NCBI GenBank assembly: GCA_041650835.1
Contig: JBAZKL010000002.1
Location: 270,477-334,476 of the forward strand
Length of the DNA: 64,000 nucleotides
Source of the DNA: Candidatus Omnitrophota bacterium
GTDB taxonomy: Bacteria > Omnitrophota > Gorgyraeia > Gygaellales > Profunditerraquicolaceae
Direction of reading: 5' to 3'
Positions within the stretch are counted from its first letter, which is position 1. Every line of letters begins with the position of its first letter. The notes below the pieces were generated by a model that searched no databases, was not told the DNA's origin, and saw only the letters and a program-made list of their open reading frames with translations. The translations under genes and the position numbers were made by a program. Shown here in pieces: positions 1-64,000 of this stretch.

Positions 1-321
1 TTTAACATCCATATCAAAAAGCGTAAACGCAACCCCGCTCAATTCGATTTGGGGATGCTCGCAAAGGAAAGCACCGGATTCAGCGGCGCTGAGATCGAAC
101 AAGCGGTCATTTCGGCGATGTACGACGCGTTTCTTGAGAACAGGGACATATCGAATGCGGATATCGTCACAAGCATAAAACAAAGCATCCCCTTATCGGT
201 TACCATGAAAGAAAATATCGACCAGATCAGGGAATGGGCTAAATTCAGGGCTCGCTGCGCCAGCAAAGACGGGACAAAATCGCATTCCTGCGATAAAGAA
301 AGGAAATTGGAGCTGGAGTGA
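1..321 (+). CDS. AAA+ ATPase, C-terminal fragment; the gene starts upstream of the window
   Basis: Open frame from base 1 with no stop. The stretch ...GFSGAEIEQAVISAMYDAF... resembles the C-terminal lid region of classical AAA+ (FtsH/CDC48-type) ATPases. Confidence 0.55.
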   Translation, partial: FNIHIKKRKRNPAQFDLGMLAKESTGFSGAEIEQAVISAMYDAFLENRDISNADIVTSIKQSIPLSVTMKENIDQIREWAKFRARCASKDGTKSHSCDKERKLELE

Positions 322-1022
322 TCAAAAGATTCTTAAAAAGGTTCGAACGGCTGGAACATAACTCAAAAGAAAGGGTTTGTGGAGGGTATCTGCGGACTTC
401 AAAGCGCTTTGAATGCTTGGAAGTAGGCAATAAAAAGATTAAAATTGAGATAACCGATAAAGTCTCACCGCAGGAAACGGCCCCGGTGAAAGTCGATTAT
501 TCTTTTCTCTGCCCTTATTGCGGGGCTGAAAACTCTCCCCTTGCGGAAAAATGTTACTATTGCAGCGCTAACCTGGAGACTAAGTTCGCTAAAGACTACC
601 AAACAAAAGTAAAGGGATTAAAGAAATGCCCTGCCTGCGAAGCGGTAAACCAGTCCGATAGGATAAATTGCTGGGTTTGCGGGATGGACTTTAATCTATC
701 AGGGGATTTAAAGAACCTGAAAGAATCGGAAAATGTCATCGTTCTCAATATTGACGAAAAAATATATAGATCAACCGACAAAAATCTTCCCCCGGAAATT
801 TTCGCTCTCATGGGACGGATCCGTAAACAAGGGTACAGCTCCAAAGTCATCGAAGAGTGGCTTGACGAAAGGAACACGCTCACCCGGCAATCATCCTATG
901 ATATAAACCAGCGTTTAGAAAGCATTCGAAGAAGCCTGAGTTGGCGCATTATCGGCCTTATTGTGTTCCTGATCTTCATTGTTTTCCAATTCGGGTCTTG
1001 TTTCTTCAGGATATTACGGTAA
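318..1022 (+). CDS. Double zinc-ribbon, membrane-anchored hypothetical protein
   Basis: GTG start overlapping the upstream stop (GTGA). Two Cys4 pairs, CPYC...CYYC and CPAC...CWVC. A C-terminal hydrophobic helix LIVFLIFIVFQFGSCFF. No closer ATG start. Confidence 0.5.
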   Translation: MIKRFLKRFERLEHNSKERVCGGYLRTSKRFECLEVGNKKIKIEITDKVSPQETAPVKVDYSFLCPYCGAENSPLAEKCYYCSANLETKFAKDYQTKVKGLKKCPACEAVNQSDRINCWVCGMDFNLSGDLKNLKESENVIVLNIDEKIYRSTDKNLPPEIFALMGRIRKQGYSSKVIEEWLDERNTLTRQSSYDINQRLESIRRSLSWRIIGLIVFLIFIVFQFGSCFFRILR

Positions 1023-1138
1023 AATAATAAAGCACCCAGCGTTTTAGAGCACCCGGCGCAGATTGGAATTGCGCCGGTACGCGGCTTTCTGCCGCGGAAT
1101 TGCGTTGGTGTTTCGCTTGCTGCGAAAGGAGGTTACAG

Positions 1139-1528
1139 GTGTCGGGAGAAGGCATCATAGGATTAGAGATCCGCTGTCTGGCAGCCTTGATCAAATCGAT
1201 CGTGGACCTGGGAATGGAATACCGGGAACTATCAACGATGAAGGCCTCTGACGGCACAATCCATAAAGCCGACCTGGTCGTCACCGATAAAAACGGGAAA
1301 ACGATCGGCTTCGAAAAAACCGCAAAAGGCGACTATAAAGTAATTACCGATTGTTCGGGGTTAAGCCCCGCGCAGGTAAAGGACCAGCAAAATATCGTGA
1401 AAAAACTCCGCCAGCGCTACTCGTATAATGTAGTTATAGACCAGCTTAAAAAGCAGGGCTATGTTATCGCGCAGGAAGAAAAAGTAAAAAATAACACTAT
1501 CCGCCTCGTCGCGCGGAAATGGTCATAA
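1139..1528 (+). CDS. DUF1257 / Ycf35-like protein
   Basis: AGGAGG 7 nt upstream of GTG 1139. N-terminal LEIRCLAALIKSIVDLGMEY and C-terminal ...RQRYSYNVV...TIRLVARKW match the Ycf35/DUF1257 pattern as I recall it, ending ...IRLVVQRW. Confidence 0.55.
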   Translation: MSGEGIIGLEIRCLAALIKSIVDLGMEYRELSTMKASDGTIHKADLVVTDKNGKTIGFEKTAKGDYKVITDCSGLSPAQVKDQQNIVKKLRQRYSYNVVIDQLKKQGYVIAQEEKVKNNTIRLVARKWS

Positions 1529-1540
1529 TAAGGAGCCCCG

Positions 1541-1756
1541 ATGGCTGCGAAACAGGAAATCGAATTATTTATTTCTGATGACGGTCAATTAAAGGTGCAT
1601 ATTAAAGGAATGAAAGGCCCGGGCTGTTTAAAGGTCATCGAATCGATCACGAAAGAAGTGGGAACATTGCAGGAAAAACAATTAAGCAGCGAATATTACG
1701 AATTACCCGTCGCATCGCAGGCTTATGAAACAAAGCTCAGGAAAAAACAGCTTTAA
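1541..1756 (+). CDS. DUF2997-like small protein
   Basis: AAGGAG then ATG. IELFISDDGQLKVHIKGMKGPGCLKVIESITKEVG fits the DUF2997 signature I...DG.V...V.G.KG..C....E..LG. Small genes next to DUF1257 and an AAA ATPase typically belong to this family. Confidence 0.5.
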   Translation: MAAKQEIELFISDDGQLKVHIKGMKGPGCLKVIESITKEVGTLQEKQLSSEYYELPVASQAYETKLRKKQL

Positions 1757-1780
1757 CTTTTTCAACAGGACATTACTTCA

Positions 1781-4468
1781 ATGAATGAGATCCCAAAAGT
1801 TTATAACGCGAAAGAAGTAGAAGACAAATGGTACGCATCTTGGCAGGAGCAGGGATTATTTCACGCAAATCCTGATCCCGCGAAAGAACCGTTCTGCATA
1901 GTTATTCCCCCTCCGAATGTAACCGGGATCCTGCATATGGGACATGCCCTCAATAACAGTATTCAGGATATCTTGGCGCGGTATAACCGCATGAAAGGCA
2001 AGGTCAGCCTTTGGATGCCGGGGACAGACCACGCGGGAATAGCGACGCAAAATGTGGTTGAACGGTCCCTCGCGAAAGAAAACCTCAAACGCCAGGACCT
2101 CGGAAGGAAGAAATTCATTGAAAGAGTATGGCTGTGGAAGGAAGAATACGGACAAACCATTATCCGCCAGCTTAAAAAATTAGGTTCTTCCTGCGACTGG
2201 GAGCGTCTTCGCTTCACCATGGACCAGGATTATTCAGACGCTGTAAAAGAAGTATTTGTCAGCTTATATGAAAAAGGGCTTATTTACCAGGGAGATTACA
2301 TCATTAACTGGTGCCCCCGCTGCCAAACAGCCCTTTCTGACGAAGAAGCGCCGCACCGCCAATTACAGGGAAACCTCTATTATTTAAAATACCCTTTAAA
2401 GGATTCTCCCTCTGATTTTGTGAGCGTTGCGACTACCCGCCCGGAAACGATGCTCGGTGACACTGCGGTCGCGGTAAACCCCAAAGACAAACGATACAAA
2501 AAATTGATCGGAAAAAAACTTATTCTCCCCCTGGTAAACCGCGAAATCGAAATAATCGGCGATGAAATAGTCGACGCTCAATTCGGGACCGGCGCAGTAA
2601 AAGTCACTCCCGCTCACGACCCCAATGATTACGCGATGGGTAAAAAGCATAACCTGCAATTCATCAAAGTCATGTCCCCTGACGGCCGCATGAACGAAAA
2701 TGCCGCTGATTATAAAGAAATGGACCGCTTTGAAGCCCGGGAGGTCATTATAGAGGACCTCAAAGAAAAAGGGCTGCTTGAAAAAATACAACCGCATGAA
2801 CTGTCGGCGGGGCACTGCTACCGCTGCCATACCATTATCGAGCCATATTTATCAAAGCAATGGTTCGTTAAAATGGCTCCGCTGGCAAAACCGGCGATAG
2901 AAGCCGTCACAAAAGGAAAGATTAAATTCCACCCGAAACGCTGGACAAAAGTATACCTGAACTGGATGGAGAACATCCAGGACTGGTGTATTTCCCGGCA
3001 GATCTGGTGGGGGCACCGTATCCCGGTCTATTACTGTAGAGACTGCTTGGGCCAGAACAACGCCGCAAAAGGTGTCATCGTATCCCGGAAGCAGCCGGAT
3101 AATTGCCCGCGATGCGGGTCATCCGATATTTATCAGGATGAAGATGTGCTCGATACCTGGTTTTCAAGCTGGCTGTGGCCGTTCGCTACATTCTACTGGC
3201 CGTTTAATTCATTGCCCCGGGACCAACGAGAGCAGGCCGAGAAAGACCTGGGCTATTTCTATCCGACAGCGGTCCTGGTGACCGCCCCTGAAATTATCTT
3301 TTTCTGGGTTGCGCGTATGATCATGTCGGGACTGGAATTTATGCATGATATCCCCTTTAAAGACGTCTATATACACGGCACCGTCAGGGACATCGAAGGC
3401 AAGAAAATGTCGAAATCACTCGGCAACATTATCGATCCGCTTGAAATTATAAACGAATACGGGACTGACGCGCTGCGCTTCAGCCTCATCTCGATCACTG
3501 CGCAAGGCCAGGATGTTTATTTATCAAAGGAGCGTTTTGAACAAGGCAGGAACTTCGCGAACAAGATATGGAACGCTTCACGCTTTATCTTAATGAACCT
3601 TGATGCTACTTATATCAAACAGGACCTCTGCGTTTACGTTAAGAAGCATGAGCTCGACATCGTTAACCGCTGGATATTGAGCAGGCTGTATTCTGTCATA
3701 AAAGAAGCGAACAAAAACCTCGATACCTTTAAATTCAATGAAGCGGCGAATCTTTTATACGGGTTTTTCTGGCATGATTTCTGCGATTGGTACCTTGAAT
3801 TAATAAAAACCAACATCAAGGACCCTCATAATCAGCTTATCATGTATAAAGTGCTGGAAAAGTTCTTACGCGTCATTCATCCCTTCATGCCGTTCATTAC
3901 CGAAGAGATCTGGCATCTCCTTCACCCGGCAGCCGATTCTATCATGCTCCAGCCATCACCGCACCTGCAAACAAACCTCATGAGTAAGAAAATCGAAGAA
4001 AAAATGTCCCGGGTCTTCGCAGCGGTCACTGCTATACGTAACATACGGACTGAACTGGAGATACCGCCTGCCAGTGTCATCGATTTCAAGATTTTTGCTC
4101 CTTTAGACACGCAAAAACTCTTTCAATCTCTTGCGACGCATATTGAGAATGTTTCGAAAAACAGGCTTATGAGCACGGGGGATCAAACAGAATACGTCCA
4201 TGCGCCGGGACAATTCGATTTAGTCTTAAACGAAGCGCATATCGTTATTCCGCTTTCCGGAGTCCTGGATACCCAAAAGCATAAAAACAAGATAGATATT
4301 GAGATACAAAAGACCCTCGCTGAGATCAAAGCAAAAGAGGATCTTTTATCGAATGAAAACTTTGTAAAACGGGCGCCGCAGGAAATAGTGGAAAAAGAGA
4401 AAATAAAATTATCGGAACTTAACGAAAAGTTAAAAAAACAGAAGGAGGTGCGCGATGGACTCCAATAA
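1781..4468 (+). CDS. valS: Valine--tRNA ligase
   Basis: 895 aa. HIGH-type motif PPNVTGILHMGHALN, KMSKS motif KKMSKSLGN, editing-domain region and a C-terminal coiled coil typical of ValRS. Confidence 0.95.
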   Translation: MNEIPKVYNAKEVEDKWYASWQEQGLFHANPDPAKEPFCIVIPPPNVTGILHMGHALNNSIQDILARYNRMKGKVSLWMPGTDHAGIATQNVVERSLAKENLKRQDLGRKKFIERVWLWKEEYGQTIIRQLKKLGSSCDWERLRFTMDQDYSDAVKEVFVSLYEKGLIYQGDYIINWCPRCQTALSDEEAPHRQLQGNLYYLKYPLKDSPSDFVSVATTRPETMLGDTAVAVNPKDKRYKKLIGKKLILPLVNREIEIIGDEIVDAQFGTGAVKVTPAHDPNDYAMGKKHNLQFIKVMSPDGRMNENAADYKEMDRFEAREVIIEDLKEKGLLEKIQPHELSAGHCYRCHTIIEPYLSKQWFVKMAPLAKPAIEAVTKGKIKFHPKRWTKVYLNWMENIQDWCISRQIWWGHRIPVYYCRDCLGQNNAAKGVIVSRKQPDNCPRCGSSDIYQDEDVLDTWFSSWLWPFATFYWPFNSLPRDQREQAEKDLGYFYPTAVLVTAPEIIFFWVARMIMSGLEFMHDIPFKDVYIHGTVRDIEGKKMSKSLGNIIDPLEIINEYGTDALRFSLISITAQGQDVYLSKERFEQGRNFANKIWNASRFILMNLDATYIKQDLCVYVKKHELDIVNRWILSRLYSVIKEANKNLDTFKFNEAANLLYGFFWHDFCDWYLELIKTNIKDPHNQLIMYKVLEKFLRVIHPFMPFITEEIWHLLHPAADSIMLQPSPHLQTNLMSKKIEEKMSRVFAAVTAIRNIRTELEIPPASVIDFKIFAPLDTQKLFQSLATHIENVSKNRLMSTGDQTEYVHAPGQFDLVLNEAHIVIPLSGVLDTQKHKNKIDIEIQKTLAEIKAKEDLLSNENFVKRAPQEIVEKEKIKLSELNEKLKKQKEVRDGLQ

Positions 4469-5342
4469 GTATTTTCTTTCCCACGAAGAACCGAGCTTGG
4501 ACCAGAGCAAACTAGACAGTATTGTCAGGCATGCCTTATGCGAAGATATCGGCAAAGGGGATATCACCACGCAACTGACCATCCCCCAGGATAAGCATAT
4601 CAAAGCCGTCTTGGTCGCAAAAGACGATTGCGTCATCTGCGGGATGGAGGCGATCGAAAGGGTATTTGTCACGGTAGATAAGAATATAACGTTCACCCCC
4701 CGGGTAAAAGAAGGCCAGGGGATAAAAAAAGGAAAAAAGATAGCCCTTATCGACGGCAAAGCCCATAGTATCCTCAGCGCCGAGCGGGTCGGACTGAACC
4801 TTTTAAGCATGCTTTCGGGGATCGCGACAAAAACGAGGGAATATGTCGAGAAAGTAAAGCCGTATAAAGTCAAGATCACCGATACCCGTAAAACAATGCC
4901 GGGCTTGAGAGAGCTGCAAAAATACGCCGTGCGCATCGGAGGCGGCTTCAACCACCGTATGGCGTTGGATGAAATGATCTTGATAAAAGACAATCATATC
5001 CAGATCATGGACGGGTATCACCAATTCCCCAAAGTCCCGAAAGGGTATAAAATCGAGATTGAAGTGCAGAATATGCAGGAATTCAACCACGCGATGCGCT
5101 TTAAGCCGGATGTCATCATGCTGGACAACATGGAAATCGCGGATATTAAAAAAGCGGTAAAGATCCGCGATAACATTCGCTTTGACAGCCATCATCCCAA
5201 GACAAAGCTCGAAACTTCAGGAGGAGTCAATATTAAGATCGTAAAGAAACTTGCGGCAACCGGAGTTGATATTATTTCTGTCGGAGACTTGACCCATTCC
5301 TTTAAGTCGGCGGATATAAGCTTAGATATCCTCCCGGGATAA
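4455..5342 (+). CDS. nadC: Nicotinate-nucleotide pyrophosphorylase (carboxylating), i.e. quinolinate phosphoribosyltransferase
   Basis: 295 aa. Typical NadC motifs (ILDTRKT-like DTRKTMPGLR, IMLDNM). Overlaps the valS end by 14 nt. Confidence 0.9.
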   Translation: MDSNKYFLSHEEPSLDQSKLDSIVRHALCEDIGKGDITTQLTIPQDKHIKAVLVAKDDCVICGMEAIERVFVTVDKNITFTPRVKEGQGIKKGKKIALIDGKAHSILSAERVGLNLLSMLSGIATKTREYVEKVKPYKVKITDTRKTMPGLRELQKYAVRIGGGFNHRMALDEMILIKDNHIQIMDGYHQFPKVPKGYKIEIEVQNMQEFNHAMRFKPDVIMLDNMEIADIKKAVKIRDNIRFDSHHPKTKLETSGGVNIKIVKKLAATGVDIISVGDLTHSFKSADISLDILPG

Positions 5343-5414
5343 GCACAACCTTAAAAACCGCGATACGGTAAGAGACAGCCATTGATGAGGCGGTATCAAT
5401 GGCTGTTTGATTTC

Positions 5415-7400
5415 ATGGAAAAATTCTCGCTTTCCTCAGCACAATTTAAACCTTGCGGCGACCAGCCAAAAGCGATAGAAGACCTCGCCCGGTCAATACG
5501 GGAAGGAAACCCCTGTCAAACACTTTTAGGAGTGACCGGCTCAGGTAAAACCTTTACGCTCGCCAATGTCATTGAAAAGGTAAATCTTCCGACGCTGGTC
5601 ATCTCGCATAATAAAACCCTCGCCGCCCAGCTTTACGCGGAGTTCAAAGAATTCTTCCCGAATAACGCGGTAGAATATTTTGTCAGCTACTACGATTATT
5701 ACCAGCCGGAAGCCTATATACCTTCAACAGACACCTATATTGAAAAGGACTCTTCTATCAATGACCGGCTCGACCGCCTGCGCCTTTCGGCTACCACAAG
5801 CCTTATGTCGCGCTCTGATGTCTTGATCATAGCTTCGGTATCCTGTATCTATAACTTAGGCAATCCGGATGATTATAAAGATATGCTCGTTTTCCTCGAA
5901 CGGGGCCAGCGCATTGCCCGTGACGAGCTCTTGCTGCATTTTATCAAAATTCAATATGAACGTAACGACTATGAATTCATGCGTGGAAAATTCAGGGTGA
6001 GGGGGGATTGTATCGAAATATACCCTTCGTATCAGGAAAAAGCGCTGCGCGTGGAGTTACGCGACGATATCATCGAAAGAATATCTGAAATTAACCCTGT
6101 TTCAGCTGAGGTACTCACGCTTCTCCAACGCGTGGCGATATACCCGGCAAAACATTTTATAGTTTCCCAGGACAGTATTGGTCAGGCGAGCGCGACGATA
6201 CTCGCTGAGCTGGACCAACAATTGAGTGTTTTACGCGGCAGGAACAAATTACTGGAAGCCCAAAGGCTTGAATCCCGTACCCGTTACGACATGGAAATGC
6301 TTAAAGAGATCGGGTACTGCCGGGGAATAGAGAATTATTCGCGCCATCTTACCGGAAGGCCGGCAGGATCGCGTCCTTATTCGCTAATGGATTATTTCAA
6401 GGGAAAATTCCTAACGATCATTGATGAATCTCACGTTACCCTGCCCCAGATACGAGGCATGTATGAAGGAGATAAAGCAAGAAAAGAAACGCTTGTGGAA
6501 TACGGCTTCCGCCTTCCGTCGTGCCTGGATAACCGGCCGCTCACCTTCAACGAGTTTAACGAACTCATACAACAAACCATCTTTGTATCTGCAACGCCCG
6601 CCGATTATGAGATCAAGCGCAGCAAGGGAATGGTCGTTGAACAGATCATCCGCCCGACCGGGCTGATCGACCCTGAAATCATCATTAAGCCGACGAATAA
6701 CCAGCTTGATGATCTGATAAAAGAAGTCAAGGCGCGCTCCAAGCGCAATGAACGCACTCTGGTAACCACGCTCACAAAGAAAATGGCGGAAGATTTAACC
6801 GCCTATTTACAGGAAAAGGGTATCAGGGTAAAATACCTTCATTCCGAAATAGAGACCATTGAACGTTCAAAGATAATACGCCAGCTGCGTAAAAAAGATT
6901 TTGATTGTTTAGTCGGTATCAACTTGCTCAGAGAGGGCCTTGATCTGCCGGAAGTTTCTCTCGTGGCTATCTTAGACGCCGATAAAGAAGGGTTCTTACG
7001 GTCGGCGACATCGCTTATTCAGGTCTCCGGAAGGGCCGCGCGCAATATCAACGGCACCGTGATCATGTACGCTGATACAGTTACCGATTCCATGAAGAAA
7101 TCTATTTTTGAAAGCTCCCGGCGCCGCGCGATCCAGGTTGAATTCAACAGAAAGAATAAAATTACTCCCCGTTCGATTGAAAAAGCGATAAAAGAGGGGA
7201 TCGAAGATATCGCGGGCGCAGAAAGTTTTGTGCGGGAGCTCACGGGTGAGGATAAAGAGGATTACGAAATACATGAATATCTTGCCGGTTTAGAATATGA
7301 AATGGAGATGGCAGCAAGGAATTTACAATTTGAACAAGCAGCGTTACTTCGCGATAAGATCAACGCGTTAAAGGAAAAAACCCTCAAAAAAAAGGAATGA
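5415..7400 (+). CDS. uvrB: Excinuclease ABC subunit B
   Basis: FKPCGDQPKAIEDL N-terminus like E. coli UvrB, Walker A GVTGSGKTFT, helicase motifs and a C-terminal UvrB/UvrC interaction coiled coil. The start could also be the ATG at 5382. Confidence 0.9.
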   Translation: MEKFSLSSAQFKPCGDQPKAIEDLARSIREGNPCQTLLGVTGSGKTFTLANVIEKVNLPTLVISHNKTLAAQLYAEFKEFFPNNAVEYFVSYYDYYQPEAYIPSTDTYIEKDSSINDRLDRLRLSATTSLMSRSDVLIIASVSCIYNLGNPDDYKDMLVFLERGQRIARDELLLHFIKIQYERNDYEFMRGKFRVRGDCIEIYPSYQEKALRVELRDDIIERISEINPVSAEVLTLLQRVAIYPAKHFIVSQDSIGQASATILAELDQQLSVLRGRNKLLEAQRLESRTRYDMEMLKEIGYCRGIENYSRHLTGRPAGSRPYSLMDYFKGKFLTIIDESHVTLPQIRGMYEGDKARKETLVEYGFRLPSCLDNRPLTFNEFNELIQQTIFVSATPADYEIKRSKGMVVEQIIRPTGLIDPEIIIKPTNNQLDDLIKEVKARSKRNERTLVTTLTKKMAEDLTAYLQEKGIRVKYLHSEIETIERSKIIRQLRKKDFDCLVGINLLREGLDLPEVSLVAILDADKEGFLRSATSLIQVSGRAARNINGTVIMYADTVTDSMKKSIFESSRRRAIQVEFNRKNKITPRSIEKAIKEGIEDIAGAESFVRELTGEDKEDYEIHEYLAGLEYEMEMAARNLQFEQAALLRDKINALKEKTLKKKE

Positions 7401-7404
7401 TTTC

Positions 7405-8145
7405 ATGTTTCTCACAGCCGATATCGGGAATACCAATATTAACTTCGGAGTTTTTAAAGGAAAAAAACTGCTGAAACGCTTTATTATACAAACACAAAAA
7501 ACCTCCTACACGCAACCACTATCCAGGATATTGAAACATTATCCTGTCCGCAAGGCAATTATTTGCAGTGTCGTCCCTAAGAGCACCGCTCAGCTTGAAA
7601 AAACTCTGAAGCGATCCTTGAATACCTCCCCCCTCATTGCGGGACGCGATTATCAAGTCCCCATTAAAAACTTATACCGCTATCCGCGGCAGGTCGGACA
7701 GGACCGCCTGGTCAATGCCTATGCCGGGATAATGCTCTATGGAGCGCCGCTGATAGTCATTGATTTCGGCACCGCGGTCACGTTTGACGTTATTTCAAAA
7801 AGAAAAGAATATCTAGGAGGCATGATCCTCCCCGGTTTAAGTATTTCTCTCGACGCGCTCAATAAACGAACCGCGCTTTTACCTCGAATAAAGCTGCAGA
7901 AACCCGGAGAATTCATCGGTAAAGACACCAGGAACAGCATGTTGAGCGGTATAGTATACGGATTTGCCTGCCTTACCGACGACCTTGTTGAGCGAATAAA
8001 AGCTAAAATCGGGACAAACGCCCCGGTTGTCGCCACAGGAGGAAATATTCCCCTGATCCGCTCTTTCTGCAAGAAAATCGATAGGATCGATCAGGATTTA
8101 ACGTTGAAAGGGTTAGCTTTTCTCTATGAAAGATATTCTCAGTAA
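7405..8145 (+). CDS. coaX: Type III pantothenate kinase
   Basis: MFLTADIGNTNINFGVF N-terminus and the DFGTA motif are diagnostic of CoaX. Confidence 0.85.
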   Translation: MFLTADIGNTNINFGVFKGKKLLKRFIIQTQKTSYTQPLSRILKHYPVRKAIICSVVPKSTAQLEKTLKRSLNTSPLIAGRDYQVPIKNLYRYPRQVGQDRLVNAYAGIMLYGAPLIVIDFGTAVTFDVISKRKEYLGGMILPGLSISLDALNKRTALLPRIKLQKPGEFIGKDTRNSMLSGIVYGFACLTDDLVERIKAKIGTNAPVVATGGNIPLIRSFCKKIDRIDQDLTLKGLAFLYERYSQ

Positions 8146-8252
8146 ACCGGAATTATTCCCGCGAATAGCTTCAATTTAAAATACCTGCCACAAAAATTAA
8201 CTAAAAATTACCTAACTATAAATATCACTAAGCTTTAAAATGTAATTATCAT

Positions 8253-8280
8253 TGACAACAAGGGGTTTTCTTTGTATATT
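8253..8280 (+). promoter_or_regulatory. Sigma70-type promoter TTGACA-16-TATATT heading the 8.3-27.2 kb gene block
   Basis: TTGACA 8253-8258 and TATATT 8275-8280 in a 170-bp AT-rich intergenic region that follows 8 kb of packed housekeeping genes. Confidence 0.45.
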
Positions 8281-8316
8281 TATAACTATTCTAAATATGT
8301 CTAAACGAGGTGAACT

Positions 8317-8565
8317 ATGGCTGAAAACTCTAATGAAAACAAACCTATCATGACCACCAAAGAGGTCGCCGAATATTTAAACATTCACCCCTTGACCGTG
8401 AATAAATACGCGAGGGAAGGCAAGATCCCCGCGTTTAAAATAGGCACCGATTGGCGTTTCCACAAAAGTTATATTGAAAATTGGATCAAAGATAAAGTAA
8501 CTCATAATGTCGCGGGAAAAGAGCGAAGGAAGAGTGCGACTGCGGCTTTGAATCCTGAAGGATAA
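8317..8565 (+). CDS. Excisionase-family (MerR-superfamily HTH_17) DNA-binding protein
   Basis: TTKEVAEYLNIHPLTVNKYAREGKIPAFKIGTDWRF is a canonical excisionase-type helix-turn-helix. It is the first gene after the promoter. Confidence 0.6.
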   Translation: MAENSNENKPIMTTKEVAEYLNIHPLTVNKYAREGKIPAFKIGTDWRFHKSYIENWIKDKVTHNVAGKERRKSATAALNPEG

Positions 8566-8567
8566 CC

Positions 8568-9611
8568 ATGAAAACATTTGCCATTCTTTTGAATCCCGCT
8601 ACTATTGTCGAGCTCAAACGCTTACTGCCCGGGGCGCGCTTCCTTCCGAATGCGGCACTCGAATTCTTATTGCGGAAGAACCTCCCGCTTAAAGTAATCA
8701 GGCTTAAAGAAATCACTTCTTCGCGGGGAGAGAAAATCTCCGGATATCTGATCATTTGGCCGGTTTTGAGGAAAACTATCGCTTCGCTTGATAAAGAAAT
8801 AATCAAAGAAAAGATCATTGAAGCGGGTTTGCTCGCGGGGCGCTTAGGTGCCCGGATCATCGGCACCAATGGCTCATACGGGCTTTCTGCCCTGGACTTA
8901 ACGGGCGTCACCCGGAAGATCAAGATACCTTTTACCAGCGGGGAGTCCCTTTTAAGCTGGTCATTCTTTGAGTCTCTTTTTTTATCGACTCAAGAAATTG
9001 GCCTTGAACTCAAAGATGCTTCAATCGCCATAATCGGGGCCAATTCTACGCTCGGCATGCTTTGCGCCCGAAAGCTGGCTACCTGCGCTTTGAACATCAT
9101 ACTCGCGGATACTGACGTAGAAAAACTTAACGCGTTCAAGGAAACGCTTATCTCCCGGAAGGCACAAGAGGATAAACAAAGCTCTCTCACGGTGATCTCA
9201 ACCTATGAACTGCCTCAAAAAGCGGCTCATGCGGATATTTTCATCCCGGTATCCAATGCTGCTTGTGAACAACTTACCCATATCAACTTAAAACCGAAAA
9301 GCATCATTTGCGCTGTTTCTGATTGCCAATATCTCGAAACAATAGCAGCACTCCTCAAAGATGTCACGGTTATAAAAGGCGGCATTATTAAGATGCCGCC
9401 ATCGATTGACCTGGGAGTAGATCTCGGGTTACCCGGCAATTTAATAAACGCAGCGCTTGCCGAGCCGATCTTATTGGCATTTGAAGGTAAAACGGGGACT
9501 TTTTCTCTCGGGGAAGCGACAAATATTAACAGGCTTGAGGATATCGCCGATATCGCTGTTCAATACGGCTTTGAGATCTATAATCCCCTCAAGCAGTCAC
9601 TCGTTCATTAA
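8568..9611 (+). CDS. Acyl-ACP reductase (AAR)-like protein; divergent paralog lacking the putative catalytic Cys
   Basis: Collinear with the cyanobacterial AAR fold: Rossmann segment IAIIGANSTLGMLCARKLA and C-terminal LAFEGKTGTFSLGEATNINRLEDI...GFEIYNP versus AAR ...[23 protein letters not shown]...GFQP. The position matching the AAR C(FAE) cysteine reads AALAEP. Confidence 0.5.
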   Translation: MKTFAILLNPATIVELKRLLPGARFLPNAALEFLLRKNLPLKVIRLKEITSSRGEKISGYLIIWPVLRKTIASLDKEIIKEKIIEAGLLAGRLGARIIGTNGSYGLSALDLTGVTRKIKIPFTSGESLLSWSFFESLFLSTQEIGLELKDASIAIIGANSTLGMLCARKLATCALNIILADTDVEKLNAFKETLISRKAQEDKQSSLTVISTYELPQKAAHADIFIPVSNAACEQLTHINLKPKSIICAVSDCQYLETIAALLKDVTVIKGGIIKMPPSIDLGVDLGLPGNLINAALAEPILLAFEGKTGTFSLGEATNINRLEDIADIAVQYGFEIYNPLKQSLVH

Positions 9612-9626
9612 CTTATCGCTCAGTAT

Positions 9627-10223
9627 ATGTGGTATAAAATCTTTCGCACGGGATGCATTCTCTTCCTGAAGCTGTTTTTCCGGCTTAAAATAGAAGGCCG
9701 GGAGAATCTGCCCAAAAAGAGCAATTTTATCGTAGTGGCAAATCATTCCAGCTTTATGGATCCGTTTGTCGTCGCGGCGGCCATACCCGCAAAGATCTAT
9801 TGTATCGCTTCCCGCTCATTATACGCGTTCCCTCAGTTAAAATGGGCGCTGCGTAAGCTCGACTGCCTGCCGACAGGCGCATCATCCGAATGCGCCATCG
9901 ACCTTTTAGTTAAGAATAATATCGTAGGATTGTTCCCGGAAGGAGGGATAAGCAGAGACGGTAAATTACGCGATTTTAAACGGGGGGCGGCACTTTTAGC
10001 GATGAAAACCGGCCGGCCGATAGTTCCGTGCGCGATCTCAGGGACTTTCGAAGCGCTTCCCTTAAAAGCGAGATTCCCGCGCCTGGTCCCCATATCGATA
10101 ACCATATGCAAGCCCGTTTTTTTATTAAAAGAGTTCGAGGAAGTCATCGATGATACCGACCTGCAGGAAGGCGTCACGCGGATAAAAAACGCAATAAAGG
10201 AAAAGCTAAATGCAAAACAATGA
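9627..10223 (+). CDS. 1-acyl-sn-glycerol-3-phosphate acyltransferase family (PlsC/LPLAT)
   Basis: H(X)4D motif VVANHSSFMDP, motif III LFPEGGISRDG, and an N-terminal hydrophobic anchor. Confidence 0.75.
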   Translation: MWYKIFRTGCILFLKLFFRLKIEGRENLPKKSNFIVVANHSSFMDPFVVAAAIPAKIYCIASRSLYAFPQLKWALRKLDCLPTGASSECAIDLLVKNNIVGLFPEGGISRDGKLRDFKRGAALLAMKTGRPIVPCAISGTFEALPLKARFPRLVPISITICKPVFLLKEFEEVIDDTDLQEGVTRIKNAIKEKLNAKQ

Positions 10224-11805
10224 TCTCATAGAAATAAGCGTTTCAAAATTGATCCCCGCGAAAAAATGGAGGGTGATCAGGTTATTGACAAAAGTCAATG
10301 AATTCCCCAGCTACATGCCGAATGTCAAAGAAGCGACCGTACTGGAGAAAGTGCATAACACCATCAAAACCAGGTGGAAGATCCAGGTTGACAGCGTGCC
10401 CATCAGCTGGACGGAAGTCGATACGCTCAAGCTTACCCACAACGAGATCTCGTTTCATTCCACGGAAGGGGACCTTCAGGAATTTAAAGGCGCTTGGAAT
10501 TTCCAGGACGACCCGCAAGGGACGATCGTGAGCGTCAATGTTTCGCTTAAGATCGATATTCCCGCGATAAAAGAGTTCGCGGAAAGCTATATAAAAAAGC
10601 TGCTCACTAAAAACTTTGAAGCGATGTTGGAGGCGATCGAAAAGAAGATCATCTCTCTGCGCTACGATAGTTATAAACACGGCAACATTGACAAAGTCGC
10701 CGGATTTGGCATTATCGCTCATCCCTACGATTTCTCTCATTTAGAAAAATGCTTTAAGATGCTCAATCCCGGCTACAGCGTCAGCTCGCCTGAATTTGTC
10801 AGCCAGCTCTTCCATGTCAGCCCATCGTTTAAACTCTATGATATTAACGCTTTTAAATCTCAGACCGGGGAAACCGTGAACGGATCGTTCATGATCGCCA
10901 CCTTTATTCCCGATATGATGGAGAAGGACATCTGGAGCGTATTCTCAAAAGTGGTGCGTGCCTGCAAGATCGCCGAAAAACACGGCATCGGCATTGTCAC
11001 CTTAGGAGGGTTCACTTCTATCGTCGCTGAACGGATCGGGCAGGAGGTCGCCTCCGAGGTAGATATCGCGGTCACCTCGGGAAACACCTTTACGGCGGCA
11101 ATGGCTGTCGACGGGGTTAATAAAGCGGCGGATTTAGTAGGCCTTGATATCGGTAAATCCACTTTAACGATCATAGGCGGCACGGGAGATATCGGAAGCG
11201 CCTGCGCGAGGGTCTTTGCCGGTAAAGTAAAAAACCTTATCATTACCGGCAGGACAAAATCTCATTTAAGTAACCTAAGCGCTGAGCTCAAAAGAACCAA
11301 AAAAGCCCGCGTAACGGCATCACTTGACAATAAAAAAGCGGTTCAAGGAGCCGATATCATCATTGCCGTTGCCAGCGCTACAACACCCATCCTCGAGATC
11401 GATTGGTTTAAACCGGGAGCTCTCGTGTGCGATGTCGGCTATCCGAAGAATATTTCCCATGCTCCGACGCAAAGAAACGATATCTTTGTATTTTCCGGGG
11501 GATTAGCAAAAAGCCCGACTCCGGTGAGCTTTCCCATCGATTTTTCCCTCCCGTCGCCGCAGGTGATCTACGGGTGTTTCGCTGAAGGAATAATCCTAGC
11601 CCTGGAAAAACGCTTTGAGAATTACAGCTTTGGAAGAGGCAATATTACAACGGAAAAAATAGACGAGATACGCGCTTTAGGCAAAAAACACGGTTTTGTT
11701 GTCGCTGATTTTTATTGGGGCGACACCCTCATAGACGCTTCGCTTATAGAAAGGATCCAAAGCATCGTTCATGAAAATAAAACTCATCGCGCCCAAAAGG
11801 CTTGA
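10210..11805 (+). CDS. SRPBCC (START/Coq10-like lipid-binding) domain fused to an acyl-ACP reductase (AAR) domain
   Basis: N-terminal 150 aa has the SRPBCC pattern (…WKIQVDSVPISWTEVDTLK…FQEFKGAWNF). The C-terminal 340 aa aligns along its length with cyanobacterial AAR: LGGFTSIV, GGTGDIGSACARVF, VGYPKN, CFAEGIILALE, SFGRGNITTEKIDEI. Confidence 0.65.
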   Translation: MQNNDLIEISVSKLIPAKKWRVIRLLTKVNEFPSYMPNVKEATVLEKVHNTIKTRWKIQVDSVPISWTEVDTLKLTHNEISFHSTEGDLQEFKGAWNFQDDPQGTIVSVNVSLKIDIPAIKEFAESYIKKLLTKNFEAMLEAIEKKIISLRYDSYKHGNIDKVAGFGIIAHPYDFSHLEKCFKMLNPGYSVSSPEFVSQLFHVSPSFKLYDINAFKSQTGETVNGSFMIATFIPDMMEKDIWSVFSKVVRACKIAEKHGIGIVTLGGFTSIVAERIGQEVASEVDIAVTSGNTFTAAMAVDGVNKAADLVGLDIGKSTLTIIGGTGDIGSACARVFAGKVKNLIITGRTKSHLSNLSAELKRTKKARVTASLDNKKAVQGADIIIAVASATTPILEIDWFKPGALVCDVGYPKNISHAPTQRNDIFVFSGGLAKSPTPVSFPIDFSLPSPQVIYGCFAEGIILALEKRFENYSFGRGNITTEKIDEIRALGKKHGFVVADFYWGDTLIDASLIERIQSIVHENKTHRAQKA

Positions 11806-13234
11806 AACGTGGGATGAAAATTTCTGGGATTTAAGAACACTCTCTCAACTGACGCGCAAATACGCAGGAGGAGCGCCACTGGCGCTCCCCAGCTTAGCGG
11901 CACTGACTCCGAACGATGTTGAAGTAATACTTACCGATGAAAATGTTGAACCGGTCGATTTCGATGAAAAAGTCGACTTAGTAGGGATAACGGGAATGAC
12001 CTGCGTGATCCCGCGCGCCTACGCGATCGCGGATGAGTTCAGGAAAAGAAGGGTCCCGGTCATTATGGGAGGCATACACGCTTCTATGGTGCCGCAGGAA
12101 GCCGCGCAACACTGCGATTCGGTCGTTATCGGAGAAGCAGAAGATATATGGAAGCAGGTAATAGAAGATGCCCAGAAGGGCACTTTGCAAAAAACGTACC
12201 GCGCCCCCGGATTCCCCGACCTCACCCAAGCACCCGTCCCTCGCTGGGACCTCTTGAAAAACGAGCGCTATTGCTATTTCACCGTTCAAACCGGCCGCGG
12301 CTGCCCCTTTGATTGCGAGTTCTGTTCCGTGCAGAAATTCAACGGGAGGAATTACCGCTCCCGGGACATTGACCTGGTTTTAAAAGAAATATCCTTATTA
12401 AAGAGCTTTGATGAAAAAAGGTCGTTTTTCTTTGTCGACGATAATCTACTCGCGAGAAAGGATTACGCGAAAGACCTTTTCACGCGGCTCATTGAGTACC
12501 GGATAAAATGGTGGTGCCAGGCCTCAGTGGACAGCCTCAAAGACGATGAAACACTTACGTTGATGTTCAAATCAGGCTGCAGGGAAATATTCGTCGGCTT
12601 TGAATCAGTGCAGCAAAACAGTTTACGCGCGATGCACAAAACTCACATGAACAAGGCCGATGAATATAAAGACATTATTGCCAAAGCCCACGCTCATGGA
12701 TTATCGATCTTCGGATCATTCATCTTAGGAAGCGACTCTGACAATAGCGCTATTTTCCAAGAAACCCGAGATTTTATCAAAGAAACAAATATGGCTTTCG
12801 CTATGATCAACGTATTAACGCCTCCGCCCGGGACGGCGCTTTATTCGAGGCTGGAAAATGAGCAACGCCTTTTACCGTGCCCCTGGAATCAATACGACGG
12901 AGAACACGTGACCTTTACGCCTCATATCTTATCACTCCAGGAATTACGTGAAAAAAGGATCGAGCTCATAAAGGATCTTTACGCTTACAAAAATTTGTAC
13001 TCGAGGCTTTCACACCTCTGGAGCAAGGGAGTATTCTTACGGGAAAGAGGGCGCAAAGGATTATTTTCTAAAGGACGTATCTTATTTTCTCTCCTCATGA
13101 TCTTTCGCGCTTCCTGGTCCCAAACGGTCTTTACCTGGAAATGCTTATGGAGAAAAAACGCCACATCGGTCATAACAGTTTTACTTGCGATCAGTTTCCA
13201 TGATTATGCGCAGCGCCTTAAGGCAAAAAAATGA
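11771..13234 (+). CDS. B12-binding domain radical SAM protein
   Basis: N-terminal cobalamin-binding Rossmann domain (MKIKLIAP…VDLVGITGMT…MGGIHAS) followed by a radical-SAM CxxxCxxC (GCPFDCEFCS). Overlaps the upstream stop by 35 nt and the downstream start by 4 nt. Confidence 0.8.
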   Translation: MKIKLIAPKRLETWDENFWDLRTLSQLTRKYAGGAPLALPSLAALTPNDVEVILTDENVEPVDFDEKVDLVGITGMTCVIPRAYAIADEFRKRRVPVIMGGIHASMVPQEAAQHCDSVVIGEAEDIWKQVIEDAQKGTLQKTYRAPGFPDLTQAPVPRWDLLKNERYCYFTVQTGRGCPFDCEFCSVQKFNGRNYRSRDIDLVLKEISLLKSFDEKRSFFFVDDNLLARKDYAKDLFTRLIEYRIKWWCQASVDSLKDDETLTLMFKSGCREIFVGFESVQQNSLRAMHKTHMNKADEYKDIIAKAHAHGLSIFGSFILGSDSDNSAIFQETRDFIKETNMAFAMINVLTPPPGTALYSRLENEQRLLPCPWNQYDGEHVTFTPHILSLQELREKRIELIKDLYAYKNLYSRLSHLWSKGVFLRERGRKGLFSKGRILFSLLMIFRASWSQTVFTWKCLWRKNATSVITVLLAISFHDYAQRLKAKK

Positions 13235-15402
13235 ACTATACGTTTAACCTTTATTCGATACCGACATTTTTAACCGCACTTTTTCTTTTCAGCCTGGGTT
13301 TATCCGTTTTTTTACGGGATAAAAGGTCGGATATTAATTTCAGCTTTCTTTTAGTATGTTTATCCGCCACCATTTGGCAGATGGGTTATTCTTTCGTCTA
13401 TTTAAGCGCAGATCAACATACCGCGCGTATTTGGCAGAAATTCGTATATTTCGGGATCCCATTCCTATCCCCCGCGATGTACCACTTTTCAACCGCGTAC
13501 CTTAAACTGAAGCGGCAAAGGAAATATGTCATTTTATCTTATATTTTCGGCGTTTTCTTCCTTGTCATTAACCTTTTTTCGAATTTACTGGTAAGCGATG
13601 TAACGAAATATTTCTGGGGATATTATAAGAAAGCGGGGCCTTTGTACACCATTTTTCTCATTTTCTGGCTCGTCCCGGGAATTTCGACTATTTACAACTT
13701 ATACCGGGAGCGTAAAAAATTTACCAGCCCTCTTGAGCGGGAAAGAAGAAAATACATCTTTATCGCATTTTCCATCGTATTCATCGGATTCTGGGATTTC
13801 ATACCTGCCTATGGGGTTAATATTTATCCCTTTGGTTTTATCGGCGTAGTCGCATGCCTTTCCACGATAGCATACGCCATTGTGAAATACCGTCTTTTGG
13901 ATATTACCGTTGTTATCACGCGCGCGGCAGTATTTTTGGCGGTTTATTCCATAGTATTGGGGATCCCGTTTATTCTTTCCGCGGCACTCAAAGAATGGTT
14001 CATGAGGCACCTGGGCTCAAATTGGTGGATGGGGCCGTTTTCCGCCTTGGTCATCTTAGGTACCGGCGGGCCGTTTGTTTACGTTTACCTTGAAAAAAAG
14101 GCGCAATCGATACTATTACGGGAACAACGCCGTTATCAGGAAATTCTCAAGCATATAGCAGTTGATCTATCCCGGATACGCAATTTACAAAAACTGATCG
14201 ATTATATCGCTCTTACGGTAACCGATGTTGTCCGTATTTCCCACACGATCATATATGTTCATGATGCCAAAAAAGACGTTTTTCTTTTAAAAGCCGGCAC
14301 TCACTTAAAAGATTCCCAGCTGCAGGCGATCGACCGGAAGAATATCCTGATCTCCTGGCTTGAGAAAAAAAAGGAGCCGTTAGTATACGAAGAAATCAAG
14401 CACCGCGCTCATGAAACTGCCGATCCTGACTTTAAGAAGCTGGAAGATCAAATGAGAAAACTCAACGCCGCGGTTATTGTGCCCTGTTTCCTGCAGGAAA
14501 AAATAATGGACTTACTTGTCCTGGGAGAGAAAATCTCGGGAAAGATCTATAATTCAGACGATTTAACGAATTTTTCTTTTTTAGCCAGCGAAGCGGCCCT
14601 GGCAACAGAGAACGCTCAATTATACGGCAAGATCGAGGACGAAGTTAAACAGCGCACCGAAGAATTAGTCGATGTGCAGAAACAGCTTGTTCAAGCCGAA
14701 AAACTGGCTACCGTAGGCACCCTTGCCGGAGGAGTGGCCCATGAGATCAATAACCCGTTAACGGCGATATTGACTAATGTGCAAATACTCCTGATGAGCG
14801 GTGACACTCTGGATACCGATTCAAAAGAATCATTAGAGCTTATAGAAGAAGCAACGAAGCGCTGCCGAAACATTGTTCAAAAACTAATGGCATACGCGAA
14901 GAAGCCGCTGGAGGAGTCAAAGGTCGGCAGGGTATTGATATCCGACATATTAAATAAAGTGCTCGCGTTCTTAGGCTACCAGTTTGAACAAGATAACATA
15001 AAGATAGAAATAGAGGAAAGGGAAAAGAATTGTTTTGTTCTCGGCAACCAGAATGAATTAGAACAAGTACTAACGAATATCCTCATTAATGCCAAAGACG
15101 CTATCATAGGATTTAAAAAAGGCGGGACTATCGCTATTTCAGTAGCCAGAAGCGGCAAATGGATAAAAATCCAGATCAAAGACGAAGGTATCGGTATTCC
15201 CCGTGAGGTCATTCATAAAATATTTGACCCGTTCTTTACCACCAAGGATGTCGGCAAGGGATTAGGCCTCGGTTTATCGATATGCCAATCAATTATTGAA
15301 AAACACAAAGGGTTGGTCACGGTTGAGTCAGAAGTCAATAAAGGGACCATGTTCAACATTTTACTGCCGGATGCCAAAGAGATAAACGCCATTACAATCT
15401 AA
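13231..15402 (+). CDS. Sensor histidine kinase with N-terminal 7TM sensor, GAF-like, HisKA and HATPase_c domains
   Basis: Seven hydrophobic helices in the first 270 aa. Canonical H-box VAHEINNPL. HATPase N/G boxes (…NAKDAI…, GKGLGLGLS). Confidence 0.85.
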   Translation: MNYTFNLYSIPTFLTALFLFSLGLSVFLRDKRSDINFSFLLVCLSATIWQMGYSFVYLSADQHTARIWQKFVYFGIPFLSPAMYHFSTAYLKLKRQRKYVILSYIFGVFFLVINLFSNLLVSDVTKYFWGYYKKAGPLYTIFLIFWLVPGISTIYNLYRERKKFTSPLERERRKYIFIAFSIVFIGFWDFIPAYGVNIYPFGFIGVVACLSTIAYAIVKYRLLDITVVITRAAVFLAVYSIVLGIPFILSAALKEWFMRHLGSNWWMGPFSALVILGTGGPFVYVYLEKKAQSILLREQRRYQEILKHIAVDLSRIRNLQKLIDYIALTVTDVVRISHTIIYVHDAKKDVFLLKAGTHLKDSQLQAIDRKNILISWLEKKKEPLVYEEIKHRAHETADPDFKKLEDQMRKLNAAVIVPCFLQEKIMDLLVLGEKISGKIYNSDDLTNFSFLASEAALATENAQLYGKIEDEVKQRTEELVDVQKQLVQAEKLATVGTLAGGVAHEINNPLTAILTNVQILLMSGDTLDTDSKESLELIEEATKRCRNIVQKLMAYAKKPLEESKVGRVLISDILNKVLAFLGYQFEQDNIKIEIEEREKNCFVLGNQNELEQVLTNILINAKDAIIGFKKGGTIAISVARSGKWIKIQIKDEGIGIPREVIHKIFDPFFTTKDVGKGLGLGLSICQSIIEKHKGLVTVESEVNKGTMFNILLPDAKEINAITI

Positions 15403-15427
15403 AGGCAAGAAAAGGAGCGAACACGCT

Positions 15428-15802
15428 ATGAGTAAGAATATCCTGGTGATCGATGACGAAGATTTAGTGACGGAAAGCTTAAAACGCCTCCTTAAGAAGC
15501 AAGGGTATTTCGTCGCTGTTGCCGGTAATAACGCGGAAGCCATGAAAAAGATACAAGAACTCGATTTTGACCTCGTGGTATCGGATATACGGATTCCCGA
15601 AGTAAACGGGGTTGAAATTATCAAAAATATAAGGCATTATTATAAGGTATCCCAGAAAAAGCCCATACCGGAGATATTGATCACCGGATACTCCAGTGAT
15701 GAGCATTTGAAAGAGGCGCAGGCACTCAAAGTTGCCGATTATCTCTACAAGCCATTTGATATAAAAGATTTCCTGGAGATAATCAAAAAAAATCTAAAGT
15801 AA
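15428..15802 (+). CDS. Single-domain response regulator (receiver only)
   Basis: ILVIDDE…DLVVSDIRIPEVNG…K receiver motifs with no output domain. Confidence 0.8.
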   Translation: MSKNILVIDDEDLVTESLKRLLKKQGYFVAVAGNNAEAMKKIQELDFDLVVSDIRIPEVNGVEIIKNIRHYYKVSQKKPIPEILITGYSSDEHLKEAQALKVADYLYKPFDIKDFLEIIKKNLK

Positions 15803-15803
15803 T

Positions 15804-16274
15804 ATGAACCAACCGATATTTACCGCGGCCAAACAGCGCGAATTCGTCTTCGAACTCATCGTAACACAGGGGGATACGACCCCTTATGGAAGCGCTTCCT
15901 TTATTAACTATATCCGCTGGTACAATATTGCCCGGGACGCGCTCCTGGTCTGGAAAAACCTGGGGTTTGAGGACAGTTTAAAGCCGTTCATCGAAACCGA
16001 GGTTTCTTTCTGTGACGTGCAGTATAAGCGCGAAGCTGTTTTGCAGGACGAGATAGTCATTAAGGTCAACGCCGCGGATATAAAAGAAAAAGAATTTAAC
16101 CTGCTCTTCACCTTGATCCGTAAAGATAACGCGTTATTGATCAGCCTGGGGAAACAAAAGATATGCCTGCGCAACTCAAAAACAGGGGAAGTGGTCAATC
16201 TACCGGAAAATCTGGTCAAAAATATTTTGTCGCCTATTGCCGTCGATGAAAAATCACTGCTGTTCAAATATTAA
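15804..16274 (+). CDS. Hotdog-fold thioesterase-like protein (4HBT family)
   Basis: About 150 aa, secondary-structure pattern consistent with a hotdog fold. Assignment from weak family resemblance and context only. Confidence 0.4.
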   Translation: MNQPIFTAAKQREFVFELIVTQGDTTPYGSASFINYIRWYNIARDALLVWKNLGFEDSLKPFIETEVSFCDVQYKREAVLQDEIVIKVNAADIKEKEFNLLFTLIRKDNALLISLGKQKICLRNSKTGEVVNLPENLVKNILSPIAVDEKSLLFKY

Positions 16275-16281
16275 CGCTTAA

Positions 16282-16695
16282 ATGAAAACATTCAATGCGG
16301 GGTTTGATATCTATTTTGAGGACCTTTCAGCTTCAGGGAAAGTCCATTTGGAAAAGATCGGCGAATGGATGTCCATGACCCGCGAACAGTATTTTAAGTC
16401 TTCCTGCCCTGACCACCTCAAGTTCGTTGAAAGCCCCATACAGATGTTTACCATGGGATTGTCCATTACCGTAACGGGGAGCTCCCGCTGGGCGGATAGG
16501 ATCCAGGCGGTCCTTACGACCGCTAATATCAAAAAAATATCATTTGAAATGCATATAGACTTTAAAAACGAACGCACCGGCAAAGTGATCGCGAAAGGCG
16601 TGCAAAAGGTAGCCTTTGTCGATGTCGTAGCCAAGAAGTTCACTAATATTCCCGACGACATGAAACAGGTGATCATAAACTTTATTAACCCGTAA
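16282..16695 (+). CDS. Hotdog-fold thioesterase-like protein (4HBT family), second copy
   Basis: 137 aa paralog-like neighbour of the preceding gene. Weak assignment. Confidence 0.4.
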   Translation: MKTFNAGFDIYFEDLSASGKVHLEKIGEWMSMTREQYFKSSCPDHLKFVESPIQMFTMGLSITVTGSSRWADRIQAVLTTANIKKISFEMHIDFKNERTGKVIAKGVQKVAFVDVVAKKFTNIPDDMKQVIINFINP

Positions 16696-16727
16696 AAAAG
16701 GCGGCAAAGAAGTTTTACCATGGCTCT

Positions 16728-17429
16728 ATGAAAATATTAAATAATTTATACAAATACCTGGGCGATGTGTTGATCAAAACCTTCATCCTTTTCGCGGTAT
16801 TGATCATCCCCTTAACTGCGGTGGCCCTTAAATTCAAGTATGACTCTGTCGCTTACGGATGGTTTATGGTGGCTTTTATCTTTATTTTATCCATAGAAAG
16901 GACGTGGGAAACTTTCTATTCTTTTCAGGAAAAAAGAAAACATAAATTATACGGCGATTGGACGCTCGCGGTAGTATCAGTCGCTTATATACTTTTGATC
17001 TTTACGACCTTATTCGAGTTCTTTGTTTTTCCTGTCACCCTGAACATTACCCTCTCGCTCTATGGGTTATTCCTCTTTATTGCCGGGTTTTTACTGCGCT
17101 TATCGGGGATAAAAACCCTGAACCATCAATGGACAGTCCATGCAGTAGGAGCGAGCAAAATAAAAGATATTTACATTGTTAAATCGGGACCGTATAAATA
17201 TATGCGTCACCCGATCTATTTGGGCGTTATTCTCGAAGTCCTCAGTATCCCCTTGATCTGGAACGCTTACTTGGCTTTTTTTATCGCTTTAGCCTTAAAT
17301 GTGCCTTTGCAGATCATACGCGCTTATTTAGAAGAAAAAACATCGCTGCGGAGGTTCGGCGCAGATTTTACCAGGTACCTAAAAGAAACACCGGCATTCT
17401 TTCCTTATCGTATCACTAAAAGAAAATAA
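16728..17429 (+). CDS. Isoprenylcysteine carboxyl methyltransferase (ICMT)/PEMT-family membrane methyltransferase
   Basis: Multi-TM protein with the C-terminal SGPYKYMRHPIYLG…E……F core characteristic of ICMT/PEMT. Confidence 0.6.
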   Translation: MKILNNLYKYLGDVLIKTFILFAVLIIPLTAVALKFKYDSVAYGWFMVAFIFILSIERTWETFYSFQEKRKHKLYGDWTLAVVSVAYILLIFTTLFEFFVFPVTLNITLSLYGLFLFIAGFLLRLSGIKTLNHQWTVHAVGASKIKDIYIVKSGPYKYMRHPIYLGVILEVLSIPLIWNAYLAFFIALALNVPLQIIRAYLEEKTSLRRFGADFTRYLKETPAFFPYRITKRK

Positions 17430-19621
17430 TGTTCACCTCAATCAATCATTTCACCCTTTCAGCGCTCTTAACTTCAATAACTACGCTCTTCCTCGGGCTT
17501 TTTGTTCTGTTCAGGGGAGGGACGAAGCGAAAATCGTATTTCATTTTTACTCTTTACACGTTAAGCATCTCTTTATGGAGTTTTTCCGTTTCGCGCTTTG
17601 ACTCGACCCTCATTGATGACGTCCTGTTTTGGGGCCGCTTCCTCCATATGGGGGCGATCTTTATCCCTATTTTCGGACTACACTTTATACTTCACCTGCT
17701 TGAGATCAACAAACAAAATAAAGCAATTATTATAAGTTCCTACGCCGTCGGCGCGGTATTTACGTACTTTAATTTATTCACCTTGAAATTGATCAAGGGG
17801 ATCACCTATCGGTCAAATTATTCTTTTCCGACCCCCAGCACTTTATATCCGGCATTCTTTTTGTTTTTTGTTTTATGCACCGGATTCTGCTTAATGAAAT
17901 TATACTTCGGCTTTAAAGATTCAAAAAGCGAGATCGCGAATCAAAGAAAGTACCTTTTTTGGGGGTCATTGATCGGATACACCGGCGGGTTGAATAATTT
18001 CCTCATTACCGCTAATATTGAGATATTCCCGCTGCACCCATTCGGCGTTTACGCCATACTTATTTATGTCGCGATTTCCACGTACGCAATTATACGTTAC
18101 CGCCTTATGGACATATCGGTAGCCGTCACGAGAACGGGAGTATTTGTGGCAGTATACACCATAGTGCTGGGGATCCCGTTCGCGGTGGCTTATTTTTTAC
18201 GCTTGTGGCTGATCGGTATATTCGATATAAACTGGTGGGCAATACCGCTGTCGATAATGGCGGTTTTGGCTACCGTCGGACCGTTTATTTATATCTATTT
18301 TGAACGCAAGGCCGAAGACAGGCTTTTAAAAGAGCAAAAGCGCTATCAAAACACCCTGCGCCAGGCATCGATCGGCATGACGCGTATCCGCAGTTTACGC
18401 AAGTTGCTTGAGCTTATCGCGCATATAATCACGAAGACCGTGCGAATATCATTCGCCGCGGTATATCTTTTTCATGAAGCCGACGAAGAATACGTATTAC
18501 AGGTCTGCAGGGTCAAGAATAAAATGCTGGCGAGCAAACTATCGGCTCACTGCGCGTTGATCGAATGGATAAAAAACAACCAGGCCCCCTTGCTTTACGA
18601 AGAAATTAAACGCAAGATGATCGACGAAAAAAACACGGATTACCGATTGGTCGAAGAAGAGATGAGGCTCCTGGGTGCTTCGGTAATCCTTCCCAGTTTG
18701 CTGGAAAATAAGCTTTTAGGGCTATTGGTCCTGGGGAACAAACTTTCCGGCCGGATGTTCACCCCCGAAGACTTAAGCGTGTTCCAGGTCCTCGCCAGCC
18801 AGGCGGCCCTCGCCATTGAAAACGCCCAATTCTATGAAGATGCCAAAGAAATGCAGGGCCAGATCGCCCAGGCTGAAAAAATGGCTACTATCGGCACCAT
18901 GGCTGACGGATTGTCACACCAGATCAATAACCGCTTTTACGCGCTCTCCTTGATAGCGGGGGACACCATCGACACCATCAAAATGACCGACGCTTCAAAT
19001 TGTTCCACTGAGATCAAAGACATGTTAGGCCAGATCAACCACGCCCTTGAACGCATCCAATTCAATGTCCTCCAGGGAGGAGAGGTGGTCAAAGGTATCT
19101 TAAAATACACCCGTAAGGGCGATGAAGGCTTTGAAGCCCTTACCATGGACCAGGTCATTGACGGTACTTTAGCCATGGTGCAGTATAAAGTCAAATTAGC
19201 TGATTTCGACCTCATCCGGGAATACCCCTGCGACCTGGCGAAGATCAAAGGCAACCTCGTGCAACTGGAAGAAGTATTCTTCAACTTTATCGATAATGCC
19301 TATGATGCTATTGTAGAACGCAGATCAACGCTTAAAGAAGAAGGGTATCGGGGAAAAATAATCATCCGCGCCCAGGCACTGGATGCTGTTATGCGCATAG
19401 AGATACAGGATAACGGAATGGGAGTCAAAGAAGAAAACGCAAAAAAGCTCTTCACCCCTTTCTTTACCACTAAAGTATCTTCGCGCAGAGGCACAGGGCT
19501 GGGGTTATACGTCATCAACAAGATCATTACCGAAACCCATAAAGGCAAGATATTCATTGAATCACAGCATACAATCGGCACGAAATTCATCGTCGAGCTG
19601 CCTATCGCCGCACAAACGTAA
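17429..19621 (+). CDS. Sensor histidine kinase with 7TM sensor, GAF-like and atypical HisKA, plus HATPase_c
   Basis: Same architecture as 13231-15402. The H-box reads MADGLSHQINNRFYAL rather than HEINNP. ATP-lid GTGLGLYVINKI. The start overlaps the upstream stop (TAATG). Confidence 0.75.
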   Translation: MFTSINHFTLSALLTSITTLFLGLFVLFRGGTKRKSYFIFTLYTLSISLWSFSVSRFDSTLIDDVLFWGRFLHMGAIFIPIFGLHFILHLLEINKQNKAIIISSYAVGAVFTYFNLFTLKLIKGITYRSNYSFPTPSTLYPAFFLFFVLCTGFCLMKLYFGFKDSKSEIANQRKYLFWGSLIGYTGGLNNFLITANIEIFPLHPFGVYAILIYVAISTYAIIRYRLMDISVAVTRTGVFVAVYTIVLGIPFAVAYFLRLWLIGIFDINWWAIPLSIMAVLATVGPFIYIYFERKAEDRLLKEQKRYQNTLRQASIGMTRIRSLRKLLELIAHIITKTVRISFAAVYLFHEADEEYVLQVCRVKNKMLASKLSAHCALIEWIKNNQAPLLYEEIKRKMIDEKNTDYRLVEEEMRLLGASVILPSLLENKLLGLLVLGNKLSGRMFTPEDLSVFQVLASQAALAIENAQFYEDAKEMQGQIAQAEKMATIGTMADGLSHQINNRFYALSLIAGDTIDTIKMTDASNCSTEIKDMLGQINHALERIQFNVLQGGEVVKGILKYTRKGDEGFEALTMDQVIDGTLAMVQYKVKLADFDLIREYPCDLAKIKGNLVQLEEVFFNFIDNAYDAIVERRSTLKEEGYRGKIIIRAQALDAVMRIEIQDNGMGVKEENAKKLFTPFFTTKVSSRRGTGLGLYVINKIITETHKGKIFIESQHTIGTKFIVELPIAAQT

Positions 19622-19623
19622 TT

Positions 19624-20226
19624 ATGCACAGGTTCCTTACCGAGACAGTTTTTAGCTCTTTATACGGCATCATTACCGTTTTATTTGCCTGTGAACGCAT
19701 GACAGCCACGATATCCGCGGCACGGAAATCCGTAAAACAGCCCCCCCAGTTGCTCACCACTATCCCGTTGCTCACCTACTGCTTATTAGCTTTTGCGGCG
19801 GTCATTGAATATTTCATAGGGAGCAGGGCGCTCAATTACTGGATAAGCGCCTGCGGCTTCGCGATTTTTATGACCGGCATAAAACTTCGTACTGCAGCAA
19901 TTAAAGAATTTGCCGATAACTGGAATATACATATTACTGCCAAGTCCATAAAAAAGATCATAACTTCGGGGCCGTACTGTTTTGTCCGGCACCCGTATTA
20001 TTTAGCAGTCATACTTGAATTAACCGGTTTTTCATTAATTTCCAACTCATATTTTACCCTTACGGCGGTAGCGCTCATCCAACTGCCGCTGCTTTTAATG
20101 CGTATCGATCGGGAAGAAAAAGAGTTAGAAGATAAATTCCCCGGTATATATTTACCTTACAAGAAAACGGTTAACGCTTTATTGCCCGCCCTGCGGGGGC
20201 CGTTGAGGCAGACGAAAGGAAGATGA
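19624..20226 (+). CDS. ICMT/PEMT-family membrane methyltransferase, second copy
   Basis: SGPYCFVRHPYYLAVILE…REEKELEDKF core. Confidence 0.6.
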   Translation: MHRFLTETVFSSLYGIITVLFACERMTATISAARKSVKQPPQLLTTIPLLTYCLLAFAAVIEYFIGSRALNYWISACGFAIFMTGIKLRTAAIKEFADNWNIHITAKSIKKIITSGPYCFVRHPYYLAVILELTGFSLISNSYFTLTAVALIQLPLLLMRIDREEKELEDKFPGIYLPYKKTVNALLPALRGPLRQTKGR

Positions 20227-21266
20227 CCATGCATCAAGTATGCGATCTCATAAAGACTTTAGGAGCCAAGCAGGTAATTGATATTAAGAGGGCTCACGAA
20301 GAGATGTTAAAATATTCGCGCAGTTACATGACGCTCCATTGCATGGTCTGCCTCTTAAACGTCGGCTTCTTCGAAAGCATGGACGCGCAAGGAAAAGTAA
20401 ACTGCGCTGACTTCTCGCGACAGAAGCATTTAGAAAAAGAAATACTGGCTATCCTCTGTGAATACCTTTTTGCCACGCGCATGTTCGGCCGTTCGGGAAA
20501 CGACTATTTTCTAACAAAACAGGGCGCGTATTCGCTTACCTATGCTCAAGGGGCATTTTATTTCATCCACGCGTACGCTCCAATATTCGAGAACCTGGAT
20601 GCGCTGCTCAAAAAACAAAAAGTATACGGAAAAGATATTTTCCGCAGGGAAAGATCTGTTTCTAAAGCAAGCGCGGAAACCGAAAAATGGCTGCCATTCC
20701 CCATCGCCTGCGACATCATCAGGAAATACAAATTTAAAAGAGTGCTGGATCTCGGATGCGGGAGCGCCGAATTCCTCATGAGCCTCTGCAGCCGGGAAAA
20801 AGGGCTGTACGCCTGCGGCATTGATGTCTCCGCGGAATCCATCCAGTATGCCCAAGGCTTGATCAATAAGCGGGGAATGGACAAAAAAATAAGATTACTT
20901 GTTGGAGATATCTTTAAAATTGATACAATAGATGAGGATTTAGGTACTGTCGATGCCATTACCAGCATGTATGTCGTGCATGAGTTTATCGGAGATGACT
21001 TAACAAAAATAACCGAGCTTTTCAAAAAAATCAGGGCCCGATTCAGGGGCGCCTCCGTCATCATCTGCGAGCTCTGCAGGCAGCCCTCGGCACTAATACG
21101 CAAAAACGCTTCCGCTATCGCTGAACATCATCTCTTTCACGCGCTGGCCAAGCAACGCCTTCTCTCCCGGGAAGAGTGGAGGGAATTATTCAAGAAAACT
21201 GGTTATGAGGTCGTTGAAGAACGGCGCTTTGATTTCGCCAGCCAATGTTATTTTGTCTTAAAATAA
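20223..21266 (+). CDS. Class I SAM-dependent methyltransferase (O-methyltransferase-like)
   Basis: Motif I VLDLGCGSAEFL and post-I acidic LLVGDIF, with an N-terminal helical domain like small-molecule O-MT dimerisation domains. Confidence 0.65.
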   Translation: MTMHQVCDLIKTLGAKQVIDIKRAHEEMLKYSRSYMTLHCMVCLLNVGFFESMDAQGKVNCADFSRQKHLEKEILAILCEYLFATRMFGRSGNDYFLTKQGAYSLTYAQGAFYFIHAYAPIFENLDALLKKQKVYGKDIFRRERSVSKASAETEKWLPFPIACDIIRKYKFKRVLDLGCGSAEFLMSLCSREKGLYACGIDVSAESIQYAQGLINKRGMDKKIRLLVGDIFKIDTIDEDLGTVDAITSMYVVHEFIGDDLTKITELFKKIRARFRGASVIICELCRQPSALIRKNASAIAEHHLFHALAKQRLLSREEWRELFKKTGYEVVEERRFDFASQCYFVLK

Positions 21267-21273
21267 AGAAATT

Positions 21274-23454
21274 ATGAACAATTTCGCAATTTCAGCCTTA
21301 TTAACTTCCCTGACCACGTTATTTTTGGCATTATTCGTATTTATCAAGAACCCTAATGCCAAACTAAACAGGATTTTCACGCTTTATTCCTTGTGCATCG
21401 CTGTGTGGAGCTTCTTTGTCTCAATACACGGCTTTACCAGAAGCCAGGCGACATCAATGTTTGCGGCGCACGCCCTGCATATCGGCGCGGCATCTATTCC
21501 CGTCACTTTTGTGCATTTTGTCATGGTATTCCTTAACGATATAATCACCCCGTTCAAAAAATGGCTCCTGCGGCTCATGTATCTCATAGCCTGCGTATCA
21601 GCAACGGCAGGATTTACCCCTTTATTCGTAAAAGAGGTCACTGCCCGGCATAACGTCCTCTATCTCATGAAGCCCGGTGGGGTATGGTACCATCTTTTTG
21701 TATTTTATTTTGCTGCCTGCGTTTCTTACGGTTTATACCGCCTTTTCCTGGAATATATACGCTCAAAAGGCCTGCGGCATAACCAGATGAAATACCTCTT
21801 CTGGAGCTCGCTCTTTGGGTTTATCGGCGGGATCAATAATTTCCTTATCATCTATGATATCGATATATTCCCCTTGAACCCCTACGGCACGTACGCCGTA
21901 CCGCTTTATGTGTGCGTCGCCACCTATGCCATCATCAAATACCGTTTCATGGATATTAAAGTTGCCATAACCCGCACCGGTATTTTTGTGCTTGTTTACA
22001 CTTTTGTTTTAGGGATCCCCTTTGCGGTAGCATTATTGGCGAAATATTGGCTGATCAGCGTATTTAACCTTAATTGGTGGGCGGTCCCCTTGATCTTAAT
22101 GGCGGTTTTAGCGACTGTCGGCCCGTTCATTTATATTTACTTAGAAAGCAAAGCGGAGGGGAGGATCCTCAAAGAACAAAAAAGGTACCAGGACACGTTA
22201 AAACAGGCCTCGATCGGAATGACGCGCATTAGAAGCCTGCGCAGGCTTTTGGACCTGATCACCCACATCATTACCAAAACGGTGAGGATTTCTTTTGCGG
22301 CGATCTATCTTTTTCACGCGGATGAGCAGGAATTCACTTTACAGGTATGCAGGGACAGGGGAAGAGTGCTTACTAAAAAATTACCGGCGAGAAATCCTCT
22401 CTTTACCTGGCTCAACAAAAACAGGCAGCCGCTGGTATATGAAGAAGTAAAGAGGAAAATGCAGGACTTTAATGAACCGGTATACAAAACGCTGGAAGAG
22501 AACATGCGCCTGTTGACCGCGGCAGTCATAATCCCCAGCTTCCTGGAAAACAAGCTTTTAGGCTTTATTGTGCTCGGAGATAAACTTTCCGGCCAAATTT
22601 ACACGCTTGAAGACCTCAATGTTTTCCAGGTCCTTGCCAGCCAGGCAGCCTTAGCCATTGAAAACGCGCAATTCTATGAAGAAGCCAAAGAAATGCAGAG
22701 CCAGATCGCCCAGGCTGAGAAGATGGCTACTATCGGCACTATGGCTGACGGATTGTCGCACCAGATCAATAACCGCTTTTACGCGCTCTCCTTGATCGCG
22801 GGCGACACCATCGATACTATCAAAATGACCGATACTTCAGCCTGCTCCAAAGAAATAAAAGACATGTTTGAACAGATAAACCACGCCCTTGACCGCATCC
22901 AGACCAATGTTTTACAGGGAGGCGAAGTAGTGCGAGGCATCTTAAAATATACCCGTAAAGGAGATGAAGGCTTTGAAGCCCTGACCATGGACCAGATAAT
23001 CGACGGGACTCTCGCTATGGTCCAATACAAAATAAAACTTTCTGAAATAGACTTTGTCCGCGAATACCCGCAAGATCTGGCAAAAATAAAAGGCAACCTC
23101 GTACAGTTAGAAGAAGTATTCTTTAATTTTATCGATAATGCCTATGACGCTATTGTTGAACGCCGCACCATGCTCAAAGAACCGGGCTACAAAGGAAAGC
23201 TCGTCATCCACGCGAGGCGACAAGACAATATTATCCGCATAGAGGTGCAAGACAACGGGATGGGAGTAAAAGAAGAGAACTTGAACAAGCTTTTCGCACC
23301 CTTCTTTACGACAAAAGTATCTTCAAGGAGGGGGACAGGGCTTGGTTTATATGTTATCAACAAGATCATCACTGAGACCCATACTGGAAAGATATTCATA
23401 GAATCCACGCATAAATCGGGCACCCGCTTTATCGTAGAGCTGCCTGCCGCCTAA
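21274..23454 (+). CDS. Sensor histidine kinase, recent paralog of 17429-19621
   Basis: C-terminal 1.1 kb is roughly 90% identical in nucleotide sequence to 18.5-19.6 kb (…QAALAIENAQFYEEAKEMQSQIAQAEKMATIGTMADGLSHQINNRFYALSLIAGDTIDTIKMTD…). The 7TM sensor region has diverged. Confidence 0.75.
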   Translation: MNNFAISALLTSLTTLFLALFVFIKNPNAKLNRIFTLYSLCIAVWSFFVSIHGFTRSQATSMFAAHALHIGAASIPVTFVHFVMVFLNDIITPFKKWLLRLMYLIACVSATAGFTPLFVKEVTARHNVLYLMKPGGVWYHLFVFYFAACVSYGLYRLFLEYIRSKGLRHNQMKYLFWSSLFGFIGGINNFLIIYDIDIFPLNPYGTYAVPLYVCVATYAIIKYRFMDIKVAITRTGIFVLVYTFVLGIPFAVALLAKYWLISVFNLNWWAVPLILMAVLATVGPFIYIYLESKAEGRILKEQKRYQDTLKQASIGMTRIRSLRRLLDLITHIITKTVRISFAAIYLFHADEQEFTLQVCRDRGRVLTKKLPARNPLFTWLNKNRQPLVYEEVKRKMQDFNEPVYKTLEENMRLLTAAVIIPSFLENKLLGFIVLGDKLSGQIYTLEDLNVFQVLASQAALAIENAQFYEEAKEMQSQIAQAEKMATIGTMADGLSHQINNRFYALSLIAGDTIDTIKMTDTSACSKEIKDMFEQINHALDRIQTNVLQGGEVVRGILKYTRKGDEGFEALTMDQIIDGTLAMVQYKIKLSEIDFVREYPQDLAKIKGNLVQLEEVFFNFIDNAYDAIVERRTMLKEPGYKGKLVIHARRQDNIIRIEVQDNGMGVKEENLNKLFAPFFTTKVSSRRGTGLGLYVINKIITETHTGKIFIESTHKSGTRFIVELPAA

Positions 23455-23541
23455 CAGATCAATCCGCTGTATTTTTATTTCAAAAGCCCCCGTTCAAATC
23501 GTCATTGAAAAGAAAAAATATTTTTACTCCGAACTCAAAAA

Positions 23542-23550
23542 TGATATAAT
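23542..23550 (+). promoter_or_regulatory. Extended -10 element TGATATAAT upstream of the DUF2079 gene
   Basis: TG-n-TATAAT at 23542-23550, 79 nt before ATG 23629, in a 170-bp gap after the third kinase. Confidence 0.35.
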
Positions 23551-23628
23551 TGTTCATTGATCCGGAATTTAGCCATGCCGCGTATTACTTTTCGCAATTA
23601 CCGCGGCTTAAAGATATAGATAACACTC

Positions 23629-25542
23629 ATGCCTACTCGGCCGATATCCGATATAAAAGAACGCAGCGTTATTATATTTCTTACCACGAGCGTCATTCTC
23701 TATGTAGCCTTTTTAACCGTTCTTTGTTTCCTCAAATACCGCGCCTTTACGTACTGGGATTTTGACCTTGCGGTTCACTCTCAGATCATGTGGAATATGC
23801 TCCACGGATCACTCGATAGCTCTATTTTAGGGGTAAATTTCTTCGGCAACCACGTCCATCCCGTTTCCTTCTTATTTGCGCCGGTGTACATGCTGTTTCC
23901 GCATCCTCTTACACTCCTGTTCTTACAGTCCTTGGCGTTAGGAGCGGGCGCCTTCCCGCTCTACTATCTGGCAAGGCTGCTGGTTGGCTACCGATGGGCT
24001 TTGGTTATCGCATTACTATACCTTATCAATCCCTTAACGGCATATATTAATTTATACGAATTCCATCCTGTAGCTTTCTCTATCTTTTTCCTGCTCTGCG
24101 CGCTTTATTACTACCAAAAAGGCAATTTCAGGAACTACTTGCTATTTCTCTTACTCTCAATGGCCTGCCAGGAAAATATCGCTCTTGCCGCTATAGCGCT
24201 CGGCTTACACGCGCTCTCCAAACATAAAAGCCGCTCCTGGATAATCACGCCGATACTTTTAGGAACGGCTTATTTTTTACTGTGCATATTCCTCATCATA
24301 CCGCACTGCGCCAAAGGTATAATAGAATTCATTAATATATACAAACATCTCGGCGATTCATATACCGGCATCCTGCTCAAGATCGTTACCCAGCCCGGAG
24401 AAATTTTAAAGATCATGTTCTCCTGGGGGAAACTCAAGTACCTCAATGAGCTTTTCGCGTTGTTCCTGTACCTGCCGCTCTGGTCGCCTTCAAGTCTGTT
24501 TCCGGCGCTTCCTTTTCTTATTCAGCATTTATTATCCATACGGGATTCGGAAACCATGATCATGTTCCATTATACCGCGGAAATGATACCATTTCTTCTT
24601 TTCGCGTATGTCAACGGCTTAAAAAAGGTACTCTCTCAGGAATGGGTTAAAAAGAATAAACCGGCGGCGGCGGCGGCTATATTCTTAACTTCTTTTTTCC
24701 TAAGCGCTCATATGGGGCCGTATATCGGTTTGATAAACAAATATAACATTTACCTGCAAAAAAGCCCGCTCGACCTGGACAAGGAGCTCATCCTGAAGGA
24801 AATCTCACCTCATGAACCCGTAATTGCCACCTTTGAATTCCTGCCGCATCTTACTCACCGTAAATCTCTCTATTCTTTTCATCATTTATATATCGGGGTC
24901 CACACTATGTCGAAAAAGAAATATTATTTACCCCCTGACGCCCGCTCGGCATTGATAGATTTTAACGACCCTCAGACTTTCTACGCTTTTTTCAAGGATA
25001 AACCCGTGTCTACCTTTAACACCTTTATTAACTCTGACGAATGGAAAGCGCAGCGGGTGATCAATAACCTCGTTTTATTTCAAAAGGGAGAGAGCGAAAA
25101 ATACCCGCTTTACGAAATACTCAAAACGAATTCCGAAATTGAAAATAACAACCCCTGCGCGCTTAGCTGTTCAATTGAATTACTGGGACACGGCCCGGTC
25201 AAAATAAATAATACCTGTTTGGACTTTGCCGTATATTGGCGCTCCACGGGAAAAACAAACAAAGACATCGGCGTTTACTATGCCGTCGAAGATGTTGCCG
25301 GGGAAAAATGTTTTTTTAATTTATTTTCTCCGTTATGCTACACGATATTTCCCGCATATTTATGGGAACCCGGCTGTATCATAAAAGAATACAAGTATTT
25401 AAAACTGCCGAACGGCCTGCCGGAGGGAAGGTATAAACTGCTGATCACGTTCATTGACAAAATCACGAACGAAACCATAAAACCGCCGCGCGCGGATCCA
25501 AACGGGATGATCTTGTTAACCGAGTTTACCATTAATGAGTGA
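23629..25542 (+). CDS. DUF2079-family polytopic membrane protein (GT-C-like fold) with a large C-terminal soluble domain
   Basis: About 10 TM helices with the motifs …YRAFTYWDFDLAVHSQIMWN…GVNFFGNHVHP…YMLFPHP…PLYYLAR…, which I recognise as DUF2079. Confidence 0.5.
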   Translation: MPTRPISDIKERSVIIFLTTSVILYVAFLTVLCFLKYRAFTYWDFDLAVHSQIMWNMLHGSLDSSILGVNFFGNHVHPVSFLFAPVYMLFPHPLTLLFLQSLALGAGAFPLYYLARLLVGYRWALVIALLYLINPLTAYINLYEFHPVAFSIFFLLCALYYYQKGNFRNYLLFLLLSMACQENIALAAIALGLHALSKHKSRSWIITPILLGTAYFLLCIFLIIPHCAKGIIEFINIYKHLGDSYTGILLKIVTQPGEILKIMFSWGKLKYLNELFALFLYLPLWSPSSLFPALPFLIQHLLSIRDSETMIMFHYTAEMIPFLLFAYVNGLKKVLSQEWVKKNKPAAAAAIFLTSFFLSAHMGPYIGLINKYNIYLQKSPLDLDKELILKEISPHEPVIATFEFLPHLTHRKSLYSFHHLYIGVHTMSKKKYYLPPDARSALIDFNDPQTFYAFFKDKPVSTFNTFINSDEWKAQRVINNLVLFQKGESEKYPLYEILKTNSEIENNNPCALSCSIELLGHGPVKINNTCLDFAVYWRSTGKTNKDIGVYYAVEDVAGEKCFFNLFSPLCYTIFPAYLWEPGCIIKEYKYLKLPNGLPEGRYKLLITFIDKITNETIKPPRADPNGMILLTEFTINE

Positions 25543-27244
25543 GCATAACGATACGTTCAGCCAGGAGTATGTTTGTTGCAATTTATGCGGCGCCGATAAT
25601 TATACCATCGTCTATAAATCTTACTCCGGGGATATATCGGCGCTCAAGAAGGATTACGCGATAACCGACCACACGCTTGAGCCCCCGCCGCGCCTTGTCA
25701 AATGCCGGCATTGTGATCTTATATATGCTAATCCCCGTCAGCCTGCGCAAGTATTAAGTTCAACCTATAAAAGCATGAGGGACGAAGCTTATATCCAGGA
25801 GGAGAAAGGAAGGCGCTTAGCGGACCGGGCGATCTTGCGGGTACTCAAAAAAATGGGAAAAACAGGCCGGCTGCTGGAAATAGGATGCGCGACCGGGTTT
25901 TTTTTGGACGAAGCGCGAAAATCCGGATGGGAGGTTTACGGCGTGGAATTGTCATCCTGGGCAGTCAGCTATGCTCACGACAACCTTAAAATAGATTCTA
26001 TCTTCGAAAGCTCCTTGCAGGAAAAACGCTTTAACGCCAATTACTTTGACGTTGTTTTAATGAAAGACACTTTAGAACATGTCGTTGACCCCCGGGGGCT
26101 TCTCAATGAATCCAGAAGGATACTGAAAAATAACGGTATCATCTGCATTACTACCCCCGATATAGACAGCCTGATCAGCAGGATATTAAAAGCGCGCTGG
26201 TGGGGGATTAAACAGTACCATATCTATTATTTTACGCGCAAGACTTTATTCGCGATGTTAGGCGCTTGCGGTTTTATCCCGGTTAAGAACAAATCGCATA
26301 CCCGGATATTCAGCCTGCGCTATTGGATCAGCAGATTTAAATCGTATAACCGGTTCCTGCACGACTTTTTTATATTTCTCATTCAACGCCGCATAATACG
26401 CGACGTGTTGTTTCCAGTCGACTTTAAAGACCAGATCGAAGTTTACGCGAAGAAATCACGTAAGCTGGAATACTTGGAAGAGTTGGAAGCACAGCCTGAG
26501 AAAGAACACAGGAACAACCTTAAAACCGTAGTAGTACTGCCCGCGTATAACGCGGCGTTGACCCTCGCTAAGACCGTAGCTGATATTCCCCGTGAAGTTG
26601 TCGATGACATTATCCTTGTCGATGATGCCTCAACCGACCATACCGTTGCAACAGCGCGGCAATTGAAGCTGAAAGTATTTACGCACGAAAAAAACAAAGG
26701 CTACGGAGCAAACCAAAAAACCTGCTATAAAAAGGCTTTAGAACTCGGCGCAGACATTGTCATTATGGTCCACCCTGATTACCAGTACGACCCGAAAGCG
26801 ATCCGCGAGCTCATCACTCCGATAAAACAGGGTAAGGCAGATGCCGTTTTTGGCTCCCGGATGATGAAGGGGGGGGCACTCATCGGCGGCATGCCCCTCT
26901 GGAAGCAGAATGTCAATATAATCCTTACTGCTCTTCTCAATATTTCTTTCAGCACATTTCTTACGGAATATCACTCCGGCTTCAGGGCATATTCGGCAAA
27001 AGCGCTTCATTCGATCCATTACCCCTTAAATAGCGATACTTTCGTTTTTGACACCGAGATCATCGCGCAGATATTACTTCGCGGCCTTAAGATCGAAGAG
27101 ATCCCCATTCGGACCAGGTACTTTGACGAGGCGTCAACGATTAAATTCTTGCCTGCCGTTTTTTACGGCCTCGGGATATTATTAACTATCGGGAAATATA
27201 TTTTACACACGCGTACTTTTATACGCTTCAGACAATTTAAATAA
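25535..27244 (+). CDS. Fusion: class I SAM methyltransferase (N-terminal) and family-2 glycosyltransferase (C-terminal)
   Basis: N-terminal zinc-ribbon-like CCNLCG…CRHC, then MT motif I LLEIGCATGFFL. The C-terminal half carries GT2 signatures VVVLPAYNAALTL…ILVDDASTDHT…. Confidence 0.7.
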   Translation: MSEHNDTFSQEYVCCNLCGADNYTIVYKSYSGDISALKKDYAITDHTLEPPPRLVKCRHCDLIYANPRQPAQVLSSTYKSMRDEAYIQEEKGRRLADRAILRVLKKMGKTGRLLEIGCATGFFLDEARKSGWEVYGVELSSWAVSYAHDNLKIDSIFESSLQEKRFNANYFDVVLMKDTLEHVVDPRGLLNESRRILKNNGIICITTPDIDSLISRILKARWWGIKQYHIYYFTRKTLFAMLGACGFIPVKNKSHTRIFSLRYWISRFKSYNRFLHDFFIFLIQRRIIRDVLFPVDFKDQIEVYAKKSRKLEYLEELEAQPEKEHRNNLKTVVVLPAYNAALTLAKTVADIPREVVDDIILVDDASTDHTVATARQLKLKVFTHEKNKGYGANQKTCYKKALELGADIVIMVHPDYQYDPKAIRELITPIKQGKADAVFGSRMMKGGALIGGMPLWKQNVNIILTALLNISFSTFLTEYHSGFRAYSAKALHSIHYPLNSDTFVFDTEIIAQILLRGLKIEEIPIRTRYFDEASTIKFLPAVFYGLGILLTIGKYILHTRTFIRFRQFK

Positions 27245-27310
27245 GCATCCCCGTCCTTCAAAAGGAAAAACTATGCCCGGAATACGCTTACCAATACCCA
27301 AGAGCGTTAT

Positions 27311-27339
27311 TTGAAATTTCTTCACGCCTATGCTATACT
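27311..27339 (+). promoter_or_regulatory. Sigma70-type promoter TTGAAA-17-TATACT
   Basis: TTGAAA 27311-16 and TATACT 27334-39. It lies inside the 5' end of the tabulated ORF 27311-28474, so that ORF's true start is downstream. Confidence 0.4.
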
Positions 27340-27391
27340 TGGTATATTAGTTTTTCCCCAAAACAAACTCAAGAGAAACCATACAAAAAGG

Positions 27392-28474
27392 ATGCCGGCC
27401 ATGAAGAAACCCATACAGGTATTAATAGCGTTCATTGCTACCGTAATGCCTTTTTACGCGTATAGCGCCCCCATTAGACTGGAGAACAATCCCGCCTGGA
27501 AGGCTCAAATGTTCCTGGCTCAACAGATCAAAGGGATCGGGCTGATAGATTCTTACCAGGAAGACAATACAAATATCAGTTACGTCTATGACAATGCGCT
27601 GGCCGCGATCGCATCAACGGTCATGGGGAATTACGGACTGGCAAAAGAGATCCTCGTCACCTTAAGCGCCGAGGTAAAGCCTTGCGTTGACAATGTGCCG
27701 TACGAAAGTTATATGTTTTCCGATATCGCGGGGACCGGAAGCGGAGCTTCGTATTGCGGGAATTCCGCGTGGTTACTGCAAGCATATAATATTTACCAGA
27801 AACATACGAACTCGAAAGAATTTCTTACCACTCAAAAAGCGCTTGCCGATTTCCTGCTCAAGCTTCAAGACCCCAATGACGGCGGGCTGCGCGGCAGCTT
27901 CTATGACTCCTGGAAGAGCACTGAACATAATATTATCGCCTGCGCCGCGCTCTCTAATTACGGCCGGTTAAACAATCTTGTCTCATATTACAATAAAGCT
28001 CAACAAATCAAAAAGTTCATTATACGCGCCGCAATATGGGACGGCACACGCTTTAACCGCGGCCCCTATGACTCAACCGAAGTCACCGATACACAGGCAC
28101 TCGGGGTCCTCCTTTTAGGAGCAAAATACAAAGCCGCCTTAACATGGGCGGAAAATAACCTCACCTTGACTAAACCGGTAAACAATTCTACAGTGCTCAT
28201 TAAAGGGTTCGATTATAACAGCCATTTAGACACCGTCTGGATCGAAGGAACGCTCCAAATGTCATTGGCGTTCCGCAGGGCTCAAGTAACTGAAAAATAC
28301 AGCTTTTATCTCAATGAAGCCGTGAAAGCCCAGCAAAAAGACGGATCGGTCTTATTAGCGACAAACACCGGTGATGCTTCCGACTTCTGGATGCTCCAGC
28401 CTTGGAAGGCGGCCGCGCCGACAAGCTGGCTTATTTTCAATAAACTCAAGTTCAATCCTCTTGTCCTTTATTAA
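27392..28474 (+). CDS. Secreted hypothetical protein
   Basis: Signal peptide MKKPIQVLIAFIATVMPFYAYSAP. No family recognised. The start is placed downstream of the promoter. Confidence 0.5.
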   Translation: MPAMKKPIQVLIAFIATVMPFYAYSAPIRLENNPAWKAQMFLAQQIKGIGLIDSYQEDNTNISYVYDNALAAIASTVMGNYGLAKEILVTLSAEVKPCVDNVPYESYMFSDIAGTGSGASYCGNSAWLLQAYNIYQKHTNSKEFLTTQKALADFLLKLQDPNDGGLRGSFYDSWKSTEHNIIACAALSNYGRLNNLVSYYNKAQQIKKFIIRAAIWDGTRFNRGPYDSTEVTDTQALGVLLLGAKYKAALTWAENNLTLTKPVNNSTVLIKGFDYNSHLDTVWIEGTLQMSLAFRRAQVTEKYSFYLNEAVKAQQKDGSVLLATNTGDASDFWMLQPWKAAAPTSWLIFNKLKFNPLVLY

Positions 28475-28590
28475 CTCATACGACAAGCCAGGACATATTA
28501 TAATACGCCCCCGCAACCGGCGATACCATTTTAGCTTCGTTCATCTAATTTTACCCCTTCTTTATGCGGCGGCAGGTTCGAAACTTCTTC

Positions 28591-28619
28591 TTTACATTCC
28601 AAATCATATACCGTATAAT
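28591..28619 (+). promoter_or_regulatory. Sigma70-type promoter TTTACA-17-TATAAT for the secretion/pilus cluster
   Basis: TTTACA 28591-96 and TATAAT 28614-19, followed by SD AAGGGGGAGG and ATG 28642. Confidence 0.45.
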
Positions 28620-28641
28620 TTTTCGTAGATAAGGGGGAGGC

Positions 28642-30357
28642 ATGTCCACAAAATCCACAGTAATGATCGGTACGTTGCTGCTCGATCAAGGCATTATCAC
28701 CCAGGAACAGTTAGAAGCGGGCTTAAAAGAACAGAAGAAAACAAACGAACATATCTGCACAACCCTGGTGAGGCTCGGATTTGCGCTCGAGGAAAGGATA
28801 TTCACCGTACTTTCCCGTCAACTCAACGTCCCGTACGTCAAATTAAACGAATTAGAAATTCCCTCCGCAGTGATCCAAAAGGTCACTCCGAAATTCTCAA
28901 GCCATTATAAGATCATCCCTATTGATTTGACCGAAAACACACTGACCATCGCCATAGCAGACCCTCTGGATACCCGCACCCTTGACGACCTGCGGTTGCT
29001 GCTGGGTTTCGAGGTAAAAGGCGTCTTGACCAGTGAATTCCAGATCCAGGAAGCTATAAGGAAATATTACGGGGTTGGAGCTGAAACGCTTGAAAAAATG
29101 ATCCAGCAAAAGCTTCCCGATGAAGGGGTCAACCTCGATATTCAGAAGACTGAAGACCTTGAAGCCCTGGCTGAAGGCGCCTCGATCATAAAATTCGTCA
29201 ATCAAATACTGACCGAAGCCATTAAAGACCGGGCGACCGATATCCATCTGGAGCCGTTTGAAGGCGAATTACGCACGCGCTTTCGCATTGACGGGATACT
29301 CTATAATATCAACACTCCCAAAACGATCAGTTCGTTCCATCAAGCGATCGTTTCACGCATTAAGATCATGGCGAGCCTTAATATCGCGGAACACAGGCTG
29401 CCGCAGGATGGAAGGATCAAGATCGGCGTTAATAACACCGAACTTGACCTGCGTATTTCCACGCTGCCGACAGCTTTCGGGGAAGCGGTGCATATCAGGA
29501 TCTTAAGCCAGCGGTTTTTCCTTGAACTTGAGAAATTAGGGCTCCTGCCGCAGGACCTTGCGATCATCGAACAAGTGATCAAAAAACCGCACGGGATCAT
29601 TTTCGTAACCGGCCCTACCGGTTCAGGAAAATCAACCACACTCTATGCCAGCCTCGCGCGGATCAATTCCGATTCGGTTAAGATCATAACCATAGAAGAC
29701 CCCATAGAATATCAGCTCAAAGGCGTCAACCAAATGCAGGTCATCCCTAAGATCGGCCTCGATTTTGCCATGGGACTGAGGCACATGCTTCGCCATGACC
29801 CGGACATCATGATGATCGGGGAAGTCAGGGATTATGAGACCGCGGAAATCGCAATTCGCGCCGCGTTAACAGGGCACCTCGTTTTTTCAACCCTGCATAC
29901 CAATGACGCGCCCGGGGCGGTAACGCGCCTCGTCGACATGGGAATCGAACCATTTTTAGTATCCTCTTCGCTTGAATGCCTTATTGCCCAGCGTTTAGTG
30001 CGTATGATCTGCCCAAAATGTAAAGCTGCATTACCGGCAAAGAAAGCGATCCTTGGACGGGTCGATGATATGAATATGCCCCATAAAAACACGGTATTTT
30101 ATGAAGGCAAAGGTTGTGAAGAATGCCGTTTTACCGGATACCAGGGGAGGACCGCGATCTATGAGATCCTCACGATCACCGAAGCTATAAGAGACATGAT
30201 CATAAATCACTCCTCAAGCCAGCAGATTAAGCAAAAAGCCATTTCTCAAGGAATGCGCACGATGCGGCAAAACGGCATGCAAAAAGTAGAACTCGGCATC
30301 ACCACGTTCACTGAAGTTGTCCGCGTCACCCAACAGGAAGAATTACCTGAAGAATAA
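28642..30357 (+). CDS. gspE: Type II secretion / type IV pilus assembly ATPase
   Basis: N-terminal GSPII_E_N domain, Walker A GPTGSGKSTT, Asp/His boxes and a C-terminal tetracysteine (CPKC…CEEC). Confidence 0.9.
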   Translation: MSTKSTVMIGTLLLDQGIITQEQLEAGLKEQKKTNEHICTTLVRLGFALEERIFTVLSRQLNVPYVKLNELEIPSAVIQKVTPKFSSHYKIIPIDLTENTLTIAIADPLDTRTLDDLRLLLGFEVKGVLTSEFQIQEAIRKYYGVGAETLEKMIQQKLPDEGVNLDIQKTEDLEALAEGASIIKFVNQILTEAIKDRATDIHLEPFEGELRTRFRIDGILYNINTPKTISSFHQAIVSRIKIMASLNIAEHRLPQDGRIKIGVNNTELDLRISTLPTAFGEAVHIRILSQRFFLELEKLGLLPQDLAIIEQVIKKPHGIIFVTGPTGSGKSTTLYASLARINSDSVKIITIEDPIEYQLKGVNQMQVIPKIGLDFAMGLRHMLRHDPDIMMIGEVRDYETAEIAIRAALTGHLVFSTLHTNDAPGAVTRLVDMGIEPFLVSSSLECLIAQRLVRMICPKCKAALPAKKAILGRVDDMNMPHKNTVFYEGKGCEECRFTGYQGRTAIYEILTITEAIRDMIINHSSSQQIKQKAISQGMRTMRQNGMQKVELGITTFTEVVRVTQQEELPEE

Positions 30358-30359
30358 GC

Positions 30360-31568
30360 ATGCAGAAATATATTTATACCGCGAAATCAAGGCCGGGAGA
30401 GACTATTCAGGACAGCATTGAAGCGGAAACTGAAGAAGACGCCATAAATAAAATAACCCAGTTGGGATATTTTCCGGTTTCTATTCAGAACTCAGCGCCC
30501 CGCCTTCAAAAATCAGGTTTTCGCAGGCTCTTAAAGATATCCGATAAGAATATCGCCCTTTTCACCGTTCAACTCGCAAGCCTCTTGGAATCGGGCGTCA
30601 CCATTTTAAACAGCCTCACCATTGTATCCAATCAAACTGCCGATGCGTACTTTAAATCGGTATTACAGGATATCGCTCATAAGATCAGGAACGGAAAATC
30701 TTTATCGGAGAGTTTTGCCGAATATCCCGGGTTGTTCGCGCCGTTATACATCTCCATGATCCACTCAGGCGAAGTCAGCGGAGCGGTGGAGCCCTCACTC
30801 AAACGGCTGGCAGAATTCATGGAAAAAGAGGAGGAATTCAAAAGTTCGCTCTGGGCTGCGTTAACCTATCCGTTTTTTCTCTTAGCGGTCAGTATCATAA
30901 CGGTTTTGGTCCTTTTAGGGTTTGTTATTCCCCGGCTGGTCTCTATGTTCTCCGATATGGGACAGGTTTTACCGTTGCCGACACAAATTTTAGTTAATTT
31001 CTCGGCATTCTTGCGTAACTACTGGCTCATTATAGGATTAATCCTTATAACGATGGTTTTCATTATCCGCCAGCTCTACCTAAAACCTGAAGGGAGGCTC
31101 ATCTTTGACCGTTTCAAGATCCATATGCCGGGATTAGGGACCATTATCTTAAAGACTGAGATCAGCCGTTTCGTCCGCACGTTATCTCTTTTAATTTCAG
31201 GAGGGATCCCGATCGTATACGCGCTGGATGTCACCACTGCATCTATCCAAAACGTACTTTTAAAAAAAGAGGTCTTAACCTTTAAAGAAAAACTATCGCA
31301 TGGAACAAGCCTTTCCCAATGCCTCAAGGATTCCCGCTTATTCCCTGCCTTAGTTACTAACATCGTCAATACGGGGGAGGAATCGGGAAACCTGGAAAAA
31401 GCTCTTTTAAGGATCGCCATAGATTATGAAAAAGAGGTCGACCGCGTCATTAAAACGTTAACCCGGCTTTTAGAGCCGGTCATAATCTTGATCATGGGAT
31501 TAGTCGTCGGGTTTATCGTCATCTCAATGCTCTTGCCTATATTCCAGATCAATTTAATCGTGAGATAG
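30360..31568 (+). CDS. gspF: Type II secretion system F-family inner-membrane platform protein
   Basis: 402 aa with two T2SSF repeats and three TM segments. Confidence 0.85.
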   Translation: MQKYIYTAKSRPGETIQDSIEAETEEDAINKITQLGYFPVSIQNSAPRLQKSGFRRLLKISDKNIALFTVQLASLLESGVTILNSLTIVSNQTADAYFKSVLQDIAHKIRNGKSLSESFAEYPGLFAPLYISMIHSGEVSGAVEPSLKRLAEFMEKEEEFKSSLWAALTYPFFLLAVSIITVLVLLGFVIPRLVSMFSDMGQVLPLPTQILVNFSAFLRNYWLIIGLILITMVFIIRQLYLKPEGRLIFDRFKIHMPGLGTIILKTEISRFVRTLSLLISGGIPIVYALDVTTASIQNVLLKKEVLTFKEKLSHGTSLSQCLKDSRLFPALVTNIVNTGEESGNLEKALLRIAIDYEKEVDRVIKTLTRLLEPVIILIMGLVVGFIVISMLLPIFQINLIVR

Positions 31569-31572
31569 CCGA

Positions 31573-31992
31573 ATGGAACTAAAAACCTCGCCAAAACCTC
31601 ATCAAGCCTTTACCTTGATCGAATTGATCCTCGTCATAGTCATCATCGGGGTCTTAGCCGCGATGGTCGCTCCCCGGCTCGTGGGACGTTCTGAGCAGGC
31701 GAAGACCGCCGCCGCCCAATCAGAAATAAACGCAACCATCGCCCTGGCATTAGACGCGTTTGAAACCGATAATGACCGTTATCCCACGACCGCAGAAGGA
31801 CTCCAGTCGCTTATCGCTGACCCCGGATCGCTGCCTGGATGGAAAGGGCCGTACCTGAAAAAGATCCCCCATGACCCCTGGGGCCGGGCATACGCTTATA
31901 CCTCTCCCGGAACGCATAACCAGGATTATGATCTTTCATCTGCCGGCACCAACCTGATCGAAGGGGATAATGACGATATTGTTAACTGGTAA
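31573..31992 (+). CDS. gspG: Major pseudopilin GspG
   Basis: Prepilin leader plus GFTLIELILVIVIIGVLAA and the GspG hallmark DPWGRAYAY. Confidence 0.85.
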   Translation: MELKTSPKPHQAFTLIELILVIVIIGVLAAMVAPRLVGRSEQAKTAAAQSEINATIALALDAFETDNDRYPTTAEGLQSLIADPGSLPGWKGPYLKKIPHDPWGRAYAYTSPGTHNQDYDLSSAGTNLIEGDNDDIVNW

Positions 31993-31999
31993 GACAGCT

Positions 32000-32440
32000 A
32001 TGCGCAAAACGCCCGCGCGGGACGGTTTCACCTTCATTGAACTGCTTATCGTCATAACGCTGCTGGGGATCCTGACCGCCTTATCAATTCCCCAATTCAA
32101 GCGTTCCGCCGAAAACATGCAATTAACAAACAGCTCCGGGCAATTACAATCATATATTAATTTCCTGATCCAACGTTCACTCGTCGAAACAGTGCCGATA
32201 CGCCTGGTCCTGGACACGCAAAAAAACAGTTACCGGGCGCAAAGAAAAGAAGATATCGGTTACTTCCGGAATTTCCCGCTGCCCGAGGGGATAAAAATGG
32301 CAGCCGACAAACAGGAAATATTCGTATATCCTGACGGAACGATAGATAAGATCACGATCACGCTTACCAACAGGCAGAATAAGAGCATTACGCTCACCAC
32401 GCAAGGGGTGTTCGGTGGGACCAGGATCAAAACGCAATAA
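32000..32440 (+). CDS. Minor pseudopilin (GspH-like)
   Basis: MRKTPARDGFTFIELLIVITLLGIL prepilin N-terminus. An alternative upstream ATG at 31970 exists. Confidence 0.6.
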   Translation: MRKTPARDGFTFIELLIVITLLGILTALSIPQFKRSAENMQLTNSSGQLQSYINFLIQRSLVETVPIRLVLDTQKNSYRAQRKEDIGYFRNFPLPEGIKMAADKQEIFVYPDGTIDKITITLTNRQNKSITLTTQGVFGGTRIKTQ

Positions 32441-32789
32441 AAAAGCATTTTCATTACTGGAATTATTGCTCTCTATAGCGATACTTTCAACAGGTATCGT
32501 GGTCATCTTACAGGGTTTCACTTTTTCAACCCGCTCAGCGGCATTATCCTCCGACATGATACAAGCTATTTTCCTGGCGAAAGACAAACTGCAAGAGCTC
32601 GAATTCAAGGAAAATAACGCCCTTATCGCTTTTGAACCCCCTGACAGCCGCAAAACCGTTGGAAGGTTCCAAATGCGCTTTCTCAATGAACTCAACAAAG
32701 ACCTAAACCTATATACCTTAAACGCTGAAATAGCCTGGAAAAGGTCAAAAAGGGAAGAAAAGATGACCATGCAAACATATTTACGATGA
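32415..32789 (+). CDS. Minor pseudopilin (GspI-like)
   Basis: Short basic leader followed by AFSLLELLLSIAILSTGIVVI. Ala rather than Gly at the predicted cleavage site. Confidence 0.5.
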   Translation: MGPGSKRNKKAFSLLELLLSIAILSTGIVVILQGFTFSTRSAALSSDMIQAIFLAKDKLQELEFKENNALIAFEPPDSRKTVGRFQMRFLNELNKDLNLYTLNAEIAWKRSKREEKMTMQTYLR

Positions 32790-33364
32790 CCAATAAATAC
32801 CGGGGATTCACGCTTATAGAATTACTCATTGCCTCAACGCTCTTAGTCATCGTAGCCCTCAGTATTTTTTCTGCGCTCCAAACGGGGATATTTGGCTACG
32901 GGAACATTGACGAAACCCTCAACGGTTATTCAACAGGAGGGTACATATTAGAACGCATCAATACCGACTTAAGAAATGCGTTCTTGTTCTCAAAAAGCAA
33001 GCCTCATTTCTCGGGAACCGCGGCTGAAATCAGTTTTCTGACTATACTCGACAGCTACGAAGGGAACAGTCGTTCTAAAGATTTCGCGTTTATTTCCTAT
33101 AAACTTTCTGATAAGAAACTGTTGCGGTTATGCCGGAAGAACGCGGAAAGCCTCAACGAAAATTCCAGCATCCAACCTGAAGAAATGGTAGGTGATATCG
33201 ACACGATCTTGTTTTCGTACGGCTTGGCTGCCGACCCGAAAGAACCGCTCCTGTGGCAGGCGACCTGGAGCGCTCAAGAGAAATTGCCGAACGCGGTAAA
33301 GGTGATCCTGTCGATAAAGCAAAAAACACCGATTACCTTGGAACGGACTATTTATCTGCCTTAA
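32786..33364 (+). CDS. Minor pseudopilin (GspJ-like)
   Basis: MTNKYRGFTLIELLIASTLLVIVAL prepilin N-terminus. About 190 aa. Confidence 0.55.
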   Translation: MTNKYRGFTLIELLIASTLLVIVALSIFSALQTGIFGYGNIDETLNGYSTGGYILERINTDLRNAFLFSKSKPHFSGTAAEISFLTILDSYEGNSRSKDFAFISYKLSDKKLLRLCRKNAESLNENSSIQPEEMVGDIDTILFSYGLAADPKEPLLWQATWSAQEKLPNAVKVILSIKQKTPITLERTIYLP

Positions 33365-33388
33365 GGATAATAACCGGTCACGACATCG

Positions 33389-34360
33389 ATGATACGAAAT
33401 AAAGCGCAAGCGCTGATAATTACTCTCTGGACACTTATTATTTTAGCGATACTTGCAATAAGTATCGCCCACCGGGTTTCATTTTCACTCAAGGCCAGCA
33501 ATTTCCATAAAAACAAGCTTAAAGCTCAATACTGCGCTCACGCGGGATTAAACCGCGCGATCAGGGAGATCGATAATGACCAGACGCCGGATCGCGACTC
33601 CTTGAGAGAAAGCTGGGCGAACAACAAAGATATATTTGGAAAGATCGCCTTTAGTCAAGACTCAGGCAGCTTCTCAAGCGTCAGCTATCAGGCGGCCAAC
33701 ACCCAGGAAAATAGCCTGGTATTCGGGGTACGCGATGAAGAACGTTCGATCAACATCAATACCGCTTCCCGGGAATTATTGCTTTCTCTGTTTGAAAATT
33801 GCCAGATCCCTAACCCGAATGATCTTATTGATAATATCCTGATCTGGAGGGGAGACAAGGCCGACGAAAATAAAATTTATGAAAAAGCGGGTTATCCCTG
33901 TAAAGCGGATAAATTCAGCGTTCTTGAAGAATTACTCCTGGTTAAAGATTTCACCAAAGAATATCTGGAGAAACTAAGGATTTTTATAACCACCTATGGC
34001 AGCAATTCAACGGATGCGATCAATATAAACACCGCTTCACCTGAAACCCTGAAGGTCTTCTGCCGGTATGTCGCCCGTACCCTTGCGGAACCGCTCGAAG
34101 ACAATTACGCGGACGCGGTCGCGTCCAAAATAATAGAATTGCGCGACACTCAAGGTGAATTCCTTGATAAGAACGGGATCACCATAACGCTCTCCGGAGA
34201 TGAAGAAACCAACATATTCAACAGCCTCGTTGAAAAAGTTGAATTTAAATCCAACTATTTTTTAATTGAAGTTACCGGAAATACGGGTACAATAAAGAGT
34301 GGCATTGCCGCGGTTTACAACCGGGAAGAAAAGAAAATAATATCCTTTCATGAAAGCTAA
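33389..34360 (+). CDS. GspK-like minor pseudopilin
   Basis: N-terminal ALIITLWTLIILAILAISIA and two ININTAS helix-hairpin-helix-like segments typical of GspK. Confidence 0.6.
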   Translation: MIRNKAQALIITLWTLIILAILAISIAHRVSFSLKASNFHKNKLKAQYCAHAGLNRAIREIDNDQTPDRDSLRESWANNKDIFGKIAFSQDSGSFSSVSYQAANTQENSLVFGVRDEERSININTASRELLLSLFENCQIPNPNDLIDNILIWRGDKADENKIYEKAGYPCKADKFSVLEELLLVKDFTKEYLEKLRIFITTYGSNSTDAININTASPETLKVFCRYVARTLAEPLEDNYADAVASKIIELRDTQGEFLDKNGITITLSGDEETNIFNSLVEKVEFKSNYFLIEVTGNTGTIKSGIAAVYNREEKKIISFHES

Positions 34361-35792
34361 AGCTAAAAATCAGATTTTTGTCTGCCAGGTGATCGAAAAT
34401 ACCGTCAGGGTGCTTACATGCGCTCCCGAGCGTACTGGCCCCTTTGATTTTACCGCATTAGAAGTCATAGCATTGCCCGCCGATGAGGGAGCGGACGAAA
34501 AAAAGATCGCGCAAACATTAGCTGAAACCTTAAAAAAACTCGGATTCCAAAGGCAGGAGATCATTCTTTCTTTCCCTCGCGCGAACACGACCTGCCGGTA
34601 TCTCAAATTCCCCACAAACATACCCGAAGAAATAGATAAAATGCTTTCTTTACAAGCTTCACAATACCTGCCGTACCCCACGCAAGAATTGATCACCGCC
34701 TATCAGGTGATTGATCAAGATAAAAACGGCTTTACGCTGATCAACGCGGTTATCGCCCATGCAGAATCTGTCAAGCGCTCTCTCCGTATCTTTAACAACC
34801 TCAAATACTCTAAACTTTCGCTTATCTTAAGTTCCTACGGCATTAATAATCTTTTTTGCGCTTTATTCCCCCGGGAGACCGATCCCGTGATGCTTCTGGA
34901 TATTGACGGACAACAGGTAGAATTGATCGTCACCGGTAACGGTAAGATAATCTTCAACCGGTACTTTAAATTAAGCGGCGACTCATCCTTCTGGAAAAAC
35001 CTGCTGCGAGAAGAGATCCTAAAGACCCAGGATGCCTTTATAAAAGAAATAGGAAGACCGGCTCCTCAAAAAATGGTCTGTTTAGGGACCAAACAATCAC
35101 TGGCGCGGATCAACGAAATGCTCGATGAACAGTCCATCGCGTCCTGTGAAATGCGGCTCTTCCCCGATAAATTAAGATTATCCGATGCGGTAAACGAAGT
35201 ACTCTCTCAAACGCCGTTTTCTTATGCCGGTTTATTCGGCCTGGGCAAAAGCGAACCGGAAGAATCCTTAAAGCTCATCCCTCAGGATATCAAATCAGTA
35301 CATAAAAGGCTCACCCGGCGCTCTGAATATATCCGCGTTTCTCTCATGACCCTTGGCATCATATTCATGGTAGGCGCCGGAATAAACAAGTTCCTTGCTA
35401 CAAAAGCCGATTATTTAACCCGCTTAAAAAATGAACTTTCAAAGCTGGAAGCGCAGGCAAAACCGCTTGAAGAGATCGATACCAGACTTAAGATATTAGC
35501 AAGCAGGGCGGAAAAGCGGCTTTCAAGCCTTCAAGTATTCTATGAATTGAACAAAGCGCTCCCCGGGGCGATATCATTAACCAGCTTCACCTATGAAGAA
35601 AATTCGCAGATCATATTACACGGCCAAGCGCAAACCTTAAGTATCATATTCGAATTTGTATCTCAAATAGAAAAACAGCCGGTATTCAAGAATTTCACGG
35701 TAAAAGTAAAATATGCTACCCAGAATAAAAGCCAAACCGGCGATATAGTGGATTTTGAAATCACCTGTAACAATACTCCGGGAAAACAGTAA
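34350..35792 (+). CDS. PilM/GspL-like actin-fold protein fused to a PilN/GspM-like bitopic segment
   Basis: Roughly the first 330 aa have a PilM-like pattern. A TM helix RVSLMTLGIIFMVGAG then a coiled coil and a C-terminal periplasmic domain follow, as in PilN. Confidence 0.55.
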   Translation: MKAKAKNQIFVCQVIENTVRVLTCAPERTGPFDFTALEVIALPADEGADEKKIAQTLAETLKKLGFQRQEIILSFPRANTTCRYLKFPTNIPEEIDKMLSLQASQYLPYPTQELITAYQVIDQDKNGFTLINAVIAHAESVKRSLRIFNNLKYSKLSLILSSYGINNLFCALFPRETDPVMLLDIDGQQVELIVTGNGKIIFNRYFKLSGDSSFWKNLLREEILKTQDAFIKEIGRPAPQKMVCLGTKQSLARINEMLDEQSIASCEMRLFPDKLRLSDAVNEVLSQTPFSYAGLFGLGKSEPEESLKLIPQDIKSVHKRLTRRSEYIRVSLMTLGIIFMVGAGINKFLATKADYLTRLKNELSKLEAQAKPLEEIDTRLKILASRAEKRLSSLQVFYELNKALPGAISLTSFTYEENSQIILHGQAQTLSIIFEFVSQIEKQPVFKNFTVKVKYATQNKSQTGDIVDFEITCNNTPGKQ

Positions 35793-36319
35793 TGCAGAAA
35801 ATACTCACTCAAAGAGAAAAAACCACTTTATTCGCTACAATAGGGATAGTCTTCTTGAGCATATTGTATAATTTTACCATAACACCCGTCATCCGGAAAA
35901 ACAGCCTTTTAAATAAAGATATCCTCAGTACAAGAATGAAATTGAAAAAATACCTTATACTTTTAAGCCAAAAACAAAGCCTGCAAACAAAATACAACTA
36001 TTTAAACGTTGAAAAACCGGCTTCCGGGGTAAAAGAGAATTCAACGCTTATAACCCTTTCAGAAATTGAGAATATGGCGAATACCGCTCATATCCGTATC
36101 TTAGATATCAGGCCTCAATTGCGAAAAACTGAAGGCAGTTACGATGAAATCCTGATCGAATTAAGGACAGAAGGCTCACTCAATGATTATATTAAATTCA
36201 TTTATGACCTGGAGAACTCACTTTTATTATTACGGATCAAGCGATTTCAATTCAACTCCCGCAGTAACTCCGCGTTGCTTGAAGCGAATTTCAGCGTTTC
36301 CAAACTTGCTATTGATTAA
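35792..36319 (+). CDS. PilO/GspM-like inner-membrane protein
   Basis: N-terminal TM LFATIGIVFLSILYNF, a coiled coil and about 175 aa. Sits where pilO is expected. Confidence 0.5.
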   Translation: MQKILTQREKTTLFATIGIVFLSILYNFTITPVIRKNSLLNKDILSTRMKLKKYLILLSQKQSLQTKYNYLNVEKPASGVKENSTLITLSEIENMANTAHIRILDIRPQLRKTEGSYDEILIELRTEGSLNDYIKFIYDLENSLLLLRIKRFQFNSRSNSALLEANFSVSKLAID

Positions 36320-36381
36320 ACCATCCAAACCATAGATCACAAGAACATAATTATTACTCCCAAAAGCTTACTCAATAATTC

Positions 36382-36409
36382 TTGACAAATACGCAGGAAC
36401 TGATATACT
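36382..36409 (+). promoter_or_regulatory. Sigma70-type promoter TTGACA-16-TATACT with an overlapping perfect palindrome
   Basis: TTGACA 36382-87 and TATACT 36404-09. TACTCTC-N6-GAGAGTA at 36406-36425 overlaps the -10 and the transcription start. Confidence 0.5.
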
Positions 36410-36432
36410 CTCCAACTAGAGAGTAAAGGGAG

Positions 36433-36660
36433 GTGGCTATTTCTAACACTTACTTAATAAAAGATTTAGCTCGCATTACCGGTTATTCAATTCACACCAT
36501 AAAGTTTTACCTCAAGATCGGCCTTCTGCAAGAGATCAGCCGGAGCCCTGAAACCCATTATCGGTATTTCAATGATTCCAGCGTTGAAACTTTAAAAGCA
36601 ATCCGCAATTTACGTAAACAAGGCAAATCAATAAAAGAAATAAAAAATGAGTTACTTTAA
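36433..36660 (+). CDS. MerR-family HTH transcriptional regulator (short, 75 aa)
   Basis: YLIKDLARITGYSIHTIKFYLKIGLL is a MerR-type HTH. GTG start directly after AAGGGAGG. Confidence 0.6.
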   Translation: MAISNTYLIKDLARITGYSIHTIKFYLKIGLLQEISRSPETHYRYFNDSSVETLKAIRNLRKQGKSIKEIKNELL

Positions 36661-37459
36661 GGTTTTAGGCCTTGAAAAAGAACCCTTTTCCACCAGCCCT
36701 GACCCTTCGTTTCTGTATCGTTCCGTCAGCCACGACACCGCGCTCAAACGCATCGAGATCGCCATACGGCTGCGCAGAGGCTTAAGTTTGATCTTAGGTG
36801 ACGTCGGCATGGGTAAAACAACGCTCTCTCGCACGCTCCTGCAAACTTTTAAAAGCGAAAATGACTTTGTCTTCCACATGATACTCGACCCGGGGTACAA
36901 ATCAGAATTTCAGTTCTTATTGAGCCTGACAAAGATTTTCGGGATAAGATCGACTTTTAAATCTACATTGACCTTTAAGGAAGACCTGGAAAAATATTTG
37001 TTTCATGCCGGTATTAACGAAAATAAAACGATCATTCTCCTAATTGATGAAGGGCAAACCATCTCGACCGAGAACCTCGAAGTCTTACGCATGCTGCTTA
37101 ACTATGAAACCAATGAATTCAAGCTTTTACAACTGGTGATCTTAGCGCAAATGGAACTCCTGCCGAGGATCAAGAGGATCAATAACTTCGTCGATCGTAT
37201 CGCCCTTAAATACACTATTAATCCGTTCGATGAAACAGAAGTAAAAGAAATGATCGTATTCCGGCTTCTGCAGGCAGGGCATAAGTCTCCCGACGAGTTA
37301 TTTTCACCGGGCGCGATCCGCTTGATCCATGAGCAAACTCAAGGGCATCCCCGAAAGATAGCGCTGCTCTGCCATGATGCCCTCGAGACTATCGTCATGC
37401 AGGATAAACACACAGTCAACGAAGAAATTATCCAAAATCTATTAAAGGCGCGGGTCTAA
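36647..37459 (+). CDS. ExeA/GspA-like AAA ATPase
   Basis: LGLEKEPFSTSPDPSFLY…LGDVGMGKTTL and the LLIDEGQ Walker B are characteristic of the ExeA family. Confidence 0.7.
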   Translation: MSYFKVLGLEKEPFSTSPDPSFLYRSVSHDTALKRIEIAIRLRRGLSLILGDVGMGKTTLSRTLLQTFKSENDFVFHMILDPGYKSEFQFLLSLTKIFGIRSTFKSTLTFKEDLEKYLFHAGINENKTIILLIDEGQTISTENLEVLRMLLNYETNEFKLLQLVILAQMELLPRIKRINNFVDRIALKYTINPFDETEVKEMIVFRLLQAGHKSPDELFSPGAIRLIHEQTQGHPRKIALLCHDALETIVMQDKHTVNEEIIQNLLKARV

Positions 37460-37461
37460 TT

Positions 37462-38097
37462 ATGGCTGACAACATTTCCCCTGAAGAAAAACTTTTACGG
37501 CTTATACGAAATGAGCCCAAACGGCAGCTTCCCCCGGAAAAACAATCGGTACTGCAAACCGGAAGGGTCAACCCTGTCCAAGAACCAGTTAGCCGGGCAA
37601 AAAAAGAAAAGTTAACGGCCAACCTGCGGAAAAAGATCTTATCATTGAATCCGTCAAGAATAGTATTGATCTGTTTTTTTATTTCTCTGGCTTATTTTAC
37701 CGGCTCCTTCGTTTATCCTGTTTTGATCCCTTCCCGGATCAAGATTCCTGACATACAGCAACAAAACATCAAGCAGGAGCCTGTTATAGATCAAAGCTCC
37801 ATAAAACCGCTTGAGTTTTACCGGATGGGCATCGCCAATCAAGAGATGTTTCACAGCCAACCCGCGCAGGAAACAGCCGCGAGCGCCTCAGCAGTCAATC
37901 ACGACATCCTCAATGACATAAACCTTATTGGGGTCATTGCCGGCGATAACCCGCAGGCAGTCATAGAAGACAAAAAAACAGGCAAGACCTTTTATGTTTC
38001 CAAAGGACAACTCATAGGAGATCTTCAGGTAGAAGATATACTTGACGGCAAAATAATCCTTAATCTTAAGGGACAGAAATTTGAACTCTATTTATAA
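37462..38097 (+). CDS. PilP/GspC-like bitopic protein (HR-domain candidate)
   Basis: N-terminal TM, Pro/Gln-rich linker and a C-terminal beta-rich segment LIGVIAGDNPQAVIEDKKTGKTFYVSKGQLIGDLQVEDI…. Lies immediately upstream of the secretin. Weak assignment. Confidence 0.4.
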   Translation: MADNISPEEKLLRLIRNEPKRQLPPEKQSVLQTGRVNPVQEPVSRAKKEKLTANLRKKILSLNPSRIVLICFFISLAYFTGSFVYPVLIPSRIKIPDIQQQNIKQEPVIDQSSIKPLEFYRMGIANQEMFHSQPAQETAASASAVNHDILNDINLIGVIAGDNPQAVIEDKKTGKTFYVSKGQLIGDLQVEDILDGKIILNLKGQKFELYL

Positions 38098-38346
38098 ATG
38101 GGACACCCCGGTACAAAGGACCGCAGGGTATTACGCTTACTGCGGAATGTTTCACTTGCTGTTTTACACCCCGCGCTCATAGCACCCCAGCTTATCGGAT
38201 TGCTGGGTATGCCGCCTTCTGCCCAGAAAGGGCGCACCCAGTATACCTATGAGCTGGAGTGCTGCGGCAGAATTGCGCGGGTGTTTCACTTGCTGTTTTA
38301 CACCCCGCGCTTAAGAGGAATTGCGCGGGTGTTTCACTTGCTGTGA
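38098..38346 (+). repeat. Hairpin-forming tandem repeat array (family shared with 56590-56775)
   Basis: Unit GAATTGCGCGGGTGTTTCACTTGCTGTTTTACACCCCGCGCT at 38262-38311. A truncated copy at 38140-38177 and a partial copy at 38316-38344. Shared leader GGGTATGCCGCCTTCTGC at 38205-38222. Stems GCGCGGGTGT / ACACCCCGCGC. Confidence 0.8.
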
Positions 38347-38359
38347 AAGGAGAAAAAAG

Positions 38360-40255
38360 ATGAAAAAAACAATTACCGCATATTTATGTTTACTCATACT
38401 CCTCTTGAACATACGGGCCTTCGCGCAGGAAAAGCCCTTAAGCCCGCAGCAGAGGCAAATGGAAATATCAAAGCCAACCGAACAAAACAAAATTTCCCTT
38501 GATATCAAAGGCATGGACATTACCGATGTCCTTAAGATGCTGGCGACACGGTCCGGCTTAAATATCATCGTCGGCAAGAATGTAACGGGTAAAGTGACCC
38601 TTTTCCTGAAAGATGTCGACCTGTGGGAAGCCTTTCAGATACTCTTATCCGCCAATGAATTGGCTTATGACAAGAAAAACGATATAATCAACGTCATGAC
38701 GCAAAGGGATTATGAACTTATTAACGGTGAACGCTTCCAGGACAAAAAAAGGGTACAGGTATTCCATTTAAAGAATGCCAAAGCTGCCGACTTATCAAAA
38801 GCCATATTGCAGCTCAAATCGAATATCGGTAAAGTTGTGGTCGATGAAGGTTCAAATACCCTGACCATTGTCGATACGCAGGAGAAGATGGAAGAAATAG
38901 GAAGCTTTATCGAGAAAACAGACTTACCCCTGGAAACCAGGATATTTGAGCTTCAATACGCCACGGCGGAAAAGATCAGCGCAAAGCTTGCTGAATCGAT
39001 CACAAAATCAATCGGTTCCATGAAGATCGATGAACGGACAAATAAGATCGCGGTAACCGATTACCCTGATAAGCTCAATGAAATAGCAAGGATCATCACT
39101 GCCTTTGATGAAAAGACACAACAGGTCTTAATAGACGCCCAGATCATTGAGATCAGCCCTCAAAAAGACCAGTTCACCATGGGAATTGACTGGGATTACT
39201 GGCTTAAAAACAATGTCCGCCTCGTCAGCTCGCTTGCCGCGCCCTCTTTAAGCGATGTTACCTCCATACCGAACAAGTTATCTTTCGGAGTCGCCGCTGC
39301 AAACGAAACAGTAAATACACAAGGCGATTATAAAGCGGTGATCGACCTTCTCAGAACAATAGGAAAGACCAAGATCCTTTCGAGCCCCCGGATCATGGCC
39401 CTGAACAACCAGGAAGCAAAGATCCTCGTTGGGACGAAAGAGGCCTATATCACTTCCGCGATCACGCAATCGGGAGAATCGGCAGTCACTTCTCAATCTG
39501 TGAATTTTGTGGATGTCGGCATCAAGCTCTATGTTACCCCTACGATAAACCGGGATGGGTTCGTCACCATGAAAATAAAACCGGAGATCAGCTCTGCCAA
39601 ACGCACGGATATAACTGCCGACGGGAAGATCACTCAAATCCCCATCGTTACCACATCTGAATCAGAAACAACGATCATGGTAAAAGACGGCACAACCATT
39701 ATTATCGCCGGCCTCAAAAAAGACCAGCAGGAAAAAGAAGAAAAGAAGATCCCCATCCTGGGTGATATACCGATCCTGAACCTTTTCACGAAAAATAAAA
39801 GGACCGAGAACATCAAGACCGAGCTCGTTATATTTATTACCCCGCATGTGATCAGCGGAGCTGAACCCCTGGATTACAACAGCCTCACCGGGGATAAAGA
39901 TATAAGCTATATCCAGTCTTTTGCCCAAGCCCACGGACTGGACAATGCCGCCGGGAATGAAGAGGCGGAGCCCGACTCATTAGAAGCATACAAATCATCC
40001 ATTAAAAATAAGATAAAAGCCGTTATGAAGGCAAAAATACGCCCCGATGCGGCTCAAAAAGGCAAAGTCTATTTGTCTTTTACCCTTGACGATACAGGTA
40101 ATGTCAAAGGCCCGGTAAACATTATTTCCTCCACTAACCAGAATTTAAACGTTATTGCTGAACTCAGCGTATTAGAAGCATCTCCATTCTCACCGATGCC
40201 CGCGAAACTGGGAAGACCGGAAGAAAATTTTTCATTGACGCTGACATTTGAATAA
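38360..40255 (+). CDS. gspD: Secretin (GspD/PilQ family) with a C-terminal TonB-C-like domain
   Basis: Signal peptide after AAGGAG. N0/N1 domains and a secretin core (…ILSSPRIMALNNQEAKILVG…). The last 100 aa or so (…KGKVYLSFTLDDTGNV…ASPFSPMPAKL…FSLTLTFE) match the C-terminus of the TonB-like protein at 56814-57503. Confidence 0.85.
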   Translation: MKKTITAYLCLLILLLNIRAFAQEKPLSPQQRQMEISKPTEQNKISLDIKGMDITDVLKMLATRSGLNIIVGKNVTGKVTLFLKDVDLWEAFQILLSANELAYDKKNDIINVMTQRDYELINGERFQDKKRVQVFHLKNAKAADLSKAILQLKSNIGKVVVDEGSNTLTIVDTQEKMEEIGSFIEKTDLPLETRIFELQYATAEKISAKLAESITKSIGSMKIDERTNKIAVTDYPDKLNEIARIITAFDEKTQQVLIDAQIIEISPQKDQFTMGIDWDYWLKNNVRLVSSLAAPSLSDVTSIPNKLSFGVAAANETVNTQGDYKAVIDLLRTIGKTKILSSPRIMALNNQEAKILVGTKEAYITSAITQSGESAVTSQSVNFVDVGIKLYVTPTINRDGFVTMKIKPEISSAKRTDITADGKITQIPIVTTSESETTIMVKDGTTIIIAGLKKDQQEKEEKKIPILGDIPILNLFTKNKRTENIKTELVIFITPHVISGAEPLDYNSLTGDKDISYIQSFAQAHGLDNAAGNEEAEPDSLEAYKSSIKNKIKAVMKAKIRPDAAQKGKVYLSFTLDDTGNVKGPVNIISSTNQNLNVIAELSVLEASPFSPMPAKLGRPEENFSLTLTFE

Positions 40256-40321
40256 GGAGAGGCGGGCAATAAAAAAACTTTCAAATCTTAACGAAGTACG
40301 CTATATTAATAAGGAGGAATA

Positions 40322-40690
40322 ATGGCAAAATTATTGATCGTTGATGACGAAGAAGATGTCAGGGAATTCGCGGCGAGTTTCTTCCGCAAGCGTAAAATCG
40401 AAGTTTTGACCGCGGCCAGCGGCAATGAAGCGTTAGAAAAAATAGACAAAGAACGCCCTCAGTTGGTATTACTTGACATCAAAATGGACGGCAAAGACGG
40501 CATCGAAACGTTACAATGCATAAAGGAAAAGAACAAGGATATTCAAGTCATCATGGTAACCGGCAAAAAACCGGAAGAAGAAGAAATATTCAAAAAATGC
40601 ATCAACCTGGGAGCTTCCGACTATATCCATAAACCTTTAGAACTTGAAGAACTTGAAAAGATAGTTTTGTCTTTTTTAAAGAAAACGTAG
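40322..40690 (+). CDS. Single-domain response regulator
   Basis: LLIVDDEEDV…LVLLDIKMDGKDG…K receiver motifs. Confidence 0.8.
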   Translation: MAKLLIVDDEEDVREFAASFFRKRKIEVLTAASGNEALEKIDKERPQLVLLDIKMDGKDGIETLQCIKEKNKDIQVIMVTGKKPEEEEIFKKCINLGASDYIHKPLELEELEKIVLSFLKKT

Positions 40691-40696
40691 GAGAAC

Positions 40697-41866
40697 ATGG
40701 GCATTAACTATAAGAAAGAACTGGAAGCAGCCGCAAAAAGCATGATACTGGTGCATGAGCCGGACCTCTTGATAAAAATGATCGTCAGGCTCGTTGTGCA
40801 AAAGGTACAAGTCCGCCACGCAGGTATCTTGTTGCATCATCCGGAACAAAACACCTACATTCTTACCGTATCTCGCGGGCCGCTCGGGTTAAAGGTACCG
40901 GCAGGATTTGCCCGCCTCGACATGGATAATCCTTTGATCCGCTTCTTCCGTGAACATAAAGAGAAAGCGCTTTTTAACCATGAAGCCCTTGTCTACAGGG
41001 AAGCCGAACGCATTTTAAAAAAAGATAAAACCATGGACGCGCAGTTGCGGACGCTCCTCGAGCGGGTGCTCTATCAGCTCGACATCTTTGATGTCGCAGT
41101 TTGTATCCCGAGCTTTTACCGGGAAGACCTCATCGGAATACTCTTTTTAGGGAACAAGAAGAACAAGAGGGCTTTCGGTCATGATGAATTGGCATTTTTC
41201 AACGCACTCACTTCTGATGTTGCTATGGCAATACGCAACGCCCGCCTCTTTAAACAGCTGGAGGTCGAGTTAGACAAAAGGCAGAAACTTTTCATGAACA
41301 CAACAGTCGCCCTTGCTGCCGCAGTCGAAGCCAAAGACCGCTACACCCACGGCCATACTGAACGGGTAACGCATTACAGCGTTGAAATCGCTAAAACAGT
41401 TATCCAGGAGCAATCCGCGAACTTATCCGATAAATTCTACGAGGACCTGCATATTGCCGCGCTGCTCCATGACATCGGCAAGATCGGCATACCGGAAAGC
41501 ATCTTGAACAAAGAAGCGCCTCTGACTGCTGAAGAGTGGAAAAAAATGCAGACACACCCCACGATCGGCGCTAATATCCTCCAATCCATCGGTGAGCTGG
41601 GAAACGCCATTTTAGGGGTAAAATACCATCATGAACGCTATGACGGCAAGGGTTACCCCGAAGGCTTACGTGAAGACAACATCCCCTTAATCGCCGCCAT
41701 TATCGCAGTTGCGGATAGCTTCGATGCCATGACAACGGACAGGCCCTATCGTAAAGCGAAAGAAAAAGAAGCGGCGCTTCAAGAAATAAAGAGCCTCGCC
41801 GGCCAACAATTCAACCCTGCCGTTGTAAATGCATTTACAAAAGCATATCAAGAAGGAAAGATCTAA
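40697..41866 (+). CDS. GAF-like sensor fused to an HD-GYP phosphodiesterase
   Basis: HD motif LLHDIGKIG and HHERYDGKGYPEGL, which is the HD-GYP signature. Confidence 0.8.
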   Translation: MGINYKKELEAAAKSMILVHEPDLLIKMIVRLVVQKVQVRHAGILLHHPEQNTYILTVSRGPLGLKVPAGFARLDMDNPLIRFFREHKEKALFNHEALVYREAERILKKDKTMDAQLRTLLERVLYQLDIFDVAVCIPSFYREDLIGILFLGNKKNKRAFGHDELAFFNALTSDVAMAIRNARLFKQLEVELDKRQKLFMNTTVALAAAVEAKDRYTHGHTERVTHYSVEIAKTVIQEQSANLSDKFYEDLHIAALLHDIGKIGIPESILNKEAPLTAEEWKKMQTHPTIGANILQSIGELGNAILGVKYHHERYDGKGYPEGLREDNIPLIAAIIAVADSFDAMTTDRPYRKAKEKEAALQEIKSLAGQQFNPAVVNAFTKAYQEGKI

Positions 41867-41868
41867 CT

Positions 41869-42987
41869 ATGGCAAAAAAACGAGTGATTCTCATGTACAT
41901 CTCTGAAACTTCCGGGCACCACAGCGCCACACTTGCGATCGAGAAAACCCTCAAGATATTATCCCCGGATACCGAGATCCTCAACATCAATGCCTTTAAT
42001 TACACAAACCCGATCTCAGAAAAAATAGTTAACAGCATTTACATGAGCATTATTAAACGGACCCCGAAGATCTGGGACTACCTTTACGATAACCCCTCCA
42101 TAGCAAAAAAGATCGCTAAAATAAAAGAGGTGATCCACAAATTCAATTCACCGAAGCTCAAGAACCTTTTTGACCGTTTTAAACCAGACGTCGTTGTCTG
42201 CACCCAGGCATTCCCCTGCGGGATGGTCGCGGATTACAAAAAAACCTACGCTTCCCCCATACCGCTTATCGCCGTATTGACCGACTACGTCCCTCATTCA
42301 TACTGGGTTTACGATGCGGTCAATTATTATATTACCCCCTCGGAAGAGGTGTCGCAAAATCTCGTTAAAAAAGGCATAGCCCCGGTGAAGATAAAAGATT
42401 TAGGGATCCCCTTTGACCCGAAGTTCAACGAGCCGGTTGACCGCGACAAAACAATCAAAAAACTTAAACTTGACCCTGAAGCGACAACGCTCTTGATCAT
42501 GGGGGGAGGCCAGGGACTCGGGCCCATTAAAACGATCGTTAAATCTTTAGAAAAAGTAACAAAGAATATTCAAGAGATCATCGTTACCGGGACAAATAAA
42601 AAACTGAATAAATCTTTAAAGCGAAAAATAAAAAAATACAAAAAAAAGATAGTTCTTTTCGGGTATACCGACGCTATTAACGAACTTATGACTATCGCGG
42701 ATATCATTATCACTAAACCCGGAGGGATCACCACCGCGGAAGCATTGGCCAAAAAGCTCCCCTTGATCATCGTAAAACCCATACCGGGGCAGGAGATCAA
42801 TAATACCCTTTATTTAACTCAAAAACACGCGGCGATCAAAATAGACAAACCCAACAAAATTAATTTTACGATCGATGAATTAAGCGGGAACCGGCAGGTC
42901 CTTGAAGCATTACGCGAATCCGCCGGGGCGATCAGCAAGCCAAATTCCAGCATTGATATTAGCAAATTGATATTAAGCCTTAAATAA
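41869..42987 (+). CDS. Monoglycosyl-diacylglycerol synthase-like glycosyltransferase (MGDG_synth N-domain plus GT28 C-domain)
   Basis: ILMYISETSGHHSATLAIEKTLK N-terminus like UgtP/MGDG synthases, with a GT-B C-terminal half. Confidence 0.65.
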   Translation: MAKKRVILMYISETSGHHSATLAIEKTLKILSPDTEILNINAFNYTNPISEKIVNSIYMSIIKRTPKIWDYLYDNPSIAKKIAKIKEVIHKFNSPKLKNLFDRFKPDVVVCTQAFPCGMVADYKKTYASPIPLIAVLTDYVPHSYWVYDAVNYYITPSEEVSQNLVKKGIAPVKIKDLGIPFDPKFNEPVDRDKTIKKLKLDPEATTLLIMGGGQGLGPIKTIVKSLEKVTKNIQEIIVTGTNKKLNKSLKRKIKKYKKKIVLFGYTDAINELMTIADIIITKPGGITTAEALAKKLPLIIVKPIPGQEINNTLYLTQKHAAIKIDKPNKINFTIDELSGNRQVLEALRESAGAISKPNSSIDISKLILSLK

Positions 42988-43015
42988 CAGGGATTAAATC
43001 CGTAATTGTCTTAAT

Positions 43016-43912
43016 ATGTTTAATTATATACTTTACCGTTTAGGGCAATTTTTAGTATTATCGCTGCCCTTGAAGCTGAGTTATCGCCTGGCGATATTCA
43101 TCTCCGACGTGCATTTCCTTTTCGCGAACATTGACCGTAAAACGGTAAAAGAGAACCTGAAGGCTATCTTTCCTGAAAAGACCCTCCGGGAACGCAAGAA
43201 GATACGCCTGGAGATGTTCAGGAATTTCGCGAAGTACCTCGTGGATTTCTTCAGGTTTTCTATTCTCAACAAAGAATATATCAAGAATAACATCTCTATA
43301 GAAAACCTGCACTACCTGGATGAAACTTTAAAAAAAGGAAAGGGCGGCATAATTTTAACCGCGCATATCGGCAATTGGGAATTAGGAGGGGTCGTTGTCG
43401 CGCAATTGGGATATCCATTTTGGGCGGTCGCGCTCCCGCACAAAAACAAGAAAGTAAATGATTTCTTCAATTTCCAAAGAGGGATAAAGAACGTTAAGAT
43501 CATACCCTTTGGAAAAGCAGTCAGGCAAAGCCTGACCGTCTTAAAAGAAAATAAGCTGCTGGCGCTGGTAGGTGACAGGGATTTCACCAAAGAAAAAGGA
43601 ATAGCGGTAGATTTCCTGAACAAATGCACAACCTTACCGAAGGGCCCGGCAGCGTTCGCGCTCAAGACAGGAGCTGCGATCATTCCCGGATTCATGCTGC
43701 GTAACCCCGATGACAGCTTTACCCTCAGGTTTGAAAAACCGATCGATCTACCCGAGCATACGTTAAACAGCCAGCACCAGAACAGCGGCTTTGATCTAGA
43801 TGAAAAAAAACTCAAAGAGATCACCATCCTTTATAAAACAATTATTGAAACATATATCAAAAAATACCCGGAGCAATGGTATATGTTCAGAAAATACTGG
43901 ATAGACCCGTAA
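43016..43912 (+). CDS. Lipid A biosynthesis (LpxL/HtrB-type) lysophospholipid acyltransferase family
   Basis: N-terminal TM plus the LTAHIGNWELGG HX4(D/E)-type motif of the Lip_A_acyltrans family. Confidence 0.65.
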   Translation: MFNYILYRLGQFLVLSLPLKLSYRLAIFISDVHFLFANIDRKTVKENLKAIFPEKTLRERKKIRLEMFRNFAKYLVDFFRFSILNKEYIKNNISIENLHYLDETLKKGKGGIILTAHIGNWELGGVVVAQLGYPFWAVALPHKNKKVNDFFNFQRGIKNVKIIPFGKAVRQSLTVLKENKLLALVGDRDFTKEKGIAVDFLNKCTTLPKGPAAFALKTGAAIIPGFMLRNPDDSFTLRFEKPIDLPEHTLNSQHQNSGFDLDEKKLKEITILYKTIIETYIKKYPEQWYMFRKYWIDP

Positions 43913-43914
43913 AT

Positions 43915-44586
43915 ATGAGATCATGCGTTATCATGCCTGCCTATAACGAATCACGCGCCATAGAAGGCCTCATCAAGTGCCTGCGGGAACAAAACCTCGC
44001 TACAATAGTGATCGACGATGGCTCATCGGATAACACTGCTTCCCTCGCAAAGCTGTCCGGGGCAGTTGTCCTGGAAAACCCTCAGAATATCGGTAAAGGC
44101 GCGTCATTAACCAAAGGCTTTGATTACGCCCTCTCACAGGGATTTGACGCTGTTGTTACCATGGACGGTGACGGCCAGCACCTTCCGGAGGAAGCAGCCC
44201 ACTTTATTACGGTCGCCGAGCGATCAAACGCCGGCATATTGATCGGCAATCGCATGAATCAGGTCCAAAATATGCCCTTCATACGCGTCCAGACTAATAA
44301 ATTCATGTCCTGGATCATATCCCGGTTATGCAGGCAAATGATCCCTGATACGCAGTGCGGCTTTCGGCTCATACGAAGCGAAGTTTTGAAAAAGATCAGC
44401 CTCAGAACGTATAAATACGAAGCTGAATCCGAGATCCTCATTCAAGCGGCACGATTGGGATTCAGTATTGAATCGGTCCCGGTCAAAACAATCTACCGGG
44501 ATGAAAAAAGCAGCATCCACCCGGTCTGGGACACTATCCGTTTCATCAGGTTCATTCTCAGAGAACTATGGATTACACGGCATTAA
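43915..44586 (+). CDS. Family-2 glycosyltransferase (polyprenyl-phosphate/Dpm1-like)
   Basis: CVIMPAYNESRAI…IVIDDGSSDNT…VVTMDGDGQH GT2 signatures. Start taken at the ATG after the upstream stop. Confidence 0.7.
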   Translation: MRSCVIMPAYNESRAIEGLIKCLREQNLATIVIDDGSSDNTASLAKLSGAVVLENPQNIGKGASLTKGFDYALSQGFDAVVTMDGDGQHLPEEAAHFITVAERSNAGILIGNRMNQVQNMPFIRVQTNKFMSWIISRLCRQMIPDTQCGFRLIRSEVLKKISLRTYKYEAESEILIQAARLGFSIESVPVKTIYRDEKSSIHPVWDTIRFIRFILRELWITRH

Positions 44587-45227
44587 GAAAACGTATGGTT
44601 GAAGAGCAGATCGTTGCGCGGGGCGTCAATAATAAGAGGGTCATTGACGCCTTCAGAAAAGTCGAACGTCACCGCTTCATCCCTGTCGATAAAAGGGCGA
44701 GCGCTTACGCTGATTTCCCCATTTCTATCGGAGAAGGACAAACCATCTCACAACCCTACATTGTCGCGGTCATGACGCAATCTCTGGACTTAAGCGGAGC
44801 CGAAAAAGTGCTTGAGATCGGCACAGGCTCAGGGTATCAAACGGCAATACTTGCGGAATTGGCGAAAGAGGTCTTTACCATCGAACGCCTTCAAAAGCTC
44901 TCGTCACATGCGGCTTCTACCCTCGCTGAAATGGGGTATAAGAATATCCATTTCTTAGCGGGGGACGGGACATTAGGATGGCAAGAAGAAGCTCCTTTTG
45001 ACCGGATCATTATCACGGCAGCCAGCCCTCAGATACCGCTGCCGTTAACCGAACAGCTTATCGAATCCGGCAAACTTGTTTTACCCTTAGGGCCTCAAGG
45101 CAGCCAAATGTTAACATTGGTAAAAAAAGAAAACCATAAACTTGAATCCACCTATATCTGCGGCTGTATTTTTGTCCCTTTGATAGGGAAGTTCGGGAAT
45201 ACCGGCAGCGACGCGCGTAATAACTAA
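44568..45227 (+). CDS. pcm: Protein-L-isoaspartate O-methyltransferase
   Basis: VDAFRKVERHRFIP, the LEIGTGSGYQTA SAM motif and overall PCMT collinearity. Confidence 0.8.
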   Translation: MDYTALRKRMVEEQIVARGVNNKRVIDAFRKVERHRFIPVDKRASAYADFPISIGEGQTISQPYIVAVMTQSLDLSGAEKVLEIGTGSGYQTAILAELAKEVFTIERLQKLSSHAASTLAEMGYKNIHFLAGDGTLGWQEEAPFDRIIITAASPQIPLPLTEQLIESGKLVLPLGPQGSQMLTLVKKENHKLESTYICGCIFVPLIGKFGNTGSDARNN

Positions 45228-45260
45228 AACAAAGACTACTTCACAGGAAGAAGGCTTCAC

Positions 45261-45758
45261 ATGTTAAATGAAATACTTCAAGGATTGCGGGACTTACCGA
45301 AAGAATGGATCGTATTTATTGTGGCGGCATTGCCTGTTTCAGAATTAAGAGGGGCGATCCCTTTAGGGCTATCTTTGGGAATGCCTTTATCTAAAGCCTT
45401 CTGGCTGTCAATTTTGGGAAACGCCAGCTTTGTCGCGCCAGCGCTTTTTTTATGCGACCCGATTTCACGGAAATTAAGGAGATTATCCTGGTTCGCGCGT
45501 TTTTTTACCTGGATCGAGAAACGCACCATGAAAAATGCCGATTCCATACAAAAATACGAAGCACTCGGCCTTGCCATTTTTGTAGGAATCCCCCTACCCA
45601 TGACCGGAGCCTGGAGCGGAGTGATCGCTGCTTCTCTTTTTAAGATACGCTTTCGATACGCCTTTCTTTCGATCATGGCAGGAATAATCGGCGCGGGGAC
45701 AATCGTCAGTGTACTCTGCGCGCTGGGGATCATGAGCTGGAAGGCGGTAACACAATGA
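45261..45758 (+). CDS. Small polytopic membrane protein (COG2426 / small multidrug-export-like)
   Basis: Four predicted TM helices, 165 aa. Weak family resemblance only. Confidence 0.35.
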   Translation: MLNEILQGLRDLPKEWIVFIVAALPVSELRGAIPLGLSLGMPLSKAFWLSILGNASFVAPALFLCDPISRKLRRLSWFARFFTWIEKRTMKNADSIQKYEALGLAIFVGIPLPMTGAWSGVIAASLFKIRFRYAFLSIMAGIIGAGTIVSVLCALGIMSWKAVTQ

Positions 45759-46258
45759 TCCACGTTTATACCGGGGATGGTAAAGGAAAGACCACCGCGG
45801 CCTTAGGGTTAGCGCTGCGCGCCGCAGGCGCCGGGCTCAAAGTATATATCTGCCAGTTCTTAAAGAGCCGGCCGACCAGCGAGTTGACGGCGTTACATAA
45901 GCTCAAAAAGATCACGGTCAAACAATGCGGCAGCCAATGTTTTATCCGGAAATCGCCGGCAAAAAAAGATATTGAACTCGCGCAAGGCGGTTTCCAAGCC
46001 GCGCGCAAAGCGATAGCCTCAGGCGCTTACAGCGTAATCATCCTTGATGAGATCAATTGCGCGGTCAACCTGAAGCTTATCGGAATAGAAGAGGTCGTTT
46101 CATTGCTAAAAGGTACGCCTTCCTGCGTAGAACTGGTCCTTACCGGCAGGAACGCCCCAAAACAGATTAAGGACTGCGCTGACCTGGTCAGCGAGATCAA
46201 GGAAATCAAACACTATTTCAAAAAAGGGATAAACGCCCGCAAGGGCATAGAATATTAA
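45755..46258 (+). CDS. cobO: Cob(I)yrinic acid a,c-diamide adenosyltransferase
   Basis: MIHVYTGDGKGKTTAALGLALRAAGAG P-loop N-terminus typical of CobA/CobO/BtuR. Confidence 0.8.
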   Translation: MIHVYTGDGKGKTTAALGLALRAAGAGLKVYICQFLKSRPTSELTALHKLKKITVKQCGSQCFIRKSPAKKDIELAQGGFQAARKAIASGAYSVIILDEINCAVNLKLIGIEEVVSLLKGTPSCVELVLTGRNAPKQIKDCADLVSEIKEIKHYFKKGINARKGIEY

Positions 46259-46263
46259 AAGCC

Positions 46264-46494
46264 ATGGACTCTTTCAACCTGACCAGCGAATACCTTGAAC
46301 TCTTTAAAATACTTAAAATTACCGGACTCTTTGAAAGCGGAGGCACCGCTAAATATTCCATCGCTTCAGGCCTCGTTAAGGTCGACGGAAAGGTTGAAAC
46401 GCGTAAAGCGGCGAAGATCCGCACTGGACAGCGCATTGAATATAACGGAAACGTGATACTTATTACCCGTGACCTTAAAAAAGATCCCGTTTAA
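46264..46494 (+). CDS. S4-domain RNA-binding protein
   Basis: 76 aa. …ASGLVKVDGKVETRKAAKIRTGQRIEYNG… fits the S4 fold. Confidence 0.55.
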   Translation: MDSFNLTSEYLELFKILKITGLFESGGTAKYSIASGLVKVDGKVETRKAAKIRTGQRIEYNGNVILITRDLKKDPV

Positions 46495-46499
46495 ACCAG

Positions 46500-46880
46500 A
46501 TGCTCCTGACAAAGATCATTTATCTGATTATCGGAGGCTCCCTCGGTACAGTCGCCCGGTATTTTATCTCGAACGCGACCTACCAATTATTCGGCAGCGG
46601 CTTCCCCTACGGGACTCTCACCGTTAACCTCCTGGGTTGTTTTATCATGGGGCTGCTTGCGGCACTCAGCGATTACAAGCTCTTACTTGGGCCGTCCGCG
46701 CGTTTACTCTTGATGATAGGCTTCTGCGGAGCTTTTACGACCTTTTCCACATTGATCTTTGAAACAAACAATCTTATAAAAGACGGCCAAGACTTACGCG
46801 CGCTGGCGAATATTATGGTAAGCGTCATTGCCGGCTTTATTATATTTCGCATCGGCATTTTCTTAGGAAGGATTTTATAA
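46500..46880 (+). CDS. crcB: Fluoride ion channel CrcB/Fluc
   Basis: 126 aa, four TM helices, with the GSLGTVARY and FCGAFTTFST motifs. Confidence 0.8.
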   Translation: MLLTKIIYLIIGGSLGTVARYFISNATYQLFGSGFPYGTLTVNLLGCFIMGLLAALSDYKLLLGPSARLLLMIGFCGAFTTFSTLIFETNNLIKDGQDLRALANIMVSVIAGFIIFRIGIFLGRIL

Positions 46881-46892
46881 AAAGGGGGAGCC

Positions 46893-47228
46893 ATGAAAAT
46901 TCCCGCAGAAGGAAAATTACTGCGCATCTTTATCGATGAAACAGATACCTGGAACGGAAAACCGCTGTATGAAGAACTTATTCTGCTCGCCCGCAAGCAA
47001 GGCTTAGCCGGGGCTACCGCTATAAAGGGTTTTATGGGGTTTGGGTGTCAAAGCCGCTTACACACGACAAAACTACTTGAACTCTCTGAAGACCTGCCGG
47101 TTATTATTGAGATCGTTGACAGCGAAGAAAAGATCAATGAATTCATTCCTTCGATCGACACGATGGTTGCTGAAGGCTTGATTACACTTGAAAGGATAAA
47201 TGTCATCATGTACCGCGCCAGGAAATAA
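46893..47228 (+). CDS. DUF190 (PII-like) protein commonly linked to crcB
   Basis: LLRIFIDETDTWNGKPLYEELI…GATAIKGFMGFG pattern. Confidence 0.6.
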   Translation: MKIPAEGKLLRIFIDETDTWNGKPLYEELILLARKQGLAGATAIKGFMGFGCQSRLHTTKLLELSEDLPVIIEIVDSEEKINEFIPSIDTMVAEGLITLERINVIMYRARK

Positions 47229-47252
47229 CTCATGCTTCAAATAAACTGATCG

Positions 47253-47549
47253 ATGAAAATAAAACACGTAATTCTCGGTGGCCTCTGTGTCTTAATACCA
47301 ATCCTTATCGTAGTGAGGGCGAAACTTATTTACTCCGAAGGGCCCCGCATCATACAAGAACTTGAAGCGTACAAACAAATTGAAGGGAGCTACCCCGCCG
47401 CCCTGGATGCTGCGAAGATCAAAAGCAGCTTTTACCCGCGCTATTACTATAATCAAACGCAAGGGGCTTATATAGTATTATATTCCATTTTTGCCTACTG
47501 GCGGTGGTGTTATGATTCACGCACTCAGTCCTGGATGCATTTAGATTAA
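47253..47549 (+). CDS. Small hypothetical membrane-anchored protein
   Basis: ORF with an N-terminal TM helix and no family recognised. Could be non-coding. Confidence 0.3.
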   Translation: MKIKHVILGGLCVLIPILIVVRAKLIYSEGPRIIQELEAYKQIEGSYPAALDAAKIKSSFYPRYYYNQTQGAYIVLYSIFAYWRWCYDSRTQSWMHLD

Positions 47550-47589
47550 AAGATAATTTTCTTGACACAACAGGATAATTCAGTTAGGC

Positions 47590-47830
47590 TATACACAGGT
47601 AAGGGAAGCTTGTGAAATTCAAGCACAGTCCCGCTGCTGTAAGGAAGTACGAAATTCCGCTATTTGAGCCACTGGAGGAACACTCCGGGAAGGCGCGGAA
47701 AAGTAGGATCATCTCCGAGTCAGAACACCTCACCTGCATATTGGTAATACCTCGAGGACAAGGCTTTAAAACAGGGTGCAACCCCGAGCACAGTTTCGTA
47801 GAAATAACTGGCCGGGGGTTTTTTGTTTTT
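47590..47830 (+). promoter_or_regulatory. Cobalamin riboswitch with an intrinsic terminator, upstream of btuFCD
   Basis: AAGGGAAGCTTGTGAAATTCAAGCACAGTCCCGCTGCTGTAAGG core and the B12-box GAGCCACTGG. P1 arms ACAGGT (47594) and ACCTG (47731). A GC hairpin plus T-run at 47780-47830. Confidence 0.75.
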
Positions 47831-48052
47831 CCGCTCTCACACTTAATTTTGGCGGAAAAACCATCCCGAGTTTACGCTGAAAATTCATCAAGATTCACCC
47901 GCTCCCCATACAGAATCTTTATGAATTTTCAAGTGCTTAAACGAGGGATACAAGTATTTAACAGTTAAAGTAAATTTCTTAATTTAGTTAAAAAGTGATC
48001 CACAAGCCGATTTTTGCGGCGGTGCTTAAGCGCGGAATATATACATACTCAC

Positions 48053-48901
48053 ATGAAAAAAACCATTATCAGTATCTGTTTACTTTTCATAAGCGTCAGC
48101 CCGCTGTTTGCCGCGCAAAATTCCCGTTACATTTCATTAGCGCCGTCAACCACGGAAATCCTTTTTGCTTTAGGCCTTGATGATGAAATTGCGGGTGTCA
48201 GCTCCTTTTGCGATTATCCGCCAAGAGCCAAAAACAAAGAAAAAGTGGGAGATTTTAGTTCTCCCAATATTGAAAAGATCCTCTCGCTTAAGCCGGATTA
48301 CATATTTTGTACCGGACTGGAGCAAAACCCGACAATTGAAAGTTTAAAGCGATACGGGCTTCCGGTGTATGTGGCTGACCCGCAAAATATTCATGAATTG
48401 CTCGCATCTATTATGGAAATAGGCCGCCTGACAAAAAAAGACGTTCAGGCCCAGCAATTGACAGACGTTATGCGCGCTGAAATCGGCAATATTAGCCGGC
48501 AAACACGGGATATCCCTGAAGCTCAACGCCTCAAAGTATTCATCGAGATATGGTTCGAGCCTCTTACTACGGCGGGAAGCCCTTCATTTATTGATGAACT
48601 CATTACTTTAGCGGGAGGGGTCAATATCGCGAAAGACACGCTGCGTCCGTATAGTATTTTTAGCGCGGAAGAAGTCATCAAACGTAATCCCGACTGCATA
48701 TTCTTAGCCTATATGACTGAAGAAAAACCGGTTGAAATGGTCAAAAAACGTTTTGGATGGCAACGGATCAATGCCGTCAAGAATAACCGGATCTATAACG
48801 ACATTGAACCGGACATAATACTGCGGCCGGGACCGCGTATCACCCAGGGACTCAGGCTATTATATGAGAAATTGTACCTGTCCGGGGAACAAAAACATTA
48901 A
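48053..48901 (+). CDS. btuF: Periplasmic cobalamin/siderophore-type ABC substrate-binding protein
   Basis: Signal peptide MKKTIISICLLFISVSPLFA, class III PBP pattern (ISLAPSTTEILFALG…). Lies downstream of the B12 riboswitch. Confidence 0.75.
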   Translation: MKKTIISICLLFISVSPLFAAQNSRYISLAPSTTEILFALGLDDEIAGVSSFCDYPPRAKNKEKVGDFSSPNIEKILSLKPDYIFCTGLEQNPTIESLKRYGLPVYVADPQNIHELLASIMEIGRLTKKDVQAQQLTDVMRAEIGNISRQTRDIPEAQRLKVFIEIWFEPLTTAGSPSFIDELITLAGGVNIAKDTLRPYSIFSAEEVIKRNPDCIFLAYMTEEKPVEMVKKRFGWQRINAVKNNRIYNDIEPDIILRPGPRITQGLRLLYEKLYLSGEQKH

Positions 48902-49051
48902 GTTAATTTTAAAGGTTAAAATCTAAAGAACAAAGGAAATTCAAAGAATAAAGGTTAAATCTTAAAATTTACACATTAAACCTTTAATCTTCCTTTGTTA
49001 TTTAATCTTTATCATTTAAACTTACGAACAGGCTCTCTTTCTATAAAACAG

Positions 49052-50020
49052 ATGAATATCAATCTTAAAAGAACATTACTCTGGCTGGGGGCAATATTAG
49101 TCATCGCGGTCATCATCGGCATCGTCAAAGGCGCCGTCCATCTCACGATCAAAGAATTACTGAGCAAGGAGAACCAGCCGATCCTGACGCTGCGCCTCTA
49201 CCGGATATTGGTCGCGATAGTAGCCGGCAGCGGTTTAGCTGTGTCCGGATTAGTGCTCCAGGCTATTCTACGCAATCCTCTTGCCGAACCATACCTCCTG
49301 GGGACCTCAAGCGGAGCGGGACTGGCAGCGGTTATCGGGCTGATGGCCGGAATATCCCGCATCTACTTTCCTTTCACGGCATTTTTCGGGGCGATCTCCA
49401 GCTGCATTTTAGTCTATACGCTGGCCAAACAAAACAATAAGATACAAGAACAATCGCTGATACTTTCAGGAGTCATCGTATCGGTCGCGCTTTCGGCGAT
49501 CATAGTTTTTCTGGTCTCTATTTCCGGGAATGAAACCCTGCATGGTATTACCTGGTGGCTCTGGGGAAGCCTGCAGGTATATGATGTTACCCTGATCATT
49601 CTGGTCGCGGCCCTGGTTTGCGCGGGCATTGCCTCACTTTACATATTTTCTCAGGACCTCAACGCGATAAGCCTTGGGGAAGAAGAAGCGCTGCACGTAG
49701 GCGTTAACGTCGAAAGCGTTAAAAAAATATTACTCACCATTACCTCGCTTATTACCGCAGGGATCGTTTGCATATGCGGGATCATCGGTTTTGTCGGATT
49801 GATCATTCCCCATATCATGCGTTTATTGGTAGGATCAAATCACAAAATACTTATTCCCACGACCTGCCTGGCGGCAGCGGCATTCATGGTCACCTGCGAT
49901 ACCGTTTCCCGGACCATATATCCGCCTTTAGAAATACCCATCGGCGTCATCACAGCGATCATAGGCGCGCCGGTATTCATTATACTGCTCAAAAAGAGCC
50001 AACGAGTTCAAGAAAAATGA
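49052..50020 (+). CDS. btuC: FecCD-family ABC permease
   Basis: Nine or ten TM helices and the conserved FecCD loop LLGTSSGAGLAAV. Confidence 0.8.
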   Translation: MNINLKRTLLWLGAILVIAVIIGIVKGAVHLTIKELLSKENQPILTLRLYRILVAIVAGSGLAVSGLVLQAILRNPLAEPYLLGTSSGAGLAAVIGLMAGISRIYFPFTAFFGAISSCILVYTLAKQNNKIQEQSLILSGVIVSVALSAIIVFLVSISGNETLHGITWWLWGSLQVYDVTLIILVAALVCAGIASLYIFSQDLNAISLGEEEALHVGVNVESVKKILLTITSLITAGIVCICGIIGFVGLIIPHIMRLLVGSNHKILIPTTCLAAAAFMVTCDTVSRTIYPPLEIPIGVITAIIGAPVFIILLKKSQRVQEK

Positions 50021-50820
50021 TCAGCATAAGCAACTTAAACGCGGGTTATTACACGGCGGACATATTACGCGATATTTCCCTCCAGATCAATAAAGGAGAT
50101 TTTATGGGAATAATCGGCCCGAACGGCTCAGGCAAAACAACATTCCTACGCGTACTGAGCCGCTCTTTAAAACCGCGCCAAGGCTTGATTATGCTTAACG
50201 GTAGAGAAACCGCGCGCATGGAACTCAAGGAATTCTGCCGGCAAGCCGCGTTCGTCGCCCAGGATACCGCGGTTAATTTTTCATTTTCCGCCTTTGAAAT
50301 TGTTCTCATGGGAAGGATACCTCATCAAAAACGCCTATCCTGGCAAACAAAAGAGGACCTGGCAGCCGCGCATGAAGCCATGATACTGACAGATACCGAA
50401 ACGCTTAAAGACAAACAGATCAACGAATTAAGCTCCGGGGAACGCCAACGCGTGTTTATCGCCAAAGCGCTCGCTCAAGAGCCGACGGTATTATTCCTCG
50501 ATGAACCGACATCCCACCTGGATATCGGGCACCAAATACAAATATTAGATATGCTCAAAACCCTCAACCGCGACAAAAAACTCACCATCGTCATTATAAT
50601 GCACGATTTAAATCTTGCCGCGGAGTATTGCAATCGTCTTGTTTTGCTCGACAAAGGAAAGATCTTTGCCGCCGGCTCTCCCGAAACGGTACTGACCTAC
50701 CAAACGATCGAATCGGTATATAAAACGGTGGTGGTCGTTGATAAAAACCCGATAAACAACAAACCGTATGTGCTCCTAGTTTCTCGCACGGATAAATGCC
50801 CGGGGAGGCAGGTAAAATAA
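50017..50820 (+). CDS. btuD: ABC transporter ATP-binding protein
   Basis: Walker A GPNGSGKTT, signature LSSGERQRV and Walker B LFLDEPTSHLD. The start overlaps the btuC stop (ATGA). Confidence 0.85.
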   Translation: MISISNLNAGYYTADILRDISLQINKGDFMGIIGPNGSGKTTFLRVLSRSLKPRQGLIMLNGRETARMELKEFCRQAAFVAQDTAVNFSFSAFEIVLMGRIPHQKRLSWQTKEDLAAAHEAMILTDTETLKDKQINELSSGERQRVFIAKALAQEPTVLFLDEPTSHLDIGHQIQILDMLKTLNRDKKLTIVIIMHDLNLAAEYCNRLVLLDKGKIFAAGSPETVLTYQTIESVYKTVVVVDKNPINNKPYVLLVSRTDKCPGRQVK

Positions 50821-50822
50821 TT

Positions 50823-51467
50823 ATGCCCTCAACAACACTCTTTTTGATCAGGCATGGCCAAACCGCGTGGAATGTTCAGAAGAAATATTGCGGATATAAA
50901 GACATAGCGCTCAATGCCGCGGGAAAAAAACAGGCAGCGCTACTGCGCGTAAGGCTCAAAAATGAGCCGATCCATAAGATTTATGCCAGCGATAAAAAAC
51001 GCGCTATACAAACCGCTCAAATAATCTTTAAGAACAGGAAAATAGAAAAGATCGCGGGCCTGCGCGAAATGCACTTCGGATGTTTTGAAGGCCTCAAACA
51101 CCCGCAAATCATGAAAAAATACACAGCGCTCTATTCCGCGTGGCTCAAAGACCCTTTTAGCGTATCTATTCCACAGGGAGAGAAAGTAACTGATTTCAGG
51201 AAGCGTGTAGTAAAAGCCATTAAGGATATTGCCGCGGACAATGCCGGTAAAACAGCGGCAATCGTATGCCACGGGGGTACGATCAGTATCTATATTACCC
51301 ATCTCTTGAAAACCCGTGATTTCTGGAAGCAGATACCGCGTTCAACAGCGGTAAGCATTATTGATTACCGTAATAATAAGCCTCGGATAAAGGTCTTTAA
51401 CAATACCGATCATTTAATACCGGATCAGGCGATCAGGAAAGATAAGGAAGTTAAAAGAAATGGGTAA
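50823..51467 (+). CDS. cobC: Alpha-ribazole phosphatase (histidine phosphatase family)
   Basis: LIRHGQTAWN catalytic motif. Position within cobUTS. Confidence 0.7.
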   Translation: MPSTTLFLIRHGQTAWNVQKKYCGYKDIALNAAGKKQAALLRVRLKNEPIHKIYASDKKRAIQTAQIIFKNRKIEKIAGLREMHFGCFEGLKHPQIMKKYTALYSAWLKDPFSVSIPQGEKVTDFRKRVVKAIKDIAADNAGKTAAIVCHGGTISIYITHLLKTRDFWKQIPRSTAVSIIDYRNNKPRIKVFNNTDHLIPDQAIRKDKEVKRNG

Positions 51468-51975
51468 GATCACCTTCATTGTGGGGGGAGCAAGAAGCGG
51501 CAAAAGCAGCCATGCCCTGGAGTTAGCCGCAGGCTATACAAAAGTCGCCTACATTGCTACCGCGGAAGCTAAAGATAAAGAGATGCAACAGCGCATTAAG
51601 CGCCATAAACGATCCCGCCCGGCCCACTGGAAGACTTTTGAAGAATCACTCGATCTTGAAAAAACAGTAAAAAGCAAAGATTTTAATTTCGAATGCGTTA
51701 TCATCGATTGTTTAACGCTTTTAGTGTCAAATCTCATGTTAGCGGGCGCAGCGCCGAAAGTCATTCAAAAAACGATGTCTTCGTTAGCGGATACGCTTCA
51801 AAAACTGCCCGCGCGCGTGGTAATCGTTTCTAACGAAGTCGGACTGGGCATCGTACCGGCTAACGCATTAGCAAGAACTTTCCGGGATACCGCAGGATCA
51901 GTCAATCAACTTTTCGCCAAGAAATCGGCGAATGTTATTTTCATGGTCTCCGGATTACCGATCAAGGTGAAATGA
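51460..51975 (+). CDS. cobU: Adenosylcobinamide kinase / adenosylcobinamide-phosphate guanylyltransferase
   Basis: P-loop FIVGGARSGKSSHA. About 170 aa. Confidence 0.8.
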   Translation: MGKITFIVGGARSGKSSHALELAAGYTKVAYIATAEAKDKEMQQRIKRHKRSRPAHWKTFEESLDLEKTVKSKDFNFECVIIDCLTLLVSNLMLAGAAPKVIQKTMSSLADTLQKLPARVVIVSNEVGLGIVPANALARTFRDTAGSVNQLFAKKSANVIFMVSGLPIKVK

Positions 51976-51976
51976 T

Positions 51977-53038
51977 ATGGATATACTTAATGCCACATTA
52001 AAGAAAATAACCGCCATTGACCGCGCGCTTATGCGGGAGACGCAAAAAAGGCTAGACAATCTCACTAAACCCCAAGGAAGCTTAGGCAGGTTGGAAGAAC
52101 TGGCAAAACAGATCACCGGGATCACCGGATCGAAAAACCCTGAAATTTCCCGCAAGGTCATATTCACCCTTGCCGCCGACCACGGTGTTACTGAGGAAAA
52201 AGTAAGCGCTTACCCGAAAGAAGTAACCGCTCAAATGGTCTACAATTTCCTCGAGGGAGGTGCCGGGATCAATGTATTGGCCAAACATGCGGGAGCCAAA
52301 GTCATCGTCGCCGACCTGGGCGTCGCCTGCGATCTGACGCACAAAGATGGCCTGATCATGAAAAAGATCGCCTGCGGCACGGGCAATATGGCAAAAACCG
52401 CCGCGATGTCAAGAAGCCAGGCGATCCGGGCGCTTGAAACCGGCATTGAGATCTTTGAAGCTGAATTTAAACACGGTCTTGATATTATCGGCACCGGTGA
52501 AATGGGCATCGGAAATACCACCGCATCAAGCGCTGTCACCGCGGTATTGACTCAAAGCTCAGCCGAAGCGGTAACCGGAAGAGGCACCGGGATCACTGAT
52601 GCGGCGCTTACCCATAAGATCGCCGTTATAAAAAAAGCTCTCCAGGTCAATAAGCCGGATGAGCGTGACCCCATAGATGTCTTATCAAAAATCGGAGGCT
52701 TTGAGATCGGAGGGATCGCGGGTATCATCCTGGCAGCCGCGGCACATAAGGTCCCTGTTGTTATAGACGGCTTCAATTCAGGCGCGGCCGCGCTTATCGC
52801 TTATAAACTGCAGCCGCTCGCCAAAGAATATATGATCGCCAGCCATGAATCGGTTGAAATCGGGCATGCCGTAATTTTAAAGGAAATCGGCCTGCAACCT
52901 ATTTTAAATTTAGGATTGCGCCTTGGAGAAGGGACCGGAGCCGCGTTAGCTATGCCGATTATCGACGCTTCGATAAAAATATTGACCCAAATGGCCTCTT
53001 TTGAGAGCGCCAAAGTTTCTCAAAAACTGCCGCAATGA
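51977..53038 (+). CDS. cobT: Nicotinate-nucleotide--dimethylbenzimidazole phosphoribosyltransferase
   Basis: GIGNTTASSAV, GEMGIGNT and overall CobT collinearity. Confidence 0.9.
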   Translation: MDILNATLKKITAIDRALMRETQKRLDNLTKPQGSLGRLEELAKQITGITGSKNPEISRKVIFTLAADHGVTEEKVSAYPKEVTAQMVYNFLEGGAGINVLAKHAGAKVIVADLGVACDLTHKDGLIMKKIACGTGNMAKTAAMSRSQAIRALETGIEIFEAEFKHGLDIIGTGEMGIGNTTASSAVTAVLTQSSAEAVTGRGTGITDAALTHKIAVIKKALQVNKPDERDPIDVLSKIGGFEIGGIAGIILAAAAHKVPVVIDGFNSGAAALIAYKLQPLAKEYMIASHESVEIGHAVILKEIGLQPILNLGLRLGEGTGAALAMPIIDASIKILTQMASFESAKVSQKLPQ

Positions 53039-53766
53039 AACAATTACTCTTTGCTATTCAGTTCTTAACTATTCTCCCGGTAAAACTGCGCGCGCTGCCC
53101 GCAGATACAGTATCGGGATCATTAGCCTATTTTCCCCTTGTAGGGTTATTACTCGGCGCCGCATTATGCCTTGTTCAGTCACTCGGCAACGTTATCGGAT
53201 TACCGGCGCTCTCGAATGATATTGTCCTGGTGATCTCACTTGCGATGCTCACCGCTGCAATGCACCTTGACGGGCTGGCTGACACCGCGGACGGATTCTT
53301 AAGCGGCAAGAGTAAAGAAGAGGTCTTAAATATCATGAAAGACCCCCATATCGGCGTTATGGGAGTAGTCGGTATCATAAGCGTCTTTTGCCTCAAGATC
53401 GCTTTTTTATATTCTATCGCGACTGAGTTAAAGCCGGCAGCGCTCATCCTGATGTGCATGCTCAGCAGATGGGCTTTAGTTTGGAATATATTCCTATTTC
53501 CTTACGCGCGTAAAGAGGGGAAAGCGTTGCTTTTCTTTAACGGGATAACCCCTGCAACCGTGCTCAAAGCCGCGCTGATCGCGTTAACCTGCGCTCTTAT
53601 CATCGGCGGATTAAAAGGTTTCTTACTTTTTTTCATCATCACTATTGCCGCCTATTACTTAGGCTCGTTATTTTCACGTAAGATCGGCGGTATGACAGGC
53701 GATACGCTGGGAGCAGTCAACGAAATAAGCGAAATAATCGTTTTATTATGGCTTTGTATATTATAA
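53035..53766 (+). CDS. cobS: Adenosylcobinamide-GDP ribazoletransferase (cobalamin synthase)
   Basis: Polytopic, with LAIQFLTILP and the …DGLADTADG motif. Confidence 0.8.
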   Translation: MKQLLFAIQFLTILPVKLRALPADTVSGSLAYFPLVGLLLGAALCLVQSLGNVIGLPALSNDIVLVISLAMLTAAMHLDGLADTADGFLSGKSKEEVLNIMKDPHIGVMGVVGIISVFCLKIAFLYSIATELKPAALILMCMLSRWALVWNIFLFPYARKEGKALLFFNGITPATVLKAALIALTCALIIGGLKGFLLFFIITIAAYYLGSLFSRKIGGMTGDTLGAVNEISEIIVLLWLCIL

Positions 53767-53784
53767 ACCAAGGAGGTTTCCCCC

Positions 53785-54492
53785 ATGGATACTATGACAA
53801 AAACCAGACTAAAAACAACCGCGATTGCTTCCTGGAGCGGCGGGAAAGACAGCTGCCTGGCATACTACAAATCCCTTAAAGCGGGATACCGGGTCTCATG
53901 CCTTTTAAACTTCATATCAAGCGGCTCAAAACGGGGTTGTTTTCACGGGCTCGAAGGAAAACTGCTTCAACTGCAGGCTGAATTGATCGGAGTTCCCCTG
54001 GTGCAGAAAGAAGTCAGTCCCGACATGCAGAAATATGAAGAAGAATTTAAATCAGCGGTAAATGAATTTCTCCCTCAGGGCGTTACCTCAATGGTATTCG
54101 GGGATATTTATCTCTTAGACCACCAAAGCTGGGTTGAGCGCGTCTGCAAAGAAATAGGTATACAAGCGGTTGAACCGCTCTGGGAGATCCCTACGGAAGA
54201 TTTAATCAAAGAATTCCTGGATCTGGGATTCAAAGCCGTTATTGTCAGCGCGAAAGCGGATATCATGGGCAAAGAATATATCGGCAGGGAAATAAACCTC
54301 CCCCTGGTGGAAGAACTTAAGAAAAAAGGCATCTGTCCCTGCGGTGAAAACGGCGAATACCACACCCTGGTCATTGACGGGCCGATCTTCAAAAGAAAAT
54401 TGAAGATCGTTAAAGCATCACCGCTCTTAAAAGAAGGCTTCTGGAAGCACTGGTTCCTTGACATAAAAGAATACACGAGCAGCGAAAAATAA
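53785..54492 (+). CDS. PP-loop ATP pyrophosphatase of the MJ0570/Dph6-like (diphthine-ammonia-ligase-type) family
   Basis: SWSGGKDS PP-loop and EGE motif. About 235 aa. Confidence 0.6.
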   Translation: MDTMTKTRLKTTAIASWSGGKDSCLAYYKSLKAGYRVSCLLNFISSGSKRGCFHGLEGKLLQLQAELIGVPLVQKEVSPDMQKYEEEFKSAVNEFLPQGVTSMVFGDIYLLDHQSWVERVCKEIGIQAVEPLWEIPTEDLIKEFLDLGFKAVIVSAKADIMGKEYIGREINLPLVEELKKKGICPCGENGEYHTLVIDGPIFKRKLKIVKASPLLKEGFWKHWFLDIKEYTSSEK

Positions 54493-54499
54493 TTAACCC

Positions 54500-54640
54500 C
54501 GATAGGTGAAGGAAGTGCAAAGAGCGCCTGCACAGGAGACAGGCACTTTCAAGGGAAAAACAAATTCCCCGCCACTGCCCCGCAACGGTAAACTCTTACC
54601 GCGGTAAGAGAAGTCCGGTCTATCACCTATGAAGGAAGTA
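54500..54640 (+). promoter_or_regulatory. Second, more divergent cobalamin riboswitch upstream of btuB
   Basis: P1 arms TAGGTGA (54503) and TCACCTA (54623). AAGGGAAAAACAAATTCCCCGCCACTGCCCCGC core with the CCGCCACTG B12-box. Confidence 0.55.
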
Positions 54641-54666
54641 CTTTCGACGGAAAGGAAAGGATAGAA

Positions 54667-56511
54667 ATGAAAACACGCAGCAAGAAAACAATTCTCACCG
54701 CGCTAACGCTTTTATGCTTTTATGGGGCCGCGCGCAGCCAGGACCTGTCATTAGAAAAGATTGTCGTAACCCCTTCACGCATCGAAGAACCATCGGGAAA
54801 TACCCCTCAAAAGGTCGATACGATAACTTCAAAAGACCTTGAGAAATCAGGTTCAAACGGCCTCACCGAGCTTCTCACGCAATTCACCGCGGTCAATATA
54901 AGTAATTACGGAGGGCCGGGGGCGACCAAAAACATCCGCATGCGCGGGGCAAGCGCGGCGCAAACTTTAGTCATGGTCGACGGCAGGCCTATCAACAGCC
55001 CGAGAGACGGAGAAGCGGACCTAAGCATGATCCCGCTTGATACGGTAGATACGATAGAAATTGTGCATGGGCCGGCATCCCATCTCTACGGATCAAGCGC
55101 CATGGGCGGGGCAATTAACATCCTCACCAAAGATCCTCCGCTCAAAAGCCCGAAAACAGAACTATATTCCAGCATCGGGACTTACCGCACTTATACCCAG
55201 CGAATGGTCAATGGGAACGCAAACTCGATTTTCGGATACCTTATTACCCATGGATATACCCATTCAGACGGCTTCCGGGAAAACGCGTTATTCAACGCGC
55301 AGGATTATAACGCGAAATTCAAATACACGCCTCAAGATGCCCACGCGATCGTATTCAATTCAGGATTTTATTCCAGCAACCTCGGCTCACCCGGCACAAT
55401 ATCCCAGCCTGATACCGATGACAAGCAAAATACTCTAAAGAATTTTCAGGACCTCACCTGGAAATATACACCCGATGAATCGGCCGGATTATCGTTGAAA
55501 TCCTATCATAGTTACGATAAATTGATCTTCAGCGAGAACACGGCAGGGTCTTTTTTTGATACCGCAAATAAAAGAGATATCCATACGACCAACGTAACGG
55601 GCTTTGACCTGGGAGGCAATAAAAAATTCTTCCAGGAGCGCTTGCACCTTATATGCGGCTTTAACTATATCGGCAACACCAATGACAGCACTAATTCCCA
55701 AAAGCATAACTACCACGTCGTAGCCGGATATTTAGAGGACAAATTCATTGCTTTAGAGGACCTGGAATTCAACTTCGGCGCAAGATTCGACGATTATTCA
55801 AATTTCGGGACTCAATGCAATCCCAATTTTTCTTTTCTTTACCGCTTCAGTCCATCCTTAAAATTCCACGGATTGATCAGCCGGTCTTTTCGCGCGCCTA
55901 CTTTTAACGATCTATACTGGCCTGACGAAGGATGGGCAAAGGGAAATCCCGCATTAAAACCGGAAAAAGGAATAACAGGAGAGATCGGCACAACCATATC
56001 GTGCGGCGGCTTTCTCACTACGCGCCTGGGGTATTTCAGGAACGCCTTTCATGACCTCATCAACTGGGCGGAGGCAGGGGGAGTTTGGATGCCGCAAAAT
56101 GTAGGATCGGCGCTCACCGACGGCATAGAATTCGAGAATAAGGTATCGTTTACAAAAAATATCCAGTTTAATACCGGATATACCTTCTTACGCGCGAAAG
56201 ATGCCAAAACAAATAAATATCTTGTCTATCAACCAAAACATAAAGCTGATTGTTCGCTTTCGTACGCTGATCTACGCGGCTTTTCCATAAAAATAAACGC
56301 TCAATTTACCGACAAGCGCTACCATGATGCCGCCAACTCGGTTAAAGTTAAAAGATTTTACGTATTCGGGATCCAAGCAGCAAAGAAATTCAAGCAGAAT
56401 TACACTTATTTCTTTTCTATTGAAAACCTCAGCAACCAAAAATATGAGGTGATCCGGGAATTCCCTATACCGGGATTCACGGTCACCAACGGCATGAAAA
56501 TAGAGTTTTAA
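54667..56511 (+). CDS. btuB: TonB-dependent outer-membrane receptor (cobalamin receptor candidate)
   Basis: Signal peptide, TonB box IVVTPSR, plug domain, 22-strand barrel and a C-terminal …KIEF aromatic terminus. Preceded by a B12 riboswitch. Confidence 0.8.
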   Translation: MKTRSKKTILTALTLLCFYGAARSQDLSLEKIVVTPSRIEEPSGNTPQKVDTITSKDLEKSGSNGLTELLTQFTAVNISNYGGPGATKNIRMRGASAAQTLVMVDGRPINSPRDGEADLSMIPLDTVDTIEIVHGPASHLYGSSAMGGAINILTKDPPLKSPKTELYSSIGTYRTYTQRMVNGNANSIFGYLITHGYTHSDGFRENALFNAQDYNAKFKYTPQDAHAIVFNSGFYSSNLGSPGTISQPDTDDKQNTLKNFQDLTWKYTPDESAGLSLKSYHSYDKLIFSENTAGSFFDTANKRDIHTTNVTGFDLGGNKKFFQERLHLICGFNYIGNTNDSTNSQKHNYHVVAGYLEDKFIALEDLEFNFGARFDDYSNFGTQCNPNFSFLYRFSPSLKFHGLISRSFRAPTFNDLYWPDEGWAKGNPALKPEKGITGEIGTTISCGGFLTTRLGYFRNAFHDLINWAEAGGVWMPQNVGSALTDGIEFENKVSFTKNIQFNTGYTFLRAKDAKTNKYLVYQPKHKADCSLSYADLRGFSIKINAQFTDKRYHDAANSVKVKRFYVFGIQAAKKFKQNYTYFFSIENLSNQKYEVIREFPIPGFTVTNGMKIEF

Positions 56512-56589
56512 TTCTACGGTTATCGGTTCGAGGTAATTTTTGTCCGATAACCGAACACCGATAACCCCCGGCGCAGATCGCACCCCTCC

Positions 56590-56775
56590 TTATTGGAATG
56601 GCGGGGTATGCCGCCTTCTGCGGCAGAATTGCGCGGGGTGTGCTGCTTTCTGCTTTACACCACCGCGCTGATCGGAATTGCGCGGGGTGTGCTGCTTTCT
56701 GCTTTACACCACCGCGCTGATCGGAATTGCGCGGGGTGTGCTGCTTTCTGCAGCACCGATAACCGAAACAGCATA
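56590..56775 (+). repeat. Hairpin-forming tandem repeat array with a 49-bp unit (family shared with 38098-38346)
   Basis: GAATTGCGCGGGGTGTGCTGCTTTCTGCTTTACACCACCGCGCTGATCG at 56626-56674 and 56675-56723, plus a partial third copy. Leader GGGTATGCCGCCTTCTGCGGCAGAATTGCGCGG at 56604-56636. Flanked by CCGATAACCGAA at 56553-64 and 56756-67. Confidence 0.85.
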
Positions 56776-56813
56776 TTTCTTGCAAAATAGGCGCGATATG
56801 TTAACCTAATATC

Positions 56814-57503
56814 ATGTCACCGAATAAAATATTCCCTCTGTCACTTACTGTTTCTATTCTCGCTCATAGCTTGGTTTTCTTCCAATATTCCGGGCTGCTG
56901 CATAAACCGGAAAAAAAGAAGAGGCAGGAGCTTCATATCAGCTATGTAAAACGCCTGCCTGCCCAGGAAATACCCGTCAAGAACATTTCACTTAAAAACC
57001 AGCCGCTGGCAGCGTTGCCTCCTAAAGTAACCGCCGATGAAACAATAACGGCTTCAGCTAACACAAAGAATAACGTGCAAAATATTTTTTCAAAGAATAT
57101 AGAGAACATGCGGCGCCCATCCCCTTTCATTAAACCGGCATTGATCAAGCCGGACACGATACCGATCAAGAAAAAGATCTCCTTGCCGCCGGTAGAGCCC
57201 GACAAGATCAAAAATCCTTCGTACATGGGATATTACCAATTCGTCAGAGAAAAGATAAGGCGAGCCGCGTATTACAATTACGTGCGCACCGTAACCGGAG
57301 AAGTATATCTTTCATTTGTCATTGCCAATGACGGGAAGCTGCTCGACCTAAAGTTCCTCGAAGACAAATCTTCGGGGAATGGCTATTTAAAGCAGACCGC
57401 GATCAAAAGCATCAAAGATTCTTCCCCGTTCCCGGCTTTTCCCAAAGAGCTCGATTATCCGCAACTATCATTTACCGTCATAATTTCCTTTGAAGTTGAA
57501 TAA
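56814..57503 (+). CDS. tonB: Energy transducer TonB-family protein
   Basis: N-terminal TM with the S…H signature (SILAHSLVF), a Pro/Lys-rich spacer and a C-terminal TonB_C domain (…GEVYLSFVIANDGKL…). Confidence 0.7.
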   Translation: MSPNKIFPLSLTVSILAHSLVFFQYSGLLHKPEKKKRQELHISYVKRLPAQEIPVKNISLKNQPLAALPPKVTADETITASANTKNNVQNIFSKNIENMRRPSPFIKPALIKPDTIPIKKKISLPPVEPDKIKNPSYMGYYQFVREKIRRAAYYNYVRTVTGEVYLSFVIANDGKLLDLKFLEDKSSGNGYLKQTAIKSIKDSSPFPAFPKELDYPQLSFTVIISFEVE

Positions 57504-57515
57504 GAGGGGGTTGGT

Positions 57516-58559
57516 TTGAGCGCTGAAAAACATTTACAGGGCTTTGATACAATGCGCTTTTTCGCGATCTTTGCCGTTATCTGCATTCATACTTCGCCTT
57601 ACAATTTCAGCGCGGAGAAACTTGATAGCGGCGCCCTCTGGGCGCTTAATTTCATTATAGATAAACTCTGTCGCTTTGCCGTTCCGTACTTTTTCATCGT
57701 TTCCGGATATTTTTTCGGGAAATCCCTGCAAAAAAAACCGCCCTTTGCCGCCTTTAAACAATACGCGCGCAGGATATTCTCAATTTTTGCCGGCTGGGTA
57801 GTCCTTTACGGTATCATCACTGAAACAACATTGGTATCGATCCTTAAAAAAGGCTTCCCCGGGTATGTAAAAGCCTTCTTTACCGATACGGTCGGCTTTA
57901 TAGGAAACCACCCTGTTTTATTCCTGCTCCAGGGCAGCAGGCTGCATTTATGGTTCCTACCGGCGCTCATAATCGCTTTAGCGATCATTACCTGCTGCGT
58001 GGCAACCAAGAAAGAAAAATATGTTTTATACATATGCGCCGCACTCTATATTTTTGGTTTGCTTGCGGGTGTATATTCCAAATCGCCGATAGGCATTTCC
58101 CTGCACCTTAACGTGAGAAATGGGCCGTTTTTCGGGGCGATATTCACGGCGATCGGCTGGAAGCTCTCCGGCCGTAATTCCTTTAATTTCAGGATAGCGC
58201 TCTATATTTTATTGGCAGGAATGATCTTACAGCTGACTGAAGCATACTTTCTGGCAAGGTCTTTCGGCATCCAGAAATTCGATTTTAGCCTGGCGACCCT
58301 GCCGTTTGGTTTAGGAGCATTTCTCCTGGTATTAGCCCGTCCCTGCCTGGGAAAAAACAGCATTATTGAACGGTATTCTTCATTAACCTTAGGCATTTAC
58401 GTAAGTCATTATCTGATCCTCGAATCACTCATGCCAATACGCTTTTGGATCAATCCGCTCATCTATGATTCAAGCATAAGTTTTATTATTTTAATACTCT
58501 CTATAATCAGCGTAATGACGCTCAAGAAATACAAACCCACCAGGCACCTGGTTGAGTAA
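57516..58559 (+). CDS. Acyltransferase family 3 (OafA-like) membrane O-acyltransferase
   Basis: FDTMRFFAIFAVICIHTSPY N-terminus and about 10 TM helices. Confidence 0.7.
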   Translation: MSAEKHLQGFDTMRFFAIFAVICIHTSPYNFSAEKLDSGALWALNFIIDKLCRFAVPYFFIVSGYFFGKSLQKKPPFAAFKQYARRIFSIFAGWVVLYGIITETTLVSILKKGFPGYVKAFFTDTVGFIGNHPVLFLLQGSRLHLWFLPALIIALAIITCCVATKKEKYVLYICAALYIFGLLAGVYSKSPIGISLHLNVRNGPFFGAIFTAIGWKLSGRNSFNFRIALYILLAGMILQLTEAYFLARSFGIQKFDFSLATLPFGLGAFLLVLARPCLGKNSIIERYSSLTLGIYVSHYLILESLMPIRFWINPLIYDSSISFIILILSIISVMTLKKYKPTRHLVE

Positions 58560-58861
58560 TACATCTTTCATTCATACGCTTCATTAAAGAACGCTTTGTT
58601 TAAGCAGCGCTTTCCCCTTAAGCCGGTCCCGGTGTTTATAAAACGAATACGAGAAAATACTTATGAATACAATTTTCATCATTATTTCTCTTCTAAAAAA
58701 AGCAGCATGAAATAATCTAATGCTCCTGATCATAACCCCTTGTATAATAACAGGTATTAAAAACTGTAAAAAGAAGGGCCACACGCCATTCTTGGCACGG
58801 AATATGCTGCTTAAATGAATGGAGGAGTCTTTTCAAAATTTTTAACGAGCAACTCTCAAAT

Positions 58862-59965
58862 TTGAAAAGGGTTGCTTTTATTATTATGAGATACAAGAGA
58901 AAGATCGACCTTTTTATCCCGTTATGCTTAATCACCTGCCTTATTTGTTTTGCGGGAGGTTTTTTGTTTGCTGCGCTGCTGGCCAAGAAAACTCAACACA
59001 AAAAAGAAAGCAAACAGATCGAATATAAATGCAAGCTCGAAGGGATCAGCCAGAAGATCATTAATAACACGAATTTATCATTGGAAATCCTTGAAAAAAC
59101 TTCAAAGATCTGGAATGCCGCTTTAAAAGATAATCATGATTTCCAAGGCGCCATTGGAGATTTTATGCGGGATAATAAAAACCTCTATGAAACACTCCAA
59201 ACCAATCAAGCGCTTATTGAGATCGGTATCAATGATTTTAGAAAAGACGCGGGGACCAACCTCAATACTTCCGACATTCTCATGGAGCTTTATACTGTTT
59301 ATAAGAACGCCTACCAGCTTAACGGGAACAAAAACCTTAGCCTTGAAGCCTTGGATTCTCAAATACATGATTTAAAATCAGATTTTAAAACTTTGGTTAA
59401 AAACCTTAAGATCTATTTACCGGACTTGCAAACGTGCGAGCTTACCGATAAAACGACACTCTCCTCAAGCAACATCGAGATCACGAAGAATATGCCGTCA
59501 GAACCGACAGATGATCAACTCGCCTTAACCGGCTCAACTCCAGGGGCCGAAGAAGCAAGTATCCCGGAGCAAACAATCAATGCTTTTCCGGACCATAGCG
59601 ATAGCCAAACTATCCTCCCGGGAGAGCCTCAGTCCGATACCCAAAAGGCTGAAATCAACAAAATCGCCCGGATCAACAGCAGCGTTGACATAAAACAGTC
59701 CGAGCCATTACCGGAAACAACTAACCAGGCACCTCAAATAAACCCCGCAGATGAGGCGGCCAAATTTAAAATGCTCTCCTCGAATATGGGGTTTACTCAG
59801 GTTGAAAGATTATTGGGAGTTCCTCTCGTGAAGAATAAACTGCTCAAAAACAAGGAAGTATGGCATTATCCTTCTTTAAAAAGCGGTTTTCAGCATCAGG
59901 TTTTCTTCGTGGATACTAAATTTCTTAAATGGAAGCATGTTGCCCTAAAGACAAACCGCGAATAA
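58862..59965 (+). CDS. Membrane-anchored hypothetical protein with a BamE/SmpA-OmlA-like C-terminal domain
   Basis: N-terminal TM. The C-terminal …ERLLGVPLVKNKLLKNKEVWHYPS…VFFVD… resembles BamE-like lipoprotein folds. Weak assignment. Confidence 0.35.
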   Translation: MKRVAFIIMRYKRKIDLFIPLCLITCLICFAGGFLFAALLAKKTQHKKESKQIEYKCKLEGISQKIINNTNLSLEILEKTSKIWNAALKDNHDFQGAIGDFMRDNKNLYETLQTNQALIEIGINDFRKDAGTNLNTSDILMELYTVYKNAYQLNGNKNLSLEALDSQIHDLKSDFKTLVKNLKIYLPDLQTCELTDKTTLSSSNIEITKNMPSEPTDDQLALTGSTPGAEEASIPEQTINAFPDHSDSQTILPGEPQSDTQKAEINKIARINSSVDIKQSEPLPETTNQAPQINPADEAAKFKMLSSNMGFTQVERLLGVPLVKNKLLKNKEVWHYPSLKSGFQHQVFFVDTKFLKWKHVALKTNRE

Positions 59966-60127
59966 AATGCCTTTTACGAGTAATTTCAAGGCGCATACAA
60001 AACACTTCTAAAACACTATAGCAGGGATTCCCGCCGAAAATTTTTATTTTTAACTTGCAAAACCGCCATTAAAATAGTATATTATAGTACTGTGTTTTTA
60101 AGGAAAACTATTACCTTGAGTATGTTA

Positions 60128-60199
60128 GGGCCCATAGCTCAGTGGTAGAGCAGGTGACTCATAATCACTTGGTCGGAGGTTCGATACCTTCTGGGCCCA
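60128..60199 (+). tRNA. tRNA-Met (anticodon CAT). Elongator type. tRNA-Ile2 (lysidine) cannot be excluded
   Basis: Cloverleaf with a 7-bp acceptor stem GGGCCCA/TGGGCCC, anticodon loop CTCATAA and T-arm GGTTCGATACC. No encoded CCA. Confidence 0.85.
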
Positions 60200-60254
60200 T
60201 GGTATCTCATAAAAAGTACCGTTTATCACATTTTTCGAAGGCTTAAATAGTTTT

Positions 60255-60328
60255 GGGTGCATGGCTCAGTTGGTTAGAGCGCCACATTCACATTGTGGAG
60301 GTCGAAGGTCCGAGTCCTTCTGCGCCCA
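60255..60328 (+). tRNA. tRNA-Val (anticodon CAC)
   Basis: Acceptor stem GGGTGCA/TGCGCCC, anticodon stem CCACA/TGTGG with loop TTCACAT, T-arm GGTCCGAGTCC. Confidence 0.85.
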
Positions 60329-60373
60329 TTTATAACTTTATTTAAAGAAAAACTACCATAAAAGGAGCTCAGA

Positions 60374-61102
60374 TTGCCTACGGTCAATTTAAAAGAACAA
60401 CTTAAGATGCTCTCTGAATTACAGAAAATTGACAGTCAAATTTATAAGTTAAAAGAAAAAAAAGAGGTAATGCCCCAGGAAATAAATGCCTTAGAAGCGT
60501 CATTTGAAGAAAAGAAACAAAAACTCCAGGCCCTTGAGAAAACATCACTGGATCTTCAAAAACTAAAAAAAGAAAAAGATCTGGAGTTGGGCGTAAAAGA
60601 AGAAGCCACTAAGAAACTCCAGGGCCAGCTTTTCGCGCTTAAAACCAACAAAGATTACCATACGATGCTCCAGCAGATCAATGCCTCAAAAGCTGATGCC
60701 TCGGTGATTGAGGACCAGATCTTGGAATCATTCGAAAAGATCGATACGATCAAAAGCCAGATAGAACAAGAAAAACAGAATTTACAGCAGGAAGAAAAGA
60801 TCTTTCAAGACCAAAAAACACAAGTTCAAGGCAAGATAAAGGAAATCGACTCGCAGTTAACGCAATTAGAATCGCAAAGGGGTCATATCATTCCCGGCAT
60901 TGCTAAAAACATACTTACTCAGTATGAAAGAGTATTAGCCATCCGGGAAGGCCAGGCGATTGCCGGCATAAAAGATAATACGTGCCTGGGATGCCACATG
61001 AGCGTTTCCCCCCAAACTATCAATCTGGTGCAAATGTATGAGAACATCATTACCTGTGACGTCTGTAACCGGATATTGTATATAGAAGATACCCCTTCAT
61101 AA
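60374..61102 (+). CDS. COG1579-type zinc-ribbon / coiled-coil protein
   Basis: AAAGGAG then TTG start. Long coiled coil followed by C-terminal CLGCHM…CDVC. Confidence 0.6.
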   Translation: MPTVNLKEQLKMLSELQKIDSQIYKLKEKKEVMPQEINALEASFEEKKQKLQALEKTSLDLQKLKKEKDLELGVKEEATKKLQGQLFALKTNKDYHTMLQQINASKADASVIEDQILESFEKIDTIKSQIEQEKQNLQQEEKIFQDQKTQVQGKIKEIDSQLTQLESQRGHIIPGIAKNILTQYERVLAIREGQAIAGIKDNTCLGCHMSVSPQTINLVQMYENIITCDVCNRILYIEDTPS

Positions 61103-61139
61103 CCGCACGTATGCATGAGCTCAAAGGCAATAAATCATC

Positions 61140-61547
61140 ATGAAAGAGCTGACGATCTACATTGACGGGGCATCAAAAGGAAATCCCGGGCACAGCGGGA
61201 TAGGAATAGTCATCTGGCACAACGGCCAGGTGATCAAGAATATTTCTCATTATATCGGATTGGCGACAAACAATATCGCGGAATATTCAGCCTTTATTTG
61301 CGGGCTGCAGGAATGCCTTCTCTTAAAAGCTGACCGCGTAGATTTCTATACCGATAGCGAGCTGTTATTCCGCCAGATACGTAAGGTTTACAAGGTAAAA
61401 AACCCGCATATCCAGGCATTGTACGATCAGGCGGTACGCCTGATATCCGGTTTTCAAGGCTTTACGATACAGCATATACCGCGGGAGAAAAACCAGGATG
61501 CTGACGCGCTGGCAACGAAAGCGGTAAAAGAAACGCTCAAGAAATAA
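61140..61547 (+). CDS. rnhA: Ribonuclease H (RNase HI fold)
   Basis: IYIDGASKGNPGHSGIGIV…E…D…D… catalytic DEDD-type arrangement. 135 aa. Confidence 0.6.
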   Translation: MKELTIYIDGASKGNPGHSGIGIVIWHNGQVIKNISHYIGLATNNIAEYSAFICGLQECLLLKADRVDFYTDSELLFRQIRKVYKVKNPHIQALYDQAVRLISGFQGFTIQHIPREKNQDADALATKAVKETLKK

Positions 61548-61567
61548 TTCAGTATTCTTTGACAATG

Positions 61568-62060
61568 AGGGCAGGCAGAAGGTGATCACCCCAGATATCC
61601 TGCATATCGGGGAGGAAAGTCCGGGCTCCAGAGGATAACGCGCTCTTTAAGCAAGAGCACTGTTGCGTTTTTTAGAAATAAAAAACGGCGCAGTCGGGAA
61701 AGTGCCACAGAAAATAAACTTCCTTACTGCTTTACCGCGGTGAGGTAAAGGTGAAAAGGCAGTGTAAGAGACTACCGTAAGCCATAGCGATATGGTTTGC
61801 ACGGAAAACCCCGCGCGGAGCAAGGTAAAATAGTTCTATCCATTATTCCGGATTTTCCGGAGTAGATAAGAATGATCCGTTTGAAATCCCAACGCTTACC
61901 GCGGGGGGATGGGTAGAAGGGTTTACTGCTTGAGTCCCCCTGGCAACAGAGGGATCGAGAGAAATGATCGCCATAACCACAGAAATAACGCTCAATTCGC
62001 ATGAGTTTACCTTACTCGATTTATGTGGTTATACAAAACTCGGCTTATCTCTGCCTGTTC
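61568..62060 (+). ncRNA. rnpB: RNase P RNA, bacterial type A, unusually long
   Basis: P4 5' strand GGGGAGGAAAGTCCGGGCTCCA at 61617-38. P4 3' strand ACAAAACTCGGCTTATC at 62033-49. GGTAAAGGTGAAAAGGCAGTGTAAGAG and CGGAGCAAGGTAAAATAG motifs. P1 pairs 61572-79 with 62050-57. Confidence 0.7.
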
Positions 62061-62185
62061 TTTTTTATATCAGGTAACAGTTTATACCGGATCTTCGGGC
62101 CAGAGCTACGCTTTGAGCCGGAATTGAAAAGGATTATAGACTTTAAACAAATAAAACGTTAATTGAAATCAATAAGGAGGAAATC

Positions 62186-62944
62186 ATGTCAGGTCATTCT
62201 AAATGGGCTGGAATTAAACACAAAAAAGCAGCCACAGACGCAAAAAAAGGCGCAGTTTATACAAAATTAATCAAAGAAATCACCATGGCCGCGCGCGATG
62301 GCGGCGGTAACCCGGAAATGAACTCAAGCCTTCGAGCCGCGATTGCAAAGGCCAGAGAACAAAATATGCCTTCTGACAACGTCAAAATGGCGATCAAGCG
62401 CGGCACCGGAGAACTCCCGGGAGTCACCTACGAGTCAATCATGTACGAATCTTACGGGCCGGGAGGAGTTGCGATCTTGATCGAAGCCTTCACCGATAAT
62501 AAAAACCGCACAACCGCTGAAGTGCGGAATATTTTATCAAAAAAAGGCGGCAGTATGTCAGGGACAGGCGCGGTAAACTGGATGTTCTCTAAAAAAGGCT
62601 ACATCCTCATCGACAAAAAAGAAGTCGCCGAAGACGAATTAATGAACATCGCCCTTGATGCCGGAGCCGAAGACATAAAACAGGACGATAAGAATTTTGA
62701 GATCTTTACGGTTCCCGCTGACCTGGAAAAAGTAAAGCAAGCGCTTCAGGCGAAAGGTGTCAAATGGCAGACCGCAGAACTCACCATGCTTCCGTCATCA
62801 TCGATCAAATTAGCAGGGCCGGAAGCAAAACAGGTATTAACTTTGATCGAGGCGCTTGAAAACCATGATGACGTGCAGGCAGTCTATGCCAATTTTGATA
62901 TCCCTGATGAAATATTAGAGCAAATAGCTTCTTCTAATCAATAG
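62186..62944 (+). CDS. yebC: YebC/PmpR-family transcriptional regulator
   Basis: [16 protein letters not shown]-terminus diagnostic of YebC. Confidence 0.9.
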
Positions 62945-62987
62945 CTGATTTGATATAATTGATATAACAAGAAGACACGGCCAACGC

Positions 62988-63497
62988 ATGAGAATCATAG
63001 GAATCGACCCGGCATTAGCAATTACCGGCTACGGTATCATTGATTGCTGCAAAAACAGGGTATCATTGCTAAAAGCAGGAGCGGTCATCACACTCTACCG
63101 GCAAAGATTGCCCGAACGTTTAAATATAATTTATGAAAAAATACTTGCATTGATCTCTGAATACAAACCGGATGTTCTGGTCCTTGAAAAAGTCTATGTG
63201 CATTACCATCATCAGACAACGGCATTCCTTTTAGGCCAGGCACGCGGGATCATCTGCCTTGCCTGCGCGAAGGGGAATATACCCCTGAAGGAATATGCAG
63301 CTACACAGATAAAAAAAGCGATTGTAGGCAAAGGGCAGGCTTCAAAAGAACAAGTCCAACACATGGTGCTGCGCACCTTAAAGCTCAAAAGTATTCCCCG
63401 GTATCACGACGTAACTGACGCTTTGGCATTAGCCCTGGCGTACAGTTATTTTGAAAAAGCTGATTCGCTTATAAAACAAGGGTCATCAAAAGCATGA
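62988..63497 (+). CDS. ruvC: Crossover junction endodeoxyribonuclease RuvC
   Basis: MRIIGIDPALAITGYGII with catalytic D/E/D/D positions conserved. Confidence 0.9.
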   Translation: MRIIGIDPALAITGYGIIDCCKNRVSLLKAGAVITLYRQRLPERLNIIYEKILALISEYKPDVLVLEKVYVHYHHQTTAFLLGQARGIICLACAKGNIPLKEYAATQIKKAIVGKGQASKEQVQHMVLRTLKLKSIPRYHDVTDALALALAYSYFEKADSLIKQGSSKA

Positions 63498-64000
63498 TCA
63501 CCGGCATTTCAGGCACAATAGTTGAAAAAGGACCGAATTATATCCTCATCTCAACCGGAGGATTTACCTATGAAGTCTTGATACCGGTAACCGTCATGCA
63601 ACGGTTAGGGGAAGGTATATCTGCCGATAATACGATCAAACTTATTACGTATCACTATTTACAGGTTGACCAATCAAAAAGCATACCTGTGCTCATCGGA
63701 TTCTTAAATGAGCTGGAGAAAGAATTTTTCGAGATCTTTATTACCGTTTCGGGGATCGGGCCCCGGGCAGCCCTCAAAGCGTTGAATCAGCCGATCTCTT
63801 TGATCGCCCAGGCCATTGATGAAGCTAATATTGAATTCTTAAAATCGCTGCCGGGAATAGGGCAGCAGCGCGCCAAAGAAATTATCGCGAAGCTGCAAAA
63901 TAAAATCGGGAAATTCGGCCTTATCCAGGACTCCGCAGACAAGGCCAAGCCGGAAAGCGCTCTGCCCATTGAAGAAGAAGCGTTGGCTGTATTAATGCAG
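63494..64000 (+). CDS. ruvA: Holliday junction helicase subunit RuvA, N-terminal part; continues beyond the window
   Basis: MITGISGTIVEKGPNYILISTGGFTYEV… OB-fold start, then HhH motifs …LPGIGQQRAKEII…. The ATGA overlap with ruvC is classic. Confidence 0.85.
   Translation, partial: MITGISGTIVEKGPNYILISTGGFTYEVLIPVTVMQRLGEGISADNTIKLITYHYLQVDQSKSIPVLIGFLNELEKEFFEIFITVSGIGPRAALKALNQPISLIAQAIDEANIEFLKSLPGIGQQRAKEIIAKLQNKIGKFGLIQDSADKAKPESALPIEEEALAVLMQ

Follow-up and report, generated by a model that had tools for sequence, protein, structure and literature searches.

The window analyzed here, a 64-kb stretch of an Omnitrophota genome, holds a 19-kb array in which genes for lipid chemistry of the fatty-aldehyde type are interleaved with genes for three membrane-embedded histidine kinases. 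Does this array encode a single pathway, transcribed from a single promoter, or does it surround a smaller conserved unit with other genes? We provide strong support for a conserved unit consisting of the reductase g04, a 7TM-GAF histidine kinase, and a single-domain receiver. Judged from comparative gene neighborhoods, the 19-kb array reflects lineage-specific accretion around a core conserved across the uncultured phylum Omnitrophota.

Layout of the array and its promoter-like sites

ORF calling places a one-strand run of 16 ORFs at 8317-27244 on the forward strand (Table 1); the gene inventory of the original prediction stands, although it had counted seventeen genes. Fourteen of the 15 ORF boundaries are tight (−35 to +32 nt), much like the overlaps and gaps of 0-35 nt predicted throughout, but the g14-g15 junction is loose, with a 174-nt gap at 23455-23628. 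Because essentially all genes called in the 64-kb window lie on the forward strand, co-directionality is uninformative, and strand and packing are therefore weak evidence for one operon. A type II secretion/type IV pilus (T2SS/T4P) cluster lies downstream of the array in the window. Pfam and NCBIfam profiles back each domain call: HTH_17, PlsC, SRPBCC plus AAR-like, B12-radical-SAM plus DUF4070, a receiver, two 4HBT_2 proteins, two ICMT/PEMT proteins, a class-I methyltransferase, DUF2079, methyltransferase plus GT2, and three HisKA_7TM kinases. As had been claimed, the aldehyde-deformylating oxygenase family (PF11266) is absent from the precomputed Pfam calls for the window.

Table 1. Features of the array, with positions in the window.
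Feature	Coordinates	Strand	Basis or remark
Promoter-like site TTGACA-17-TATATT	8252..8280	+	37 nt upstream of g01; 11/12 consensus positions matched
g01, HTH_17 (excisionase/MerR-like) DNA-binding protein, 82 aa	8317..8565	+	PF12728, E 8e-16
g02, degenerate AAR-fold paralogue	8568..9611	+	Full-length alignment to PigE and AAR
g03, PlsC/LPLAT-family acyltransferase, 198 aa	9627..10223	+	PF01553, E 1e-26
g04, SRPBCC (1-160) fused to AAR-type acyl-thioester reductase (166-531)	10210..11805	+	Profile and PDB searches
g05, B12-binding radical-SAM + DUF4070, in variable tailoring slot	11771..13234	+	Pfam, NCBIfam
Hypervariable cassette, 1.6 kb	~12300..13900	+	3' ~900 nt of g05 (C-terminal half) and first ~650 nt of g06 (TM helices 1-6)
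g06, kinase 1: 7TM sensor, (GAF), HisKA, HATPase_c	13231..15402	+	
g07, single-domain receiver	15428..15802	+	PF00072, E 6e-25
g08 + g09, two hotdog (4HBT_2) thioesterase-like proteins	15804..16695	+	Pfam
g10, membrane ICMT/PEMT-type methyltransferase 1	16728..17429	+	PF04140, PF04191; directly upstream of kinase 2
g11, kinase 2 (7TM-GAF-HATPase)	17429..19621	+	Pfam; aligns with kinases 1 and 3 from first residues
g12 (ICMT/PEMT-type methyltransferase 2) + g13 (class-I methyltransferase)	19624..21266	+	Pfam, NCBIfam; upstream of kinase 3
g14, kinase 3 (7TM-GAF-HATPase), close paralogue of kinase 2	21274..23454	+	
Internal promoter-like site TTTACT-16-(TG)TATAAT	23523..23550	+	Within 174-nt g14-g15 gap, ahead of last two genes
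g15 (DUF2079 polytopic membrane protein) + g16 (methyltransferase + GT2)	23629..27244	+	g15 PF09852, E 1e-55

The promoter proposed for the head of the array is indeed a conserved site, but it begins at 8252 rather than 8253 and has a spacer of 17 rather than 16 nt. In the two closest genomes (L003 and L004), the stretch from the −35 element to the ATG is almost invariant, compared with coding regions that are ~71 to 90% identical, and TTGACA-N17-(G)TATATT recurs at an equal distance in five more distant loci (L005, L011, L023, L038, and L058). That this promoter is the only one is not established, because the g14-g15 gap carries a second promoter-like site. No stable RNA structure was found in this gap (z = −0.6); the corresponding gap in L004 is just 61 nt long and is not conserved. 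The genes behind it, g15 and g16, show no synteny with the core outside the closest relative, and the GT2 domain of g16 is most similar to polyprenyl-phosphate sugar synthases (AglJ, PpgS, dolichyl-P-hexose transferase). With a promoter-like site of its own, the pair looks like a separate unit of polyprenyl-phosphate-sugar synthase and GT-C-like protein.

The conserved core and its distribution

The search for g04 relatives gave at least 96 genome hits, of which 80 were kept; their labels, almost all Omnitrophota or mislabelled PVC, are those of metagenome-assembled genomes and may be wrong. Across much of the phylum, g04 is 62 to 66% identical. The core found in these 80 genomes runs from an HTH_17 protein through PlsC (or FadL), the SRPBCC::AAR-like fusion, and a variable enzyme to a 7TM-GAF kinase and a receiver. 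A g01 homologue was detected at its head in 38 of the 80, and a related kinase locus (L092) encodes an HTH_17-receiver fusion. In 50 of 76 loci, the end of PlsC and the start of the reductase lie within 100 nt of each other, most often overlapping by 11 nt. The kinase lies no more than ~3 kb downstream of the reductase in 55 of 58 loci and starts within 100 nt of it in 31, often with an overlap of 1 to 41 nt. Upstream flanks vary from locus to locus, and the reductase-kinase-receiver trio is retained down to ~29% identity. Two deeply diverged loci illustrate this. In L095, at 29% identity, the fusion is followed by a 7TM-GAF kinase and a receiver-cyclase; in L094, FadL is followed by SRPBCC and AAR, which are unfused there, and then by a TPP enzyme, a 7TM kinase, and a receiver. 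The link between reductase and membrane kinase is phylum-wide and often translationally coupled, and is stronger than the original prediction proposed.

The remaining genes are distributed quite differently, and the view of the 19 kb as one conserved pathway fails on this point: just the core recurs. Among the 31 loci with full flanks, the B12-radical-SAM gene occurs in 3, the thioesterases in 4, ICMT in 2, and the g13 methyltransferase in 1; DUF2079, the methyltransferase-GT2 fusion, and g17 were not found in these loci, save for a DUF2079 fragment at the edge of L004. Genes for thioesterases, methyltransferases (ICMT among them), DUF2079, and methyltransferase-GT2 are confined to the closest relatives, and module content varies even among relatives that are 86 to 90% identical. 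In the neighborhoods of AAR-like genes, the PlsC-reductase linkage recurs, together with the kinase, but linkage to radical-SAM or ICMT genes is rare. A kinase is missing from L087 (PlsC, reductase fusion, radical-SAM enzyme, second PlsC) and from a Desulfobacterales locus (SRPBCC, GMC, AAR, acyl-AMP ligase, ACP, radical-SAM enzyme); the enzymes can therefore work without the sensor.

Both AAR-like proteins of the original prediction are AAR homologues, but one has lost its catalytic features. Profile and PDB searches put the reductase g04 beside cyanobacterial AAR (E 9e-40 against PDB 6JZQ; 181 bits against TIGR04058, cutoff 450) rather than in an unrelated dehydrogenase family. It keeps the motif YGCFAE, with a Cys456 that is invariant in 22 orthologues, and the NADPH loop GGTGDIGS, likewise invariant across orthologues. 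Its paralogue g02 is 23% identical to it and is probably non-catalytic: g02 and all eight orthologues detected ahead of PlsC carry Ala, Ser, or Thr in place of the catalytic Cys and have lost the Gly-rich loop. The acyltransferase g03 carries the motifs HSSFMD (HX4D) and FPEGG, and among NCBIfam families it best matches the Aas acyl-ACP-phospholipid acyltransferase domain.

Variation of the tailoring slot and the kinase sensor

The slot between reductase and kinase is occupied by a B12-radical-SAM enzyme in just 4 of the 80 loci; elsewhere it holds a GMC oxidoreductase, an SDR/epimerase, an SRPBCC-LuxD-methyltransferase fusion, a TPP enzyme, or nothing. The occupant here, g05, reached no named family at cutoff in Pfam or NCBIfam, and its family is found outside Omnitrophota too. 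Neighbors across the loci include aldehyde dehydrogenase (which adjoins a further kinase in some loci), GMC, NAD_binding_4-like SDR, a LuxD-like acyltransferase-methyltransferase fusion, KAS/ACP/FabG, FabA, and GDSL lipase, an assemblage that points to aldehyde and lipid chemistry.

All three kinases carry HisKA_7TM, as predicted, but the GAF domain of kinase 1 escapes Pfam and is suggested by alignment to kinases 2 and 3 and to kinase 1 orthologues. The 7TM sensor is a compact bundle with a GPCR-like fold, almost without extramembrane loops. Public gene calls cut the N termini of kinases 2 and 3; homology backs the ATGs at 17429 and 21274. Among 85 full-length 7TM kinases in related loci, 64 lie no more than 150 nt downstream of a labelled enzyme gene and 50 directly precede a receiver gene. 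The response regulators lack a DNA-binding output; in one distant homologue the output is a nucleotide cyclase. The receiver and the two thioesterases are kept as a triad in L003, L004, L020, and L052 only. L003 has a receiver and an SRPBCC-LuxD-methyltransferase fusion at the position of g10, which has four hydrophobic segments. Among solved structures, g13 is most closely related to two alpha-keto-acid C-methyltransferases, MrsA and MppJ (E 1e-12).

Between the window and L004, nucleotide identity falls from 76-86% to 49-62% at 12300-13900 only, with sharp edges; the comparison with L003 has no such trough. In the encoded proteins, g05 residues 200-487 are 27 to 57% identical and kinase 1 residues 1-200 are 30 to 47% identical, versus 85 to 97% in the flanks. 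Whenever close relatives differ in the tailoring enzyme, the sensor has been replaced as well and the kinase core is conserved: each of three independent slot changes, whether of enzyme or of allele, the full number of such events, accompanies 57 to 72% divergence in TM1-6 versus 12 to 21% in the core, and no close pair without a slot enzyme has elevated TM1-6 divergence. At matched reductase distance, 7TM distances (uncorrected p-distances, close to saturation) are 0.72 to 0.76 for differing slot types versus 0.59 to 0.69 for matching ones, and kinase-core distances are equal. Label permutation, in a test that ignores phylogeny, gave 0 of 500 for the sensor domains and p = 0.64 for the kinase core. 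Kinase 3 and its upstream methyltransferases lack a cassette; all three domains of kinase 3 are 83 to 89% identical to the L004 orthologue.

Proposed product sensing and its alternatives

That the response regulators lack a DNA-binding output and that sensor and enzyme co-vary favor the sensing of a product or ligand. We propose that a tailored, fatty-aldehyde-derived lipid may be sensed in the membrane by the co-encoded kinase, a proposal that we consider an even call. Several observations run against it: the conservation of g04 is more that of a housekeeping enzyme than of a diversifying signal synthase, PlsC-type acyltransferases as a rule build membrane lipids, enzyme loci without kinases exist, and kinase 3 and its upstream methyltransferases have no cassette.

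The locus could instead remodel envelope lipids with a two-component system in control, as in DesK/Des or PmrCAB; the kinases would respond to a bulk property of the membrane or to a cue from outside, and the enzymes would be their regulated targets. We view this as a doubtful but serious possibility. It would suit the translational coupling of PlsC and reductase in most lineages, a second PlsC in L087, L026, and L034, the envelope-type functions of ICMT/PEMT-type methyltransferases, MGDG synthase, GT2, and DUF2079, an HTH_17 regulator behind a conserved promoter, and a g04 that is highly conserved, phylum-wide, and adjacent to housekeeping genes. Bulk sensing, however, leaves the joint replacement of TM1-6 and tailoring enzyme beside a conserved GAF and kinase core unexplained; the response regulators are single-domain or cyclase-linked, and the tailoring enzyme is far more variable than expected for a conserved structural lipid. 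The kinases might also have nothing to do with the enzymes beside them and serve a separate network, such as control of the neighboring T2SS/T4P genes. In ~15 relatives the locus has PilT- or PilB-like genes close by, as it has the T2SS/T4P cluster here, and PilZ-methyltransferase genes and multiple receivers suggest a behavioral network; yet the reductase-kinase pairing persists from 90% to 29% identity despite changing flanks, with frequent stop/start codon overlap and a sensor domain that co-varies with the enzyme. We find mere adjacency very hard to credit.

The original prediction, a one-promoter 19-kb operon for an ether or wax lipid that derives from an aldehyde or alcohol and is then methylated and glycosylated, with expression sensed by three kinases, now seems improbable. 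It would fit the close packing of sixteen genes on one strand downstream of a strong, conserved promoter, and the pairing of the reductase with an AGPAT-type acyltransferase has a parallel in ElbD, which belongs to ether-lipid synthesis in Myxococcus (PMC9131029); in some relatives the gene after the reductase is an NAD-epimerase-type SDR, as elbE follows elbD. AGPS-like, PlsA/R-like, and wax-synthase genes are nevertheless absent, and with no ether- or wax-forming enzyme present, that chemistry has no direct support. The recurrence of the core alone, the one-stranded window, the differing modules of 86-90% relatives, and the promoter-like site before DUF2079 likewise speak against a single pathway, and sensing of expression by the kinases, while possible, is less favored by the regulators and the sensor co-variation described above than product or ligand sensing. 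We give equally little credence to a secondary-metabolite cluster built on fatty-acid or polyketide chemistry, in which the AAR-like domain would release the chain from its carrier in aldehyde form, the role predicted for PigE and KecF, and the kinases would be pathway-specific regulators. Such release by COG5322/AAR-like domains has been predicted in the prodigiosin and koreenceine pathways (PMC6498172), 11 of the 31 loci have dedicated KAS, ACP, FabG, and FabA genes beside the core, and an acyl-AMP ligase and an ACP flank the Desulfobacterales homologue. Genes for KAS, ACP, an aminotransferase, or export are, however, missing from the window's array, and phylum-wide spread at 60 to 90% identity is unusual for such clusters. 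Were the metabolite the kinase ligand, this reading would merge with product sensing.

Under the product-sensing proposal, g04 would take an acyl group from acyl-ACP or another acyl thioester onto Cys456 and reduce this intermediate with NADPH to a fatty aldehyde, which the fused SRPBCC domain, predicted to bind lipid, may hold or hand over. The slot enzyme, the B12-radical-SAM protein in the window, would convert the aldehyde into a lineage-specific product, and PlsC, or the FadL outer-membrane channel in deep branches, may supply, esterify, or move the lipid. The co-translated kinase would bind the product or a close derivative within the bilayer and phosphorylate the receiver, with output through the HTH_17 protein that heads the operon, through protein partners, or both. 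The 19 kb of the window would then comprise the core, two lineage-specific modules of methyltransferase and 7TM-GAF kinase, the thioesterase pair, and the independent g15-g16 pair. The swapping of kinase sensors with the adjoining lipid-tailoring enzyme resembles that of signal-receptor pairs, and in these Omnitrophota production of the lipid may be coupled to its perception.

The conserved core within a 19-kb gene array

The window comes from an 868-kb contig (ENA ERZ27247363) whose proteins carry the NCBI name "Candidatus Omnitrophota bacterium". The array comprises 16 ORFs, labelled g01 to g16: an HTH_17 protein (g01), an AAR-fold protein (g02), PlsC (g03), an SRPBCC + AAR-like fusion (g04), a B12-radical-SAM + DUF4070 protein (g05), the 7TM-GAF histidine kinase 1 (g06), a receiver (g07), two 4HBT_2 hotdog proteins (g08 and g09), an ICMT/PEMT protein (g10), kinase 2 (g11), a further ICMT/PEMT protein (g12), a class-I methyltransferase (g13), kinase 3 (g14), a DUF2079 protein (g15), and a methyltransferase + GT2 fusion (g16). 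Pfam and NCBIfam profile searches bore out every domain assignment made for these genes in the original prediction. Gene junctions range from -35 to +32 nt, the sole exception being a 174-nt gap 5' of g15. Because all called genes of the 64-kb window lie on the + strand, co-orientation is worthless as operon evidence here; cumulative GC skew across the window (1-64000) declines steadily. From the upstream promoter-like site through the ATG the sequence is nearly unchanged in the two closest genomes, and the same motif stands at equal distance in five more distant ones; we take this site to be a real promoter. Terminator-like matches in the array are no more frequent than in shuffled sequence, the 174-nt gap folds no better than its shuffles, and an Rfam search of 8-27 kb returned no RNA element in the array.

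Positions of features in the window and in homologous loci of other genomes (L numbers)
Feature	Sequence	Positions	Strand	Description
Upstream promoter-like site	window	8252-8280	+	TTGACA-17-TATATT; conserved in relatives
Array g01-g16	window	8317-27244	+	16 ORFs
Hypervariable stretch	window	~12300-13900		49-62% DNA identity to L004
Kinase 2, upstream ATG region	window	17429-17900	+	start of 7TM domain (three-way alignment)
Kinase 3, upstream ATG region	window	21274-21470	+	start of 7TM domain (three-way alignment)
Internal promoter-like site	window	23523-23550	+	TTTACT-16-(TG)TATAAT; inside the gap before g15
g17	window	27401-28474	+	357 aa; N-terminal signal or anchor; no Pfam/NCBIfam match
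Envelope block	window	28642-45227	+	begins with T2SS/T4P-like cluster
B12 import/salvage block	window	45755-56511	+	BtuF-, BtuC- and BtuD-like, CobC-like His_Phos_1, CobU, CobT (DBI_PRT), CobS, TonB-dependent receptor
Cobalamin riboswitch	window	47602-47730		Rfam RF00174, 83 bits
tRNA gene	window	60128-60199
tRNA gene	window	60255-60328
RNase P RNA, bacterial class A	window	61570-62063		216 bits
SRPBCC-LuxD-methyltransferase fusion	L003	16040-18172		710 aa; LuxD-type acyl transferase PF02273; class-I methyltransferase
Variant locus	L092	4211-15585		labelled Elusimicrobia
Nucleotidyltransferase/HEPN-like insertion	L006	6908-7450		small genes
Nucleotidyltransferase/HEPN-like insertion	L008	15089-15625		small genes
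Nucleotidyltransferase/HEPN-like insertion	L025	1082-1917		small genes
Nucleotidyltransferase/HEPN-like insertion	L047	14197-15178		small genes
Stretches with giant ORFs beside them	L094; L091	12303-13116; 5862-13170		ORFs of 8849 aa and 11499 aa, both exceeding the locus end

Scanning a single genome for each species, we recovered at least 96 relatives of g04, and the 80 loci that we kept, at 42-90% g04 identity, are essentially all from Omnitrophota. Their conserved order is HTH_17, PlsC, SRPBCC::AAR fusion, an optional enzyme, 7TM-GAF kinase, and receiver, although in deep branches an outer-membrane channel of FadL type takes the place of PlsC. Of 76 loci, 50 have PlsC ending <100 nt from the start of the reductase (the overlap is usually 11 nt), and a kinase lies within ~3 kb of the reductase in 55 of the 58 loci with enough downstream sequence, starting <100 nt from the reductase stop, and often overlapping it, in 31 of those 55. 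Window proteins were mapped onto the ORFs of these loci; among the 31 whose downstream flank reaches 8 kb or more, the kinase was present in 29, the receiver in 27, PlsC in 20 (plus FadL in 4), KAS in 11, ACP in 9, thioesterases in 4, a B12-radical-SAM enzyme in 3, ICMT in 2, g13 in 1, and DUF2079, the methyltransferase-GT2 fusion, and g17 in none; a truncated DUF2079 does lie at the edge of L004, but its coverage is too low to pass the filter. Distal modules vary even among relatives at 86-90% identity. The gene counts and variable distal modules therefore resolve the 19 kb into a five-gene core and lineage-specific additions, in place of the single supercluster originally envisaged; the linkage of PlsC to the reductase recurs, and that of the radical-SAM enzyme and ICMT seldom does.

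Distant relatives and variant loci differ further. L095 (29% identity) encodes SRPBCC::AAR, then a 7TM-GAF kinase and a receiver-guanylate-cyclase; in L094 SRPBCC and AAR are unfused, and they are accompanied by a 7TM kinase and FadL on one side and by a TPP enzyme, another 7TM kinase, and a receiver on the other. A Desulfobacterales genome carries SRPBCC, GMC/Fer4, AAR, an acyl-AMP ligase, ACP, and a radical-SAM enzyme with no kinase, and L087 carries PlsC, the reductase fusion, a radical-SAM enzyme, and a second PlsC, likewise with no kinase. The "Elusimicrobiota" label of L087 is open to doubt, since an Omnitrophota genome has a reductase 77% identical to its own; given a possible wrong bin label or recent transfer, we dropped this locus as proof of cross-phylum spread. 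L092 has KAS and three B12-radical-SAM genes, two of them with a Y1 transposase in between, together with a 7TM-GAF kinase and several receivers. It also encodes two receiver fusions, one to MerR and one to HTH_17; the latter, by Rosetta-stone reasoning, hints that g01 and g07 act together. The nucleotidyltransferase/HEPN-like (toxin-antitoxin-type) insertions sit between kinase and receiver or beside the reductase, and the ~180-aa ORFs that separate kinase from receiver in L006 and L008 proved to be of this type and not HTH-receiver fusions.

At the distal end of the array, g15 matches the Pfam family DUF2079, which we take to belong to the GT-C clan, and has no match among PDB sequences; the neighbouring GT2 is AglJ/PpgS-like. 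These two genes, g15 and g16, are most likely an independent pair of a polyprenyl-P-sugar synthase and a GT-C-like protein. Beyond the array, and ahead of the T2SS/T4P genes, comes g17, which was not found close to the core of any other genome. The T2SS/T4P-like cluster (GspE, GspF, pseudopilins, PilM/N, secretin) is followed by a receiver and an HD-GYP-type protein, and then by more envelope-lipid genes (MGDG synthase, lipid A acyltransferase, GT2, PCMT).

The reductase and its tailoring enzymes

Residues 207-497 of g04 align with Synechococcus AAR (PDB 6JZQ; E 9e-40). The catalytic cysteine, Cys294 in S. elongatus numbering, is kept as Cys456 (YGCFAE versus FACFAE of AAR) and the NADPH-binding loop GxTGDIGS as GGTGDIGS; Cys456 and the loop residues G-T-G-D-I-G-S are invariant across 22 g04 orthologues. 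Against TIGR04058, the AAR equivalog profile, the scores of g04 (181.3 bits) and g02 (51.7 bits) both lie below the curated cutoff of 449.7, and because its own score falls so far under that cutoff we regard g04 as a catalytically plausible AAR homologue and not as an AAR in the strict sense. The paralogue g02 has the AAR fold, but its cysteine is replaced by Ala/Ser/Thr and its Gly-rich loop is gone, losses repeated in 8/8 g02 orthologues upstream of PlsC; it is fast-evolving and probably non-catalytic. The acyltransferase motifs HX4D and FPEGG are present in g03. The AAR superfamily is large (319 representatives at E <1e-30), and we know of no established role for its members outside cyanobacteria. 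Aldehyde-deformylating oxygenase (ADO; PF11266) is not among the precomputed Pfam calls for the 64-kb window, nor is any ADO-like family among the recurrent neighbour families at the 80 g04 loci. With no ADO and a profile score under the equivalog cutoff, we dropped the AAR-ADO alkane pathway.

The slot between reductase and kinase is either empty or holds one of several enzymes: a B12-radical-SAM enzyme in the window (g05), L003, L004, and L016; a GMC oxidoreductase, an NAD_binding_4-like SDR/epimerase, or an SRPBCC-LuxD(Acyl_transf_2)-methyltransferase fusion in some relatives; and a TPP enzyme in L094. Other kinases of these loci also have enzymes upstream (class-I methyltransferase, GMC + Fer4, aldehyde dehydrogenase, ICMT): a labelled enzyme lies <=150 nt upstream of 64 of 85 full-length kinases, and a receiver downstream of 50 of the 85. 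The window repeats the enzyme-kinase pattern three times, as g04/g05-kinase 1-receiver, g10-kinase 2, and g12/g13-kinase 3. In L003 the 710-aa fusion lies immediately upstream of kinase 2, at the position of the window's first ICMT, and another copy of this fusion fills the reductase-kinase slot of L061; its domain make-up points to offloading from acyl-ACP and subsequent methylation, with a fatty-acid methyl ester as one conceivable product.

The radical-SAM enzyme g05 passes no NCBIfam cutoff (its best matches are HpnJ, PhpK, ApyD, and BchE fragments), and its nearest solved relative is AprD4 (E 4e-16). Since its homologues in other phyla are mostly stand-alone genes, gene context yields no chemistry for it. 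The B12 import/salvage block, with CobA/CobO upstream of its cobalamin riboswitch, is consistent with the array's radical-SAM enzyme being functional and B12-dependent.

Co-variation of sensor helices with the slot enzyme

The three kinases have ~290 N-terminal residues in common, in which short loops connect seven hydrophobic helices; a GAF-like region, an H-box, and HATPase_c come next, and the H-box His and HATPase_c are retained in all three. The receiver g07 is canonical (DD at 9-10, D53, K108), so that kinases and receiver, the latter with its acidic pocket, have the features of a classical two-component system. Public gene calls start too late, at residue ~86 in kinase 2 (leaving 575 aa) and ~62 in kinase 3 (leaving 665 aa), and so lose TM helices that the upstream ATGs restore.

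Window and L004 DNA are 76-86% identical over the locus except in the hypervariable stretch, a trough that is missing from the comparison of the window with L003. At the protein level, g05 is 75-85% identical to its L004 counterpart over residues 1-200 and 27-57% over residues 200-487; kinase 1 is 30-47% identical over residues 1-200, passes through a transition of 62% at residues 200-240, and reaches 70-97% from residue ~240 (excluding the last 3 residues). The corresponding figures are 86% for g04 and 89% for the 7TM domain of kinase 3.

In a comparison of 59 loci matched for reductase distance, 7TM distances (p-distances close to saturation) are 0.72-0.76 for differing slot types versus 0.59-0.69 for the same type, and kinase-core distance is equal whether slot types differ or not. 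In a linear model, a differing slot adds 0.089 to the distance of the 7TM domain, 0.056 to that of GAF, and -0.002 to that of the core; label permutations, which ignore phylogeny, gave 0/500 for 7TM, 0/500 for GAF, and p = 0.64 for the core. Among close pairs (reductase distance <0.25), the slot enzyme or its allele has changed independently three times, a small number: the window and L003 versus L004, L006 versus L008, and L049 versus L061. TM1-6 diverge by 57-72% and the core by 12-21% in all three, and such TM1-6 divergence occurs in none of nine close pairs without a slot enzyme. Local hypervariability thus spans a modifying enzyme and a sensor beside a conserved kinase core, as in pherotypes. 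This co-variation of sensor and tailoring enzyme is a new result.

Known systems and a candidate lipid signal

The locus is a full member of none of the systems that it resembles. With cyanobacterial AAR, g04 shares the fold, catalytic Cys, and NADPH loop; it differs in its N-terminal SRPBCC fusion, the missing ADO partner, the sensor kinase downstream, and its host, the Omnitrophota being largely anaerobic and uncultured. The AAR-like (COG5322) domain of PigE belongs to the same family as g04 (172 bits; PDB 4PPM, E 3e-28), and outside cyanobacteria such domains are predicted to free an acyl chain from its carrier in aldehyde form (PMC6498172). In PigE (prodigiosin) and KecF (koreenceine), however, the domain is fused to a PLP aminotransferase within pigment or alkaloid clusters, whereas g04 is fused to SRPBCC and the aminotransferase is absent. 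ElbD, of the elb ether-lipid operon of Myxococcus xanthus, joins a fatty-acyl reductase to an AGPAT/PlsC-type acyltransferase, with the aldehyde intermediate detected, and its NAD-epimerase-type partner ElbE resembles the SDR that fills the slot in some relatives (PMC9131029). ElbD, however, is a single multidomain protein with a FAR/NAD_binding_4 reductase, acyl-CoA synthetase, and ACP and no kinase link, whereas the window has an AAR-fold reductase and an acyltransferase in separate genes, no AMP-binding or PP-binding domain in the array by Pfam, and no FAD_binding_4/AGPS or PlsA/PlsR-type protein. Given the different reductase fold and the lack of ACS/ACP and of an ether-forming enzyme, we dropped membership in an ElbD-type pathway.

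Quorum-sensing operons with lipid signals, in which the signal enzyme is encoded beside a membrane kinase, offer a second comparison. CqsA-CqsS and LqsA-LqsS-LqsR are operons of this kind. PhcB-PhcS-PhcR/Q of Ralstonia sets an enzyme for a fatty-acyl-derived signal beside a polytopic sensing histidine kinase and response regulators (PMC8578825). The Phc, Cqs, and Lqs synthases, however, are class-I methyltransferases or PLP enzymes, a family different from that in the window, their sensor domains are unrelated to those of the window, and the systems are proteobacterial with known signals. ComQXPA (Bacillus) and agrBDCA (Staphylococcus) likewise pair a hypervariable signal-modifying enzyme and membrane sensor with a conserved kinase core and regulator; the variable segment reaches into the sensor part of comP and agrC, and the agr groups are a like case. 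Polymorphism of ComQXPA is documented (PMC4008528). Their signals, however, are modified peptides encoded in the cassette, whereas the window has no evident peptide gene and its enzymes act on lipids, and the variation lies between strains, whereas ours lies between species-level genomes. PrsK/PrsR (PEP-CTERM/exosortase) resembles the kinases in its multi-TM N-terminus, GAF, and kinase domain, with full-length alignment; their TIGR02916 scores (99.8, 86.1, and 99.8 bits) are far under the cutoff of 300, for which reason we dropped this membership, and no exosortase/PEP-CTERM context was seen. Our literature search returned no publication describing this locus, no paper joining AAR with Omnitrophota, SRPBCC, or ether lipid + radical SAM, and HisKA_7TM in domain censuses only.

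We tentatively propose that the locus encodes a form of lipid signalling new to science in Omnitrophota, in which the reductase and a swappable tailoring enzyme would make a lineage-specific fatty-aldehyde-derived ligand that acts directly on the GPCR-fold 7TM-GAF kinase within the membrane, enzyme and sensor helices being swapped as one specificity cassette, the lipid counterpart of peptide pherotypes. In the mechanism that we favour, at about even odds, g04 would reduce an acyl thioester to an aldehyde via Cys456 and NADPH, and its SRPBCC domain would hold the product. The slot enzyme may then tailor this product, in the window perhaps by B12-dependent radical methylation or rearrangement; the 7TM domain would bind the tailored product within the membrane, and the kinase would phosphorylate single-domain receivers, with transcriptional output via the HTH_17 protein. 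In the least clear step, PlsC or FadL would esterify, supply, or move the lipid. It is possible, but less probable than that mechanism, that the locus instead remodels structural lipids and that the enzymes are the regulated targets: PlsC is coupled to the reductase, g04 is highly conserved, and kinase-free versions of the locus exist, but the sensor-enzyme cassette and outputs that are not DNA-binding speak against it. The one ether or wax pathway of the original prediction we now consider improbable, and a secondary-metabolite cluster is similarly hard to credit; that enzymes and kinases adjoin by chance is most unlikely of all.

The Omnitrophota are ultrasmall bacteria, often host-dependent or predatory, whose physiology is almost wholly inferred from genomes, and we know of no ligand for any HisKA_7TM sensor. 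Because its sensor helices swap with the adjacent tailoring enzyme, the conserved, often translationally coupled reductase-kinase-receiver unit is a testable way into the role of AAR homologues, the ligand of HisKA_7TM, and Omnitrophota physiology alike. Should the product prove to be the ligand, it would be a bacterial signal of a new chemical class, in a system with its own inbuilt way of diversifying specificity; should it be a structural lipid, the locus would reveal an envelope lipid pathway specific to the phylum, along with the regulator of that pathway.

Follow-up and report, generated by a model that had tools for sequence, protein, structure and literature searches.

We found that one gene of the window (the whole 64,000-nucleotide stretch of DNA that was analysed) encodes an SRPBCC domain fused to the N-terminus of an acyl-ACP reductase (AAR)-type module. 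Our preferred reading, whose chances we judge to be about balanced, is that the reductase forms aldehydes, that the SRPBCC domain serves it as a built-in carrier for hydrophobic molecules, and that the product enters a variable pathway of lipid derivatives linked to a membrane sensor. AAR has been studied almost only as the cyanobacterial alkane enzyme, from which the reactive, insoluble aldehyde passes to aldehyde-deformylating oxygenase (ADO) through a protein-protein tunnel. If the SRPBCC domain replaces the ADO partner, the fusion would be a second, independent answer to this hand-off problem. It could also be used as a scaffold when the production of aldehydes and alcohols is engineered, and it would mark a conserved, unstudied lipid pathway in the widespread uncultured phylum Omnitrophota.

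The reading frame proposed in the initial annotation was confirmed at its exact bounds (531 aa on the plus strand; Table 1) and all four motifs quoted there were found: LGGFTSIV at aa 265-272, GGTGDIGSA at aa 323-331, GYPKN at aa 410-414 and CFAEG at aa 456-460. The AlphaFold2 model of the fusion has a pLDDT of 84 and a pTM of 0.80. There are at least 884 homologues in public data and the architecture is already common there. The full-length fusion was present in 120/120 of the listed homologues, which come from independent assemblies, and in 80/80 of the best genome loci, nearly all labelled as Omnitrophota, at identities down to 43%. An assembly or frameshift artefact was ruled out, as the same architecture occurs in hundreds of independent contigs. 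The pipeline labels on the homologues were 'SRPBCC family protein', 'fatty aldehyde-generating acyl-ACP reductase' and 'Long-chain acyl-ACP reductase'. In the literature searched, no paper was found in which acyl-ACP reductase is linked to an SRPBCC domain, a polyketide cyclase or the phylum Omnitrophota, in agreement with the initial annotation, which knew of no description of the architecture; searches for COG5322 and HisKA_7TM returned tangential papers only. Among the fusions the mean pairwise identity is 61% for the SRPBCC part compared to 73% for the reductase part, and judging from the former value the SRPBCC part is under constraint. The fusion also carries a conserved C-terminal tail of 30 aa.

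Table 1. Features of the fusion gene and of the surrounding operon, with positions counted from the first letter of the window.
Feature	Position	Strand	Basis or remark
Best sigma-70-like promoter match, TTGACA-17-TATATT, 11/12	8252..8280	+	Consensus match only
HTH_17 small (excisionase/MerR-like) DNA-binding protein, first cluster gene	8317..8565	+	PF12728, E 8e-16
Cys-less AAR/PigE-N-like paralogue, 347 aa	8568..9611	+	TIGR04058 E 8e-14; PigE model E 5e-25
PlsC-type (AGPAT/LPLAT) acyltransferase	9627..10223	+	PF01553 E 1e-26; T. maritima PlsC 5kym E 3e-20
SRPBCC-AAR fusion gene	10210..11805	+	ATG-to-TGA ORF, 531 aa
SRPBCC (helix-grip) domain, aa 6-150	10225..10659	+	PF03364/PF10604; 2d4r match
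AAR-type acyl-thioester reductase module, aa 166-497	10705..11700	+	TIGR04058; SeAAR structures
Dinucleotide-recognition loop GGTGDIG, aa 323-329	11176..11196	+	Aligns with SeAAR 162-GATGDIG-168
TGT codon of Cys456, predicted acyl-thioester nucleophile	11575..11577	+	Equivalent to SeAAR C294
B12-binding radical-SAM enzyme (DUF4070 type)	11771..13234	+	PF04055, PF02310, PF13282
HisKA_7TM sensor histidine kinase	13231..15402	+	PF16927, PF00512, PF02518
Probable single-domain response-regulator receiver, 124 aa	15428..15802	+	DDE...D...K sequence pattern

For the C-terminal half the family assignment made at the outset was well founded. The NCBIfam model TIGR04058 (AcACP_reductase) matches aa 166-497 over model positions 2-335 of 339 (E 3.1e-53, 181.3 bits), and phmmer aligned this half to the AAR of Synechococcus elongatus (SeAAR; 6jzq/6jzu) with an E value of 9e-40. 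Foldseek recovered the AAR crystal structures 6jzy, 6jzu and 6jzq (E 6e-26 to 1e-22, TM 0.81-0.85, rmsd ~3 A, 30% identity) and the model has the three-subdomain fold of AAR. Both the catalytic cysteine and the NADPH motif align: YGCFAEG of the query lies on FACFAEA of SeAAR, which contains C294, such that C456 corresponds to the residue that forms the acyl-enzyme thioester in SeAAR (PMC7089970). At the NADPH site VASA (aa 387-390) aligns with VASM, R348 corresponds to R189 and R476 to R314; of the three arginines around the NADPH phosphate, only R193 of SeAAR has no counterpart, H352 taking its place. Across 41 fusions C456 and G323-G329 are invariant, the catalytic and NADPH-site residues as a whole are invariant or nearly so, and the cysteine is kept in 16/17 deep relatives. 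The protein is a homologue of AAR but does not reach the equivalog level, at 181 bits against a cut-off of 449.7, and because this score is so far below the cut-off the substrate and product may differ from those of AAR. The model of the N-terminal thioester reductase of PigE reached 172 bits, almost level with the TIGR04058 score. The annotations 'shikimate / amino-acid dehydrogenase' and 'ornithine cyclodeaminase' were discarded as Rossmann-level or far sub-threshold matches.

The N-terminal domain was likewise correctly named as SRPBCC. Two Pfam models match above their gathering cut-offs, PF03364 (Polyketide_cyc) at aa 22-139 (E 8.4e-15, 55.6 bits against 23.4) and PF10604 at aa 8-145 (36.1 bits against 27.4). 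The best match was TTHA0849 (2d4r), with a sequence E value of 4e-12 and, for the model, a TM of 0.92, an rmsd of 1.6 A and 24% identity. The modelled half shows the helix-grip fold, with strands across aa 6-114 followed by a helix from aa 118, which extends to aa 156 and serves as an ordered linker. The JGI label 'RatA toxin' found on some relatives was ruled out based on a far sub-threshold score (26.4 bits for the equivalog model NF007999 against a cut-off of 258), the lipid-enzyme context and the lack of a toxin-antitoxin pair.

As PF03364 is the polyketide cyclase/dehydrase family, the domain could itself be an enzyme, a cyclase or dehydratase in the manner of the aromatase-cyclases TcmN and ZhuI, in which case the fusion would release and cyclise a reactive keto-aldehyde or enal intermediate on a PigD/PigE-like route to a heterocyclic small molecule. 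TcmN, ZhuI and WhiE ARO/CYC are indeed among the Foldseek matches (TM 0.71-0.83) and the near-equal scores of the PigE and AAR models fit this explanation, as do a TPP enzyme in loci L087 and L088 and a class-III aminotransferase in L065, L078, L081 and L085, which together make up the PigD/PigE enzyme set. However, the cyclases share only 14-17% identity with the domain and are surpassed by TTHA0849, which is a non-enzymatic START-type protein. Furthermore, most of the residues conserved among deep relatives are aromatic residues or glycines that mark the fold (W56, F82, G87, G94), there are no type II PKS genes nearby and the cluster of the window has neither a TPP enzyme nor an aminotransferase. 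We therefore regard a cyclase role as quite unlikely.

The AAR homology and the conserved active site could also suggest an ordinary cyanobacterial-type AAR that makes alkanes together with ADO. We searched the window and 92 related loci (1.02 Mb) with the SeADO sequence by tblastn and found no ADO gene. Three of the five ADO-docking residues of SeAAR are lost: the alignment has gaps at R73 and R118 and a Ser at R79, and only K80 and Y247 remain. ADO depends on O2, whereas most Omnitrophota are anaerobes, and the score below the TIGR04058 equivalog cut-off also speaks against this explanation, to which we assign a negligible probability; the absence of ADO from the window and these loci and the loss of most docking residues were taken to rule out the alkane pathway. 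In SeAAR the N-terminal subdomain forms the tunnel exit and the dock for ADO, and it is the equivalent subdomain to which the SRPBCC domain is joined in the fusion. This attachment, the three lost docking residues and the lack of an ADO gene in the sequences searched are consistent with the suggestion of the initial annotation that the SRPBCC domain may take over part of the role of ADO in receiving the product.

The domain reading of the initial annotation stood, but the operon context had been missed: a Cys-less AAR paralogue, a PlsC-type acyltransferase, a radical-SAM enzyme and a near-invariant kinase. The genes form a tight operon in the order HTH_17, Cys-less paralogue, PlsC-type acyltransferase, fusion, B12 radical-SAM enzyme, 7TM histidine kinase and receiver. 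The best promoter match falls within the 171 bp of intergenic sequence that precede the first gene, and no convincing plus-strand terminator was found between this match and position 15402. The end of the PlsC-type gene overlaps the start of the fusion by 14 nt and the start of the radical-SAM gene overlaps its end by 35 nt. The radical-SAM gene occupies this position in only three to four related loci and hence sits in a variable slot; a ladderane-type reading of it was rejected, as TIGR04072 scored 87 bits against a cut-off of 360, few loci carry it and it is not part of the core. For the 7TM sensor region of the kinase we found no relative of solved structure. Receiver-only genes also follow the kinase in L001, L003 and L087.

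The paralogue matches 4ppm (E 1e-10) and 6jzz (E 2.5e-6) in the PDB, but it has NAALAEP in place of GCFAEG and GANSTLG in place of GGTGDIG. The cysteine was absent from 11/11 of the upstream paralogues, and from its sequence the protein is probably a pseudo-reductase. In one member of the fusion family, P0123, the cysteine and the NADPH loop are both lost. Together, the degenerate P0123 and the Cys-less paralogue in the same operon suggest that some family members act non-catalytically.

To compare the gene neighbourhoods we examined the loci of related fusions, in which all counts are inflated by shared ancestry. A kinase on the same strand lies within 5 kb downstream of the fusion in 57/58 loci and is directly adjacent in 31; no other neighbouring gene is as well conserved as this 7TM histidine kinase. 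An HTH_17 homologue occurs within 2.5 kb upstream in 43/78 loci and a PlsC-type acyltransferase directly upstream in 53/78. The linkage to the kinase holds at identities of 29-35% (L085, L086), and the kinase is also found next to the split SRPBCC/AAR pair of L087 and the PilZ-SRPBCC-AAR variant of L090. In a clade at 43-47% identity and in distant fusions PlsC is absent, whereas the kinase is kept. This near-obligate pairing provides a concrete candidate for what the HisKA_7TM family detects.

Given this linkage, the fusion might mainly be a lipid-binding regulatory partner that presents a ligand to the kinase, with catalysis secondary or lost. Apart from the conservation of the kinase, the Cys-less lineage in the same operon, the degraded Cys and NADPH loop of P0123 and the PilZ (c-di-GMP-binding) domain fused on in P0130 all point in this direction. 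But the cysteine, the dinucleotide loop and the phosphate-binding Arg are invariant here and in nearly all relatives, which is hard to explain without catalysis, and we consider such a purely regulatory role very unlikely.

The genes between the fusion and the kinase vary by locus and are all acyl or lipid enzymes. Among them are a GMC oxidoreductase, an extended SDR (NAD_binding_4), a class-III aminotransferase, an AONS-like enzyme, an AMP-ligase-ACP-PlsC protein, a LuxD-like enzyme, a TPP enzyme and radical-SAM enzymes. In Desulfobacterales and in unlabelled contigs, SRPBCC and AAR-like genes are found unfused but near each other. A member of the SRPBCC subfamily seen in the fusion is encoded by its own gene directly upstream of AAR-like genes in L087 and L088 and one gene away in L089, and these separate genes make up a Rosetta-stone pair.

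The neighbourhoods could alternatively reflect the synthesis of membrane ether or alkyl lipids. The reductase and PlsC would then act like the reductase and AGPAT domains of ElbD, 1-O-alkyl (or alkenyl) glycerolipid precursors would be made anaerobically, and the 7TM kinase would be a membrane-state sensor that tunes the pathway and not a signal receptor. The overlap and frequent adjacency of PlsC agree with this, and in L028 an AMP-ligase-ACP-PlsC protein right after the fusion completes, together with it, the four domain types of ElbD. Extended-SDR genes of the fatty-acyl-reductase type follow the fusion in six loci, and after the split pair of L088 come two proteins of the acyl-CoA-dehydratase-activase type that may be PlsA/PlsR- or Ger-like. 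ElbD-homologue matches have been reported in 93/267 Omnitrophota MAGs. The nearest unfused relatives are labelled Desulfobacterales, Planctomycetota and Brocadiia, and members of the latter are reported to make alkyl ethers (PMC11868695). On the other hand, the 43-47% clade and the distant fusions do without PlsC yet have the kinase, the reductase fold of ElbD differs, and the window showed neither an AGPS-like enzyme nor any other that is known to form ethers. In addition, the swappable partners (aminotransferases, AONS-like, TPP enzyme, formyltransferase-like) resemble specialised-metabolite tailoring and not core lipid synthesis. We rate an ether-lipid role as rather unlikely; if true, it would point to a route that needs no oxygen for making bacterial alkyl lipids, which serve geochemists as biomarkers.

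Returning to the preferred reading of a reductase with a built-in carrier, we infer AAR-like catalysis from the conserved catalytic machinery and the fold. According to the alignments and the model, Cys456 would accept the fatty acyl chain of acyl-ACP (or acyl-CoA) in thioester linkage. NADPH, sitting at GGTGDIG with its phosphate near R348 and R476, would then donate a hydride, and a long-chain aldehyde would be released. A related AAR-like domain, PigE-N, reduces a thioester to an aldehyde (PMC8341465). The SRPBCC domain, which in the model is held on the N-terminal subdomain of the reductase by the long ordered helix, would most likely shield or receive the reactive hydrophobic aldehyde (or the acyl tail) and hand it to the neighbouring enzymes. 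The fixed parts of the operon appear to be the fusion and the 7TM sensor kinase with its receiver, to which about half of the loci add the HTH_17 gene and the larger clade a PlsC-type acyltransferase that is presumably coupled to the fusion in translation. Between fusion and kinase, a slot would hold interchangeable lipid-tailoring enzymes. Since the fusion and kinase are fixed and this slot is interchangeable, we read the fusion as the probable committed first step of a variable pathway toward a fatty-aldehyde-derived, membrane-resident product. The 7TM kinase encoded in the same operon may detect this product or may govern its synthesis. The linkage to the kinase could instead reflect control of membrane-lipid synthesis and not product sensing.

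A more far-reaching and only tentative proposal, which we think improbable as it stands, is that the SRPBCC-AAR fusion, a swappable tailoring enzyme and the HisKA_7TM kinase form an unrecognised class of lipid-signal module. A fatty-aldehyde-derived ligand would be made beside its own intramembrane receptor kinase, the slot would diversify the ligand between lineages and c-di-GMP would provide an input via PilZ in some variants, giving a quorum-sensing-like or host-interaction system specific to Omnitrophota and relatives. If true, the HisKA_7TM sensor domain would thereby be assigned a function for the first time.

Several known systems resemble parts of this arrangement. CqsA/CqsS and LqsA/LqsS also place the gene of an acyl-thioester enzyme beside a polytopic histidine kinase without a large extracytoplasmic domain, which corresponds to the HisKA_7TM kinase downstream of the fusion. 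However, the CqsA/LqsA synthase is no reductase but a PLP-dependent acyltransferase, and the kinase paired with it, which has six TM helices, comes from another family. A gene of the AONS family of synthases was found only in L052 and L058 (AONS/CqsA-family) and none in the window; the likeness is an analogy of logic only. ElbD of Myxococcus xanthus (CoA-ligase-ACP-reductase-AGPAT) has in common the pairing of an acyl-thioester reductase with a PlsC/AGPAT-type acyltransferase, but its reductase has the SDR/FAR (NAD_binding_4) fold and is not AAR-like, and it is one chain with no SRPBCC domain and no linked kinase. From this domain set the window has only a separate PlsC/AGPAT and an AAR-fold reductase.

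The domain itself has the helix-grip fold in common with TTHA0849/Coq10/RatA and the TcmN/ZhuI cyclases and is nearest to TTHA0849; those are stand-alone or di-SRPBCC proteins, whereas in the fusion a single chain joins the domain to a reductase. The terminal amidation domain (TAD) of the carmabin/vatiamide NRPS-PKS (9E4S-9E56) has the AAR fold with an invariant Cys beside the nicotinamide inside a larger protein, and matched the fusion with an E value of 1e-18 but only 16-18% identity. TAD is NAD-specific and dimeric, is fed by a carrier protein in cis and is proposed to amidate; that an AAR-like domain may amidate and not reduce speaks against the reductase reading. PigE (4PPM, prodigiosin MAP branch; COG5322 fusions) likewise contains an AAR-like Cys/NAD(P)H reductase as one module, which releases an aldehyde for tailoring, and the class-III aminotransferase or TPP enzyme after the module in some relatives of the fusion echoes PigE/PigD. 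The partner in PigE is a C-terminal PLP transaminase; the partner here is the N-terminal, non-PLP SRPBCC domain, and there is no pigment cluster. With the cyanobacterial AAR (6JZQ/6JZU/6JZY) the fusion shares full-length homology at 30% identity, the three-subdomain fold (TM 0.83-0.85), the catalytic Cys, GxTGDIG, VAS(M/A), GYPKN with Y247 and two of the three phosphate Arg residues, and a ping-pong thioester reduction to the aldehyde would be expected of the fusion too. Unlike that enzyme, it lacks R73, R79 and R118 and, in the window and the related loci, an ADO partner. Instead it has the 150-aa SRPBCC domain at its N-terminus and the 30-aa tail at its C-terminus, and its gene shares an operon with those of an acyltransferase and a 7TM kinase, in a candidate phylum that is not photosynthetic.

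The initial annotation had described an SRPBCC domain fused to an acyl-ACP reductase (AAR) domain, and the open reading frame it had delimited was exact (ATG to TGA, 531 aa), with all four quoted motifs in place (LGGFTSIV 265-272, GGTGDIGSA 323-331, GYPKN 410-414, CFAEG 456-460). An identical protein is on record for a MAG named 'Candidatus Omnitrophota bacterium' (868-kb contig). A 19-residue hydropathy scan found no transmembrane-like segment (maximum 1.47). In Pfam the N-terminus matched PF03364 (Polyketide_cyc, the Coq10/RatA/START-like branch of SRPBCC) at aa 22-139 with E 8.4e-15, far over the gathering score, and also PF10604. The best sequence match of this domain among solved structures was the START-type protein TTHA0849 (E 4e-12). 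For the C-terminus Pfam has no dedicated family and returned Rossmann-level matches only. In NCBIfam aa 166-497 matched positions 2-335 of the 339 of TIGR04058 (long-chain acyl-ACP reductase, E 3.1e-53). The AAR assignment therefore stands as end-to-end homology and as fold, but not at equivalog level: with 181 bits it falls far short of the 449.7 required. With the PigE model (N-terminal reductase part) the score was nearly the same, 172 bits; among solved structures the top sequence match was Synechococcus elongatus AAR (SeAAR, E 9e-40), followed by PigE (E 3e-28). The AlphaFold2 model, which used 41 family members (pLDDT 84, pTM 0.80), shows a sheet (aa 6-114) and a long helix (118-156) that leads directly to the reductase's first strand. 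With Foldseek the N-domain model matched TTHA0849 at TM 0.92 and the C-domain model the AAR crystal structures at TM 0.81-0.85 and 30% identity. The identity of both domains is firm.

Residue roles were taken from the SeAAR structure paper (PMC7089970) and mapped via a phmmer alignment, a comparison that the initial annotation had proposed. C294 of SeAAR corresponds to C456, 162-GATGDIG-168 to 323-GGTGDIG-329, 222-VASM-225 to VASA 387-390, R189 to R348 and R314 to R476; R193 is replaced by His352. Across 41 fusions there is little or no variation in the Cys, the Gly loop and R476, and the Cys is present in 16 of 17 deep relatives. As judged from these alignments, the AAR-type catalytic apparatus is intact, and we regard a mostly regulatory, non-catalytic role of the fusion as quite improbable. 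One homologue, P0123, has a reductase half without the Cys (YSAFAE) and without the dinucleotide loop; a PlsC gene still precedes it, and its contig stops short of the kinase position. Either this copy is decaying or it is a family member without catalytic function.

Five SeAAR residues (R73, R79, K80, R118 and Y247) dock the aldehyde-deformylating oxygenase, ADO (PMC7089970). In the fusion K80 and Y247 are kept, whereas R79 is replaced by Ser, and R73 and R118 align with gaps. A tblastn search with Synechococcus ADO (query sequence confirmed against the PDB) found no ADO gene in the window and 92 related loci, 1.02 Mb in total. The conserved residues, the lost docking residues and the lack of an ADO match in the window and these loci together indicate that the requirements for AAR-type chemistry are retained but that the protein is not the cyanobacterial alkane enzyme; the classical alkane pathway is extremely improbable.

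The fusion lies in a probable operon, a cluster of genes that overlap or have very short gaps. A 171-bp gap precedes the cluster and holds the best promoter-like site of the region by consensus match.

Features of the window and of related loci
Feature	Position	Strand	Remarks
Promoter-like site	8252-8280		TTGACA-17-TATATT
HTH_17	8317-8565	+	
AAR/PigE-like paralogue	8568-9611	+	
PlsC-type acyltransferase	9627-10223	+	14-nt overlap with fusion; T. maritima PlsC E 3e-20
SRPBCC-AAR fusion	10210-11805	+	
B12-binding radical-SAM gene	11771-13234	+	35-nt overlap with fusion
HisKA_7TM histidine kinase	13231-15402	+	4-nt overlap with radical-SAM gene
Putative receiver-only ORF	15428-15802	+	
Kinases and lipid-type enzymes	13231-23454	+	
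Secretion/pilus-like set	28642-40255	+	
Cobalamin salvage/uptake block	45755-56511	+	
Unfused SRPBCC + AAR-like pair	L088 5552-13021		
Unfused SRPBCC + AAR-like pair	L087 7512-13232		
Unfused SRPBCC + AAR-like pair	L089 4216-10113		
Giant gene	L087 14303-17116		8849-aa product; runs off locus
511-532-aa protein	L050 8516-10114; L001 10570-12105		
P0130	L090 715-3060		781 aa
P0123	L092 4427-5935		

The upstream paralogue carries Ala at the catalytic Cys position (NAALAEP) and a degenerate dinucleotide/NADPH loop (GANSTLG). None of the 11 upstream paralogues identified in related loci has the Cys, which points to a conserved lineage of pseudo-reductases that may act as regulatory or scaffolding partners for the fusion.

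We surveyed the flanks of relatives by tblastn over 87 loci; these are not phylogenetically independent, and the synteny counts are to be read accordingly. Of 58 loci with a sufficiently long flank, 57 encode a HisKA_7TM kinase on the same strand no more than 5 kb downstream of the fusion (directly adjacent in 31), so the link is near-invariant. The kinase is kept in the distant fusion clade (fusion, class-III aminotransferase, kinase in L085; fusion, kinase, receiver-cyclase in L086) and adjoins the unfused pair of L087. In P0130 a c-di-GMP-binding PilZ domain stands ahead of SRPBCC-AAR and a HisKA_7TM-GAF kinase follows directly, which ties the module to second-messenger signalling. Of 78 loci, 43 have HTH_17 upstream.

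The slot between fusion and kinase differs by lineage. In 8-10 loci a GMC oxidoreductase occupies it, and in 6 an extended SDR that matches NAD_binding_4 of the fatty-acyl-reductase type. A formyltransferase-like protein was found there in 5 loci, a class-III aminotransferase in 4 and an unknown 511-532-aa protein in 3. The B12 radical-SAM gene takes this place in the window and in 3 related loci. Two loci have an enzyme of the AONS/BioF/SPT/CqsA family, and in two the slot contains a further AAR-like gene, which has the Cys, together with an ICMT methyltransferase. One locus has an AMP-ligase-ACP-PlsC protein, one a LuxD-like acyltransferase-methyltransferase, and those with unfused pairs a TPP enzyme. 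It is plausible that all are acyl, aldehyde or lipid-tailoring enzymes. The 511-532-aa protein, which follows the extended SDR, had no Pfam or NCBIfam match; its 'HIPADG' stretch may resemble the HHxxxDG motif of wax-ester-synthase/condensation-type acyltransferases.

From the kinase of the cluster onwards, three HisKA_7TM kinases, that one included, are interspersed with lipid-type enzymes (kinase, receiver, two 4HBT-like thioesterases, ICMT/PEMT-like methyltransferase, kinase-GAF, ICMT-like, SAM methyltransferase, kinase-GAF). L001 and L003 likewise have an extra HisKA_7TM-GAF kinase behind lipid-type enzymes, also 3' of the fusion; the pattern of enzyme plus 7TM kinase thus recurs outside the fusion. 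The window that holds the B12-dependent radical-SAM gene also contains a cobalamin block (CobO/BtuR adenosyltransferase, periplasmic binding protein, FecCD permease, ABC ATPase, His_Phos_1-family histidine phosphatase, CobT, CobS, TonB-dependent receptor). There is also a type II secretion/type IV pilus-like set (T2SSE ATPase, T2SSF, N_methyl pseudopilins, PilM/PilN, secretin); after it come an HD_5 (HD-GYP-like) protein, an MGDG-synthase-like glycosyltransferase and a lipid A acyltransferase. Gene-strand bias is strong: all family-assigned ORFs of the window (1-64000) are on the + strand, and each minus-strand ORF of at least 150 aa overlaps a + strand gene.

Fusion and conserved proximity of genes are standard evidence for joint action of the parts. 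Directly 5' of a stand-alone AAR-like gene, L087 and L088 have an SRPBCC gene (148-160 aa) that belongs to the same subfamily, and L089 (a Desulfobacterales MAG) has the order LGT, SRPBCC, GMC/Fer4 oxidoreductase, AAR-like, AMP-ligase, ACP, radical-SAM. By tblastn the separate SRPBCC genes of all three align with fusion aa 21-158. Within the fusions mean pairwise identity is 61% for the SRPBCC part versus 73% for the reductase. The pairing predates the fusion and is an ancient partnership. The L087 and L088 clusters also hold an acetolactate-synthase-like TPP enzyme, in L088 followed by two proteins of the acyl-CoA-dehydratase-activase type (316 and 1049 aa) that may be PlsA/PlsR- or Ger-like. 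The giant gene of L087 follows the pair at a distance of a few genes.

The following composite has, in our view, about an even chance of being right. The reductase would convert a fatty acyl thioester to the aldehyde. The SRPBCC domain, joined via the ordered helix to the reductase subdomain that would correspond to the tunnel exit and ADO-docking face of SeAAR, may keep or hand over this hydrophobic, reactive product. Once tailored per lineage, the product would remain in the membrane, and the co-transcribed 7TM kinase may detect it or govern its synthesis. The interpretation in the initial annotation is partly supported, with capture or hand-off as a candidate role of the SRPBCC domain; the observation behind it is confirmed. 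The main rival, which we consider rather unlikely, is synthesis of membrane ether or alkyl lipids by a reductase plus AGPAT, as for the Myxococcus xanthus ether-lipid enzyme ElbD. PlsC, translationally coupled to the fusion in the window, lies immediately 5' of it in 53 of 78 loci, the domain set of locus L028 fits, and ElbD-like matches are reported for Omnitrophota. Unfused relatives are labelled Desulfobacterales, Planctomycetota and Brocadiia, the last being reported alkyl-ether producers (PMC11868695). However, PlsC is absent from the clade at 43-47% identity, and clades without it still have the kinase.

At least 884 homologues came up in a word-indexed search, and the two-domain architecture was present in 120 of 120 among those listed (62-100% identity). 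An exhaustive search over 50%-identity representatives gave 319 clusters with E < 1e-30, among them a few fusion clusters at 38-57% identity, a remoter fusion clade at 30-35%, some members of which have extra N-terminal domains, and many stand-alone AAR-like proteins (~360 aa, 33-43%). Among GTDB species genomes all of the 80 best loci, down to 43% identity, encode the full-length fusion and are Omnitrophota MAGs or SAGs almost without exception. Taxon labels are as deposited; several window-syntenic loci (≤90% identity; L005, L008, L014, L016 and others) carry 'uncultured Planctomycetales/Planctomycetia' and one 'Candidatus Uhrbacteria', probably placeholder or mis-binned names for Omnitrophota genomes. 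The literature searched held no paper joining AAR with SRPBCC, polyketide cyclase or Omnitrophota; the architecture is, however, abundant in databases and already labelled by pipelines ('SRPBCC family protein', 'fatty aldehyde-generating acyl-ACP reductase', 'Long-chain acyl-ACP reductase'). The combination of an AAR-like reductase and SRPBCC in cis, inside a kinase-linked lipid module, is apparently undescribed in that literature.

Lower-ranked Foldseek matches of the fusion model were ARO/CYC polyketide cyclases and ABA receptors. A catalytic, cyclase-type SRPBCC domain in a PigD/PigE-like route seems improbable to us. The Foldseek matches also included the AAR-like 'TAD' domain of carmabin synthetase.

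Follow-up and report, generated by a model that had tools for sequence, protein, structure and literature searches.

A radical SAM protein of an undescribed class-B clade in a variable slot of an acyl-lipid gene cluster of Omnitrophota

Class-B radical SAM enzymes are a known anaerobic route to the functionalization of inert lipid carbons. To our knowledge, few of these enzymes have assigned reactions, and we are aware of several methyl-branched and ether lipid biomarkers whose enzymes are still to be identified. Methylation is not their only chemistry, as BchE, OxsB, HpnJ and the GDGT ring synthases perform non-methylase radical reactions in their own systems, while AprD4 reportedly works without cobalamin. 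A 2026 review places HpnJ under ring contraction, not methylation, and the DUF4070 domain is treated in two papers, which deal with a hopanoid methylase and with hopanoid biosynthesis. Moreover, a FAS-II-like type of gene cluster, found in Kuenenia, Desulfotalea and Geobacter, was described by Rattray et al. 2009 (PMC2649909).

The window analyzed here, a stretch of 64,000 nucleotides from a Candidatus Omnitrophota bacterium, carries a gene for a radical SAM protein (hereafter rSAM) with a B12-binding domain and DUF4070 (Table 1); an identical protein, annotated as "radical SAM protein", has been deposited from a MAG assigned to Candidatus Omnitrophota. Because its dN/dS is 0.108 when compared with the ortholog in the related locus L081, a sign of purifying selection, and because its AlphaFold2 model is confident (mean pLDDT of 93.9, pTM of 0.92), this is a functional gene and not a chance open reading frame; gene decay was rejected on the same ratio. 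The rSAM start codon falls 35 nt within the 3' end of the gene encoding the SRPBCC-AAR fusion, and its TGA shares the tetranucleotide ATGA with the start codon of the kinase gene. The first-pass annotation had described a class-B radical SAM enzyme, translationally coupled between an AAR fusion and a sensor kinase in a lipid cluster, and this description was confirmed: the three domains are present, domain architecture and fold agree with class B, both overlaps exist, the fusion does join an SRPBCC (Polyketide_cyc) domain to an acyl-ACP-reductase-like domain with its catalytic cysteine, and the neighborhoods of rSAM and its relatives consist overwhelmingly of acyl-lipid genes.

Table 1. Features of the rSAM cluster and of the B12-related genes, in positions of the window.
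Feature	Position	Strand	Support
HTH_17 (excisionase/MerR-like) DNA-binding protein, head of cluster	8317..8565	+	Pfam HTH_17, 58 bits
AAR/PigE-N-like paralog without catalytic cysteine	8568..9611	+	weak NCBIfam PigE and AAR matches
PlsC-type (lysophospholipid/Aas-like) acyltransferase	9627..10223	+	Pfam Acyltransferase, 93.5 bits
SRPBCC + acyl-ACP-reductase-like fusion	10210..11805	+	Pfam Polyketide_cyc; TIGR04058; 6jzq alignment
rSAM: B12-binding-domain radical SAM protein with DUF4070	11771..13234	+	ORF; translation, 487 aa; Pfam
rSAM, B12-binding domain, N-terminal, Rossmann-like, residues 36-128	11876..12154	+	PF02310, 45.8 bits (cut-off 32.1)
rSAM, CxxxCxxC motif C178/C182/C185, radical SAM [4Fe-4S] cluster	12302..12325	+	translation
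rSAM, DUF4070, C-terminal helical domain, residues 355-455	12833..13135	+	PF13282, 36.3 bits (cut-off 22)
HisKA_7TM sensor histidine kinase	13231..15402	+	Pfam; start overlaps rSAM stop
Receiver-only response regulator	15428..15802	+	Pfam Response_reg
Two 4HBT-fold acyl-thioesterases (15804-16274 and 16282-16695)	15804..16695	+	Pfam 4HBT_2
ICMT/PEMT-like membrane methyltransferase, 7TM-GAF kinase, second ICMT-like, SAM methyltransferase, second 7TM-GAF kinase	16728..23454	+	Pfam
CobO/BtuR corrinoid adenosyltransferase	45755..46258	+	Pfam, 213.6 bits
Cobalamin riboswitch upstream of btuF	47602..47730	+	Rfam RF00174, 83.2 bits (cut-off 31.5)
BtuF to CobS (corrinoid import, nucleotide-loop assembly)	48014..53766	+	Pfam
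BtuF	48014-48901	+	Pfam
BtuC	48995-50020	+	Pfam
BtuD	end at 50820	+	Pfam
CobC	50796-51467	+	Pfam
CobU	51460-51975	+	Pfam
CobT	51977-53038	+	Pfam
CobS	53035-53766	+	Pfam
Second cobalamin riboswitch, probable, sub-threshold	54484..54663	+	RF01482, 33.5 bits (cut-off 50)
TonB-dependent receptor (BtuB-like)	54667-56511	+	Pfam Plug and TonB_dep_Rec
TonB	56814-57503	+	Pfam TonB_2

Membership of the radical SAM superfamily was evident from the cluster motif, the Pfam score for PF04055 (64.9 bits, residues 173-336) and a barrel fold match, and class B architecture from the B12-binding domain ahead of the core together with full-length fold matches to class-B enzymes. The motif reads GRGC178PFDC182EFC185; in an alignment of 50 homologs, C178 and C185 were invariant, C182 was at least 90% conserved and an extra cysteine in the barrel, C270, was near-invariant, while no auxiliary-cluster cysteine motif was conserved. 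Homolog conservation and the AlphaFold2 model map the family-invariant N-terminal residues (D56, E57, D69, G100, G101, H103, S105, G121, E122 and A123) to the C-terminal ends of predicted beta strands, and such strongly conserved loops suggest a bound cofactor. The protein is probably cobalamin-dependent, with indirect support from these loop residues and from the corrinoid salvage genes of the window, although AprD4, which is reportedly cobalamin-free, carries the same domain. DUF4070 is helical in the model, in which residues 420-487 have a lower pLDDT (72-91).

None of the curated NCBIfam models reached its cut-off for rSAM. The top match, confined to the radical SAM core, was HpnJ (TIGR03471; 112.2 bits, cut-off 577.6), and scores below cut-off were also obtained for the PhpK/Fom3-like P-/C-methylases (TIGR04479; 106.6 bits, cut-off 600), BchE (TIGR02026; 92 bits, cut-off 481.35), TIGR04072, the "lipid biosynthesis B12-binding/radical SAM protein" (86.6 bits, cut-off 360), TIGR04014 (81 bits, cut-off 360), HpnR (TIGR04367; 76.9 bits, cut-off 650), the AprD4 family (NF033070; 58.7 bits, cut-off 500), BzaD (38.7 bits, cut-off 450), KedN5 (29.9 bits, cut-off 700) and the tryptophan C-methylase (19 bits, cut-off 500). 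The RiPP enzyme ApyD matched weakly as well (102 bits). As rSAM is about equally distant from all these families (77-112 bits), methylases are not favored by sequence. Among solved structures, AprD4 (PDB 6fd2) was the best match both in the PDB sequence search (78 bits) and by fold (Foldseek; TM 0.71-0.76 over approximately 460 columns, identity of 18-19%); AprD4 and MgmA have the closest folds, and TsrM, OxsB, CysS and TokK were further class-B fold matches. These searches place rSAM at class level only, and the relationship tree (neighbor-joining in numpy, without bootstrap) was used for its coarse topology only. Overall, rSAM belongs to a clade of class-B radical SAM proteins that has not been described before, with no orthology to any curated family, and our literature searches found no paper on this clade. 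Orthology to BchE or to an antibiotic or phosphonate methylase, which would have spoken against a lipid role, is absent, all curated scores lying far below cut-off. The first-pass annotation had pointed to hopanoid and tetraether tailoring enzymes as members of this class, but no evidence favored either kind of substrate in particular: besides the low HpnR and HpnJ scores, no tetraether synthase occurs among PDB sequence matches at E<=0.01 or the top 50 Foldseek matches (the library's GDGT-MAS entry being unconfirmed), and neither hopanoid nor bacteriochlorophyll genes were seen among the annotated window genes. Such a role is without support from family scores or annotated neighbors.

In the gene cluster, the SRPBCC-AAR fusion is a predicted fatty-aldehyde-forming thioester reductase, scoring 181 bits with TIGR04058, below the cut-off of 449.7, and aligning to the AAR structure 6jzq with 140 bits, its catalytic cysteine kept as GCFAE. 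In the AAR/PigE-N-like paralog, alignment to PigE (4ppm) shows NAALAEP in place of NGCMAE. More than 120 cluster representatives share at least 62% identity with the fusion, the named ones all from Omnitrophota/Omnitrophica, and our literature searches yielded no paper on such fusions. Both thioesterases are 89-96% identical in L081 and L082, and the window kinases HK2 and HK3 are paralogs with 66% identity. Searches of the window by tblastn with L168 sequences found no dedicated ACP, ketosynthase or dehydratase, so a dedicated FAS in the window was rejected.

Genes for PlsC, SRPBCC-AAR and rSAM are adjacent and overlapping in the window and in three further Omnitrophota-type loci (L081, L082 and L168), where rSAM and the kinase gene are arranged in the same way; an Elusimicrobiota contig (L083) has the same overlapping trio without the kinase. 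The PlsC gene lies immediately upstream of the fusion gene in 8 of 8 AAR-type loci (L081-L083, L168, L171-L174), and the HTH_17 gene keeps its position in L081, L082, L168 and L171-L174, while the cysteine-less AAR paralog is missing from L083 and L171-L174. The first-pass annotation had named a lack of the gene in otherwise conserved versions of the locus as grounds for refutation, and such a lack was observed: in L171 and in L172-L174 the conserved HTH-PlsC-SRPBCC/AAR-...-7TM-kinase locus lacks rSAM, and other acyl enzymes stand in its slot. The rSAM slot is therefore variable, which is a new finding, and one rSAM appears to have been replaced in situ. Moreover, three close homologs are solitary genes among unrelated genes. 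Taken together, the absence of rSAM from otherwise conserved loci and its solitary occurrence in three genomes indicate that its role does not depend on the AAR product, and that it represents an accessory tailoring step and not a fixed pathway step.

Among the other close homologs of rSAM, the one in L087 has an acyl-AMP ligase, an NAD_binding_4 reductase and an aminotransferase as neighbors, that in L170 a ketosynthase with a reductase, that in L169 a LuxD-like acyltransferase-methyltransferase fusion, that in L089 an AMP ligase with a LuxC/aldehyde dehydrogenase, and those in L004 and L090 ICMT-like genes with a ketosynthase. The clade is also usually found near HisKA_7TM sensors, unlike its distant relatives; this is a further new finding, and our literature searches found no paper on a ligand of HisKA_7TM. 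Its members occur in Omnitrophota, Elusimicrobiota and MAGs labelled Actinomycetota and Sumerlaeia, all of them uncultivated hosts. The close clade was studied through individual contigs, as the scans of genome and metagenome contigs gave, among the matches listed (600 stretches), only relatives at 48% identity or below. Among those same matches, FAS-II-like "ladderane-type" clusters surround the relatives that have 35-45% identity, their loci containing ketosynthase (at least 26), LpxL-like acyltransferase (at least 20), FabD-like (at least 19), FabG (at least 12), FabZ-like (at least 9) and thioesterase (at least 9) genes.

With respect to cobalamin, the first-pass annotation had placed btuB, btuFCD, cobO, cobC, cobU, cobT and cobS downstream, behind two B12 riboswitches, and had proposed that scavenged corrinoid supplies rSAM. 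All the genes are present, but CobO lies upstream of both riboswitches; and one riboswitch passes the Rfam threshold, whereas the other is a sub-threshold candidate with an E-value of 1.2e-4 in a local search, a B12-box-like core and a position directly before the receptor gene. As for supply, salvage genes do occur in the window, and in L169, another Omnitrophota contig, a distance of only about 7 kb separates CobO and BtuF from rSAM. However, the window's B12 genes are 32 kb from rSAM, beyond a type II secretion/pilus block and not operonic with it, and any further B12 enzyme that the genome encodes would also draw on the regulon. The proximity is conserved in part, yet it is no functional link. 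Altogether, the earlier observation is confirmed and its interpretation partly supported.

Being an optional add-on in a fatty-aldehyde/acyltransferase cluster wired to 7TM sensors, rSAM probably tailors a lipid chain; the lipid chain as substrate is what we infer from these surroundings, and C-methylation is a leading guess only. We tentatively favor, at a little under an even chance, an optional tailoring enzyme that acts on a fatty acyl or alkyl chain and most likely methylates it. The [4Fe-4S] cluster on C178/C182/C185 would cleave SAM to a 5'-deoxyadenosyl radical, which would remove hydrogen at an unactivated carbon in the lipid chain. This chain would come from housekeeping fatty-acid synthesis, and the neighboring PlsC and SRPBCC-AAR would handle it. 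The carbon radical would most likely be quenched by a methyl group from methylcobalamin on the N-terminal Rossmann domain, giving a methyl-branched lipid without O2, and expression of the cluster may be governed by, or may feed, the HisKA_7TM membrane sensors. We counted in favor of this reading the domain architecture, the class-B fold, the conserved Rossmann loops, the operon overlap, the recurrent acyl-lipid neighbors, the FAS-II-like clusters of the distant relatives, the dN/dS ratio, the AAR catalytic cysteine, the corrinoid genes in the window and in L169, the papers that link DUF4070 to hopanoids and the weak HpnR and HpnJ matches; against it, the missing and solitary cases, the lack of an ACP or ketosynthase in the window, the distance of the B12 genes, AprD4 as closest structure, HpnJ as top NCBIfam match and the equidistant scores.

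A B12-type enzyme on a lipid chain could instead catalyze C-C bond formation, cyclization, ring formation or O2-independent desaturation. The weak matches to HpnJ, BchE and TIGR04072 and the near-invariant C270 would fit such a non-methylase, as would the relatives in clusters of the Kuenenia/Desulfotalea/Geobacter type, to which a role in anaerobic desaturation or cyclization has been ascribed as a proposal; but none of these clusters has a known product, no family score reaches cut-off and the family lacks a conserved auxiliary-cluster motif, and we regard this chemistry as unlikely. The AprD4 matches by sequence and fold raise the further prospect of a cobalamin-independent radical dehydratase or lyase, which would convert an oxygenated lipid intermediate (e.g., a hemiacetal or diol formed between the AAR aldehyde and a hydroxyl group of glycerol) into an alkyl/alkenyl ether by a route unlike PlsAR/Ger. 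Aldehyde-forming or -using enzymes (AAR, NAD_binding_4 reductases, LuxC/Aldedh) are recurrently adjacent, and ElbD-type ether-lipid genes have been reported for 93 out of 267 MAGs of Omnitrophota (PMC11868695). Nevertheless, the chemistry is entirely hypothetical, the NF033070 score and the identity to AprD4 are low, the conserved N-terminal loops suggest a bound cofactor and the solitary homologs have no reductase nearby; we consider it quite improbable.

It is also conceivable that the substrate lies outside the lipids, among peptides or proteins, sugars or small metabolites, the lipid neighbors reflecting shared 7TM-kinase regulation or chance synteny. The solitary homologs, the variable slot and the weak matches to ApyD and the protein methylase MgmA would agree with this, although acyl-lipid neighbors recur in at least four distinct neighborhood types and more than one phylum; in addition, the window's open reading frames include no precursor-peptide-like small ORF or peptidase beside the gene, on which ground a RiPP role was rejected. 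We hold a non-lipid substrate to be the least probable reading. More broadly, and still unlikely in our judgement, the clade may be one effector of an unrecognized O2-independent circuit for membrane-lipid sensing and remodeling, in which HisKA_7TM sensors (with kinase or HD-GYP output) would be paired gene by gene with enzymes modifying chains or head groups (B12-radical SAM, ICMT/PEMT-like methyltransferases and AAR). Either the sensors would respond to the state of the membrane by switching on radical lipid tailoring, in an anaerobic counterpart of DesK-Des, or they would detect a lipid-derived signal made by the paired enzymes; the rSAM product would be a new lipid, methyl-branched, otherwise C-H-functionalized, or an aldehyde-route ether lipid.

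At present, rSAM stands as an annotation-level finding. The clade is widespread in uncultivated anaerobic phyla, its compact operon could be expressed in a heterologous host, and it is specifically linked to a 7TM sensor domain for which no ligand is known. Its product, if identified, could provide a lipid biomarker or a biosynthetic step for Omnitrophota, and would suggest a ligand class for the HisKA_7TM sensors.

Compared with known systems, MgmA, TsrM, CysS and TokK (9ccb, 6wte, 9n1b and 7kdx) have the class-B fold in common with rSAM and C-methylate unactivated or sp2 carbons, but they are only 14-20% identical to it and their substrates are a protein or antibiotic intermediates. AprD4 has the same order of three domains, and differs in being a 1,2-diol dehydratase of an antibiotic cluster, with an aminoglycoside as its substrate. 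HpnP/HpnR and HpnJ likewise combine B12-binding and radical SAM domains (and DUF4070) and have membrane lipids as substrates, whereas the window neighbors point to acyl chains and not triterpenoids. The window fusion aligns over the whole of cyanobacterial AAR, known from the AAR/ADO alkane pathway, and keeps its catalytic Cys294, but it is SRPBCC-fused and PlsC-partnered, has no ADO and belongs to hosts of anaerobic lineages. In the TIGR04072 clusters of the Kuenenia-Desulfotalea-Geobacter type, a class-B radical SAM protein likewise sits in a dedicated acyl-lipid cluster of anaerobes. In Geobacter hydrogenophilus, some 1.3 kb separates relatives with 40-44% identity to the window protein from a true TIGR04072 member, a separate paralog scoring 390.6 bits (Geobacter locus L024), and the cluster also has ketosynthase, FabD-like, FabG, FabZ-like, GT2 and polysaccharide-deacetylase genes; the score of the window protein places it in a different subfamily. 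Moreover, in place of a ketosynthase and ACP, the window cluster has PlsC, AAR, thioesterases, ICMT-like enzymes and 7TM kinases.

The open reading frame under study encodes a 487-aa protein upon translation, whose radical SAM domain carries the cluster motif C178-x3-C182-x2-C185, and an identical protein has already been deposited from a Candidatus Omnitrophota MAG (868-kb contig). The coupling to both neighbors proposed in the first-pass annotation was borne out: the ATG lies 35 nt within the upstream gene, a fusion of a lipid-binding SRPBCC domain with an acyl-ACP-reductase-like domain (SRPBCC-AAR), with an AGGA 15 nt 5' of it, while at the 3' end the TGA and the start codon of the next gene, the kinase, overlap in an ATGA. 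Comparison with the ortholog in L081 (84% amino acid identity) gave a dN/dS of 0.108, inside the range of 0.02-0.18 for the housekeeping and cluster genes tested, and an AlphaFold2 model built with 50 homologs as input reached a mean pLDDT of 93.9 and a pTM of 0.92. The gene is genuine and under selection.

Features of the window and of the homologous loci (L-numbers) compared with it
Locus	Feature	Position	Strand	Evidence or context
Window	HTH_17	8317-8565	+	Pfam
Window	AAR/PigE-N-like protein	8568-9611	+	NCBIfam
Window	PlsC-type acyltransferase	9627-10223	+	Pfam
Window	SRPBCC-AAR fusion	10210-11805	+	directly before rSAM
Window	Radical SAM protein (rSAM)	11771-13234	+	variable slot
Window	B12-binding domain of rSAM	residues 36-128	+	Pfam 45.8 bits, cut-off 32.1
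Window	Radical_SAM domain of rSAM	residues 173-336	+	Pfam 64.9 bits
Window	DUF4070 domain of rSAM	residues 355-455	+	Pfam 36.3 bits
Window	HisKA_7TM histidine kinase	13231-15402	+	directly after rSAM
Window	Receiver-only regulator, then two 4HBT thioesterases		+	downstream of HisKA_7TM kinase
Window	ICMT/PEMT-like methyltransferase, then 7TM-GAF kinase	kinase 17429-19621	+	after thioesterases
Window	Second ICMT-like protein, SAM methyltransferase, second 7TM-GAF kinase	kinase 21274-23454	+	after first 7TM-GAF kinase
Window	DUF2079, methyltransferase-GT2 fusion	23629-28474	+	after second 7TM-GAF kinase
Window	Type II secretion/pilus block	28642-40255		T2SSE, T2SSF, pseudopilin-like ORFs, PilM/N, secretin
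Window	RR, HD-GYP, MGDG synthase, LpxL-like, GT2, PCMT, CobO, BtuF	40322-48901		run shared with L169
Window	CobO	45755-46258	+	Pfam
Window	CrcB (fluoride channel), DUF190	46500-47228		between cobO and cobalamin riboswitch
Window	Cobalamin riboswitch	47602-47730	+	Rfam 83 bits
Window	BtuF, BtuC, BtuD, CobC, CobU, CobT, CobS	48014-53766	+	Pfam
Window	Diphthami_syn_2 (ATP-pyrophosphatase-like)	53785-54492		between cobS and BtuB-like receptor leader
Window	Candidate second cobalamin riboswitch	54484-54663	+	Rfam 33.5 bits, gathering score 50
Window	TonB-dependent receptor	54667-56511	+	Pfam
Window	TonB	56814-57503	+	Pfam
Window	Two tRNA genes	60128-60199, 60255-60328		
Window	Bacterial class A RNase P RNA	61570-62063		215.6 bits
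L081, L082, L168	HTH, AAR-like, PlsC, SRPBCC-AAR, rSAM, 7TM kinase, RR			window order
L082	rSAM	10001-11470		
L168	KR, two KS, ACP, ApeI/ApeP-like dehydratase, NAD_binding_4 reductase			onward
L083	PlsC, SRPBCC-AAR, rSAM, second PlsC			Elusimicrobiota; without kinase
L169	7TM kinase, LuxD-like acyltransferase-methyltransferase, rSAM, 7TM-GAF kinase			Omnitrophota
L170	rSAM divergent from KS, NAD_binding_4/epimerase, 7TM kinase			
L087	Acyl-AMP ligase, NAD_binding_4 reductase, rSAM, class I/II aminotransferase			
L084, L085, L086	rSAM			solitary
L089	AMP ligase, rSAM, Aldedh/LuxC-like, 7TM-GAF-HD-GYP			
L090	KS, rSAM, rSAM, ICMT, rSAM, 7TM, 7TM-GAF kinase			
L004	ICMT, rSAM, ICMT, KS, 7TM hybrid kinase			
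L171	Variable slot	11579-14105		
L172	Variable slot	11577-14252		
L024	Polysaccharide deacetylase, GT2, SPASM rSAM, B12-rSAM relative, FabD-like, TIGR04072 B12-rSAM, FabG, two KS, FabZ-like	5895-17317		Geobacter hydrogenophilus

No NCBIfam model matched the protein at its cut-off. As the scores were roughly equidistant (HpnJ, 112 bits against a cut-off of 577.6; PhpK, 107 against 600; ApyD, 102 against 750; BchE, 92 against 481; TIGR04072, 87 against 360; the MgmA family TIGR04014, 81 against 360; HpnR, 77 against 650; AprD4, 59 against 500), it is an ortholog of none of these families. A PDB search with a 50-homolog profile retrieved AprD4 (78 bits) and MgmA (74 bits), other matches being weaker and confined to the core, and the fold ranking of the model was headed by AprD4 (TM 0.71-0.76), MgmA, TsrM, OxsB, CysS and TokK, with MiaB and RimO also present. 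Taken together, sequence and predicted fold assign the protein to the class-B architecture, not to a reaction. AprD4 is reported to be cobalamin-independent, so that a B12-binding domain is by itself no proof of B12 use. Nevertheless, the residues invariant in the family's N-terminal domain (D56, E57, D69, G100, G101, H103, S105 and G121-E122-A123) fall on loops following predicted Rossmann strands, and would thus be placed at the would-be cofactor site.

All genes around the radical SAM gene lie on the plus strand, the upstream run being valS, nadC, uvrB and coaX, followed by HTH_17. The SRPBCC-AAR fusion aligned along the entire cyanobacterial AAR (6jzq, 140 bits) and retains the catalytic cysteine (GCFAE), whereas its stand-alone AAR/PigE-N-like paralog has Ala at that site (NAALAEP, versus GCFAE in AAR and NGCMAE in PigE) and is probably no thioester reductase; this paralog is found in L081, L082 and L168, and is missing in L083 and L171-174. 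A dedicated ketosynthase, ACP or dehydratase was not detected by tblastn within the 64-kb window, and therefore the chains must originate in housekeeping fatty-acid synthesis. With 66% identity, the two 7TM-GAF kinases are paralogs of one another, and an ICMT/PEMT-like gene stands ahead of each; this arrangement suggests that an enzyme-sensor pair was duplicated in tandem.

The best 120 matches to the radical SAM protein (42-84% identity) bear no functional name, and their named hosts are MAGs labelled Omnitrophota, Elusimicrobiota, Actinomycetota, Sumerlaeia and one Thorarchaeota. Across the close homologs, with L089, L090 and L004 at the base of the clade, the recurring neighbors are acyl-chain enzymes, notably aldehyde-forming or aldehyde-using ones. 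The SRPBCC-AAR fusion is far better conserved than the radical SAM protein: over 120 cluster representatives share at least 62% identity with it, and every named one among the matches listed is from Omnitrophota/Omnitrophica. Between this fusion and the first 7TM kinase lies a variable slot: instead of the radical SAM gene, L171 carries an NAD_binding_4/epimerase (FAR-like reductase) and a 511-aa HHxxxDG protein with no match in a Pfam search, and L172-174 an Aas-like AMP-binding/ACP/acyltransferase protein. The HHxxxDG motif, identified by inspecting the sequence, is typical of wax-ester-synthase/condensation-type acyltransferases. In L082, identity to the window reaches 86-93% for the flanking PlsC, AAR and thioesterases (dN 0.04-0.08) but only 60% for the radical SAM protein (dN 0.32, with dS saturated), a pattern indicating that a diverged copy has probably taken the place of the original gene in situ. 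The gene is therefore not fixed in the locus, and its absence from otherwise conserved versions is what the first-pass annotation had itself named as refuting its proposal of a lipid-tailoring enzyme. This absence excludes an obligatory pathway step; it is no argument against a tailoring role.

When the first 240 residues of nine HisKA_7TM proteins served as tblastn queries, a domain of this type was located no more than a few kb from the radical SAM gene in the window, L081, L082, L168, L169, L170, L087, L089, L090 and L004, that is, in about 10 of the 14 close-clade loci with usable flanks. Among the roughly 150 distantly related loci searched, no such domain was detected. The output domains vary (kinase, hybrid kinase, GAF-HD-GYP), and in the window a lipid-type enzyme gene directly precedes all three 7TM kinases: the radical SAM gene, an ICMT gene, and an ICMT plus a methyltransferase gene, respectively. 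Since L171-174 retain the 7TM kinase without the radical SAM gene, the sensor link is a property of the whole lipid locus. No HisKA_7TM ligand turned up in a search of the literature.

Regarding cobalamin, the uptake and salvage genes described in the first-pass annotation were all identified. Of its two B12 riboswitches, one is solid, while the other scored below the gathering threshold. This probable second cobalamin riboswitch has a B12-box-like core, a shortened 3' hairpin and an insertion of 52 nt, and it sits immediately before the TonB-dependent receptor gene. CobO, which had been placed behind a riboswitch, is not behind any. A gathering-threshold Rfam scan of the window gave no fluoride riboswitch near CrcB. 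The secretion/pilus block stands between the lipid/kinase and B12 regions, which are not one operon. In L169, the run from RR to BtuF directly follows the radical SAM-kinase pair, all within about 8 kb; in the window, the DUF2079 and methyltransferase-GT2 genes and the secretion/pilus block intervene. The recurrence of this run means that the nearness of the two regions is partly conserved in the phylum, but the connection to the B12 regulon that was claimed is a circumstantial one.

More distant relatives (about 160 loci or more, 30-48% identity, from two collection scans) were analyzed by clustering neighboring ORFs and counting loci per family. Their neighbors include ketosynthase (at least 26 loci), SPASM radical SAM (at least 24), LpxL-like acyltransferase (at least 20), FabD-like and GT2 (at least 19 each), polysaccharide deacetylase (at least 18), FabG (at least 12), and PlsC, FabZ/FabA-like and 4HBT thioesterase (at least 9 each). 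In Geobacter hydrogenophilus, one such relative is part of a complete ladderane-type cluster, where 1.3 kb separate it from a genuine TIGR04072 protein located downstream (390.6 bits, cut-off 360). Clusters of this type are known from Kuenenia, Desulfotalea, Geobacter and Pelobacter (Rattray et al., PMC2649909), and a 2026 review describes their chemistry as still unknown (PMC13459092). In a neighbor-joining tree without bootstrap, the close clade is sister to these FAS-linked relatives and its AAR-context members are dispersed inside it, so that the lipid association occurs at several tree depths.

Overall, the best-supported reading, held tentatively and somewhat short of an even chance, is an accessory radical enzyme that would act on an acyl or alkyl chain, functionalizing one of its unactivated carbons, probably with the help of cobalamin. 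Within it, C-methylation is the leading single guess, itself somewhat unlikely. A non-methylating B12-type reaction such as cyclization, coupling or desaturation, which would agree with the ladderane-type clusters of the distant relatives, we regard as unlikely. AprD4 heads both the PDB and fold matches, and aldehyde-related enzymes recur nearby, as would suit a cobalamin-free dehydratase acting on an aldehyde-derived intermediate towards ether lipids; the AprD4 family model scored far below its cut-off, and this reading appears quite improbable. A non-lipid substrate, with which the solitary copies could be reconciled, is very doubtful given the recurrence of acyl-lipid neighbors in several types of neighborhood and in more than one phylum. 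The case itself is solid and testable, but it stops short of a defined reaction. B12-type radical SAM genes within lipid clusters of anaerobes are an already known kind; this one is a new, unnamed member, set apart by the unusual partnership with SRPBCC-AAR and PlsC in its operon and by a specific association with 7TM sensors.
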